IMG/VR virus record: IMGVR_UViG_3300027874_000580
Span: 1-35,316 of that record
DNA: 35,316 bases
Reading direction: 5' to 3' (one strand)
DNA from: a virus
Taxonomy: Duplodnaviria; Caudoviricetes
Below the pieces are notes generated by a model, which saw nothing but the letters and a program-made list of their open reading frames with translations, was not told where the DNA came from and searched no databases. A program made the position numbers and the translations under genes. Below are positions 1 to 35,316 of this stretch, one piece after another; position 1 is the stretch's first letter, and the number at the start of each line of letters is the position of its first letter.

Positions 1-294
1 CGGATCGTCAACCCGCTCGGCATGCATGCCCGGCCGGCGGCGGAGTTCGTGAAAACGGCGAGCAAGTTCAAGAGCGCCGTGCTCGTCTCCAAGGACGGGC
101 TGAGCGTCAACGGGAAGAGCATCATGGGCGTGATGATGCTCGCGGCGGAGAAGGGCTCGTCGATGATGATCAAGGCAGAGGGCGACGACGCCGAGCTGGC
201 GATGGACGCGCTGCTGGCGCTGGTGGCGGCGGGGTTCAACGAAATGGACCTCACCGACTACGAGACCGAGCCCGAAGAGGAGGCGGAGGCGTGA
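1..294 (+). CDS. ptsH: Phosphocarrier protein HPr (5' truncated by window edge)
   Basis: Frame is open from base 1 (RIVNPLGMHARPAAEFV). It has the His15 motif GxHARPA and the Ser46 motif GKSIMGVMML. Confidence 0.95.
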   Translation, partial: RIVNPLGMHARPAAEFVKTASKFKSAVLVSKDGLSVNGKSIMGVMMLAAEKGSSMMIKAEGDDAELAMDALLALVAAGFNEMDLTDYETEPEEEAEA

Positions 295-1157
295 AGGACC
301 GCCTGATGCGCGGCATCGGCGTGTCGCCCGGCATGGCGATCGGCGCGGCGGTCGTGGTGCAGTCGCAGCTGCCCGACGTGCCGCACCGCGTGGTGCCACG
401 CTCGCAGATCGAGAAGGAAGTGCGGCGGCTGCGCGCCGCCGTGAAAGACGTGCAGCGCCACATCGCCGACCTGAGGGCGAGCACCGAAGAGCGCATCGGG
501 CCCGACGAGGCGCGCATCTTCGACGCGCAGATGCTGATGCTCGAGGACAAGGACTTCCTCGGCGCGGTCGAAGACCTGATCCGCGAGAACCACCTCACCG
601 CCGAAAAGGCATTCGAGTTCAAGGCGCTGGAGCAGCGCGATGCCTGGACCTCGGTCGGCAGCGCGCGCCTCAAGGACCGCATCGCCGACCTGAACGGTGT
701 GATGGTGCGCGTGGTGCGCCACCTCATGCACCTCGGCAACGACGAGCTGGAGGGGTTCCCGCAGGGGTCGATCGTGGTGGCGCGCGAGCTCGGGCCGGGG
801 CTCACGGTGCAGCTCGATCGCGCGCAGGTGGTCGGCATCGTGAGCGAGGAAGGGACGCGCACTTCGCACGCCGCGATCCTGGCCCACTCGATGGGAATGC
901 CGGCGGTCATGGGACTCACCGGCGCCCTGGGCCGGATTCACCCGGGGACGATGCTGCTGCTCGACGGCAGCCGCGGCACCGGAGTGCTGGCCACCCGGGA
1001 CGCCGAGGTCGTGACCGTGTCCGCCCACGACGCGGTCCTCAACGCGCTGATCGCCCAGGCCCGCGACCCGGAGGAGGCGGCGCTGCTTGTGCACGCCTAC
1101 GCCGACGGGGTGAAGACCGAGCGGCTCGGCTTCGTGGATGACAGGGTGGAGCCGTGA
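291..1157 (+). pseudogene. ptsI: PTS enzyme I, N-terminal part only, fused at ~981 to unrelated sequence
   Basis: GIGVSPGMAIG start, helical HPr-binding region, phospho-His motif TSHAAILA, then LLDGSRGT. Similarity is lost after ~aa 230 and the PEP-binding barrel is absent (288 aa versus ~570 aa typical). Confidence 0.85.
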
Positions 1158-1453
1158 GCAAGGACATCCGGTGCCCCTACTGCGGGGAGAAGTGCAGGAA
1201 CAGGTGGGCGAAGCTCCTGCACAAGTGCACGGTGGCGGCCGGCTACCGCGCCCAGGCCGCCGACCCGTGGCATGACCGGGTGCTGGCGGCGATGTCGTGG
1301 TGTGCGGGGATGCAGGCGGCCGGGCACACCCGGGTGCCGATTGTCGCGGTGATGGGCCAGCTCGACCCCGAGCACAAGATGCACGGCGCACCGGACCCCC
1401 GCGCCGACCCGGTCACCGGGTGCCTGCCGGTGACTGCGGAGCCGCCGCCGTGA
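1154..1453 (+). CDS. Hypothetical protein with N-terminal CxxC
   Basis: GTGA overlaps on both sides, CPYC motif, GC-rich third codon positions. Confidence 0.6.
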   Translation: MSKDIRCPYCGEKCRNRWAKLLHKCTVAAGYRAQAADPWHDRVLAAMSWCAGMQAAGHTRVPIVAVMGQLDPEHKMHGAPDPRADPVTGCLPVTAEPPP

Positions 1454-1881
1454 GGCGGGCCGCCGCCGCGCTCGCGCTCGCGCTCGGGCTGCTCGCGCTG
1501 TCCCCGGCACGGGCGTCGGCCGAGGACCCGCACTGCATCCAGCACGGCACCAAGCACGCCTACCTGTGCTACTACCACCAGCCCGGGACCGGCGGCGGCG
1601 TGTACGCCACCCTGCTGCTGTTCGAGAACTGGTACTACTGGCACCCGCTGTCGGGTGACCTGGTGGTGGACGAGACCTACGTGCACAGCTCCGCGCCCGG
1701 CTACGCCGGGGCCCACCGGATGATCCACTTCTCCGACCTGGGCCAGGTGACCGACCAGGCCTGGCTGGCGAACTTCCCGCACAACACCGGCCCGCCGGCG
1801 GGCAGCACGCCCGCGGAGCAGCGTTCCGCGATGGACTTCCAGTACGCCATGAACGCCGACCAGATCGGGCATTCGTTCTAG
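1450..1881 (+). CDS. Secreted hypothetical protein
   Basis: GTG at 1450 overlaps the previous stop. MRRAAAALALALGLLALSPARASA looks like a Sec signal peptide. The mature part is aromatic-rich. Confidence 0.75.
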   Translation: MRRAAAALALALGLLALSPARASAEDPHCIQHGTKHAYLCYYHQPGTGGGVYATLLLFENWYYWHPLSGDLVVDETYVHSSAPGYAGAHRMIHFSDLGQVTDQAWLANFPHNTGPPAGSTPAEQRSAMDFQYAMNADQIGHSF

Positions 1882-1890
1882 GCTGGTTTG

Positions 1891-2055
1891 GTGAGGCGCT
1901 GCATCTGCGTGCACAAGCGCCGCGCGCACGAGCACTACCGTCCCGGGCTGGAGTGCTCACTGTGCGGGTGCATGGGCTTCCGCTGGCGCTGGCTGCACTG
2001 GCGGGCGTGGCGCGTTGATCGCATGGTCAGGGATCTGTGGAGTCAGGGGCTGTAG
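1891..2055 (+). CDS. Small Cys/His putative zinc-binding protein (54 aa, not in ORF track)
   Basis: Manual translation MRRCICVHKRRAHEHYRPGLECSLCGCMGFRWRW... shows CxCxHxxxxH...CxxCxC. Confidence 0.6.
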   Translation: MRRCICVHKRRAHEHYRPGLECSLCGCMGFRWRWLHWRAWRVDRMVRDLWSQGL

Positions 2056-2056
2056 G

Positions 2057-2238
2057 GCCAGGCTCGCGCCGGGTCAGCGGGGATATGCGCGCCGCGCCTG
2101 CTGCGAGCACCCGGCGGGAGCCTGGCGCTCTTGTAAGTACAGCACGGGAGCGCGGCCGGGGCTAGCGAGTCGTTTACCGCCCCGATGTGGTGGCCCCCCT
2201 GCAGCGGCAGGCCATTGGCCCGCCGCGCCCCCGTGCTG
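2057..2238. other. Twin long stem-loop intergenic element
   Basis: Stem 1 GCCAGGCTC..CGCCGGGT/ACCCGGCG..GAGCCTGGC (2057-2126). Stem 2 CAGCACGGG-GCGCGGC/GCCGCGC-CCCGTGCTG (2140-2238) has internal hairpins. Confidence 0.65.
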
Positions 2239-2240
2239 GG

Positions 2241-2714
2241 TCAGGCCGAGCGGGCTGATCGTAGCACTCGCCCAGGCCGGTGCCGGGCCCGCAGCTCGGC
2301 GGCGTGGATCGCCGCCGCGCCTTCCAGGCTCGACCGCCCCCAGGTGGCGTGGTAGTACACCGTGCCGGCGGGGGTCACCCAGTAGATGCCCTTCATCCCG
2401 TTGCACGCCTTGCACAGCGCTGCGAGGTTCGGGTACCAGGTCAGCCCTCCCATGATCCACGGGGTGATGTGGTCGATCTGCAGCGCGTGCCCCGAGGACC
2501 GCGCGGTGGCCCCGCAGCCGACACACCGGTTGCCGTCGGCGGCCAGCACCTTGCGCCGCAGCCGGGCGGTGATCCGGTCATGCTTGCCACGGACCCCGTG
2601 GCGGACGGTGGCCCGCCAGCGCTGCCGCCAGCGGCGCGGGAACAGCAGCCCGCGCGGGTGCACGTAGCAGGCCGCGACCAGCAGCAGCGCGGCGATGGCC
2701 TCAGCGGTGCTCAC
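2241..2714 (-). CDS. HNH endonuclease with hydrophobic N-terminus
   Basis: RRKVLAADGNRCVGCG...LQIDHITPW..GG.T...NL.ALCKACN..K is a McrA-like HNH motif. Start taken as GTG 2714, coupled to the upstream stop. Confidence 0.85.
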   Translation of the reverse strand: MSTAEAIAALLLVAACYVHPRGLLFPRRWRQRWRATVRHGVRGKHDRITARLRRKVLAADGNRCVGCGATARSSGHALQIDHITPWIMGGLTWYPNLAALCKACNGMKGIYWVTPAGTVYYHATWGRSSLEGAAAIHAAELRARHRPGRVLRSARSA

Positions 2715-2872
2715 CGCTGCTCCGGGCAGGCGCAGCCGGGCTCGTGCACGATGAACCCGAGCCTGGTGCGGTAGCACGGCGGCACCGGGTCGGGCTTCGG
2801 CTGCCGGGGCACCGGCCCGGCGGGGGTCTGCCGCTCGCTGGCCCACCAGCGGTTCCAGCGTCTCGCGTTCAC
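2711..2872 (-). CDS. Small hypothetical protein (53 aa, not in ORF track)
   Basis: MNARRWNRWW...CYRTRLGFIVHEPGCACPEQR. It fills the gap between the TraB-like and HNH genes with a GTGA overlap. Confidence 0.55.
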   Translation of the reverse strand: MNARRWNRWWASERQTPAGPVPRQPKPDPVPPCYRTRLGFIVHEPGCACPEQR

Positions 2873-2879
2873 GTCCTCA

Positions 2880-4754
2880 TCATCTCCCTGTCGGCTCCAG
2901 CAGGCCGCTGGACTCGCGCAGCTTGCCCGCCTCGATCAGCCGGTCCACTTCGGTGCTGATCGTAGTCAGCGGCATGTCCGCGATCAGCTCGGTGATCAGC
3001 TCGCCCATGCCCATCGGCCGATTCGCCAGCGCGAGCAGGATCATCAACTGCCGCGAGCTGGCCGCCTCGGCGTCGGCCTGGATGCCCGCTAGCACCTGCC
3101 CCGCCGCCTCGATCGTGTCGGCCATCACGTCCCACACCAGGCTGTCGGGGTGGCGGATGGTCAGCGACTCCGCGGTCTCGTACGGGTCGGCCAGCTTGTC
3201 CGTCCGCATCGTGACCTCGGGCCGGTTGTCCGGCCCGGAGGCATACCCCAGGCCCCAGGTGGGGGTGCCGTCGGAGAAGTACCGGGGCAGGTCGCGGGGG
3301 TTGTTCGGCAGGTTGACGTAGCCGCCGGTGACCGCGTCCCCGGTGCGCCCGCACCACACGTTCCCGCCGACCAGGATGGACCGGACCTCCTGGGCCTTCA
3401 GCTCGGCCAGGGACGGCACCTGGGCGGCCAGCCGCAGCCGGAAGCCGACCTTGCGGCCGAGCTTCAGCAGGTCGAGAATCAGCGCCGCCGCGCCCTTGGA
3501 GGCCAGCAGGATCGGGGCCTCGTCAATGGTGATCTCGATGATCGGCACGTCGACCATGAACGGGTTGAAGAACCCCATCCCCCTGCGCCGCTTGCAGGCC
3601 GGGCCGCACCGCCCCCGGCCGCAGTCGCCGTGCTCGCGGCACCATTCCAGCTCGCTCATCCAGGCCGACCGGGCGAACATCGCCTTGTGCAGCGCGGCCA
3701 GCCAGGTCATGCACTCCTCGATGCCGCGGGCGTAGGGCACGACGTCCCGCCAGGCGGGCAGCGCCTGGCCTTCCTGCGGGTCGAGGATCACTGGGGCGAT
3801 GTACCCGGAGCTGGCGGAGATGGCCAGGGACAGGTTCAGCGCGGCGGTCTTGCCGCTGCCGTCGGCCCCGGCGAAGATCGAGTGCTTGACGCCGTCCTCG
3901 GGCAGGTTGTAGAACGCCTCGTGCACCGGCTTGCCGTCGGGGAACCGGCCGATCACCGCGCGGCCGGTTCGCGGGTCGATGCCGATGCCGTCCCACAGCC
4001 GTACCGCGTCCAGGGTGCCCGAGTTCAGCAGGGTGAGCAGGCCGTGGTGCTTGCGCCCGTCGGGATGGGACTCCGCGAACGCCTCGGTGACCGCCTTCTC
4101 GAACGTGGCGGCGATGTCGGTGCCGCAGGACAGGATCTTGTCGATGGCGTTCCGCGCGCCGTCGAGGCAGATCTCGTACTGGACGCCGTTGTCGATCGGC
4201 TGCGGCGGGCCCAGCCACGCCACCCATTTCTTGGTGACCGCGAGCCGGGTGAACTTGGCCTCGATCGTCTCGGGCGGCGGGGCGGCGGCGGTGGTGGGCT
4301 TCCACCGGTAGTGCTCCAGCCAGAAGCAGTACGGGATGAACCACCCGGCGAGGGTGACCAGCAGCCACCAGCCGGTGCCCAGCGGCATCAGCGCCATCGA
4401 CCAGGCCGCCGCCCAGGACACCCCGCCCTGGACGTGCCAGCGGTAGAACTTCTCCCGGTGCCGGGTGGCGATCACCACGCACACCTGGGTGCCGAGCGCG
4501 GCAAGCACACCCCACCACGGGTGGCGGGCGAGCGCGGCGAGCGGGCCCGCAGCCATCAGCGCCAGCCAGGTGAACGGCAGCAACTGGTGGCGGAACCGGA
4601 AGACGTGGATCTCGGCCAGGGGACTGGGCCTGGTGCCGCGCTGCTGCGCGTCGAGGATGGCCTGCAGGTGCTTGGCGTCGGTGCCGTTGGCCGTGACGAT
4701 AACCGGCCCCGGCGTCTTGCGCCGGGGCCGGTCATCGGTGCGGGCCTTGGCCAC
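2880..4754 (-). CDS. traB: TraB-like FtsK/SpoIIIE conjugal DNA translocase
   Basis: N-terminal transmembrane helices, Walker A GADGSGKT, ILDPQ, Walker B IEITIDE, GRKVG...AAQVP and a C-terminal winged-helix-like segment. Probable start is GTG 4754. Confidence 0.8.
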   Translation of the reverse strand: MAKARTDDRPRRKTPGPVIVTANGTDAKHLQAILDAQQRGTRPSPLAEIHVFRFRHQLLPFTWLALMAAGPLAALARHPWWGVLAALGTQVCVVIATRHREKFYRWHVQGGVSWAAAWSMALMPLGTGWWLLVTLAGWFIPYCFWLEHYRWKPTTAAAPPPETIEAKFTRLAVTKKWVAWLGPPQPIDNGVQYEICLDGARNAIDKILSCGTDIAATFEKAVTEAFAESHPDGRKHHGLLTLLNSGTLDAVRLWDGIGIDPRTGRAVIGRFPDGKPVHEAFYNLPEDGVKHSIFAGADGSGKTAALNLSLAISASSGYIAPVILDPQEGQALPAWRDVVPYARGIEECMTWLAALHKAMFARSAWMSELEWCREHGDCGRGRCGPACKRRRGMGFFNPFMVDVPIIEITIDEAPILLASKGAAALILDLLKLGRKVGFRLRLAAQVPSLAELKAQEVRSILVGGNVWCGRTGDAVTGGYVNLPNNPRDLPRYFSDGTPTWGLGYASGPDNRPEVTMRTDKLADPYETAESLTIRHPDSLVWDVMADTIEAAGQVLAGIQADAEAASSRQLMILLALANRPMGMGELITELIADMPLTTISTEVDRLIEAGKLRESSGLLEPTGR

Positions 4755-4761
4755 CGGTCCC

Positions 4762-5655
4762 CTACGTGGTGTGGAAGGCCGGCTCCGCGGCCTGCTCACC
4801 GGACGCCGCCACGGCCTCGTGGGTGGGCCCGTAGGTGTTGGTGACCCGGTCATGCAGCCCGGCGGCCAGATCCTTCACCCGGTTCAGGTTCTCCTTGACC
4901 TCGGCGCAGGCACGGGCCAGGTCCGCGCCGATGCCCAGGGTGGTGCCGTCGGTGGGGATGAGCCCGCCGAGCTGGTCGATCAGCGGGCCGATCTGCTCCA
5001 GCGCGGACACGTCCAGGCTGTCGGCGGCCTGGGCGACCTGCTCGCTGCTCTTGACGACCTCCTCGTAGCTGGCGTCCGACCCGCCGCCGCCGCCGTTGCC
5101 CGGTGCTCCGTTGCTCTCACTCACTGGTGTACCTCCGTTGGTTGATCCGTTTCCTTGCCCCGTCTGTGTTGGTGTCACCCAGCCGCCGAGTGGCCCGTAC
5201 TCCTCCCAGGTGAGCGGGACCGCGCGCCGGCCGGGTGTCTTGCCGTCGGCCAGCGGCGGCCCGTCCGGGTTCTCGCTGCGGCGCTGGTGCCCCTGGGCGG
5301 TGACCGCCTGCCAGTGCTGCCGCGCCTCGTCCCACAGCTTCCGCCGCTCGGCCGACCGCTTGGCCTCGTCCCGGTGGGCGGTCGCCCGGGTGGTTGACAG
5401 GACGTGGTGGTGGTCGTTCATCCCGGCGCGGAACCCCTCGCGGGTGACCGGGAAGCCGTGCCGGATCTCGTTCATCCACCACCCGGTGGTCGCCTGGCGG
5501 GCGGCGCGGCGGGCGTTGCTGTTCCGGTCGTAGTGCCCGCCCCGGGCGGTCGCCCGGGTGCGGGCGGCGGTGCGCTGCCTGCCGACCGCCGTGGTGGACG
5601 CCCCCCAGGCCTGGGTGATCGCGTAGCACAGCCCGATGAAAAACAGCAGTTCCAT
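4762..5655 (-). CDS. Putative transfer accessory protein (TraA/Spd-like position)
   Basis: Directly upstream of traB. Hydrophobic N-terminus, helical C-terminal domain, and an internal in-frame GTG at 5124 with a GGAGG SD. Confidence 0.65.
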   Translation of the reverse strand: MELLFFIGLCYAITQAWGASTTAVGRQRTAARTRATARGGHYDRNSNARRAARQATTGWWMNEIRHGFPVTREGFRAGMNDHHHVLSTTRATAHRDEAKRSAERRKLWDEARQHWQAVTAQGHQRRSENPDGPPLADGKTPGRRAVPLTWEEYGPLGGWVTPTQTGQGNGSTNGGTPVSESNGAPGNGGGGGSDASYEEVVKSSEQVAQAADSLDVSALEQIGPLIDQLGGLIPTDGTTLGIGADLARACAEVKENLNRVKDLAAGLHDRVTNTYGPTHEAVAASGEQAAEPAFHTT

Positions 5656-5656
5656 G

Positions 5657-6076
5657 TCAGCCTCCGGTGCTGATCGAGGTCGACGCCTGCGACACCGTGG
5701 ACGGCAGGCTGTTCAGCGCGGCGAACGGGGTGGCCGCCGCCGCGACCAGCACGCCGAGCACGATGGCGATGTAGAAGTTGTGGCCCTTGCCCGAATGCCG
5801 GGGCATCGAGTGGTGTACGAACAGGAAGATCAGCACGGCGACGATGGCGGCGAAGATCGCCGCTGCGGAGTAGCCGAGGATCTGCGCGCCCAGCTTGCCG
5901 ATCAGCCCGGCCGTGAACATGAGGACGCGGGCCAGGATGCCGACCAGGCGGCCGGTGGTGCCGACGGTCACGATGCCGATGAACACCACGATCGGGGCGG
6001 CTTTCTTGAACCGGCCCAGGGCGTGGGCGGTGATGGCGAGGGCGATGGCGATTAGCCCCCATTCAGCCGGTGTCAT
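5657..6076 (-). CDS. Multi-pass membrane protein (Spd-like)
   Basis: About four hydrophobic segments, within the traB operon. Confidence 0.7.
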   Translation of the reverse strand: MTPAEWGLIAIALAITAHALGRFKKAAPIVVFIGIVTVGTTGRLVGILARVLMFTAGLIGKLGAQILGYSAAAIFAAIVAVLIFLFVHHSMPRHSGKGHNFYIAIVLGVLVAAAATPFAALNSLPSTVSQASTSISTGG

Positions 6077-6085
6077 GGTCAGCTC

Positions 6086-6487
6086 CTAGATCACTCCGGT
6101 CAGGACCAGCACGGTGACGGTCAGCACCGTGAGGCACAGCAGCAGCTTGGGCGGTGAGTCCCCGGACCACACCAGCAGGTAGGCCAGCGGCGCGACCGCG
6201 AAGGCGTGCACCGCGCCGTAGGCCAGCCGGGGCCAGCGCAGCGCCCCGGCGGAGTAGTACTCCGCGGCGGTGCGGTGCATCGCCCACAGCGCCATGATCG
6301 AGGGCGGCGCGGCGTGGACCACCGAGGCACCGGACAGCGCGCCGTTCAGCACCCGGTCGATCGTGCCGGCGGTGAGGGAGCCGACCCGCTGCGGCCGGTC
6401 CTCTCGCGCGCGGGCGCGTGTGTGCGCGTTGATCCCCGGGATTTCCTCCTCGGTCGGGCGGACGGGCAGGTCGACGGGCGCGGTCAT
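6086..6487 (-). CDS. Membrane protein in transfer cluster
   Basis: PPS motif followed by two C-terminal hydrophobic helices. ATGA overlap with the upstream gene. Confidence 0.7.
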   Translation of the reverse strand: MTAPVDLPVRPTEEEIPGINAHTRARAREDRPQRVGSLTAGTIDRVLNGALSGASVVHAAPPSIMALWAMHRTAAEYYSAGALRWPRLAYGAVHAFAVAPLAYLLVWSGDSPPKLLLCLTVLTVTVLVLTGVI

Positions 6488-6723
6488 GCGGCTCTCCCCT
6501 CGGTGCCGGCGGCCAGGCCGGCGAGGAACGTGGCGGCCTGGTGCATCAGCGCCTGGCGGTCGGCGGAGCGGGCGGCGGTGGCCCGGAACCAGTCGTAGGC
6601 GGTGGCGAGCTGCGCCTCACCGGTCGGCGCGGCCTGGAGCTGGTCCCGCCAGCGCTCGGGCCGGGCGTCACAGCGGCGCGGCTGCCGGGTGCCGTCGGCC
6701 AGCAGGCGGCGGTGGCCAGCCAT
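6484..6723 (-). CDS. Hypothetical protein
   Basis: ATG at 6723 overlaps the upstream stop (TGATG). Helical sequence QLATAYDWFRATA. Confidence 0.6.
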   Translation of the reverse strand: MAGHRRLLADGTRQPRRCDARPERWRDQLQAAPTGEAQLATAYDWFRATAARSADRQALMHQAATFLAGLAAGTEGRAA

Positions 6724-6902
6724 CAGTCCCACCATCCTTCCGGTGCGGTGATCACGATCAGCCATGGCCAGCGGGCTTCGATCTGGGCCCAGGCCCGGCG
6801 GCCGATGATCAGCATCAGCCCGGCCAGGATGGCCGCCGGGATAACGATCATCGCCCCCTGCACGAACATGATCAGCATGAACTCCAGCAGCAGCCCGATC
6901 AT
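6723..6902 (-). CDS. Small membrane protein (59 aa, not in ORF track)
   Basis: MIGLLLEFMLIMFVQGAMIVIPAAILAGLMLIIGRRAW...; start and stop are both coupled to neighbours. Confidence 0.65.
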   Translation of the reverse strand: MIGLLLEFMLIMFVQGAMIVIPAAILAGLMLIIGRRAWAQIEARWPWLIVITAPEGWWD

Positions 6903-7090
6903 GCGGCCCTCATCTCATACCGGCCCGAGCGGACCTTGAAGTCCGGCCAGGTGTCCCGGTCCCAGCCGTCGGCCGACAGCCAGTTCTGCGCGGCGCGCTG
7001 CAGCCCGTCGGGAACGTCCCGCTCGTCCAGCCGGATGGTGGCAACATGGCGGCCGGAATCGGTCTCGATGTGTGCCTCACGCTCTGCCAT
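6899..7090 (-). CDS. Hypothetical protein, first gene of transfer operon
   Basis: ATG 7090 preceded by a GGGAGG SD (MAEREAHIETDSG...). Confidence 0.6.
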   Translation of the reverse strand: MAEREAHIETDSGRHVATIRLDERDVPDGLQRAAQNWLSADGWDRDTWPDFKVRSGRYEMRAA

Positions 7091-7174
7091 CGCCGCCTCC
7101 CTCACGGTCACGGGTAGACACCTGAGTGTACGCTCTTTGTCGGTACAAGTCCCTACAGCGGGGAGGTAATTCCG
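7091..7174. promoter_or_regulatory. Divergent promoter region with putative GntR operator TTGTCGGTACAA (7137-7148)
   Basis: Relatively AT-rich gap between the transfer operon and the GntR gene. It has a TTGT-N4-ACAA palindrome and an adjacent degenerate copy AGTCCCTACA. Confidence 0.55.
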
Positions 7175-7918
7175 GTGGCCCTGTGGAAAACAGTCGCCCA
7201 GGCGCTGGAAGACGACATCACCAGCGGCAAGCACAGCCCGGGTGACGAGCTGCCGTCCGAAGCCGAACTCGCCCGCGAGCACGGGGTGTCCCGCAACACC
7301 GTGCGCCGGGCGCTGGAGCACCTGACCACCCGCGGCCTGATCCGCGGTGAGGGCACCGCCCGGCGGCGGGTGGCCGAGCGGGTGCTGCTGGAGATCCACG
7401 TCACCCGGCCGGCCTCGCGGGTGGCTGGTGGCCAGTCACCCACCCCGGGCGCGGACTCGTGGGCGCACGACGTCGCCGCGCTCGGCCTGGAGGCGGGCGT
7501 TGAGCTGTCAGTGTGGGCGGCCGAGGCGGGCGGCATGGCCGGGTGGCTGGAACTGGACCCCCGCGACCAGGTAGTCGTGCGTGAGCAGCTCCGCACGGCG
7601 GCCGGCCGGCCGCATAACCTCGCGGCCTGGTGGTTCCCCCGGCTGATAGCGGCGGGCACCAAGCTGGTCTACCCCGACGACATCACCGAGGGCTCGGTCC
7701 CCTACCTGGGTGGCATCGGGTACGCCCCGGTCACGTTCACCGTGGAGATCGAGGCCCGGATGCCGACCGTGCATGAGGCGGGCCGGCTGCTGATCGCTCC
7801 TGGCGTGCCGGTGCTGGTGGAGTACCGCACCGGGGCCACCCAGTTCAGCCGGCAGGTGGTGTTTTGCTCGGTCACCATCTGGCCGGGGGACCGCACCCGG
7901 CTGCTGGTGGACCTGTGA
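7175..7918 (+). CDS. GntR (HutC subfamily, UTRA) transcriptional regulator, KorSA-like
   Basis: PGDELPSEAELAREHGVSRNTVRRALEHL winged HTH. C-terminal UTRA-like EIEARMPT..E...L....GVPVL. Divergent from the transfer operon. Confidence 0.9.
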   Translation: MALWKTVAQALEDDITSGKHSPGDELPSEAELAREHGVSRNTVRRALEHLTTRGLIRGEGTARRRVAERVLLEIHVTRPASRVAGGQSPTPGADSWAHDVAALGLEAGVELSVWAAEAGGMAGWLELDPRDQVVVREQLRTAAGRPHNLAAWWFPRLIAAGTKLVYPDDITEGSVPYLGGIGYAPVTFTVEIEARMPTVHEAGRLLIAPGVPVLVEYRTGATQFSRQVVFCSVTIWPGDRTRLLVDL

Positions 7919-8145
7919 GCGCGCTGCTGGCCGGCGACCGGGTCGAGGTCACCGGCGAGGGCTACGGGCGGGTGGTATCCGCGCTGCGGGACTGGAGCAT
8001 GGGGGAGTGTGACGCCGCCTGGCACCACGCGGCCGGTGGCCAGCCGCCGATGCTCATCACAGTCACCCTGGACAGCGGGCGCACGGTCGCGCGGCTGCCA
8101 GGCGACGTCAGGCGGTTGGCGCAGTGCGGGACCTGCGACCCCTGA
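7915..8145 (+). CDS. Hypothetical protein (SH3-like beta pattern)
   Basis: GTGA overlap with the GntR stop. GDRVEV..G.GRV...ITVTLDSG. Confidence 0.55.
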   Translation: MSALLAGDRVEVTGEGYGRVVSALRDWSMGECDAAWHHAAGGQPPMLITVTLDSGRTVARLPGDVRRLAQCGTCDP

Positions 8146-8317
8146 TCCGCGCTACCGCGATCGACGCGGCTGCCGCGACCGCGCCCGCGGCGAGGATCGC
8201 GCCCGAGCCGCTCAGCGCGAAGATGTGCAGCAGGCCCAGGCCGTGGTAGTGCATCGGGCCGTCGCCTACCGGGCCGCCGTGGAAGTGCATCGCAGTGACG
8301 CCGTGATGGAACATCAT
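8108..8317 (-). CDS. Small Met-His repeat membrane peptide 1
   Basis: SD GGAGGAG. MMFHHG..MHFHGG..MHYHG, then a hydrophobic helix and a basic tail. Confidence 0.65.
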   Translation of the reverse strand: MMFHHGVTAMHFHGGPVGDGPMHYHGLGLLHIFALSGSGAILAAGAVAAAASIAVARIRGRRSRTAPTA

Positions 8318-8330
8318 CCGGGGGCTCCTC

Positions 8331-8432
8331 CGGGGTGACGTAGGTGCCAGCCCAGTTTTGGCAACCGGCCCAGGGCGAGACATCCGTCATCTGACCGATC
8401 TTTAAGAGCGATCATGGACGGGGTGACGTAGG
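8331..8432. repeat. 14-bp direct repeat CGGGGTGACGTAGG (8331-8344 and 8419-8432)
   Basis: Two identical copies read directly in the intergenic region. Confidence 0.75.
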
Positions 8433-8435
8433 AAA

Positions 8436-9122
8436 TTAGCCCGCGCCGTTGCTGTGGGCCCGCGCGGCGGGGATCGCCTTCTGCGCGGCGTACTGGGTGA
8501 CGCCGTGCCGTTCCACGACTTTCCGCCAGGACAGCGGCAGCCCGTGCCCGGCGTCCTCGATCAGCTTGGCCACCAGGCCCGGGTCGGGGGTGCCCGCTGG
8601 ACGCCGGGCCCGGGTGGCCTTCGCCGCACGAGATGCAGGACGCCGCCGTGAAGCCGCCCCAGGCCGGGGCTCCTCGGACGGCGCGGTGTCCTGCCCGCGG
8701 GTGTGCAGCTTGACCAGCCCGAGCCCGACGCCCAGGCATATCGCCGCGCACAACGGCGCGGCGGCAGCGGCGATCTTCCACGACAGCGGGGCGTACTGGT
8801 AGTGCAGCCAGTTGCCCGCCATCGACGCGGCCAGGCCGAACAGGGTCAGGCCCCACATCCGGCCCTTCATCCACCACCCCTCGTCGCGGCGGGTGGCGCT
8901 GTACAGCCTGCCCTCACCGACCACAACGAACACATCAATGATCAACGGGAACGCTACTGCGGCCCACAGCGGGCTGCCATGATGGGTGGCGAAATCCAGC
9001 AGGTTCCGGTACGAGAGCACCAGTGCGGCGATCGTCGCGGCGACACATACCCCGCCCACCACCAGGTCGGCCACCCGGACGTCCTGGGGTGTGCCGTCTC
9101 GCGCCCCTGTACTTACAGCCAC
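8436..9122 (-). CDS. DUF2637/SpdA-like membrane protein with C-terminal HTH-like segment
   Basis: LSYRNL..FA..HG....A..FPLIID...S...N..H pattern, four TM helices, C-terminal LSWRKVVERHGVTQYAAQK. The start is uncertain (GTG 9122). Confidence 0.75.
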   Translation of the reverse strand: MAVSTGARDGTPQDVRVADLVVGGVCVAATIAALVLSYRNLLDFATHHGSPLWAAVAFPLIIDVFVVVGEGRLYSATRRDEGWWMKGRMWGLTLFGLAASMAGNWLHYQYAPLSWKIAAAAAPLCAAICLGVGLGLVKLHTRGQDTAPSEEPRPGAASRRRPASRAAKATRARRPAGTPDPGLVAKLIEDAGHGLPLSWRKVVERHGVTQYAAQKAIPAARAHSNGAG

Positions 9123-9153
9123 GAGGACCACTGTACCGCCGGGAAGGGGTCTT

Positions 9154-9684
9154 GTGCCTACAAGCAACCGCAGCGCGGGGCGGATCGAGGATGAGCTGTG
9201 GCTGCCGTTCCTGGCGACCGCGCGGGACCGGGGCATCACCAACACCGACGCGATGCGCGAGGCCCTCGCGGACTGGGTGGCCAAACACCAGGCGGCCCCG
9301 CCCGGCGGGGAGCATCCGGGCGGGGCCGCACAGCCGAGGTTAGGGACAAGTGGCGACGATCCAGCCGGTGGGCCCGGTCTGGCTGTACTCCGTCTTGTAC
9401 TGGCACTGGCCGTTGATGAACATCCACGCCCGGCCCCAGCGCATCGCGCCGCCGTCCTTGGTGTGGGCCACCGAGTGGATGCCGTTGTCGTAGTAGACCT
9501 TGCCACCGTAGGTGGTGTTGCCGGACCAGTCCCTCACCTGGGACCACAGCGCGGCGCAGCCGTCGGTGGTCGAGGAGTCGGAGTCCGGGTTCCACCACAC
9601 GCCGAGGTAGCCACCCGGGCCGAGCCCGATGGCGTTCTTGACGGTGCCCTGGTCGCACGGGCCTGGGATGCGCTGGCCCGCTGA
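9154..9684 (+). CDS. Ribbon-helix-helix (CopG/Arc-like) DNA-binding protein; only the first ~47 codons look genuine
   Basis: Purine-rich GGGAAGGGG before the GTG. MPTSNRSAGRIEDELWLPFLATARDRGITNTDAMREALADWV fits the RHH pattern. The frame then runs antisense into the next gene. Confidence 0.55.
   Translation: MPTSNRSAGRIEDELWLPFLATARDRGITNTDAMREALADWVAKHQAAPPGGEHPGGAAQPRLGTSGDDPAGGPGLAVLRLVLALAVDEHPRPAPAHRAAVLGVGHRVDAVVVVDLATVGGVAGPVPHLGPQRGAAVGGRGVGVRVPPHAEVATRAEPDGVLDGALVARAWDALAR
9292..9329. terminator. 14-bp perfect stem-loop
   Basis: GCGGCCCCGCCCGG-N10-CCGGGCGGGGCCGC, just past the stop of 9340..9777. Confidence 0.65.
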
Positions 9685-9777
9685 GGCCGAGCTGGCCGGG
9701 AGCGCCAGGACGGCGGCTGCCGCAACGGCAAGAGCCGCGCCCGTGAGCGCGGCCCTGCTGATCCGTAGTTTGTGCAT
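9340..9777 (-). CDS. Secreted hypothetical protein
   Basis: SD AGAAAGGA. Signal peptide MHKLRISRAAL...ASSASA. Mature domain has four Cys. Confidence 0.8.
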   Translation of the reverse strand: MHKLRISRAALTGAALAVAAAAVLALPASSASAGQRIPGPCDQGTVKNAIGLGPGGYLGVWWNPDSDSSTTDGCAALWSQVRDWSGNTTYGGKVYYDNGIHSVAHTKDGGAMRWGRAWMFINGQCQYKTEYSQTGPTGWIVATCP

Positions 9778-9801
9778 GGGTGAGATCCTTTCTGTGGTGG
9801 C

Positions 9802-9840
9802 GGGCGGGCCTTCCTGCCCCCCTTGGAGGAAGGCCCGCCC
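9802..9840. terminator. 14-bp perfect stem-loop
   Basis: GGGCGGGCCTTCCT-N11-AGGAAGGCCCGCCC, downstream of the 13083-9873 operon. Confidence 0.65.
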
Positions 9841-9872
9841 CCTTGGCCCGGCGGTGGATCGCCGCCGGGGGC

Positions 9873-10262
9873 CTACTCGATGGGCTTGCCGTCGGCGTTG
9901 GTCATCCGCCCCGCCTCATCCCAGCAGATGACGGTGTCGTGGTGCATGTCCGCGCCGTCCGGGTGGCCCGCCGGGCGGTAGTGGCCGGCGTCGGCGTAGC
10001 AGTGGTAGGCCGCGCCCGGGTAGGGCCGGTGCTCGCACAGCATCGGCGGTGCGTGCTCGGCCTCGAAGTGGGTGGCGTAGGCCGCGCCCGCGGCCTTGGT
10101 CTCGGTGTCCTCGACGGTCGCCTCGTCGGCGGGGCCCAGGACGGTCACGGTGGCGGGGATGTCGCGGCCCCTGATCTTCCGCTTGCAGCGCGGGCAGGTC
10201 AGGTAGTAGCCGTTGACGTCCACCCCCGCCTCGGCGTACGGGAGCCCTAGTGGCGTGGTCAT
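9873..10262 (-). CDS. Hypothetical Cys/His-rich protein
   Basis: CPRC...H....H zinc-finger-like pattern, ATGA coupling. Confidence 0.7.
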   Translation of the reverse strand: MTTPLGLPYAEAGVDVNGYYLTCPRCKRKIRGRDIPATVTVLGPADEATVEDTETKAAGAAYATHFEAEHAPPMLCEHRPYPGAAYHCYADAGHYRPAGHPDGADMHHDTVICWDEAGRMTNADGKPIE

Positions 10263-10555
10263 GGCAGATCCTTGTAGTCGCAGCCCCAGACGCTCTGGGA
10301 CAGGTTGTCACGGACGGAGATCAGTTCCTGGGCCTGCCAGGACAGCGCGCTGATCACGCGGGACAGTTCCCCGATGCCCTCGATGGTGAGCGAGTCACCG
10401 GCACGGGCGAACTGCCGGATGCGGTGCTCGATGCGCCGCGCCGGGTCGCAGCCGGGGGCGTGGATGCCGCCGCTCGGATTGCCGCAGGCCGGGCAATCGA
10501 GGACGACCGCCTTGTTCCGGTCCACGGTGGCCAGGACTTCCTCCAGCCCGCTCAT
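10259..10555 (-). CDS. Hypothetical protein with CxxC..H..C
   Basis: ATG 10555 overlaps the upstream stop (MSGLEEVLAT...CPACG..HAPGC). Confidence 0.65.
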   Translation of the reverse strand: MSGLEEVLATVDRNKAVVLDCPACGNPSGGIHAPGCDPARRIEHRIRQFARAGDSLTIEGIGELSRVISALSWQAQELISVRDNLSQSVWGCDYKDLP

Positions 10556-11049
10556 TCCGCACCGCCCAGGCCGTAGAGCTGCTCGCCGTCCTCGGTGAAC
10601 GCGGGGACGTTGATCTCGGGCATGCCACCGTGGTGCTGGCCGCCGCCCTCGCCGCAGCCGCACTGCCGGCACCAGGGCTCGGGGGCGTACTGCTCCTCGG
10701 GCCCGCCGTCGAAGCCGTGCGCGGCGCTGCCGGCGTGCATCCAGGCACCGGAGCGCAGCATGGCGTCCTCGGTGTCGAGGCAGGGCGTCAGCCACTCGAC
10801 CGCCTGTCCGGCGGCGATGGCCACGCGGGCCTCCTCGCCGGTCAGGTAGCCCGTGTAGCGGGACCGGGCGGTGGGCTTGGTGTTCAGCACCCCGGCGGCG
10901 ATGGCGCGGAAGGTGGACCGGTAGCTGCGCGAGCTGGCCGGCGGCATGGTCAGCTCGTAGACCCGCGCGCCCTCGCGCAGGGCGGTGGGCACCTGCGCGC
11001 GGGTGATGCCGATACGGTCGGAGCCGTAGCCGATGGTGTACAGCTTCAT
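10552..11049 (-). CDS. Hypothetical protein
   Basis: High GC3 frame, tight spacing, WCRQCGC motif. Confidence 0.7.
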   Translation of the reverse strand: MKLYTIGYGSDRIGITRAQVPTALREGARVYELTMPPASSRSYRSTFRAIAAGVLNTKPTARSRYTGYLTGEEARVAIAAGQAVEWLTPCLDTEDAMLRSGAWMHAGSAAHGFDGGPEEQYAPEPWCRQCGCGEGGGQHHGGMPEINVPAFTEDGEQLYGLGGAE

Positions 11050-11051
11050 GA

Positions 11052-12137
11052 TCAGTTACCTGCAATTCTGGTGATCTGGTCCGCGATGTCGCGGACCCGC
11101 TCGTAGCCGGCGTCGGCGTCGGTGGTGGCCGCCACGGCGGCGGGCCCGGTCGCGGCCGGCGGCTCCTCGGCGTACGGGTCCTCCCACTGCCATTCCGGCC
11201 ACAGGTAGAACTCCATCTCCCACCAGCCGAAGGAGTAGCCGTCCGGGGCGACGTTGTCGTTCAGCCACCGCTCGACGCCGTCGGCGGCGTCGGACAGCAC
11301 TTCCTCCTCATCGAGGGTCAGGCTCTCGGCGGGACGCGGGCTCATCGAGGCCATCTTCCGGTCGGCCAGGTCGATGACCTCGGGCACCGGGTAGCCGTGG
11401 CTCTCGGCCTTCTGGATCAGGTGCGCGAGGCCGTACTGGCCCCAGTGCCCCTCGACCCAGCAGCCCTGGTCGGCCTCGGTGGCCTCGATGATCTGCGGGG
11501 GCTGGCGGTAGAAGTGTGGCTGCGGCCCGTCGTACACGCAGATCTCGGTGCCGGGCTCGCAGTAGCAGAACGCATCGCAGGCGGCGCAGGAGTGCAGCCG
11601 GCCCGGCTCGTGCCCGTTCTCGGCGTGGTCGGGGCGGAAGGCGACCGCCCAGCCGGCCGGCTCGCTCTCATCGGCGGTGTCGACCACCACGGTCACGTAG
11701 GTGCCGGGGGTGCGCCGGATGTGGGCTTCGAGCCCGCCGCCGACGAACTCCGACGGGTGCATGACCGGGCCGGTGTAGGAGTACTGGCCGGTCCAGCCGT
11801 CCAGCAGAACCCAGCCCTGCTGCCACGCCTCGCGGACGTAGTCGGCCTCGTGCTCGGCGGAGATCTGCCCGTCATCGTCACAGGCCATCGTCAGCTCGGG
11901 CGCGTGCACCCCGGCGGCGTCGGAGATCCCGCCGCCGCCGTGCACCCGCACCGGGTGGCCGAAGTCCATGATGTCGTTGAGGGCCTTGCCCTCATACGGC
12001 GCGGTGACGATGTGGTAGTCCATGTTCCGCTCCGCGATCCGGTCCCCGATGCCGCCGCTGGTGCGGTGCCCGCACGCGCAGGTGAGGAACCGCTGGCCTA
12101 GCTGGTCTTGCTGGCCCACGACGCTGTGGGTGATCAT
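11052..12137 (-). CDS. Mosaic multi-domain hypothetical protein with shared C-terminal tail (A)
   Basis: SD AAGGAGA and ATG 12137. Several Cys/His clusters. Ends DAGYERVRDIADQITRIAGN. Confidence 0.8.
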   Translation of the reverse strand: MITHSVVGQQDQLGQRFLTCACGHRTSGGIGDRIAERNMDYHIVTAPYEGKALNDIMDFGHPVRVHGGGGISDAAGVHAPELTMACDDDGQISAEHEADYVREAWQQGWVLLDGWTGQYSYTGPVMHPSEFVGGGLEAHIRRTPGTYVTVVVDTADESEPAGWAVAFRPDHAENGHEPGRLHSCAACDAFCYCEPGTEICVYDGPQPHFYRQPPQIIEATEADQGCWVEGHWGQYGLAHLIQKAESHGYPVPEVIDLADRKMASMSPRPAESLTLDEEEVLSDAADGVERWLNDNVAPDGYSFGWWEMEFYLWPEWQWEDPYAEEPPAATGPAAVAATTDADAGYERVRDIADQITRIAGN

Positions 12138-12850
12138 GACATCTCCTTGATCTTGTAGGGGTACATGGACCCCTCGCTGTGGCGGGTGCCCGTCCGGCGG
12201 TCCCCGGTGGTCTCGTAGGCGCTGAAGTACAGCACGCCGCCCTCGTGGTAGAAGTAGCCGCCGGTCACCAGCGCCGACAGGGCCTCGCTGGTGGTCACCG
12301 TGACGTAGCCACGGGACCACAGGAACACGCCCTCGGGGGTGAAGGTGGCGATGTGCTGGCCGATCAGGTGGACCCGGACCTCGGTGCTGCCAATGCCGGC
12401 GTGCTCGGTGAACTTGCCGAACCGGTAGCCGTGGGTGTTGGCCAGCACCCGGGACGGGTGCTTGGACCGGGCGATGGCCAGGGCCTGCGCGTAGTCCATC
12501 CGGGTCCAGTGCAGCGGCGTGTAGGGCTGGCCCGCCTTGTCCTGCTCGGCCAGCCGCTCGGCCACCGGGGTGGTCCCGGTGGCCTCGAAGTAGGCGGCGA
12601 GGGCCGCCTCGATGTCGTCGCCGTTGTAGACGGTGAACTCGCCGTTGGCCGTGGTGACCGAGAACCGGCCGCCGTCAAGCTCGCGCTGATCCGGGTCGGG
12701 GTGCTCCACCCACAGGCAGTAGTCGGTGTCGTTCGCCTGGCTGCCGAAGGCGGGGCAGGCGTCGTTGTGCCAGGAGACGTCGGGCAGGCCCGCCGAGATG
12801 ATCTCGGCGGGCACTGCGTATCCGGCTCCGTGCTCGGTCTCCCACTTCAT
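12134..12850 (-). CDS. Hypothetical protein
   Basis: TAATG coupling at 12850. DVSWHNDACPAF motif. Two-domain appearance. Confidence 0.75.
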   Translation of the reverse strand: MKWETEHGAGYAVPAEIISAGLPDVSWHNDACPAFGSQANDTDYCLWVEHPDPDQRELDGGRFSVTTANGEFTVYNGDDIEAALAAYFEATGTTPVAERLAEQDKAGQPYTPLHWTRMDYAQALAIARSKHPSRVLANTHGYRFGKFTEHAGIGSTEVRVHLIGQHIATFTPEGVFLWSRGYVTVTTSEALSALVTGGYFYHEGGVLYFSAYETTGDRRTGTRHSEGSMYPYKIKEMS

Positions 12851-13083
12851 TACCGGCGCTCCGTCCCGTCCGCGTTGATCACGACGGCCATGGTGTGCCG
12901 CTTGTAGCGGATGGTCACCCGGCTGACGCCGAAAGTCTGCGCGTCGGCCTTGTTGACGGCGCGGCCGGTGTGCGCGCCCATAGACAGGACGGTGAAGTCC
13001 TTGCCCTGGTTCCACGCCTCGATGGCCTTGGCCTTGGAGGGGTAGTCCCGCCCGTACGCGGGGCCGACGGTGATGTCTTCCAT
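12850..13083 (-). CDS. Small phage-type hypothetical protein
   Basis: SD AGGAGA. MEDITVGPAYGRDYPSKAKAIEAWNQGKDF. First gene after promoter repeat 1. Confidence 0.75.
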   Translation of the reverse strand: MEDITVGPAYGRDYPSKAKAIEAWNQGKDFTVLSMGAHTGRAVNKADAQTFGVSRVTIRYKRHTMAVVINADGTERR

Positions 13084-13109
13084 GTCATCTCCTGTATCAG
13101 AATCTTGCT

Positions 13110-13166
13110 GCCAGACTATGCGCTGGCCTACGCTTCTGTCAACAGTTGAGCAGGAGATTCTATTCC
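13110..13166 (-). promoter_or_regulatory. Repeated promoter cassette copy 1
   Basis: GGAATAGAATCTCCTGCTCAACTG-TTGACA-18 nt-TAGTCT. GCCAG/CTGGC stem with an 8-nt loop at the -10. Confidence 0.8.
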
Positions 13167-14710
13167 TTTCCGCGCCGGGCGTGCTCGATGGCGGTGGCCA
13201 GGCTGACAGAGCGCTTCGCACCGCTCGGCCTGGTGCCGCCCACTTCCCGGTCCACCCGTCCGCCGGCGGCGTCGGAGGCCTGCGGGGTGGGCAGCGTCCG
13301 CAGCCCGCGGTGCTTGGCCACCGACCGGGCGGTACTGCTCAGGCCGGCCACCGTCCGCACCACCATGTTCAGCTCGTTGCCGTGCGCGTCCTCCCCGACT
13401 CCGTGCATCGTCGGCAGCAGCGGGATGGCGGGCGAGCTGGCCGGCGGGCGGTCGGCGGGCTCCAGCGGCCCGTACAGGTAGGCCACCGCCATCGCGGCCT
13501 GGGCGGGCACCACGCCGTTGCCGATCGCGCGGAGCTGCGCAGAGCGGGACAGCCCCGGCACGCCGGTGACCCAGCCTGGCGGCAAGCCCATCATCCACTC
13601 AGGGAAGACGGCGGCCATGCGCGGCTGGCCGTTCCGGCCGGGCTCGATCGGGCACGGGGCGGCTATGCCGAAGACCCGCTCCCACCGGGCGACGGCGGGG
13701 CCGTACTCCGCCCAGTCGACCGCTGTCCCAGCTTCGCCGCCCGGGTAGGGGACTGGCCCAGATTCCGGCCAGCCAGCAGCCGCAGGATCTCTCCCGTCAG
13801 CATCGTGTCGCCCCGGGACCGGTGCTGGTTCGGGGAGCCGTGCCGGGCCTCGCCAGTGAGCGGGGTAGGGAGCAAGGCGAGCCCCGCCACCTGATCCTCG
13901 ATCGACGGGTGGTGGCCACCCGCCAGCCGTTTGGCCGCCGGCTGCGCTCCCCCGTTGGAACCCAGGTTCGCCCCCGGCGTGCGGAACAGCCGGGAGACCT
14001 CCGCGGGCAGTTGCTTGCCCTCCCTGCGGTCCCGGGTGTCCATTCCACCCGAGCCCCGCCCAGCCGTGGTCGGCGTCGGCAGGAACCGGGTGACCACCGC
14101 CACCAGGCCCAGGTGCGACGGCGAGGCCGGCTGGCCGGTGTCCGAGCGGATGTCCCCCCGCGGGTAGGCCCCCTTGAAGTCCCGGGCTGAGGGCGTGGGC
14201 ATCAACGGCGACGAGGAACCAGCGCTCGCGGCGGTGGCAGCATCCGGCCCAGTCAGCTCGGAAAAGCCCGTAACGCCCCACATACCCGAGCGCGGCCAGC
14301 GACCGCACGACGGCGTCCATGGCTGCCCCGCCTTCGATAGACAGCAGCCGAGGGACGTTCTCGAACACGAGCACTCTGGGCCGTGCTGCCATTCTGCTGA
14401 TCCCTGCCGGGATGTACGGCCAGATCCACCGCTCATCGGCGGTTCCCTTCTGCTTGCCCGCGTTCGACACCGGCTGGCAGGGGAACCCCCCGCACAGCAC
14501 ATGCACCGGCGGGACGTCTTCCCACTTGATCTTGGTGATGTCACCCAGGTTCGGCACGCTGGGGAACCGGTGACCGATGATGGTGGCGCAGTGCTCATCG
14601 TTGTCCGCGGCCCACGCTAGGCGCGGGGTGCCGCCGAGCGCGGCGACAACCCCCGCTTCGAGGCCGCCGTAGCCGGTGCAGACCGACCCGACCTCGTACT
14701 CCCCGGTCAT
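13160..14710 (-). CDS. DNA (cytosine-5) methyltransferase
   Basis: Motif I SVCTGYGG, IV GGFPCQ, VI FENV, VIII HRRERWF, IX/X EWMMGLP...RAIGNGVV. Confidence 0.9.
   Translation of the reverse strand: MTGEYEVGSVCTGYGGLEAGVVAALGGTPRLAWAADNDEHCATIIGHRFPSVPNLGDITKIKWEDVPPVHVLCGGFPCQPVSNAGKQKGTADERWIWPYIPAGISRMAARPRVLVFENVPRLLSIEGGAAMDAVVRSLAALGYVGRYGLFRADWAGCCHRRERWFLVAVDAHALSPGLQGGLPAGGHPLGHRPAGLAVAPGPGGGGHPVPADADHGWAGLGWNGHPGPQGGQATARGGLPAVPHAGGEPGFQRGSAAGGQTAGGWPPPVDRGSGGGARLAPYPAHWRGPARLPEPAPVPGRHDADGRDPAAAGWPESGPVPYPGGEAGTAVDWAEYGPAVARWERVFGIAAPCPIEPGRNGQPRMAAVFPEWMMGLPPGWVTGVPGLSRSAQLRAIGNGVVPAQAAMAVAYLYGPLEPADRPPASSPAIPLLPTMHGVGEDAHGNELNMVVRTVAGLSSTARSVAKHRGLRTLPTPQASDAAGGRVDREVGGTRPSGAKRSVSLATAIEHARRGKE
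13663..14202 (-). CDS. Alternative-frame ORF inside the methyltransferase with four LPTP-type repeats
   Basis: LMPTPSA, FLPTPTT, LFRTPGA and LLPTPLT repeats. Third-position GC bias favours this frame over ~14200-13780. Confidence 0.55.
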   Translation of the reverse strand: MPTPSARDFKGAYPRGDIRSDTGQPASPSHLGLVAVVTRFLPTPTTAGRGSGGMDTRDRREGKQLPAEVSRLFRTPGANLGSNGGAQPAAKRLAGGHHPSIEDQVAGLALLPTPLTGEARHGSPNQHRSRGDTMLTGEILRLLAGRNLGQSPTRAAKLGQRSTGRSTAPPSPGGSGSSA

Positions 14711-14755
14711 GCTCCTGATCCTTCCAGGCCCCGCGCGGTTGCACCAGGCCTGCGA

Positions 14756-15265
14756 TCAGTCTTCACTGGCGGGCTCCTCACCGATCTGGGCGGCGATGGC
14801 CTCGCGGACCATGCCCATCAGGTCGATGCGGTGCCTGACCTCGTAGGCGTACAGATCCCGGCCGGCCGCGTCGGCGGCCTCCTTCAGCCGGCTCCACTCC
14901 TCGATCGTGGCCTCGCCGCCGAGGACGGTGCGGCCGACATCATGCCGGGAGATCTGCTCGGTGCCGGTCTTGCCGTCGAGCTTGACGATCAGGTTGCCGT
15001 TGCCGCCGTGCCGCCCGACCACGGTGCCGGCCTTGTAGGTCCGCACCGCGCCGCCGGTCGCCAGGATGAACGGGATCGACAGCTTCGAGGTCGCCGCTTT
15101 GCCGATCTTGCGGAGCTGGGTTTCCAGCTCCTGCTTGCTGTCCGCGGTGACCCGCCGGCCGGTCTCCCCGGTGACGGCGAACCATTCGCCGGCATCGGTC
15201 ACGTAGGCGTTGACGGTCACACCGCCGACGTCGACAGTTCCCGCTGGGTACTCGTCTCCTGCCAT
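14756..15265 (-). CDS. Hypothetical protein
   Basis: SD AAGGAGATGA, high GC3. Confidence 0.75.
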   Translation of the reverse strand: MAGDEYPAGTVDVGGVTVNAYVTDAGEWFAVTGETGRRVTADSKQELETQLRKIGKAATSKLSIPFILATGGAVRTYKAGTVVGRHGGNGNLIVKLDGKTGTEQISRHDVGRTVLGGEATIEEWSRLKEAADAAGRDLYAYEVRHRIDLMGMVREAIAAQIGEEPASED

Positions 15266-15567
15266 TCAGAATCATCTCCTTGATCTGCGGCCATCCTAGC
15301 CGCCTTGCATACCGGGCAGCGCCAGGTGGCGCTGCTCTGCTTCATCGCCCGCTCGCGGTTGCGGTCACCGGGGCGGACGTCCACCACTTCCCAGGTGATG
15401 CCCTGCTCGATGGCCAGCCGGAACAGCACGGAGCCCGCCCCGGCCGCGTGGGCGGCGAGGCGGGCTTCGAGGCCGGCGGTCCAGCCGGTGTAGTGCTGCG
15501 GCCAGTGCCGGGGCGGGGCGGTGGTCTTGATCCTGGCGGAAAAGTGAACCGTGTAGATGTGCCCCAT
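15217..15567 (-). CDS. GIY-YIG family nuclease with C-terminal CxxC
   Basis: GHIYTVHF...HYTGWT..LEARL.AH..G.G...ER.MK...CPVC. Confidence 0.7.
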   Translation of the reverse strand: MGHIYTVHFSARIKTTAPPRHWPQHYTGWTAGLEARLAAHAAGAGSVLFRLAIEQGITWEVVDVRPGDRNRERAMKQSSATWRCPVCKAARMAADQGDDSEWQETSTQRELSTSAV

Positions 15568-15620
15568 CACCCCCGAGTCGACGGGGGCGGTGCGGGGCCG
15601 GCGGCCCGACGGCGGCAGCA

Positions 15621-15953
15621 CTACCGCGCCTTCCCGCCCTCGGCCACCGGGATGGCGGTCTCGGGTATCCAGCGGACCACCATGCCGCCACCGTCGTAGG
15701 GCGTGTCGTTGAGCAGGTCCGCGCGGGCCTGGGCGGCCCAGGCGTGGTAGTAGACACTCTCGGCGTCCTGGTAGGGGTACCGGCCGTCGGCCTGCCAGAC
15801 GAACACGCCATGGAGCCCGTGCTCGGTCACCAGGTCCCCGCCGCAGTAGGCGCAGCGCTTGCGCTTCGGCATGCCGCCGCCTTGCGTGTGCACCCCGGGC
15901 AGGTCCGGGTTGGACCGGTGGACGCAGTGGTGCTGGGTGGCCATCTTGCGCAT
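15621..15953 (-). CDS. Hypothetical protein
   Basis: TAATG coupling, CAYCG motif. Confidence 0.65.
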   Translation of the reverse strand: MRKMATQHHCVHRSNPDLPGVHTQGGGMPKRKRCAYCGGDLVTEHGLHGVFVWQADGRYPYQDAESVYYHAWAAQARADLLNDTPYDGGGMVVRWIPETAIPVAEGGKAR

Positions 15954-16204
15954 TACGCCCCCCTCCCGGCTCCATAGAACTCCGCCGCACTGACATCGGG
16001 GCTGGGGTCGCTCTCAGCGGGCTGGTAGCGCTGTTCGTAGCGCGCTTGCGCCCGCGCGTCGAGCGCCTCGGCGGCGAGGCCGCACAGGGCATCCACAAGC
16101 TGCAGGGCGCACGCCTCGGCGGCGTCCGGGCATTCCGGGTGGGCGTTGAACGCCGAGACCACTATGATCTCGGCAAGTCGGTTCATATCCAGCATCATCA
16201 TCAT
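15953..16204 (-). CDS. Hypothetical protein
   Basis: SD AGGGAG followed by four tandem ATG. Confidence 0.6.
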   Translation of the reverse strand: MMMMLDMNRLAEIIVVSAFNAHPECPDAAEACALQLVDALCGLAAEALDARAQARYEQRYQPAESDPSPDVSAAEFYGAGRGA

Positions 16205-16223
16205 CTCCCTGGTAATACCTTAA

Positions 16224-16261
16224 CGGGCGGGGCCGACAATTCACATCGGTTTACCCGCCCG
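16224..16261. terminator. Intergenic stem-loop
   Basis: CGGGCGGG-GCCGA..TCGGT-CCCGCCCG between co-directional genes. Confidence 0.45.
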
Positions 16262-16275
16262 CCATTCCCTTTCCT

Positions 16276-16692
16276 TTATGACCGGTCCTGCTCCTGCGGG
16301 CCGTGGCAGTGCTCGGGCTGCGGCACGGTCGAGGCCACCTTGTACACCCGCTGCAGGCCGGGGATCGGCTGCAGGTTGACGTCGATGGGGTAGACGTCCA
16401 CGCCGGTGATCCGGGCGGCCTCCCAGGCTTCCTCGTCGGGGTAGGTGATCAGCACCTGGACGTCGGCGGGCTCCAGCCCGAGCCGCTCCTCACAGTTGGC
16501 GCAGCCTTCGGCGGGGTACTCCGGGTGCTCGCAGCCTTCCATGTGGTGCCGGGCGTCCTCGCTGCCGTTGCAGAAGTACTTCCCGGGGCGCGGGGCGTTC
16601 TTCGCGGTGCGGTAGGTGTGCGCTTCCTCGCCCTCACCGAGGGCCAGCAGCAGGCCGCAGCCTGAGCAGGCGGCGGGGGGTGTGCTGTTCAT
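16276..16692 (-). CDS. Hypothetical Cys/His-rich protein
   Basis: CSGCG, C..CEH..CANC motifs, TAATG coupling. Confidence 0.65.
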   Translation of the reverse strand: MNSTPPAACSGCGLLLALGEGEEAHTYRTAKNAPRPGKYFCNGSEDARHHMEGCEHPEYPAEGCANCEERLGLEPADVQVLITYPDEEAWEAARITGVDVYPIDVNLQPIPGLQRVYKVASTVPQPEHCHGPQEQDRS

Positions 16693-16958
16693 TACCGGTC
16701 CTCTCCCGCCCGCTCTAGCGTGTCCAGCGACGGCCAGGGCTGCTCGCCCTTGTGGGCGTAGACCACTTCGACCGTGGTCTTGACCACCCGTACCGGGTTG
16801 CTGCCGAGTGATTCAGCCAGGTTCACCGCCGCCTCGTGGGCGTCGGTGTCGGTGGGCGCGTCACGGCCCACGACGAACTCGCCGCTCGGCTCGACCTTCC
16901 ACTTGCCCAGGTCGAACATCTCGACCTTGTAGGTGATGTCGTTCATCATCATCATCAT
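16692..16958 (-). CDS. Hypothetical protein
   Basis: SD GAGGAG followed by five tandem ATG. Confidence 0.7.
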   Translation of the reverse strand: MMMMMNDITYKVEMFDLGKWKVEPSGEFVVGRDAPTDTDAHEAAVNLAESLGSNPVRVVKTTVEVVYAHKGEQPWPSLDTLERAGEDR

Positions 16959-16975
16959 CTCCTCATACGCCTGAA

Positions 16976-17002
16976 GGGGGGCCCGCCAGCGGCGGACCCC
17001 CC
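16976..17002. terminator. GC-rich stem-loop
   Basis: GGGGGGCCCGCC-AGC-GGCGGACCCCCC after the stop of 17012..17494. Confidence 0.5.
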
Positions 17003-17011
17003 GTCGGGGTG

Positions 17012-17494
17012 TTACTTCTCGACGCCTGGAGCCAGCAGGTCGTCCAGCTTGACTTCCTCCAGCGCGCGGGCCAGCACGTCCCTCCAGTACCGGCCGGTCT
17101 CGTTGCCCAGCGGCACCATCCGCTTGATCCGGTCCCCGCCGTCATCGCGGATGATGACGAACAGGGTCTGGCCGACATTGTCCTTCGCGGCCGGCCACCG
17201 GACGATGGTGCCCTGGGTCCAGGGGGTGCGGTAGGGCTGGCCGACGGCCAGGTCCACTGTCTCGGACGTGCCGGCCGTGGTCGACGTGTATCCCTCGGGC
17301 AGTTCCTTGGTGCACAGCGCCTTGTCGGCCTTCAGGCCGCGCGGGCCCTGCCGCAGCCCGAGGGTGCGCGGGTTGACCTTCTCGACGGTCCACTGACCGG
17401 GGTACTTGGCGCTGGGCACCATGTCGGGCCAGGTCGCGCCGTCCATCACGTAGACCTTGTCGCGCACCTTGAACGTCTGCTCTGTCATCATCAT
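17012..17494 (-). CDS. Hypothetical protein (two SH3-like beta-rich units)
   Basis: SD AAGGAG. FKVRDKVYV and GTIVRW segments. First gene after promoter repeat 2. Confidence 0.75.
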   Translation of the reverse strand: MMMTEQTFKVRDKVYVMDGATWPDMVPSAKYPGQWTVEKVNPRTLGLRQGPRGLKADKALCTKELPEGYTSTTAGTSETVDLAVGQPYRTPWTQGTIVRWPAAKDNVGQTLFVIIRDDGGDRIKRMVPLGNETGRYWRDVLARALEEVKLDDLLAPGVEK

Positions 17495-17509
17495 CTCCTT
17501 GGTCTGCCT

Positions 17510-17570
17510 GCCACTCCATGATGGCGGCTGCTTACACTTCTGTCAACAGTTGGGCTGGGATTTCTATTCC
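17510..17570 (-). promoter_or_regulatory. Repeated promoter cassette copy 2
   Basis: GGAATAGAAATCCCAGCCCAACTG-TTGACA-17 nt-CATCAT. Confidence 0.75.
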
Positions 17571-18400
17571 ACGCCCGTGATGCGGCTGATCTCCTCGGTG
17601 ATCGCCACCACGGCCTCGTAGGTGGTGTCCGCGCTCTCGGCGTTGCGAGCGGTGAACCCGGGGCCGGCCCAGTCATCCCCGGTGCAGCAGGACCGCTCGA
17701 TGCGGCAGGTGCCGTCGCCGTTACTCACCAGGACAGCGTCCAGTTCGTGGCCGCAGCGGGTGCGGTGCCCGGCGCGCATCCGCTGGTACATCACGGTGTC
17801 AGGCAGGGGCACCCTCTCGGGAGCGGCGGCCTGCTTGGCAGCATCCCGGGCAGCCGCCTCGACGTCCTCCCAGCCGTAGTAGCCGCCGCACGAGTCGAGG
17901 GTCTCGCCGTCCGGGCCGAGCACCGCCCAGCAGAAGGTGTCGCCGTTGATGTAGTGGCTGTAGACCGCGACGTCACCGGCGATCAGCTTGGCCGCCTGCG
18001 CCTTGTCCTCATCGGACCCGGTCCATTCGGTGCCCTGGGTCTCCCGCCAGTTTTCAGCGGTGACGTAGGCCACGCCGCACTGGGCGGAGTCCCACTTGTC
18101 ATCGAAGGGGTAGGTGCGCGGCCCGGTGGACAGCGCGATGCCGCTGTGCTCGTAGACCCAGACCGGCTGGCTGTACAGCGCCACCCCGGCCTCCAGCAGG
18201 TGGCCCTCGATCTGCGGCCACGCCGGGCCGTTGCCGAACGAGGCGATGTCCAGCCCGGCGTCGTTGGGGAAGTTCCACCGCCGGCCCCACATGATCAGGT
18301 CGCAGCCGTGGATGTCGTCGCGCGGGGAGCCGGTGTCCGGGTCGTGGTCGATCTCGACCGTCAGGCCGGCCTCGGTGAATGTGTCTATTGTCATTGTCAT
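17564..18400 (-). CDS. Hypothetical protein with shared C-terminal tail (B)
   Basis: YEHSG...WDSAQCG...YINGD...DSCGGYYG domain, a Cys cluster, and the end DTTYEAVVAITEEISRITGVE. Confidence 0.8.
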   Translation of the reverse strand: MTMTIDTFTEAGLTVEIDHDPDTGSPRDDIHGCDLIMWGRRWNFPNDAGLDIASFGNGPAWPQIEGHLLEAGVALYSQPVWVYEHSGIALSTGPRTYPFDDKWDSAQCGVAYVTAENWRETQGTEWTGSDEDKAQAAKLIAGDVAVYSHYINGDTFCWAVLGPDGETLDSCGGYYGWEDVEAAARDAAKQAAAPERVPLPDTVMYQRMRAGHRTRCGHELDAVLVSNGDGTCRIERSCCTGDDWAGPGFTARNAESADTTYEAVVAITEEISRITGVE

Positions 18401-18415
18401 CTCCTGGTGTTTCTT

Positions 18416-18460
18416 CCGCCTATGCTACAAGGCGGCTCAGACATTCTGTCAACGGTTGAT
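18416..18460 (-). promoter_or_regulatory. Repeated promoter cassette copy 3
   Basis: TCAACCG-TTGACA-19 nt-TAGCAT. CCGCCT/AGGCGG stem with an 8-nt loop holding the -10. Confidence 0.7.
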
Positions 18461-18884
18461 GAGCCGGTAACCGGCCTTGCCGCCAGGGAGCTTTCCGCGT
18501 ACGGCCAGTCCCTTGCGGACGAGGCTTGCGGTGGTCCGCGATATACCTTCGGGACTGCGGCCGAGAGCGCTGGCCAGCTCGGCCAGGCCGGTCAGTGACG
18601 AGGCGGAGAGCAGGCTCAGCACCTGCCTCTCGTTCGTGGTGATCTTGCCGTTCATGTGTGCTCTCCTCATCTAGTTCGAGTGTGTCCATGTCGACCTTGC
18701 CGGACGCGGCCAGGTCCGCAACGGTGCGGTAGTAGCCGGCGTGGAACCCGCCGGGGTGGGTGACTGAGAACTGCTCCCCCTCGCACGGTGGGAGCGCCCT
18801 CGCGTTCAGGTTGCCCTGGTCTCCGACCAGTCTCATCACGATCACTTCGACCCGCATCCCGTTGGCGTCATACCAGCGGGGCAT
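18420..18884 (-). CDS. Hypothetical protein; the C-terminal half overlaps the wHTH gene out of frame
   Basis: SD AAGGAGAGG. The first ~72 aa look globular and the remainder is low complexity. Confidence 0.55.
   Translation of the reverse strand: MPRWYDANGMRVEVIVMRLVGDQGNLNARALPPCEGEQFSVTHPGGFHAGYYRTVADLAASGKVDMDTLELDEESTHERQDHHEREAGAEPALRLVTDRPGRAGQRSRPQSRRYIADHRKPRPQGTGRTRKAPWRQGRLPAHQPLTECLSRLVA
18449..18655 (-). CDS. Winged helix-turn-helix (MarR-like) protein
   Basis: SD GAGGAG. TTNERQVLSLL...LAELASALGRSPEGISRTTASLVRKGLA...YRL. Confidence 0.75.
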   Translation of the reverse strand: MNGKITTNERQVLSLLSASSLTGLAELASALGRSPEGISRTTASLVRKGLAVRGKLPGGKAGYRLINR

Positions 18885-18902
18885 CCATTACCTCTCCTTG
18901 CT

Positions 18903-18958
18903 GGGCACACCGTTGTGCCCGCACTTCTGTCAACAGTTGAGCAGGCAGTTCTGTTCCC
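18903..18958 (-). promoter_or_regulatory. Repeated promoter cassette copy 4
   Basis: GGGAACAGAACTGCCTGCTCAACTG-TTGACA, then the hairpin GGGCACA-ACGG-TGTGCCC. No clear -10. Confidence 0.65.
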
Positions 18959-18963
18959 GTGGG

Positions 18964-18993
18964 TGGACAGCCTGCCCTGCTGGTGCCTACGAT
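18964..18993 (+). promoter_or_regulatory. Putative sigma70-type promoter
   Basis: TGGACA-18 nt-TACGAT upstream of 19029. Confidence 0.5.
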
Positions 18994-19028
18994 CGGGCCC
19001 TCATCACAGCTCACCCTGGAGGACCGTC

Positions 19029-19205
19029 ATGGGCGGCAGCCAGATGTACCACCACACCGTGCCGCAGGCCGCGGGCGACATGTACCACCACTCGATGCTT
19101 CTGCTCCACACCGCCGCGCTGCACGGCCAGCTCGCCATCTCCGCGGCGGTGCTCGCGGTAGCCTGCGGGTATGCAGGACTGCGCAGGGCCCGATCCCGGG
19201 GATGA
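19029..19205 (+). CDS. Small Met-His repeat membrane peptide 2
   Basis: SD GGAGGA. MGGSQMYHHT..DMYHHSM, then a hydrophobic helix and a basic tail. Confidence 0.65.
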   Translation: MGGSQMYHHTVPQAAGDMYHHSMLLLHTAALHGQLAISAAVLAVACGYAGLRRARSRG

Positions 19206-19218
19206 CACCAAGGCGGTA

Positions 19219-19410
19219 ATGCCCGACGTGCTGGTGCGCCGGCCGCGCCTCGGCCTGGCCAGCCCCGGCAGCGGCTGGGGCGGCCTGAGAGAGCCTGAAC
19301 AGCCGGGGGTGTTCACCAGCGCCGACGGCACGGTGGGCAGCGGCTACGACGTGGCCGGGCGGCGGGCGGCCCGCAGCCGCCGCGCCGCCCGGCTGGACCG
19401 CGAGATCTAA
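19219..19410 (+). CDS. Hypothetical protein
   Basis: ATG 19219 after AAGGCGG, high GC3. Confidence 0.5.
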   Translation: MPDVLVRRPRLGLASPGSGWGGLREPEQPGVFTSADGTVGSGYDVAGRRAARSRRAARLDREI

Positions 19411-19628
19411 CCTGGCGGATTGGCGCTGTTCGGGCACCGGGCCGCCTCCCGGGAGGTCTCGGCGTACGGGCACCGCACCGGCGGCTTGCCGCAGATGTGG
19501 CAGTAGGGCAGCCCGCGATCGAGCCGGGCCAGGGTGGTCCGCGCGCACCACCAGCCGAACCGCTCGGGCAGGTTGAGCGCGACCGCCCAGAACACCCCGA
19601 GGGTGATCAGTTCCCACCGTGCCATCAT
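19407..19628 (-). CDS. Hypothetical protein with CxxC
   Basis: SD GAGGAG and ATGA coupling. Confidence 0.55.
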   Translation of the reverse strand: MMARWELITLGVFWAVALNLPERFGWWCARTTLARLDRGLPYCHICGKPPVRCPYAETSREAARCPNSANPPG

Positions 19629-19843
19629 TCTCCTCGCCTGATTACTGCCACGACCTCCGACCAGGGCAGCCGGTGCTCGGCCTCCCCGATCTCGGCGTAG
19701 CAGGCGGCCTGGGCGACCCAGGTGACCCGGGCGCGCACCCGCTTGTTCTTGTAGTCGAACACCACGGTGTCGCCCACAGCGGCCTTCTCCGGGCCCCACA
19801 CGTCCCGCACCGGCCCGAGGCCGGGGGAGGCTTCGGCGGTCAC
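19625..19843 (-). CDS. Small SH3-like hypothetical protein
   Basis: VGDTVVF...ARVTWV pattern, coupled at both ends. Confidence 0.65.
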   Translation of the reverse strand: MTAEASPGLGPVRDVWGPEKAAVGDTVVFDYKNKRVRARVTWVAQAACYAEIGEAEHRLPWSEVVAVIRRGE

Positions 19844-19995
19844 GCCGGCCTCCTGTTCTGCCAGGTGCTGATGTCAGCGGCTAGCGTGACCGAGGGGTAG
19901 GGCTCATCCGGCCGTTGCGGGGTCACCAGGCAGAAGAAGAACTCACCCAGCATCCGGCCCGTCAGGGCCAAGCCCTGCAGATACCACTTGGCCAT
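19840..19995 (-). CDS. Small hypothetical protein
   Basis: ATG 19995 fills the gap and overlaps the next gene by GTGA. Confidence 0.45.
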   Translation of the reverse strand: MAKWYLQGLALTGRMLGEFFFCLVTPQRPDEPYPSVTLAADISTWQNRRPA

Positions 19996-20000
19996 CGTGA

Positions 20001-20333
20001 TCAGCCCGCTCCGTAGTAGCTGTGCTCGGGCATGGTGTCGGTGCCCTTGCGCACCGGGATCACCCAGCCCTTGCGGGACCGGCCCGGGACGCCCGCAGCG
20101 GCCCAGTCGATCCACGGGGGTACGTCGAACTCGTAGTACGGCTGCGAGTGCGCCGCCTCGGGGTTTTCGTTCACCGGCAGCGGTGGCCGGTTGCCGTCCT
20201 TGTTGCGGGTCTGCCGGACGAACCACATCTCCACCTGACGGCGGTCGATGTCACCGCGCCCGTCGGGGAACTCGAAGGTCTCGTTGAATGCGGTGGCGAT
20301 CACCTGGTAGCCGCCGCGCAATTCCTCGGTCAT
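20001..20333 (-). CDS. Putative excisionase/AlpA-like HTH DNA-binding protein
   Basis: SD AAGGAG. GYQVIA...IDRRQVEMW...P.P...F....IDW pattern. Confidence 0.5.
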   Translation of the reverse strand: MTEELRGGYQVIATAFNETFEFPDGRGDIDRRQVEMWFVRQTRNKDGNRPPLPVNENPEAAHSQPYYEFDVPPWIDWAAAGVPGRSRKGWVIPVRKGTDTMPEHSYYGAG

Positions 20334-20374
20334 GGTCTTCTCCTTGATCGGAATCCTATTCTGCCAATGGCTAA

Positions 20375-20402
20375 AGGGGACCGGAGGCGTTCCCGGTCCC
20401 CT
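20375..20402 (-). terminator. Intrinsic terminator
   Basis: AGGGGACCGG/CCGGTCCCCT stem followed by TT on the minus strand, just after the 20413 stop. Confidence 0.65.
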
Positions 20403-20412
20403 GTGCCTTTCT

Positions 20413-21558
20413 TCAGTTACCCGCTATGCGGGAGATTTCCTCGGTGATCTGCCGGACCTGCTCGTAGCTGCTGTCGCTGTGGTGCTCAGCCGAGCCGGGG
20501 CCAGTCTTACTGCGCCGGCAGGCCGGGTCGTCGCAGTAGTCGTAGCGGCCGGACGGGTCGTGGTAGTGGCCGGTCCCGGGTGCGGGAGGCCAGGTGCCGT
20601 CGGGGGTCATGCCCTCGATGGTGTGCCGGCCGCCCTTGGGGCAGTCCGGGTTCCACGACCACGGCTGGGTTTTCACCACGCAGTAGGCGTCATTCCGGGC
20701 CTCGTACTGGACGCCCTCGCCGCACTTGGTGCACGGCCCCGAGCCGTAGTTGCCGCCGCTCTCGATCAGGTCGTGACGCGGGGTGTGGTTCGGGAAGTAG
20801 GACTTGACGCACAGGTAGCCCAGGTGGTGCTCGTCCGGGTACTCCGGGCCAGGCACCTGGTGGTGGCTGTTGCTGGTGCCACCGTGGGTGTGGTCGATGT
20901 GGTAGTCCAGCCCGCGCACGTTCCAGAACGTCTCCCCGCAGGCGCAGTGCAGCTTGCTCGCGCTGACCGCGTTGGACACGTTGCGGTCCACCCCGTCGGG
21001 GGAGTAGCTGTGCTTGAAGTAGCCGTACACGCTGCGCACCCACAGCTCGGACATGTTCTCCTGCGCCTCGGCCAGGATGCGCCGGGCCCGCGCCACCACC
21101 CCGGCGGGGTAGTAACCGCCCTCGTCCTCGGCCAGGGTCTCGATGCTCATGATCGCGTCCGGGCCCGACGGCCGGTCCACGCGCGGCTTGCCCTTGCCCG
21201 AGCTGTGAAACCCGTAGATCGAGTAGGTGTGCGCCGGGTGGCCCGGCGGGCACAGGAACGACCCGGAGCCGCCGTCACGTCCGGTGCGGAACTGGTAGAT
21301 CGCGTTGACCTCCCGCTGAACCGGCTCGGCGTGGATCAGCCCGGAGCCCAGGCGGGGGATCACGTAGTCCTCGACGGTCCAGCCGGCGACGTCCTTGCCG
21401 CGCACCAGGATCTGCCAGGAATCCACCTTGCTGACCCGGTAGTTGGACGGCAGGTAGGCCGCCACGGTCTCGGGAGTGGGCTTGCCCTCGTGCCGGGGCA
21501 CCCGCACCACGCGGTCGGCGCTGTAGTCGGGGGCCTGGTCTTGCTCTGTCATGGTCAT
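20413..21558 (-). CDS. Mosaic Cys/His-rich hypothetical protein with shared C-terminal tail (C)
   Basis: C2H2-like CACGETF....LDYHIDHTH, CTKCG, and the end DSSYEQVRQITEEISRIAGN. First gene after promoter repeat 5. Confidence 0.8.
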   Translation of the reverse strand: MTMTEQDQAPDYSADRVVRVPRHEGKPTPETVAAYLPSNYRVSKVDSWQILVRGKDVAGWTVEDYVIPRLGSGLIHAEPVQREVNAIYQFRTGRDGGSGSFLCPPGHPAHTYSIYGFHSSGKGKPRVDRPSGPDAIMSIETLAEDEGGYYPAGVVARARRILAEAQENMSELWVRSVYGYFKHSYSPDGVDRNVSNAVSASKLHCACGETFWNVRGLDYHIDHTHGGTSNSHHQVPGPEYPDEHHLGYLCVKSYFPNHTPRHDLIESGGNYGSGPCTKCGEGVQYEARNDAYCVVKTQPWSWNPDCPKGGRHTIEGMTPDGTWPPAPGTGHYHDPSGRYDYCDDPACRRSKTGPGSAEHHSDSSYEQVRQITEEISRIAGN

Positions 21559-21575
21559 CTCCTTGGTCAGTTACC

Positions 21576-21634
21576 GGCCAGAATATGAACTGGCCCGCAC
21601 TTCTGTCAACGGTTGAGCGGGCGTTATTGTTCCC
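21576..21634 (-). promoter_or_regulatory. Repeated promoter cassette copy 5
   Basis: GGGAACAATAACGCCCGCTCAACCG-TTGACA-18 nt-TATTCT. GGCCAG/CTGGCC stem with an 8-nt loop. Confidence 0.8.
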
Positions 21635-21647
21635 CGCCAGGCAGCAC

Positions 21648-21690
21648 GGAGCCCCGGCGACCGGTGATCGAACTGGTGCGCCGGGGCTCC
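21648..21690. terminator. Stem-loop downstream of replication operon
   Basis: GGAGCCCCGGCG...CGCCGGGGCTCC, a 12-bp perfect outer stem. Confidence 0.6.
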
Positions 21691-21764
21691 ATCCGCCCGA
21701 GTCGTTGTGGGCCGGCCTGGGCGGCCTGACCGCTCCGCAAGCGGGGCCTACGGGGCGGGCAGTC

Positions 21765-22835
21765 TTACTGGCCGGTCGCCCAGGGCGGCATCGGCGGTGC
21801 CTGCCCCGGCGGGCCCTGCGGTGGCTGCGCCGCGGGAGCTGGCTGCTGCGGCATGCCGTTCTGGCCCTGGCCCTGCGCCGGGTTCCACTGCTGCTGGCCC
21901 TGGCCCTCGGCGGTGAACTGCCCCAGGCCCGGCTGGCCCACGGCACCGGGCCCCGGAGCCGCGCCCTGCGGCGGCGGGTACGGCTGCCCGGGGTAGCCCT
22001 GCTGTGGTCCCGCGGCGGGGCCCTGCGGCGGAGCGTACTGCTGCGGCGGAGGACCGGCGGGCGGGCCCACAGGCTGTGGAGGACCCTGTGGAGGGGCGTA
22101 GCCCTGCGGCGGCAGCGCCGGGCCAGTTCCGGGCGGCCCGTAGGCCACAGCGGTCTGCGGGCCGGGAGCCGGCTGCTGCGGAACACCAGCGACCTTGTGC
22201 AGGCGGCGGATCTTGGTGTTGTCCCAGGCGGTGTCGAGGTAGGTCTCGATACCCACCGGCTTGCCGATCATCATCTGCCCGGCCTGCTCATCGGTGATGC
22301 CCTGGTGCCAGTACGGCTGCTCACCGGGGATGCCCGAGAACTTCTCCCCGACCGGGATGCCCATGGCGGCCAGATCCTTCATCAGCCGCTCCGCGCCGAA
22401 GTTGTTCGGCTGCCCGTCGTTGGTCAGCGGGGACACCACCATGGTGTAGGAGATGTTCCGGCCGGTGTGCGGGCCCTGGGTGAACTGCAGCTTCAGCTTC
22501 CAGCCGTTCTTGGTGCCGTCCTTGAAGCCGCCAGGCAGCCACGGGGCCTCGGTCACGACACCGGGGAAGGTGCCGTGCGGCTCCAGCTTGAAACTGCCGC
22601 CCTGCTCGGCGTAGGCGTAGACCTGGTCCCACACGCCGGGACCGGACGCGGGCGCGGCCTGGCTGCCGTAACCGGCGGGCGGTGCCGCATACCCGGGCGG
22701 GCCCTGCGGAGGGGCGTAGCCGGGCGGGGCGTAGCCCTGCTGCGGCGGGTAGCCCTGCTGCGGCTGCTGCGGGTAGCCCTGCTGCGGGCCCTGCTGCGGG
22801 TAGCCGCCACCGGGCGGCTGGTAGGGGTAACTCAT
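21765..22835 (-). CDS. DUF669-like single-stranded DNA-binding protein with long P/Q/G/Y-rich tails
   Basis: Core P.GT..G.V.EA...KL.F..GP..GR.I, located directly after the AAA_24 gene. Low-complexity YPQQG repeats at both ends. Confidence 0.65.
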   Translation of the reverse strand: MSYPYQPPGGGYPQQGPQQGYPQQPQQGYPPQQGYAPPGYAPPQGPPGYAAPPAGYGSQAAPASGPGVWDQVYAYAEQGGSFKLEPHGTFPGVVTEAPWLPGGFKDGTKNGWKLKLQFTQGPHTGRNISYTMVVSPLTNDGQPNNFGAERLMKDLAAMGIPVGEKFSGIPGEQPYWHQGITDEQAGQMMIGKPVGIETYLDTAWDNTKIRRLHKVAGVPQQPAPGPQTAVAYGPPGTGPALPPQGYAPPQGPPQPVGPPAGPPPQQYAPPQGPAAGPQQGYPGQPYPPPQGAAPGPGAVGQPGLGQFTAEGQGQQQWNPAQGQGQNGMPQQPAPAAQPPQGPPGQAPPMPPWATGQ

Positions 22836-22850
22836 GATCCTGATCTTCTC

Positions 22851-23675
22851 CTAACTCTGGATCACCTGGGCGACCATGCTCTCGATGGTCCAGCCCTCGA
22901 CGCGGCCGGGGTATCCGACCACCATGTCATCGGGCAGCCGGCCCCACAGCCGGTTGCCGGTTTCGTGGATGGGGCTCGGGCCGATCCACAGGTGCCGTCG
23001 GCCGTCCGGGGCGGCTTCCAGCCACCCGGTGAGGTCGGGCACGTACGGCGTCAGGTCCGCGGCCTGCCCGGACAGGATCGGCCGCCACTTGCGCATCCGG
23101 TCATCCCAGTGCGCGCCGGCGATGAACGTCACCGCCCACACCGGCCGGTACGGGTGGGTGAGCAGGTCGCGGTAGGACCAGATCAGCCCCATCACCTGCC
23201 GCAGCACCATCCCCCAGTGGTCCCGCTCCATTTTCTTGTAGCCGGCGAGGGACATCATCACCCGCTGCTGGATCGTCGGCACAGAGTCGATCGTGACCGA
23301 GTTGAACGGGTGCTGCCCGGTGTTCAGGATCTTGTGCGTGGTGTGCAGCAGGTTGTAGTCCTGCACTACCACCACGCAGGTGTGCCAGCGGCCCTCGGGG
23401 TTGCGCGGGCTGGCCGCCCGGGGATCGCACGGCCAGCTCGGCACCTGCTCGCGCAGCGGGTTCCAGTAGATCTTGGTGCTCGGCGTCCACGACGCGGCGG
23501 TCTCGGAGTCCAGCGCCAGCACCGGCTCGGGCCCGGTGTCCCCGAGAGAGGACTTGCCCACCTTGTAGATGCCGAAGAACAGCGACGACAGGCCCTGCAT
23601 CTGGCGGGTGGCGGCCGGCTGGCCGTTGGGCTGCGCGAGCCCGGCCGGTATGGCTTGGTACGGCTGGATCGTCAA
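22851..23675 (-). CDS. AAA_24 / Sak4-like ATPase
   Basis: FGIYKVGKSS Walker A, LALDSE, SVTIDS Walker B, ..DHWG...AH pattern. Confidence 0.8.
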   Translation of the reverse strand: MTIQPYQAIPAGLAQPNGQPAATRQMQGLSSLFFGIYKVGKSSLGDTGPEPVLALDSETAASWTPSTKIYWNPLREQVPSWPCDPRAASPRNPEGRWHTCVVVVQDYNLLHTTHKILNTGQHPFNSVTIDSVPTIQQRVMMSLAGYKKMERDHWGMVLRQVMGLIWSYRDLLTHPYRPVWAVTFIAGAHWDDRMRKWRPILSGQAADLTPYVPDLTGWLEAAPDGRRHLWIGPSPIHETGNRLWGRLPDDMVVGYPGRVEGWTIESMVAQVIQS

Positions 23676-23702
23676 GTCAGCTCCCTGGTCCTGGTGGCAA
23701 GC

Positions 23703-24788
23703 CTACTGCTGCTGCCTGCCGGCCTGGGCCTGGATGGCCTCCAGGCCGCCCCGGTTGTACCGATCATAAGGATCGGCCCGGACATAACGGCCGGACTCCT
23801 CCAGCACCCCCGCCCAGTCGGAGCCGTCGGACATCATGATGCACAGCCCGCCGGCGTGCGGGCACGACCACGAGCAGTCGTGCATGATCTCCACCGGCCG
23901 GCAGATGGTCCGCTGCACATGGTTGATCGCCTCGACGGTGCCGCCCGCGGCGTAGGCCTGATCGAGCGCGGCGCGGGCCTGGAGGATCTCATAAGCCACC
24001 TGCTGGATGCCGGCGAGGGTCGCGGCCATCGAGTCCGGGCCGTACCGGAACGGGTCGGAGCGCTCGTAGAACGGCGGCTTGGCCCTGGCCGAGCGCTTGA
24101 TCCGGCGCAGCATGTTGACCTGCCCGCCGAGCACCAGCGGCGCGTCCGGGCGGATCTGTGGCATCACGCCGGGCTGCGGCGGCGGGTAACCGGCTTTCAG
24201 CCACTGCACCAGGTTGTAGGTCTTCATCTGCGGGTCCATCCGCAGCATGTGCACCCGCTCGAAGTTCTCGACGGTCTTGTGGTCGATGAAGTGGAAGTAG
24301 CCGGTGGCGGTGTCGAGGCCGATCTGGTCCATCTTGCAGCGCAGCGCCACCCGGCCCTCGAAGCCGGGCAGCGGCACGGCGACTTCCTGCTCGACGGCGA
24401 CCACCTGCAGGGTGGCGTCGGCGTTCTCGTTCTGCACCCAGTCCAGGTACCCGGTGGCCATCAGAATGGCCAGCTCCCATTCGGCGCGCAGTTCCTTCTC
24501 GTCGTCGGGGTGCGCGGTGATCTCGGCGTTGTAGATCAGGTCGAGCACGATCTTCGGGTCGATCGAGCGCGGCCCGTACCAGCCTTCGAGGGCGGTGTGC
24601 ATGCGGATGCCGAGCTGCCGCTTGCCGAACGGCTTCTCATCGGCGGGCAGAAAGCCGAGGTAATGCTCGACAAACCAGCGCCGCGGGCAGCGCTTCCACT
24701 GGCCCATCTCGGTGTTGGACAGCCCGAGGACGCCGTTGGTCAGCGGCCCGTTGGCGGGGCTATGCAGCAGGGGTTCTGTCATGGTCAT
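23703..24788 (-). CDS. PD-(D/E)XK (RecB/Cas4-like) exonuclease
   Basis: LSNT....WKRCPRRW, G..MH.ALE, VEQE, KMD, IDHKT, Q..YN and a C-terminal Cys cluster. Confidence 0.85.
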   Translation of the reverse strand: MTMTEPLLHSPANGPLTNGVLGLSNTEMGQWKRCPRRWFVEHYLGFLPADEKPFGKRQLGIRMHTALEGWYGPRSIDPKIVLDLIYNAEITAHPDDEKELRAEWELAILMATGYLDWVQNENADATLQVVAVEQEVAVPLPGFEGRVALRCKMDQIGLDTATGYFHFIDHKTVENFERVHMLRMDPQMKTYNLVQWLKAGYPPPQPGVMPQIRPDAPLVLGGQVNMLRRIKRSARAKPPFYERSDPFRYGPDSMAATLAGIQQVAYEILQARAALDQAYAAGGTVEAINHVQRTICRPVEIMHDCSWSCPHAGGLCIMMSDGSDWAGVLEESGRYVRADPYDRYNRGGLEAIQAQAGRQQQ

Positions 24789-26718
24789 CTCCTGGTACGG
24801 TCTCGCCCGGCTGGACGTCGATCATCCAGCGGAGCACGGTGCCATCTTGGGTGATCTGCTCATGCCTGGCCTCCTTGACCAGGCCGAGCTGGTAGAGGCG
24901 GATGTCGACGGTGCCCGCCGACAGCGACCACACCTGGCGGAACGGTGTGGTGCGGCCGAACCGGTCCCCCCGTCCTGTCTTCTGCTCCCGGCCCCGGAAC
25001 GTCGGGTCGGGCTGCATCCAGAAGATCCCCTCGGCCTCGGGGAGGTCGATCGCCTCGCCGCCGGCGTCGGTGATGAAGATGATCCGCACCTGGCCGCTGC
25101 GGAACTGCTGGGCGGCGGCGTCCTTCTCGGTGTGGCCCATGCCGCCGGTGATCTTCGTCCAGCCGATGTTCGCCTCGGCCAGTTTCGCCTCCGACAGCCG
25201 CACGCAGGCGGGGGAGTTGATGCCGATGATCCACTGGCCGGGCTCGTTGTCGAGGAAGTCCATCAGGTCATCGACCTTGTTGGACGGCGCGCACATGGTG
25301 ACGGCTTGGTCGCTGAACCCCACCGCGTCCTCGACGTCGGTGGTGGCGACGGTCGCGGTGGCGAGCTGGCACAGCCGCCCGAACTGCACCACCGAGTTCG
25401 CTGGCACCAGGGTCTCGCCGGGCTCCAGCTCGGCCAGGCCGATCTTGGCGATGGCGTCGTAGACCCGCTTCTGCCGGGGTGCCATCGGCGGGTAGCGGAA
25501 CTCCGGGTCGGCCATCGCCGGCTCGCCGGGGCGGGCCATCTCGCGCGGGATGCGCCGGAAGTAGGGCATGGTCACCGCGTGGAACGTGGCCTCGGTGTCC
25601 GGCCGCAGGTCGAGGATCACCTTGCCCTTGCCGGCGAAGGCGAAGTCCTGCAGCGCGTACAGGTCCAGGTACTTGGACCGGGACGGCCAGGCCCGGGGGT
25701 CGAGGCCGTGCAGGATCGCCCACAGGTCTTTGACCGAGTTCGGTGTCAGGGTGCCGGTGGTCGGCCAGCAGTTCTCGGAGTGCATCATCAGCCACCACAC
25801 CGCGCGGGACTGCTTGGAGTGCGGGTCCGCGAGGCGGTGCGCCTCGTCGGGGATGACGGTGCGGAACCCGCGCCCGCTCTCCCCCCAGGCCAGCTCGTTG
25901 AACTCCTTCTCGCACTGCTCACACGCGGTGGCCGATTTGCCGGTGGACCCGCCGTGCTTATTGCAGGAGACAAACGCTTGTCCCGGGTAGGCGGCCAGCC
26001 GGGTGTGGAACCGGACGTTCTGCCAGACGATGATGCCGACATCGGCGTCCCCGGCCGCGATCTTGGCGATGGCGCTGCGCCGCTTGGCCGCGGAGTCGGT
26101 GATCAGCACGGTGCGCAGCTCGGGTGCCCAGGTGCCCAGTTTCCGCTGCCAGGACAGCGGCGCGGAGTCGGGGCAGATCACCAGCGCCGGCAGCGCGGAC
26201 TCCTGCTCGTGCAGGTACTGCATGGCCCGGATCAGCGGCGGCGTCTTGCCGTTGCCGCGGGCGTCCCCGAGGATGTTGCGCCGCCAGTTCAGCAGGTACT
26301 GTACCGCGCCGCGCTGCGGGCCGTTGAGCTGCGGGCCGCCAGGCAGCTCCTTGCCCACCAGCCAGGACAGGATCTCCGGGTCGGTGGCGTCCAGCGCCGT
26401 CCGGTCGGCCATCCGCTTAGCGAACTGCTCACGGGCGGCGGCCACCCAGGCCTGCAGGCCGGGGTAGATGTGGATGCCCGGGATGTAGGCGGGCAGCTCG
26501 GAGTCGGCGGCGTACACCGGCCTGGGCGGGAACACGGTCATCAGCGCGCCGAAGGCGGGCCAGGACAGCGGCACCTTCCAGAACCCGTCGTCCTTGCTGT
26601 GGTTGCAGCCGGGGATCTGCTTGGCCAGGACGTACTCAGGCGGGCTGCAGCCGATGGCCATCACCGGCGGGTCCGAGCCGGGGATGACGTCGGCCCACGC
26701 GCCGCTAGATCCGGTCAT
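24760..26718 (-). CDS. SNF2-family helicase
   Basis: GDARGNGKT, LVICP, DEAH, TGT and EQKTGRGDRFG motifs. Confidence 0.9.
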   Translation of the reverse strand: MTGSSGAWADVIPGSDPPVMAIGCSPPEYVLAKQIPGCNHSKDDGFWKVPLSWPAFGALMTVFPPRPVYAADSELPAYIPGIHIYPGLQAWVAAAREQFAKRMADRTALDATDPEILSWLVGKELPGGPQLNGPQRGAVQYLLNWRRNILGDARGNGKTPPLIRAMQYLHEQESALPALVICPDSAPLSWQRKLGTWAPELRTVLITDSAAKRRSAIAKIAAGDADVGIIVWQNVRFHTRLAAYPGQAFVSCNKHGGSTGKSATACEQCEKEFNELAWGESGRGFRTVIPDEAHRLADPHSKQSRAVWWLMMHSENCWPTTGTLTPNSVKDLWAILHGLDPRAWPSRSKYLDLYALQDFAFAGKGKVILDLRPDTEATFHAVTMPYFRRIPREMARPGEPAMADPEFRYPPMAPRQKRVYDAIAKIGLAELEPGETLVPANSVVQFGRLCQLATATVATTDVEDAVGFSDQAVTMCAPSNKVDDLMDFLDNEPGQWIIGINSPACVRLSEAKLAEANIGWTKITGGMGHTEKDAAAQQFRSGQVRIIFITDAGGEAIDLPEAEGIFWMQPDPTFRGREQKTGRGDRFGRTTPFRQVWSLSAGTVDIRLYQLGLVKEARHEQITQDGTVLRWMIDVQPGETVPGDDHDRTPAA

Positions 26719-27109
26719 CAGTGATCCTCCCTTGTGCCAGTACGATCCTCCACCCGCCCCAGGGCAGGCCAGGCTCGGCCACCACCGGCAGGCCGAGCTG
26801 GAGCACCTGCGGATGGCCGCCGGCGAAGTCCCCGAACGACGGCAGGACGTACTTGGGGATCAGTGCCAGCACCGCCGGGTGGCACTCGAAGACCATCTTG
26901 TCCCGCAGCCAGTCCAGGTCCATGTTGCCCGCGACTTCCCGCAGCTCATTGACCATGGCGGTGACGTCGGCGGCTTCCTGGGTCAGGCCCTCGCACTGGT
27001 AGCCCTCGGAGCCGCCGCCGGACCACACGATGTGCCTGCCGTGCACGCCGTCGATGCGCTGGCTGCCGAAGTGGCCCGCCTGGCATACCGGCTTGCTGAT
27101 CTCGATCAC
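26705..27109 (-). CDS. Hypothetical protein
   Basis: GTG 27109 overlaps the upstream stop, high GC3. Confidence 0.6.
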   Translation of the reverse strand: MIEISKPVCQAGHFGSQRIDGVHGRHIVWSGGGSEGYQCEGLTQEAADVTAMVNELREVAGNMDLDWLRDKMVFECHPAVLALIPKYVLPSFGDFAGGHPQVLQLGLPVVAEPGLPWGGWRIVLAQGRITDDRI

Positions 27110-27339
27110 GCCATCACCGTGCCGCGGGCACCGCCGGGGCAGACACACAGCGCCGGCTTGTAGCCGCACAGGCACCGGTTGGGGGTGCAGTCCGGGCACC
27201 AGCGCGGCTTGCGCGGCCTGCGGGGCGCGTCCGGATGGTCCATGTCCGCCTCGACGCCGGCCAGCAGCCCGGGGTCTGCGGGGACGTGGGTGCTGTTGTG
27301 CGAGCGGGATTTCCTGCCATTCTTCCCCATGATCATCAT
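27106..27339 (-). CDS. Small Cys-rich hypothetical protein
   Basis: CPDC..CLC..CVC, with AAGGATGA upstream. Confidence 0.55.
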   Translation of the reverse strand: MMIMGKNGRKSRSHNSTHVPADPGLLAGVEADMDHPDAPRRPRKPRWCPDCTPNRCLCGYKPALCVCPGGARGTVMA

Positions 27340-27357
27340 CCTTCATCTGGGTCTGTG

Positions 27358-27816
27358 TTACACGTTACGCGCGGCCTCCGACAGTACCGCCGCGATGGCC
27401 GGGGTCATCTGCCCTTCGCGCATCAGCCACGCCAGCATGTGCTGGGCGGCGGACTGCGCGTCGTCTTTGCCGGGCACCCACCAGCCGAGGGCCTCCAGCA
27501 TCGCCCTGGTGGCTTTCTTGCGCTGCTCGGGCCTGGCCGACAGCAGCCGGCACCGGTACCTGGTGGCGTACCGCCGCACCACCCCGATCATCTCGATGGC
27601 GTGGTGCGCGTCGTCCTGCGGCGTGCCGGGGATGATGGTGTAGGTCTCGTACCCGATGGTCAGCGCGGGCCCCCACCGGGCGCAGGAGTCCTCGACGTGG
27701 TCGCCGGCCTCCATGAACTTCCACTCGTCCGCGAAGAACGCGGTGCCGGACTGCCACAGCCACGCCAGCCCGGTGTCACCGCCCGGGTCCACCCACAGCA
27801 CCACCGGGGGAATCAC
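27358..27816 (-). CDS. RuvC-like Holliday junction resolvase
   Basis: LWVDPGGDTGLA, IGYE, EMIG and DDAQSAAQH RNase H-fold motifs. Confidence 0.75.
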   Translation of the reverse strand: MIPPVVLWVDPGGDTGLAWLWQSGTAFFADEWKFMEAGDHVEDSCARWGPALTIGYETYTIIPGTPQDDAHHAIEMIGVVRRYATRYRCRLLSARPEQRKKATRAMLEALGWWVPGKDDAQSAAQHMLAWLMREGQMTPAIAAVLSEAARNV

Positions 27817-28415
27817 CGCCGGGCTACCTTCCGTATCACGACCTGGCCTGAGCGCTGCTCGGCATAGACCTTGCCCGCGAAACCGAGCCGCCGGATCGAA
27901 CCGTTGATCGCAGCGATCGAGCTGCCGTCCACGGTGGCGGCATCCTCACCGGAGTCAAGGAACGCCCGCAGCACAGCCCGGCTGACCGAGGGGTACTGGG
28001 CGGGCATCTTCGGGGTCAGTTGGTACTCCACCAGGTCTGGGTTCTGCAGCTCCCAGTCACGCACGGCACGGCGTTCCCGGGCAGCGCCCATCTGCTCCCA
28101 GGCCAGCAGTTTCGATTCGCAGCGCCTCTGGTTACACAGCCAGACATAGCTTCGGATATGGTCGATCGGGCTGACTACCAGCCGCCGCCGCCTGGATTTG
28201 CGGAGGCAGTACCCGCACCCCTGGCCATTGAACTTCCGCTGGGTGATGTGGAGCTTGACCCATATCCTGGCCCTGGCCCGCCACAGCAGGATGTCGCGGT
28301 CCTCGTTCTTCCAGTAGCGCGGGCCGAGCCCGTTGTGCGGGGCAGCCTCGCGCATCTTTTCCAGCGTTGGTGCTGTCACTTGATCCACCGTTCCTTCATG
28401 ATCTGGCCCTCCCAC
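27813..28415 (-). CDS. Hypothetical protein with CxxC (start uncertain)
   Basis: Fills the gap between the polymerase and resolvase genes. CGYC..C....C. Confidence 0.55.
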   Translation of the reverse strand: MGGPDHEGTVDQVTAPTLEKMREAAPHNGLGPRYWKNEDRDILLWRARARIWVKLHITQRKFNGQGCGYCLRKSRRRRLVVSPIDHIRSYVWLCNQRRCESKLLAWEQMGAARERRAVRDWELQNPDLVEYQLTPKMPAQYPSVSRAVLRAFLDSGEDAATVDGSSIAAINGSIRRLGFAGKVYAEQRSGQVVIRKVARR

Positions 28416-30178
28416 AGGATCGGCACCCGGTAGTGCTCGCGGTCGGTGATCAGCGCGGTGACATCCCGCAGCACCGCCCCGGCGTCGGCGGCGGGGACCT
28501 CCGCGAAGATCTCGTCATGGTGGGTGATCCGCAGCGCCGGGCCGTAGCCGGCCGCGTCGAGCCCCACCACGGCGTTCTTCAGGATCTCCGCGGAGCTGCC
28601 CTGGATGCGGTAGTCGATGAGGGCGTAGGCCTTGTCGGCGTACAGCCGCCGGCCCCACAGCGTGTGCACCTGCGGCCGGTGGCCGCGCCGTTTCTGCGAC
28701 TGCACCAGCCGGAAGGAGTCCCGGGACAGGGTGCGGTACCGCGCCTTGAATCCCTCGTAGATGGGTTCGAGGTCGAGGACCGACACCCCCGCGGTGGCCG
28801 CCGCCGTGTCCAGGCCGGACCCGTAGATGGTCGCGTAGCTGGTGTTCTTGGTCATGGTGTAACGCGGGTCGCGCTTGGAGATCTCGGTGCGGTAGATCTG
28901 CCCGGCCAGGTTGACGAAGAACGACGTGCCGCTGTCATCGCAGAAGGCGAAGTCCGCGATGAGCTGCCGGTCCCCGGAGAAGTGCGCCGCCATCCGCATC
29001 TCGATCTGCGCGGCGTCCCACGAGCAGAACACCATGGACGGCCGGGGCCGGAAGGAGCCCCGGATCTGCGGGAAGTCCCGGTCGAAGGTCTGCATCGCCG
29101 GCTCTGTGACCGACTGCCGGGACGTGTGCGCCGCGCCGATCGAGTGGATCGCGTAGTGGATCACGTCCTGTTCGTCGGCCATCGCCAGGAACTTGCCGAA
29201 GTGCCGCCCGAGCACCGCCTGGGCCTTGCGGGCGTTGCGCAGCGTGGAGATCAGCCCGGCCGCCTGCGGGTAGGCGGCGGCGTAGTGCTCCATGGTCTCC
29301 TTGTCGATCTGCGGCCGGCCGGTCTTGGCGGTGCGCCGCTCGATCGTCACCCCCGCCCGCTGCAGTGCCGCGCCGACCTGCTCCCCCGACTCCACCGAGG
29401 TCACCCCGTGCTCGGCGGCCAGCCAGGCGAGGGCCTGGGCGCACCAGGCGCTGATCTGGTCCTCCCAGTGCATGATGTAGGGCCGGTCGATCATCATGCC
29501 GGTGTGCATCATCTGCGCGCAGATCCGCGCGTAAGCCAGTTCGAGGTCGTAGGCGTGGCCGAAGGACCCGCGGACCTCGGGCAGGTGCCTGGCCAGCAGG
29601 TGGCTGGTCAGCACCGGGTCACCCGCGCCGTAGCGCCAGAACGGCGGGAAGTCATCGGGCACCGTGGCGTAGGTCCACTTCTGCGCCTTCATCGCCTCGT
29701 CCAGCTCACCCTGCCAGGCCATCGCCGTCGGGTCGATGTCGTGGGCGGCGCGGGGCTTCAGCGCGAGCGCCTTGGACGGGTGCATGCCTGGCGGCGCGGA
29801 ATCGGCCAGGTGGGAGGCGAGCTGGGCGTCCTCGATCTGCGCCCAGTTCAGCCACAGCCCGTGATGGTGGCCGAGAACGAGGTAGTCATACGGGGCGTTG
29901 AAGAACCCGATCCGGCCGGTGTATTTGGCCAGAACCTCGTGCGCGCCGCCCATCCATTCCGGCGGGAACGCCCAGCCGTTCCACAGGTCCCCGAGCTGGG
30001 TCATCCGGTGCTTATCACGCCACCAGGCCAGCCCCGCCGATTCGGTGTCGGCGCACAGGATGTCGCGGCGCTCACCGGCCCACCTGCGGAAGGCGTCGAG
30101 GGTGTCCAGGTCGGTGACATGGTGGAGCTGCACCTGGTCGAGCACGCCGCCGCGGGATGGTGCCTGAGCTGTCGTCAT
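28376..30178 (-). CDS. Family A DNA polymerase with 3'-5' exonuclease, no 5'-3' exonuclease (phage type)
   Basis: Exo I ADTES, Exo II NAPYD, Exo III YGAGD. Motif A DAAQIEMR, B KNTSYATIYG, C HDE. Confidence 0.92.
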   Translation of the reverse strand: MTTAQAPSRGGVLDQVQLHHVTDLDTLDAFRRWAGERRDILCADTESAGLAWWRDKHRMTQLGDLWNGWAFPPEWMGGAHEVLAKYTGRIGFFNAPYDYLVLGHHHGLWLNWAQIEDAQLASHLADSAPPGMHPSKALALKPRAAHDIDPTAMAWQGELDEAMKAQKWTYATVPDDFPPFWRYGAGDPVLTSHLLARHLPEVRGSFGHAYDLELAYARICAQMMHTGMMIDRPYIMHWEDQISAWCAQALAWLAAEHGVTSVESGEQVGAALQRAGVTIERRTAKTGRPQIDKETMEHYAAAYPQAAGLISTLRNARKAQAVLGRHFGKFLAMADEQDVIHYAIHSIGAAHTSRQSVTEPAMQTFDRDFPQIRGSFRPRPSMVFCSWDAAQIEMRMAAHFSGDRQLIADFAFCDDSGTSFFVNLAGQIYRTEISKRDPRYTMTKNTSYATIYGSGLDTAAATAGVSVLDLEPIYEGFKARYRTLSRDSFRLVQSQKRRGHRPQVHTLWGRRLYADKAYALIDYRIQGSSAEILKNAVVGLDAAGYGPALRITHHDEIFAEVPAADAGAVLRDVTALITDREHYRVPILWEGQIMKERWIK

Positions 30179-30204
30179 GATCAGAATCCTGTCTCAGCCT
30201 GGGG

Positions 30205-30414
30205 TCAGACTACTACGTGGTCACACTTGCCCTGCCGGCAGTTGAACGACTGGATGGCGTGGGTGGCCCACCAGTCGAGGATGTCGGCGGTGTCGCCGGG
30301 GCGGGCCTCCCCGGCCTGCACCCGGCGCACCGCGGGCGCGATGGGATCGCGGAAGTCGACGGTGATCAGCTCGCTGCTGATCATCACCGTGTAGTGGAAC
30401 CGGCCCTCGGTCAT
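30205..30414 (-). CDS. Hypothetical protein
   Basis: ATGA coupling, C....CDH ending. Confidence 0.55.
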   Translation of the reverse strand: MTEGRFHYTVMISSELITVDFRDPIAPAVRRVQAGEARPGDTADILDWWATHAIQSFNCRQGKCDHVVV

Positions 30415-30689
30415 CCGCGCTCGGCACCCGCCATCAGCGCCACCACGGCGTGGATCAGCTCGGCGTCCATGCGTGGCAGCGCGTACGGCCCTTCCTGCGC
30501 GGCCAGTTCCCGCGGCCCGGCACCAGCACGGACCATGGTGACCAGGTGGTGGTCCATCGCGCTGTGCATGCCCAGGCGGCCACGGATCTCCTCCAGGCCG
30601 CGCCGCAGGTGCCCCAGCACGCAGGCGATCTCGGTGTCGTCCCAGTACCTGGGCTGTCTGTCGGCGGCAGGAGCGGCTGAACCAGTCAT
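30411..30689 (-). CDS. Hypothetical protein
   Basis: High GC3 from ATG 30689. Confidence 0.5.
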   Translation of the reverse strand: MTGSAAPAADRQPRYWDDTEIACVLGHLRRGLEEIRGRLGMHSAMDHHLVTMVRAGAGPRELAAQEGPYALPRMDAELIHAVVALMAGAERG

Positions 30690-30760
30690 GGGTGGCCCCC
30701 GGGTGTCTGGTGGTTGCTGGCCTAATGGTGGCACGCCGCGCTGTCAGTACGGGGGACGCT

Positions 30761-31369
30761 TCACCGGATCACGGCGGGCTCGGCGCTGATGATCCAGGTG
30801 GGGTCGTTGCGGGCGCATTCTTCCAGCAGCGCCCGGGTGGTCTCGTGCACCGTGGTGGTGACCACGCCGCCGCGCCGCTTCTTCACCGTCAGCCGCCTGA
30901 CCAGCGCGTCGGCGGTGTCGCACTGGTCGATGGTCACCCGCGGCTTCTCATACCGGATGATCGCGCCGGTCTTCAGCTCCTCGGGGTAGGGCGGCTGGCA
31001 GTCCTCGCAGGAGACCAGGTCGCCCAGGCCGAAGGCGGTGATGGTACGGCCTTCGGCGTGCTGCCCGGGTGCGGCCTGCACCAGGCTGATCATCTGCTCG
31101 CGGGTCATCTGCGCGCCGCGCTGGTCACCAGTCGCGGTCAGGCAGGTGGTGACCGCCTTGTGGAAGACCATGCTGTAGGCCAGCCGGGCGACCACGTAGC
31201 CACCCGATTCCAGCTTCCACACCCGCTGGTGCGACCAGCGCGGGGACGGCTCCTCGGTGTCCGGGTTGATCCGCCAGGACGTCTGGTCAGCGATCTTCCA
31301 GCCGACGATGGTGGTGCCAGGCGACACCCCGTCAGTGATCTCAGCGGTATCCATCGCGTCCGGGTCCAC
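30761..31369 (-). CDS. Hypothetical protein, first gene of leftward replication operon
   Basis: SD GGAGG. RW....WKLESGGYV...S.VFH...C...CEDC.P motifs. Confidence 0.75.
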   Translation of the reverse strand: MDPDAMDTAEITDGVSPGTTIVGWKIADQTSWRINPDTEEPSPRWSHQRVWKLESGGYVVARLAYSMVFHKAVTTCLTATGDQRGAQMTREQMISLVQAAPGQHAEGRTITAFGLGDLVSCEDCQPPYPEELKTGAIIRYEKPRVTIDQCDTADALVRRLTVKKRRGGVVTTTVHETTRALLEECARNDPTWIISAEPAVIR

Positions 31370-31480
31370 ATCTGCCTCCAGTCAGCATCCTTGCCTGAAT
31401 GGTAGCGCCCCGGCCGCCGCCATCATTCCTGCTGTCTGAGGCCCACGGTACGCTGAGCGGGCAGGAACTGGATTCAGGAG

Positions 31481-31699
31481 ATGATCATTTTGGCCGCTGT
31501 GCTGCTGGCCGACCCCACGCTGCCGCACCAGATCGTGCTCCGGTTCACCGGGCAGGCGATCGTCGTGTCGTGCAACTGCCTGCGGGTCCGCCATGACCGG
31601 GGCTGGCACTGGCAGCCGCTGGGCTCCAAGACCCGGTGGGAACCGGGCGAACCGGCCGCGCTGTGGCGCGAGCACATGGCGGCGGTGCCCGGTGACTGA
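31481..31699 (+). CDS. Hypothetical protein
   Basis: H...VSCNC...WREH pattern. First rightward gene. Confidence 0.6.
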   Translation: MIILAAVLLADPTLPHQIVLRFTGQAIVVSCNCLRVRHDRGWHWQPLGSKTRWEPGEPAALWREHMAAVPGD

Positions 31700-32657
31700 G
31701 CACACCTGCCTGAACTTCGACGGCGACCCGCGGGTAGGAGCGCTCGGCCTGGGCGCGGCGGCGCTGCGCTACCAGGCGATGGGATATGCGGTGCTCGCGC
31801 TCGGGCAGGGCGGCAAGCGGCCCTCCTCGATGTTCGCGCCACCACCGGGAGCCGAGCCCGGCTCCGCGGGCGTGCACTGGGCCACCACCGACCCGCGCAT
31901 GGTCTCCTACGTGTGGGGCCGCGAGCCGCTGTCCGGCGTCGGCGTGGCCACCGGCAGGGGCAGCAACCTGGTGGTGGTCGACCTCGACGTCAAGCGCGGC
32001 GAGGACGGCCCCGGCAATTTTGAACGGTTCCAGATAGAGGCGTCCGCCGTGGGCGTGCTGGACTGCTATGTACCCGCAAACGTCGTAGTGTCTACGCCAT
32101 CTGGGGGATACCACATCTGGCTGCGCACCCCGCCGGGGCTCGCGGTGCCGACCCGCCCTGGCATCCTGCCCGGCGTCGACATCAAGGGTGATGACGGCTA
32201 CGTCGCCGCGGTGCCATCGAGGGTGTGGGAAGGCGACGTGCTGCTGCCCTACCGGATGGTGCGCGGCTGCCCGTGCACCGTGCCGGCCGCGCCGCCATGG
32301 TTCCTGCGGTGGATCGAGCAGGCGCAGGCCACCGGCACCGACCATGGTGAGAACGGCCAGCCGCTGCCCGGCCTGGAGCTGCTCCAGGCCGCCGGTCTGC
32401 CGGTAGGGGAGCGGAACGTCACGCTGTACCGCCTCGCGTGCTCGCTGTACCGGCGCTACGGCACCGGCCCGGTGGGCGTGGCCAGGGCCAGGATCGACCT
32501 CGAAACCGTGTGGGCGGCCACTGACAAGCGCGGCTTCACCATCGCGGAGAAGGAGCGCACCATCAGCGGTGCGCTGTCGTTCGTGCGACGATCTGAGCGG
32601 GAACGGGACGAACGGATGCGGGCCCTGACCACCTGGCCCGCGTGGAACGGCAGGTGA
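31692..32657 (+). CDS. Bifunctional DNA primase/polymerase (Prim-Pol) with PriCT-like domain
   Basis: A.RY..MGYAV..L..GGKRP, ATTD, GVATG, VVVDLD, TPSGGYH, GVDIKG..GYV and GERN.TLYRLACSL. Confidence 0.9.
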   Translation: MTEHTCLNFDGDPRVGALGLGAAALRYQAMGYAVLALGQGGKRPSSMFAPPPGAEPGSAGVHWATTDPRMVSYVWGREPLSGVGVATGRGSNLVVVDLDVKRGEDGPGNFERFQIEASAVGVLDCYVPANVVVSTPSGGYHIWLRTPPGLAVPTRPGILPGVDIKGDDGYVAAVPSRVWEGDVLLPYRMVRGCPCTVPAAPPWFLRWIEQAQATGTDHGENGQPLPGLELLQAAGLPVGERNVTLYRLACSLYRRYGTGPVGVARARIDLETVWAATDKRGFTIAEKERTISGALSFVRRSERERDERMRALTTWPAWNGR

Positions 32658-32663
32658 CCACAG

Positions 32664-33002
32664 ATGCTGTATGACCTGGTGCTCGGGCTGATGTTCGCGG
32701 TGTGCGTCACCGCGTTCGTGGTGGCCCTCGGCGGGATCTGCGGGTATGGCATCCACACCGCCCAGGTGGTCGCGGTGATGCTGGAGACCCGCTACGGCTG
32801 GCGGGACTCCCGGGCGATCCTGCGCAAGCGGGCCCGGTCCAAGTACGGGCTGCCGCCCAGCCACCGCAAGCAGCGGGTGTTCGCCCCCGCCTACATGATG
32901 CGCAGGGAACTGCCCGCTGGTGATGGCGACACCCTGGTGATGATCCCCGACGACCCCACCTGGCGGGTCCGTGCGGAAATCGAGCGGAACCATGAGTGGT
33001 GA
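32664..33002 (+). CDS. Membrane-anchored hypothetical protein
   Basis: N-terminal hydrophobic helix. Confidence 0.6.
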   Translation: MLYDLVLGLMFAVCVTAFVVALGGICGYGIHTAQVVAVMLETRYGWRDSRAILRKRARSKYGLPPSHRKQRVFAPAYMMRRELPAGDGDTLVMIPDDPTWRVRAEIERNHEW

Positions 33003-33423
33003 CGGCGGCGAGCAGCTTGGGCTGTACGGGCAGGAACTGACCGAGGGCCACGCCCTGGCCCGGCAGCAGCTCGCCCGGCACGGCAAGGACCGGTACCCGA
33101 CGGTGGAGCTGCAGGCGGCCAAGGTGTGCGCCGAAGCCGGCGAGCTGATGGACGCGGTCTTGCACCACCACTACGCCGCGCACGGTGGCCGGTGCACCAG
33201 CCCGTGCCAGCACACCATCGCCGCCTCGATCCGCAAGGAACTGGCCGACACCGCGCTGGCGCTGTACACCCTCGCGGGCAAGCTGAACGTCAACCTGATC
33301 GAGTGCATGGCCGAGCTGGTCTGGAACGACGAACGGGACTTCCGGCCACCACAGCGGCTGATCATCAGAACAGGTGAAGGAGATGACCATGGATCTGGAC
33401 ATACTGACCGTCGACCCCGCTGA
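32992..33423 (+). CDS. MazG-like nucleotide pyrophosphohydrolase
   Basis: K..AEAGEL.DAV ... IRKELAD.......LA..L.VNL. Confidence 0.75.
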   Translation: MSGDGGEQLGLYGQELTEGHALARQQLARHGKDRYPTVELQAAKVCAEAGELMDAVLHHHYAAHGGRCTSPCQHTIAASIRKELADTALALYTLAGKLNVNLIECMAELVWNDERDFRPPQRLIIRTGEGDDHGSGHTDRRPR

Positions 33424-33976
33424 GGCCGAGGCCAAGATCGCGGAGTTCGAGGCGTCCGAGGCACGGATGCGGACCACCGTGGACCGGGCCATCGCCATGG
33501 TCTACCGCGCCGTCGCCCGGGGCCTGGGCGTGATCCGGCTGAGCCGGACGATCGAGGCCGGCGGCTACTTCAGCAACGGGCTGCCCAAGATCGCCGTGGT
33601 GCGCGCCGACGCCACCCAGTGCTTCTGCCACTGGGAATGGGACAGCGCGCTGATCTTCACCGACGAGGACTGGCGCACCAACCGGGGAGCCATGGTCGGC
33701 AAGCACTCCGTGCGGGTCCGCACCACCAGGCCCGACGGGGTGACCGGACGGCACAACTCGTGGTCCCGCGGCCAGACCATGGTGCCGCTGATCCCGCTGC
33801 CCCACCGGCCCCGGCCGCGCCGCCTCGCGGAGATGCACCTGCTGTGGGAGGTCGAGAAGTGGGAGCCGGTCCCCCCGGTGGACCCGGCGCTGATCAAGCA
33901 CCTGGGCGGCGACCTGTGGGTGGTGCTGGACGTCTTCAGCCTCACCGAGCTGGAACGGGCGGTGCTCGGTGGATAG
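33389..33976 (+). CDS. Phage-type hypothetical protein
   Basis: SD AAGGAGATGA. VPLIP..HRP...HLLWEVE.W...P.DP.L.KH.GGDLW...LTELERAVL. Confidence 0.75.
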   Translation: MDLDILTVDPAEAEAKIAEFEASEARMRTTVDRAIAMVYRAVARGLGVIRLSRTIEAGGYFSNGLPKIAVVRADATQCFCHWEWDSALIFTDEDWRTNRGAMVGKHSVRVRTTRPDGVTGRHNSWSRGQTMVPLIPLPHRPRPRRLAEMHLLWEVEKWEPVPPVDPALIKHLGGDLWVVLDVFSLTELERAVLGG

Positions 33977-34199
33977 CCAGCGGTCCACCCCGCCCGAGTA
34001 CGGCAGCCTGACCACGGTGGTCGACGCCGCCGGGCACGGCTGGTACTACGCCGGCCGCGCCGATGTGTGGGTGCCGATGTGCGAGGACCCGGGCTCGATC
34101 GGGCTGCCGGCCGCGATGTCCTGGCAGGCGCTCAACCACTGCTACGGCCCGGTGCGGCGGCCGGTGGTGAGCCAAAGGCAGATGTATCACCATGGATGA
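33969..34199 (+). CDS. Hypothetical protein
   Basis: TPPEYG..VVD..G..W...W......SW..L...YGPV pattern. Confidence 0.65.
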   Translation: MDSQRSTPPEYGSLTTVVDAAGHGWYYAGRADVWVPMCEDPGSIGLPAAMSWQALNHCYGPVRRPVVSQRQMYHHG

Positions 34200-34659
34200 G
34201 GCAACCCGGCAGGCCTACCTGCGGGTGTACGCGCAGGCCAAGGCTGGCCTGGCCAGCGCCGAGGCGGCACGGGCCCGCGAGGACCCCCTGGCCGAGCCCG
34301 CGGAGTGGTCGCGGTCGAGGACCATGGTGCCGGCCGACGCCCGCGGTGGCCCGGTGCTGGACGTCTGCTCGACCATCAGGGGCGGCGAGCACTGCACCCA
34401 CCTGGTGAGCGAGATCTGGACCATCGGCTGCCTGGAGAACGAGCACGCCGGCCCGCTGCCGTTCTGCCCGTGCTGCGGGGACGCGCGGATGCGCGAGCGC
34501 ACCACCCCGCTGTGCTGTGGCCAGTGCGGTGCGCGGATCATGGTCTTCAAGCGGGTGTCGGTGCCCGACGGGCTGGACCTGCCGCTGCCGCCGGGGGAGA
34601 TCCAGATGCCCGACGAGGCGGCGGCGTTCCTGCGCAGCCTGGGCTGGAGCACGCCATGA
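34192..34659 (+). CDS. Cys-rich hypothetical protein
   Basis: Multiple Cys clusters (C..EH, CPCC, CCGQC). Confidence 0.65.
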   Translation: MDEATRQAYLRVYAQAKAGLASAEAARAREDPLAEPAEWSRSRTMVPADARGGPVLDVCSTIRGGEHCTHLVSEIWTIGCLENEHAGPLPFCPCCGDARMRERTTPLCCGQCGARIMVFKRVSVPDGLDLPLPPGEIQMPDEAAAFLRSLGWSTP

Positions 34660-34880
34660 CGATCGAGGGCCCGCACCCGGGCAAGCGCTGTGACTGGCAC
34701 TGCGGGCTGGGCACCTGCACCGCCCCGCCGCTGATCCCGCCACCATGGTTCGTCGCCCAGTGGAACGAGCGCGGCCTGGCAGGCGCACCCTCCGCCACCG
34801 CCCTCGACCCGCTGGTGATGTTCTCCTGGCACCTGGCCGCCAAGCCGCCGGCCATGCCGCTGATCGTGACGGGGATCTAG
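34656..34880 (+). CDS. Hypothetical protein
   Basis: ATGA coupling at 34656. Confidence 0.55.
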   Translation: MTIEGPHPGKRCDWHCGLGTCTAPPLIPPPWFVAQWNERGLAGAPSATALDPLVMFSWHLAAKPPAMPLIVTGI

Positions 34881-34882
34881 CG

Positions 34883-35026
34883 ATGGCTGAGAGGTTCGAG
34901 CACCCGCACATCAACTTCGACGGCATCGGGGACAGCGATCCGTGGGACCTGATCCGGTGGGGCTGGCGGCGCTGCGGCGACGGGGTGTGGCGGCTGCCCG
35001 GCGACTGGCCGCCGCTGGTGGCGTGA
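34883..35026 (+). CDS. Small Trp-rich hypothetical protein
   Basis: Fills the gap, with TGATG coupling to the next gene. Confidence 0.5.
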   Translation: MAERFEHPHINFDGIGDSDPWDLIRWGWRRCGDGVWRLPGDWPPLVA

Positions 35027-35316
35027 TGGACAGCGAATGGTGTGAGATCTGCGCCTACCCGGTGGCGCTGTGCAGCCACCGGCAGATCACCGCGGCCACC
35101 TACACCAGGCCGGGCGTGTCAACGGTCACCGTCGACTGGGATGGCATCGCCGCGCTGGCCGAGGAGAACATGACCCACGAGTTCGGCCCGGTGATCACCG
35201 CGAAGTACGCGGGCAGCTGCTGCCTGTGTGGCATACGCTGGGAGCCCGGCATGGCGATCGCCAAGTGCGTTGACGAAGATCGCTACGCCTGCGGAGACTG
35301 CCAGAGACGGAGATGA
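35026..35316 (+). CDS. Zinc-finger-like hypothetical protein
   Basis: CEIC...C.H and ITAKYAGSC.LCG...PG..I...CGDC. Confidence 0.65.
   Translation: MDSEWCEICAYPVALCSHRQITAATYTRPGVSTVTVDWDGIAALAEENMTHEFGPVITAKYAGSCCLCGIRWEPGMAIAKCVDEDRYACGDCQRRR

Follow-up and report, generated by a model that had tools for sequence, protein, structure and literature searches.

A plasmid-type TraB operon between the lysis and early genes of a tailed soil-actinomycete phage

Gene content of the window

Apart from a foreign fragment at its left end, the stretch of DNA analysed here (the window, 35,316 nt) comes from an ~83-kb tailed phage of soil actinomycetes and covers 34 kb of it. Its features are collected in Table 1: the last genes of the lysis arm are followed by a leftward operon that comprises traB and ends with an HNH nuclease gene, by a divergent GntR gene, by a DUF2637 gene and by the early and replication arms. 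Three of these features, the foreign fragment, the HNH gene and the C5 methyltransferase gene, were absent from the preliminary description of this DNA.

Table 1. Features of the window (positions are those of the window; ".", no strand).
Feature	Position	Strand	Evidence or remark
Foreign fragment from another bacterium: presumed HPr, N-terminal ptsI	1-958	+	PEP-utilisers domains; joined via a 21-nt overlap (959-979)
3' end of a 145-aa phage gene, after the endolysin in the true genome	959-1157	+	L030:13598-14035
Last late/lysis-arm genes: 99-aa Cys-rich protein; 143-aa protein with N-terminal hydrophobic segment	1154-1881	+	
Palindromic site 1, YTGTA-N3-ACAR, candidate GntR operator	2131-2142	.	
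HNH nuclease, predicted N-terminal TM segment, end of transfer operon	2241-2714	-	Pfam HNH E 3.6e-9
TraB-like FtsK/SpoIIIE dsDNA translocase, 624 aa	2880-4754	-	Pfam, NCBIfam, structure model, conserved motifs
Conserved 297-aa protein (orf297), directly upstream of traB, TraA position	4762-5655	-	Homologs in most loci
Two conserved small membrane proteins: 139 aa, 3 predicted TM; 133 aa, 2 predicted TM	5657-6487	-	Spd-like by position and topology
Three small genes opening the transfer operon (79, 59, 63 aa)	6484-7090	-	
Divergent promoter region, palindromic site 2 (7137-7148)	7091-7174	.	Resembles pSVH1 TraR site TTTGGTACACAACT (PMC4447253)
GntR (HutC-type, UTRA) repressor, TraR/KorSA-like	7175-7918	+	Pfam GntR E 8.7e-17, UTRA E 2.2e-11
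DUF2637 membrane protein	8436-9122	-	Pfam E 3.1e-10; 3 predicted TM
Palindromic sites 3 (9107-9118) and 4 (9152-9163), at/upstream of the DUF2637 start	9107-9163	.	
Early small-gene arm	9340-21609	-	Five TTGACAGAA promoter-like sites (13142, 17546, 18452, 18933, 21609)
C5 DNA methyltransferase, early arm	13160-14710	-	
Small winged-HTH gene, early arm	18449-18655	-	
Recombination trio: Gln/Pro-rich SSB-like protein (family unconfirmed), Sak4-like annealase, PD-(D/E)XK exonuclease	21765-24782	-	
SNF2-type helicase	24760-26718	-	Pfam
RuvC-like protein	27358-27816	-	Motifs only; D10, E57, D119 invariant in 7 homologs
Family A DNA polymerase (PolA)	28376-30178	-	Pfam E 8e-32
Prim-Pol	31692-32657	+	Pfam
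Possible MazG-like NTP pyrophosphatase, weak	32992-33423	+	PRA-PH E 0.066

In the replication arm, the PolA, SNF2, PD-(D/E)XK and Prim-Pol genes of the preliminary description were borne out by Pfam matches. The best cultured-phage matches of PolA reach 31–34%, and in relatives a separate D5-type helicase gene lies farther along, past the extent of the window. The gene labelled AAA_24 matches the Sak4-like PHROG, and its homolog in the relative G004 matches AAA_24 weakly. Three further labels were not borne out by any library: the RuvC-like protein has no library or PDB match and is recognised from acidic-residue motifs only, the supposed DUF669 protein has no library match, and the MazG candidate yielded only the PRA-PH match of Table 1 and none to the MazG-like protein of PhiNon1. 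A start signature had also been reported throughout the small-gene array and the replication arms. The motif, AGGAGATGA, is real (9 occurrences versus 0.53 expected): it precedes 6 of 24 early-arm genes, 1 of 12 genes in the left replication arm, 2 of 10 in the right arm and none of the 13 transfer-cluster genes. By itself it gives no tie between the transfer cluster and the phage. A location of the early promoters within hairpins was considered and rejected, a flanking inverted repeat of at least 6 bp being present at only 2 of 29 sites.

The element is a tailed phage

A single contig of 25,305 nt spans positions 959-26254, and there is therefore no assembly break between the modules; the 9–22 kb interval, singled out earlier for a check of read continuity, is crossed without interruption. 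The placing of both modules on one element is thus supported, and three other genomes share the succession capsid-tail-lysin, HNH-TraB-membrane genes, GntR-DUF2637, early genes and PolA arm (G003, G004 and the whole-genome relative G313:C195). The window itself carries no virion genes; positions 959-14754, however, are identical to a stretch of an 82,950-bp contig (L030) on which endolysin and tail genes come next. On this longer contig of the element an endolysin and a minor tail gene were read, the head genes being inferred from synteny, and the terminase, portal and capsid genes that the preliminary description had proposed to look for are present in G003 and G313:C195 within a full set of terminase, portal, major capsid, tail tube, tape measure and lysin. 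Since its own contig runs into endolysin and tail genes and its relatives carry terminase, portal and capsid, the hybrid is a tailed phage and not a capsid-less element, as had alternatively been supposed. The window's lack of virion genes and its one chimeric join, at 958/959, are what could have pointed to a capsid-less replicon or to an assembly artefact; against the single contig, the order shared by three other genomes and the endolysin and minor tail genes, both are refuted and have next to no probability.

The chimeric join places positions 1-958 outside the element. The contigs carrying ptsI have a depth of about 4 and end at 979, the phage contig has a depth of 10.6 and starts at 959, and upstream of 959 the sequence of L030 differs from that of the window. 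The HPr label within this fragment is a presumption from motifs. Provirus status was considered and rejected, the chimeric fragment being the sole host-like DNA in the window; the "provirus" label is probably due to it. The host probably belongs to the Streptosporangiaceae, a call made from metagenome bins, its filamentous habit being assumed. No RNA holder was listed.

A circular map is supported by an 80,046-bp repeat unit in L031/L034, by a 137-bp terminal repeat in G313:C195 and by the window crossing the end of the 82,950-bp contig; the same assembly is expected from circularly permuted lytic phages. In G313:C195 the terminal repeat is followed by 287 differing bases that match nowhere else in the genome, so that its closure may not be exact.

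The transfer operon

The TraB/Spd/KorSA-like cluster of the preliminary description was recovered as an FtsK-family protein, a GntR protein with a UTRA domain, a DUF2637 protein and the small membrane genes. TraB comprises a predicted N-terminal helical membrane region, a motor domain (GADGSGKT, ITIDE) and a putative C-terminal winged-helix-type domain. It matches Pfam FtsK_SpoIIIE with an E of 9e-5, under the cut-off, and NCBIfam plasmid_TraB with an E of 1.4e-4 (20.6 bits, far under the equivalog cut-off of 800). Its model (pLDDT 89.6) matches the folds of FtsK (E 8e-14), the closest solved fold, and TcpA (E 1e-11), and the residues G296, G299, G301, K302, D411, E412 and R434, among them those of the Walker motifs, are invariant in 50/50 aligned homologs. 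The membrane anchor is predicted from four helices at 55-148 of the model, one of them above the hydropathy threshold; the C-terminus has a helix-helix-helix-hairpin topology in the model, and its fold matches, mostly winged-helix proteins, are all non-significant (E > 0.2). The protein thus represents a divergent subfamily, below the NCBIfam equivalog cut-off, predicted to work like TraB. The dN/dS of traB is 0.33–0.58 in seven pairs at 69–99% identity, the endolysin giving 0.35; it rises to 0.70 in one pair at 67% identity and to about 0.8 in two pairs at 56–57%, the high values of the divergent pairs probably reflecting saturation. The frames of the operon are intact and, judged from these ratios, under purifying selection.

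In 26 of the 37 loci with at least 700 bp downstream of traB, an HNH gene lies within 1 kb after it; the motifs of the HNH are intact and its N-terminus is hydrophobic. The TraB homologs of other phage types lack the HNH, and most HNH-less loci cluster apart in a TraB tree (quick fallback method, midpoint-rooted, long branches meeting) that served solely to group them. The orf297 product has a weak match (E 1e-4, pairwise) in the gene that lies upstream of traB in PhiNon1, and an Atlas search with it returned unnamed clusters only. Position, topology and the accompanying DUF2637 gene suggest that the membrane genes are Spd genes; the DUF2637 protein we take to be SpdB2-like. Four GntR-type palindromes bracket the module, all within 2131-9163 (6 strand-hits versus 0.14 expected), and as palindromes of this kind also occur behind early promoters of G004 they may be non-specific to the operon. 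A scan for a clt-type repeat array was negative in all 12 sequences that it covered (the window, L030 and 10 related loci). It recognised exact matches only and took in all but ~40 kb of the phage's genome; the clusters of exact 7-8-mers that it yielded were coding repeats.

The layout of the operon, with GntR divergent from the membrane genes and traB, is that of pSVH1 and supports the explanation that we favour and consider fairly probable: an ~83-kb tailed phage carries, between its lysis and early genes, an intact plasmid-type TraB operon predicted to move phage dsDNA across septa or between touching hyphae, virion-free. The frequent HNH gene and the negative clt scan would also suit an operon captured from a plasmid and now used for exclusion or host manipulation. 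Such an operon would export no phage DNA; its membrane proteins and membrane-anchored HNH would instead stop or degrade plasmid and phage DNA entering the cell, or would retard growth (pock-like toxicity). Unregulated TraB is indeed toxic in plasmids (PMC4447253). However, the entire motor and the C-terminal domain are conserved, and homologs of other phage types dispense with the HNH, and we regard exclusion as unlikely.

Distribution of the module

This TraB is present in one of eight near-complete capsid relatives and absent from the other seven. The sisters G019 and G022 are syntenic and have the same capsid and replication genes without the transfer module, which is therefore accessory and dispensable for replication and packaging. 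TraB homologs (E <= 1e-20) form 128 clusters in uncultured soil phages, and plasmids as well as several unrelated phage types carry related TraBs. Outside phages, the closest homologs come from plasmids of actinomycetes (42 records, 34 from Streptomyces), and one that was examined adjoins GntR and DUF2637. No TraB or DUF2637 homolog was found among 50,697 cultured phage records. The endolysin adjoins the module in 12 of 22 loci (at least 2.4 kb downstream) at TraB identities of 41–57%, some loci being near-identical. There is no correlation between the identities of TraB and those of the endolysin (rho 0.02, 28 pairs), so that co-divergence is unsupported.

Scarcity among the capsid relatives, together with the related TraBs of unrelated phages and plasmids, might indicate a passenger, the remnant of an AICE or plasmid inserted in the phage and of no use to it. 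This is largely refuted, and we give it very little credence: no integrase or AICE Rep adjoins the cluster, the endolysin-side position recurs at the identities given above, GC3 is the same in the transfer cluster and the early arm (0.938 in both), and the frames are intact with signs of purifying selection. An inserted AICE or an assembly break between the modules was the counter-case raised in the preliminary description, and there is neither a break nor an integrase or AICE Rep. Of AICE hallmarks, no integrase/excisionase and no att site in a tRNA gene was found; the proteins of the window and of G313:C195 gave no Pfam match to a RepSA/RepAM initiator, and a recognisable RepA was not found.

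Searches for integrase, resolvase, recombinase, ParA and ParB yielded none in G000, G003 and G004, of which G000 and G004 are fragments, while the positive controls matched; no integrase or ParA/B was recognisable among the 97 proteins of G313:C195. The tyrosine-integrase model overlooked a G005 integrase that PHROGs detected, and a divergent integrase could thus escape the search. A ParB-like gene is present in L044, a locus more remote from the window. That TraB-bearing genomes show no ParA/B or integrase, and that FtsK is the closest solved fold, would fit an FtsK/SpoIIIE-like segregation motor acting within one mycelium, where it would replace ParAB and clear or load the phage genome at septa (e.g., of spore compartments), with no horizontal transfer. 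In contrast, neither ParA nor TraB is present in G019 and G022, the TraB-bearing phages G005 and G006 possess integrases and hence would have no need for such a motor, and GntR and Spd-like partners usually belong to transfer operons; a segregation motor therefore appears improbable.

Proposed mechanism of DNA movement

If the operon moves phage DNA between compartments as we propose, the genome would be extrachromosomal after entry and replicated by the PolA, Prim-Pol and D5 helicase that it encodes. The divergent GntR would repress the operon via the four TGTA-N3-ACA palindromes, like TraR in Streptomyces plasmids. Upon derepression, TraB would form a membrane-bound hexamer translocating phage DNA recognised by the winged helix, at a site that was not found, with the small membrane proteins and DUF2637 as putative Spd partners; the membrane-anchored HNH may cut the substrate or guard the pore from incoming DNA. 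For the receiving cell, in which a carrier or plasmid state or lytic growth may follow, we lean towards a carrier state, with spreading instead of partition. It is possible, but doubtful, that a virulent-type phage, with a polymerase of its own and with neither integrase nor partition system nor recognisable immunity repressor, uses the conjugation pump as a movement system during infection, its naked genome passing through septa or into neighbouring hyphae and bypassing receptors and cell wall, while the HNH processes DNA at the pore.

The TraB module has stayed intact in many soil phages that are uncultured and across several unrelated types of phage; in the present phage its backbone has no detected integrase or ParA/B. 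If the proposal is true, mycelial bacteria would offer phages a second route of spread, independent of virions and receptors, which would change models of host range, of the containment of infection at the level of compartments and of gene flow in soil actinomycetes. Matched genomes with (G313:C195, G003) and without the module (G019, G022) provide a natural control and make the question testable.

Comparison with known systems

In pSVH1, traB is required for transfer and the spd genes for spreading in the mycelium, and SpdB2 homologs on actinophages were earlier suggested to aid the spread of phage DNA (PMC4447253). A 2025 review states that no phage-plasmid is known as conjugative, and in the literature, mainly papers outside subscription, neither a TraB-bearing PolA phage nor a membrane HNH in a TraB operon was found. 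The module shares with pSVH1, pIJ101 and pWTY27 (TraR-Spd-TraB-clt) the divergent GntR repressor, the small membrane genes, the FtsK-like translocase and a similar operator core; it differs from them by its remote sequence, its extra TM-HNH gene, its phage location and the lack of a detected clt array. A TraB-type transfer gene, a GntR regulator and a Prim-Pol gene are likewise shared with the AICEs pSAM2, SLP1 and pMEA300 (PMC2440964), whereas the phage, at 83 kb and with a full virion operon, has no integrase/excision module or RepSA/RepAM match.

Among cultured replicons, the 86-kb Saccharopolyspora pogona plasmid NZ_CP031143.1 has a related capsid (56%), a Mu-type portal, GntR and DUF2637. 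It also has a 657-aa weakly FtsK-like gene, whose protein barely aligns with the phage TraB, and differs by its ParA and tyrosine integrase and by having no annotated PolA. The Streptomyces plasmid-phage pZL12/phiZL12 (Zhong et al. 2010, as cited in PMC3583192, PMC4487206 and PMC5431353) is a precedent. Compared by description, it has ParA/ParB (PMC4487206), whereas none is detectable in the TraB phage group, which has a PolA arm of its own and probably a host from another family. PhiNon1 of Nonomuraea gerenzanensis (NZ_LT559120.1; PMC5431353) has a host in the Streptosporangiaceae, the probable host family of the TraB phage, and shares tailed-phage genes, DUF2637 and a similar gene upstream of traB, and its TraB homolog aligns at 31.8% over 53% of the query; it differs in its size (59 kb), its HK97-type head and its integration at tRNA-Val, and no PolA lies in the 50 kb viewed. 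Its transfer genes are not mentioned in the accessible part of PMC5431353. With pZL12, PhiNon1 and actinophage SpdB2 known as precedents, the element described here is distinguished by its integrase-less PolA backbone and by the membrane-anchored HNH gene behind traB.

The element is a non-chimeric phage with a TraB module

A metagenome contig of 82,950 bp includes L030, which is 100% identical to window positions 959-14754. Upstream of 959, the window encodes HPr and ptsI, whereas L030 carries a 145-aa gene, an endolysin and tail genes. In public runs, ptsI pieces at a depth of about 4 stop at 979. Positions 959-26254 are spanned, with zero differences from the window, by a 25,305-nt contig at depth 10.6, from a run that may have been the source of the window. 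Pieces from two further studies (X5 and X6) map along both window halves, one X6 piece likewise beginning at 959. The change in sequence and depth at 959-979, with L030 differing before 959, indicates that positions 1-958 are, judging from the sequence, an HPr-ptsI fragment chimerically joined to the phage over 21 shared bases; this join (1-979) is the likely cause of the 'provirus' class of the record (35,316 bp, completeness 44%). A break in the assembly separating the transfer module from the replication module, which according to the preliminary description would argue against a hybrid element, was looked for; as one contig bridges the two, there is no such break. The element is a real phage with a TraB module, and the probability of an artefact is negligible.

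Pfam searches bore out the TraB-type/GntR/DUF2637 cluster and the PolA, SNF2, PD-(D/E)XK and Prim-Pol genes proposed earlier. The motifs of a putative RuvC-like gene are present; the DUF669 and MazG genes were not recovered in searches of the window proteins. AGGAGATGA, proposed as a start signature throughout the small-gene array and replication arms, is enriched (9 copies vs 0.53 expected) but precedes 0 of 13 transfer-cluster genes.

Features of the window and their positions
Feature	Position	Basis or remark
YTGTA-N3-ACAR palindromes	2131, 7137, 9107, 9152	none elsewhere in window
FtsK-family gene	2880-4754	Pfam
GntR+UTRA gene	7175-7918	Pfam
DUF2637 gene	8436-9122	Pfam
TGTTGACAGA promoter-like element, - strand	13142, 17546, 18452, 18933, 21609	5 vs 0.02 expected
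C5 cytosine methyltransferase gene	13160-14710	codon fit poor in middle part
Small winged-HTH gene	18449-18655	candidate early regulator
110-aa protein gene	20001-20333	no family match; candidate early regulator
PD-(D/E)XK, SNF2, PolA, Prim-Pol genes	23.7-32.7 kb	Pfam

No virion gene was found among the 63 ORFs of the window. The relative G003 (75 kb, completeness 96%) has late genes for terminase, Mu-type portal, capsid, tail tube, tape measure and endolysin, followed by HNH-TraB-membrane genes, GntR, DUF2637, early genes and the same replication arm as the window; G004 has the same gene order. Among 401 genomes of the family of the Streptosporangiaceae bin holding L024, capsid was found in 2 and a TraB homolog in 14. 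One contig, G313:C195 (83,687 bp), carries both; it has every module once and a 137-bp terminal repeat, its TraB and PolA being 46% and 59% identical to those of the window. From such metagenome bins, Streptosporangiaceae are the probable host.

A contig of 82,950 bp is on record for each of the exact TraB and PolA sequences; the L030 contig of that size ends at window position 20,945, ahead of PolA; if both records are on this contig, a circular map would be implied. A second sign of a circular unit, of ~80 kb, may be seen in L031 and L034, identical 21,776-bp stretches 80,046 bp apart on one 141-kb contig, in which an 80,046-bp genome wraps around ~1.8 times. The TraB of this member is recorded on 123 contigs, and the member is therefore common. 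The longest contig exceeds 70 kb for 16 of the 120 listed TraB homologs, and for 9 of these it measures 77.7-84.3 kb.

Several other features were observed. The TGTTGACAGA element is repeated ahead of early genes in G001-G004 (L012, L013, L015, L018, L019), and none was found in G022 or G313:C195; its copies in the window share bases with a TCAAC-N-GTTGA-like palindrome, a possible operator. The 110-aa protein is conserved in G001-G004 and G313:C195, and further methyltransferases occur in the relatives L031 and L044. Three relatives have an AT-rich non-coding tract downstream of the D5 helicase region (L179:1-346/L183:3264-3687; L010:805-1192; L016:13104-13586), a candidate replication origin that in G313:C195 holds the 137-bp repeat. 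At the right end of G003 (L013:11786-15011), low-complexity repeats fill 3.2 kb in which no gene is called; both strands have long open frames there. The head operon has very large genes (L010:14340-19929 and L182:5912-12571; 1,194-1,394 aa with DUF7178), one neighbour giving a PI3/PI4-kinase-like match.

The module is accessory, mobile and maintained

TraB was searched for in 23 of the 80 capsid-matched records retained, the longer ones; this TraB type is present in 3 of the 23, and in 1 of the 8 near-complete ones. G019 (95%) and G022 (complete, with terminal repeats) are syntenic sisters (capsid 84-85%, PolA 46-49% identical) in which searches found no TraB, DUF2637, integrase or ParA. The module has therefore been gained or lost as an accessory at the late/early-arm junction. 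Other phage types carry TraB at 38-40% identity, two of them (G005 and G006) with integrases; G010 pairs the capsid of this group with the other TraB type, and there is no correlation between TraB identity and endolysin identity. The transfer region has the same GC3 as the early region, 0.938. The module is passed between phages; within this group it is also old and maintained. Two 125-128 kb capsid relatives have DUF2637 with no detectable TraB (G018:93284-93757 and G020:99939-100418), possibly having Spd alone or a pump that has diverged further.

The operon probably encodes a DNA pump

The AlphaFold model of TraB (pLDDT 89.6) matches FtsK (E 8e-14) and the conjugation protein TcpA (E 1e-11); its C-terminal domain has a predicted winged-helix topology, with all fold matches non-significant. 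Septal segregation without transfer is an unlikely role for this motor. Both Walker motifs (A and B) and R434 show no variation across the 50 aligned homologs (of 120 listed). For TraB, 7 pairs at 69-99% identity gave dN/dS values of 0.33-0.58, one pair at 67% gave 0.70, and two pairs at 56-57% gave about 0.8. That the module is passenger DNA is very improbable.

The gap between gntR and the operon (84 bp in the window) is of similar length in 8 of 10 loci, the other two having uncertain starts. The YTGTA-N3-ACAR palindromes (6 strand-hits vs 0.14 expected) resemble the TraR site of the Streptomyces plasmid pSVH1, as far as described in PMC4447253, although early promoters in G004 are also followed by similar ones. 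Downstream of traB lies an HNH gene, its N-terminus mostly hydrophobic, in 26 of the 37 loci that extend at least 700 bp beyond traB (drawn from 46 loci after dropping two duplicates, several being near-identical); an endolysin follows in 12 of the 22 with at least 2.4 kb. A scan for clusters of exact 7-8-mers turned up no clt array. Exclusion or host manipulation is an unlikely alternative for such an operon.

In the part of PMC4447253 cited here, TraB alone is crucial for pSVH1 transfer and Spd proteins act in spreading within the mycelium. By this analogy, the most likely role of the operon, which we consider probable, is to pump phage dsDNA through septa or from one hypha to another, controlled by GntR. 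In G313:C195, 0 of 97 proteins match integrase, ParA or ParB families, and tblastn with 3 integrases, 2 ParA and 1 ParB gave no matches; family searches of G000, G003 and G004 were likewise empty. The presence of a repressor and recovery from a host bin fit a carrier-state lifestyle; having no integrase, no ParA/B and no immunity repressor that could be recognised, as in the TraB-less sisters, fits a virulent one.

Comparison with known systems

A literature search found no description of this phage group. In the sections consulted, SpdB2 homologs on actinophages were earlier proposed to help spread phage DNA (PMC4447253), and a 2025 review knows of no conjugative phage-plasmid (PMC12282955). 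AICE definitions follow PMC2440964, as excerpted. PhiNon1, described in the cited part of PMC5431353, carries a TraB homolog at 32% identity, and pZL12 is, from the portions used of PMC3583192 and PMC4487206, a plasmid-phage with tra-dependent transfer. The 86-kb Saccharopolyspora pogona 'plasmid' NZ_CP031143.1 (L166/L167) has a related capsid, ParA, integrase, GntR, DUF2637 and a divergent FtsK-like gene; from its gene content it looks like an unrecognised phage-plasmid, and it offers a cultured test system.
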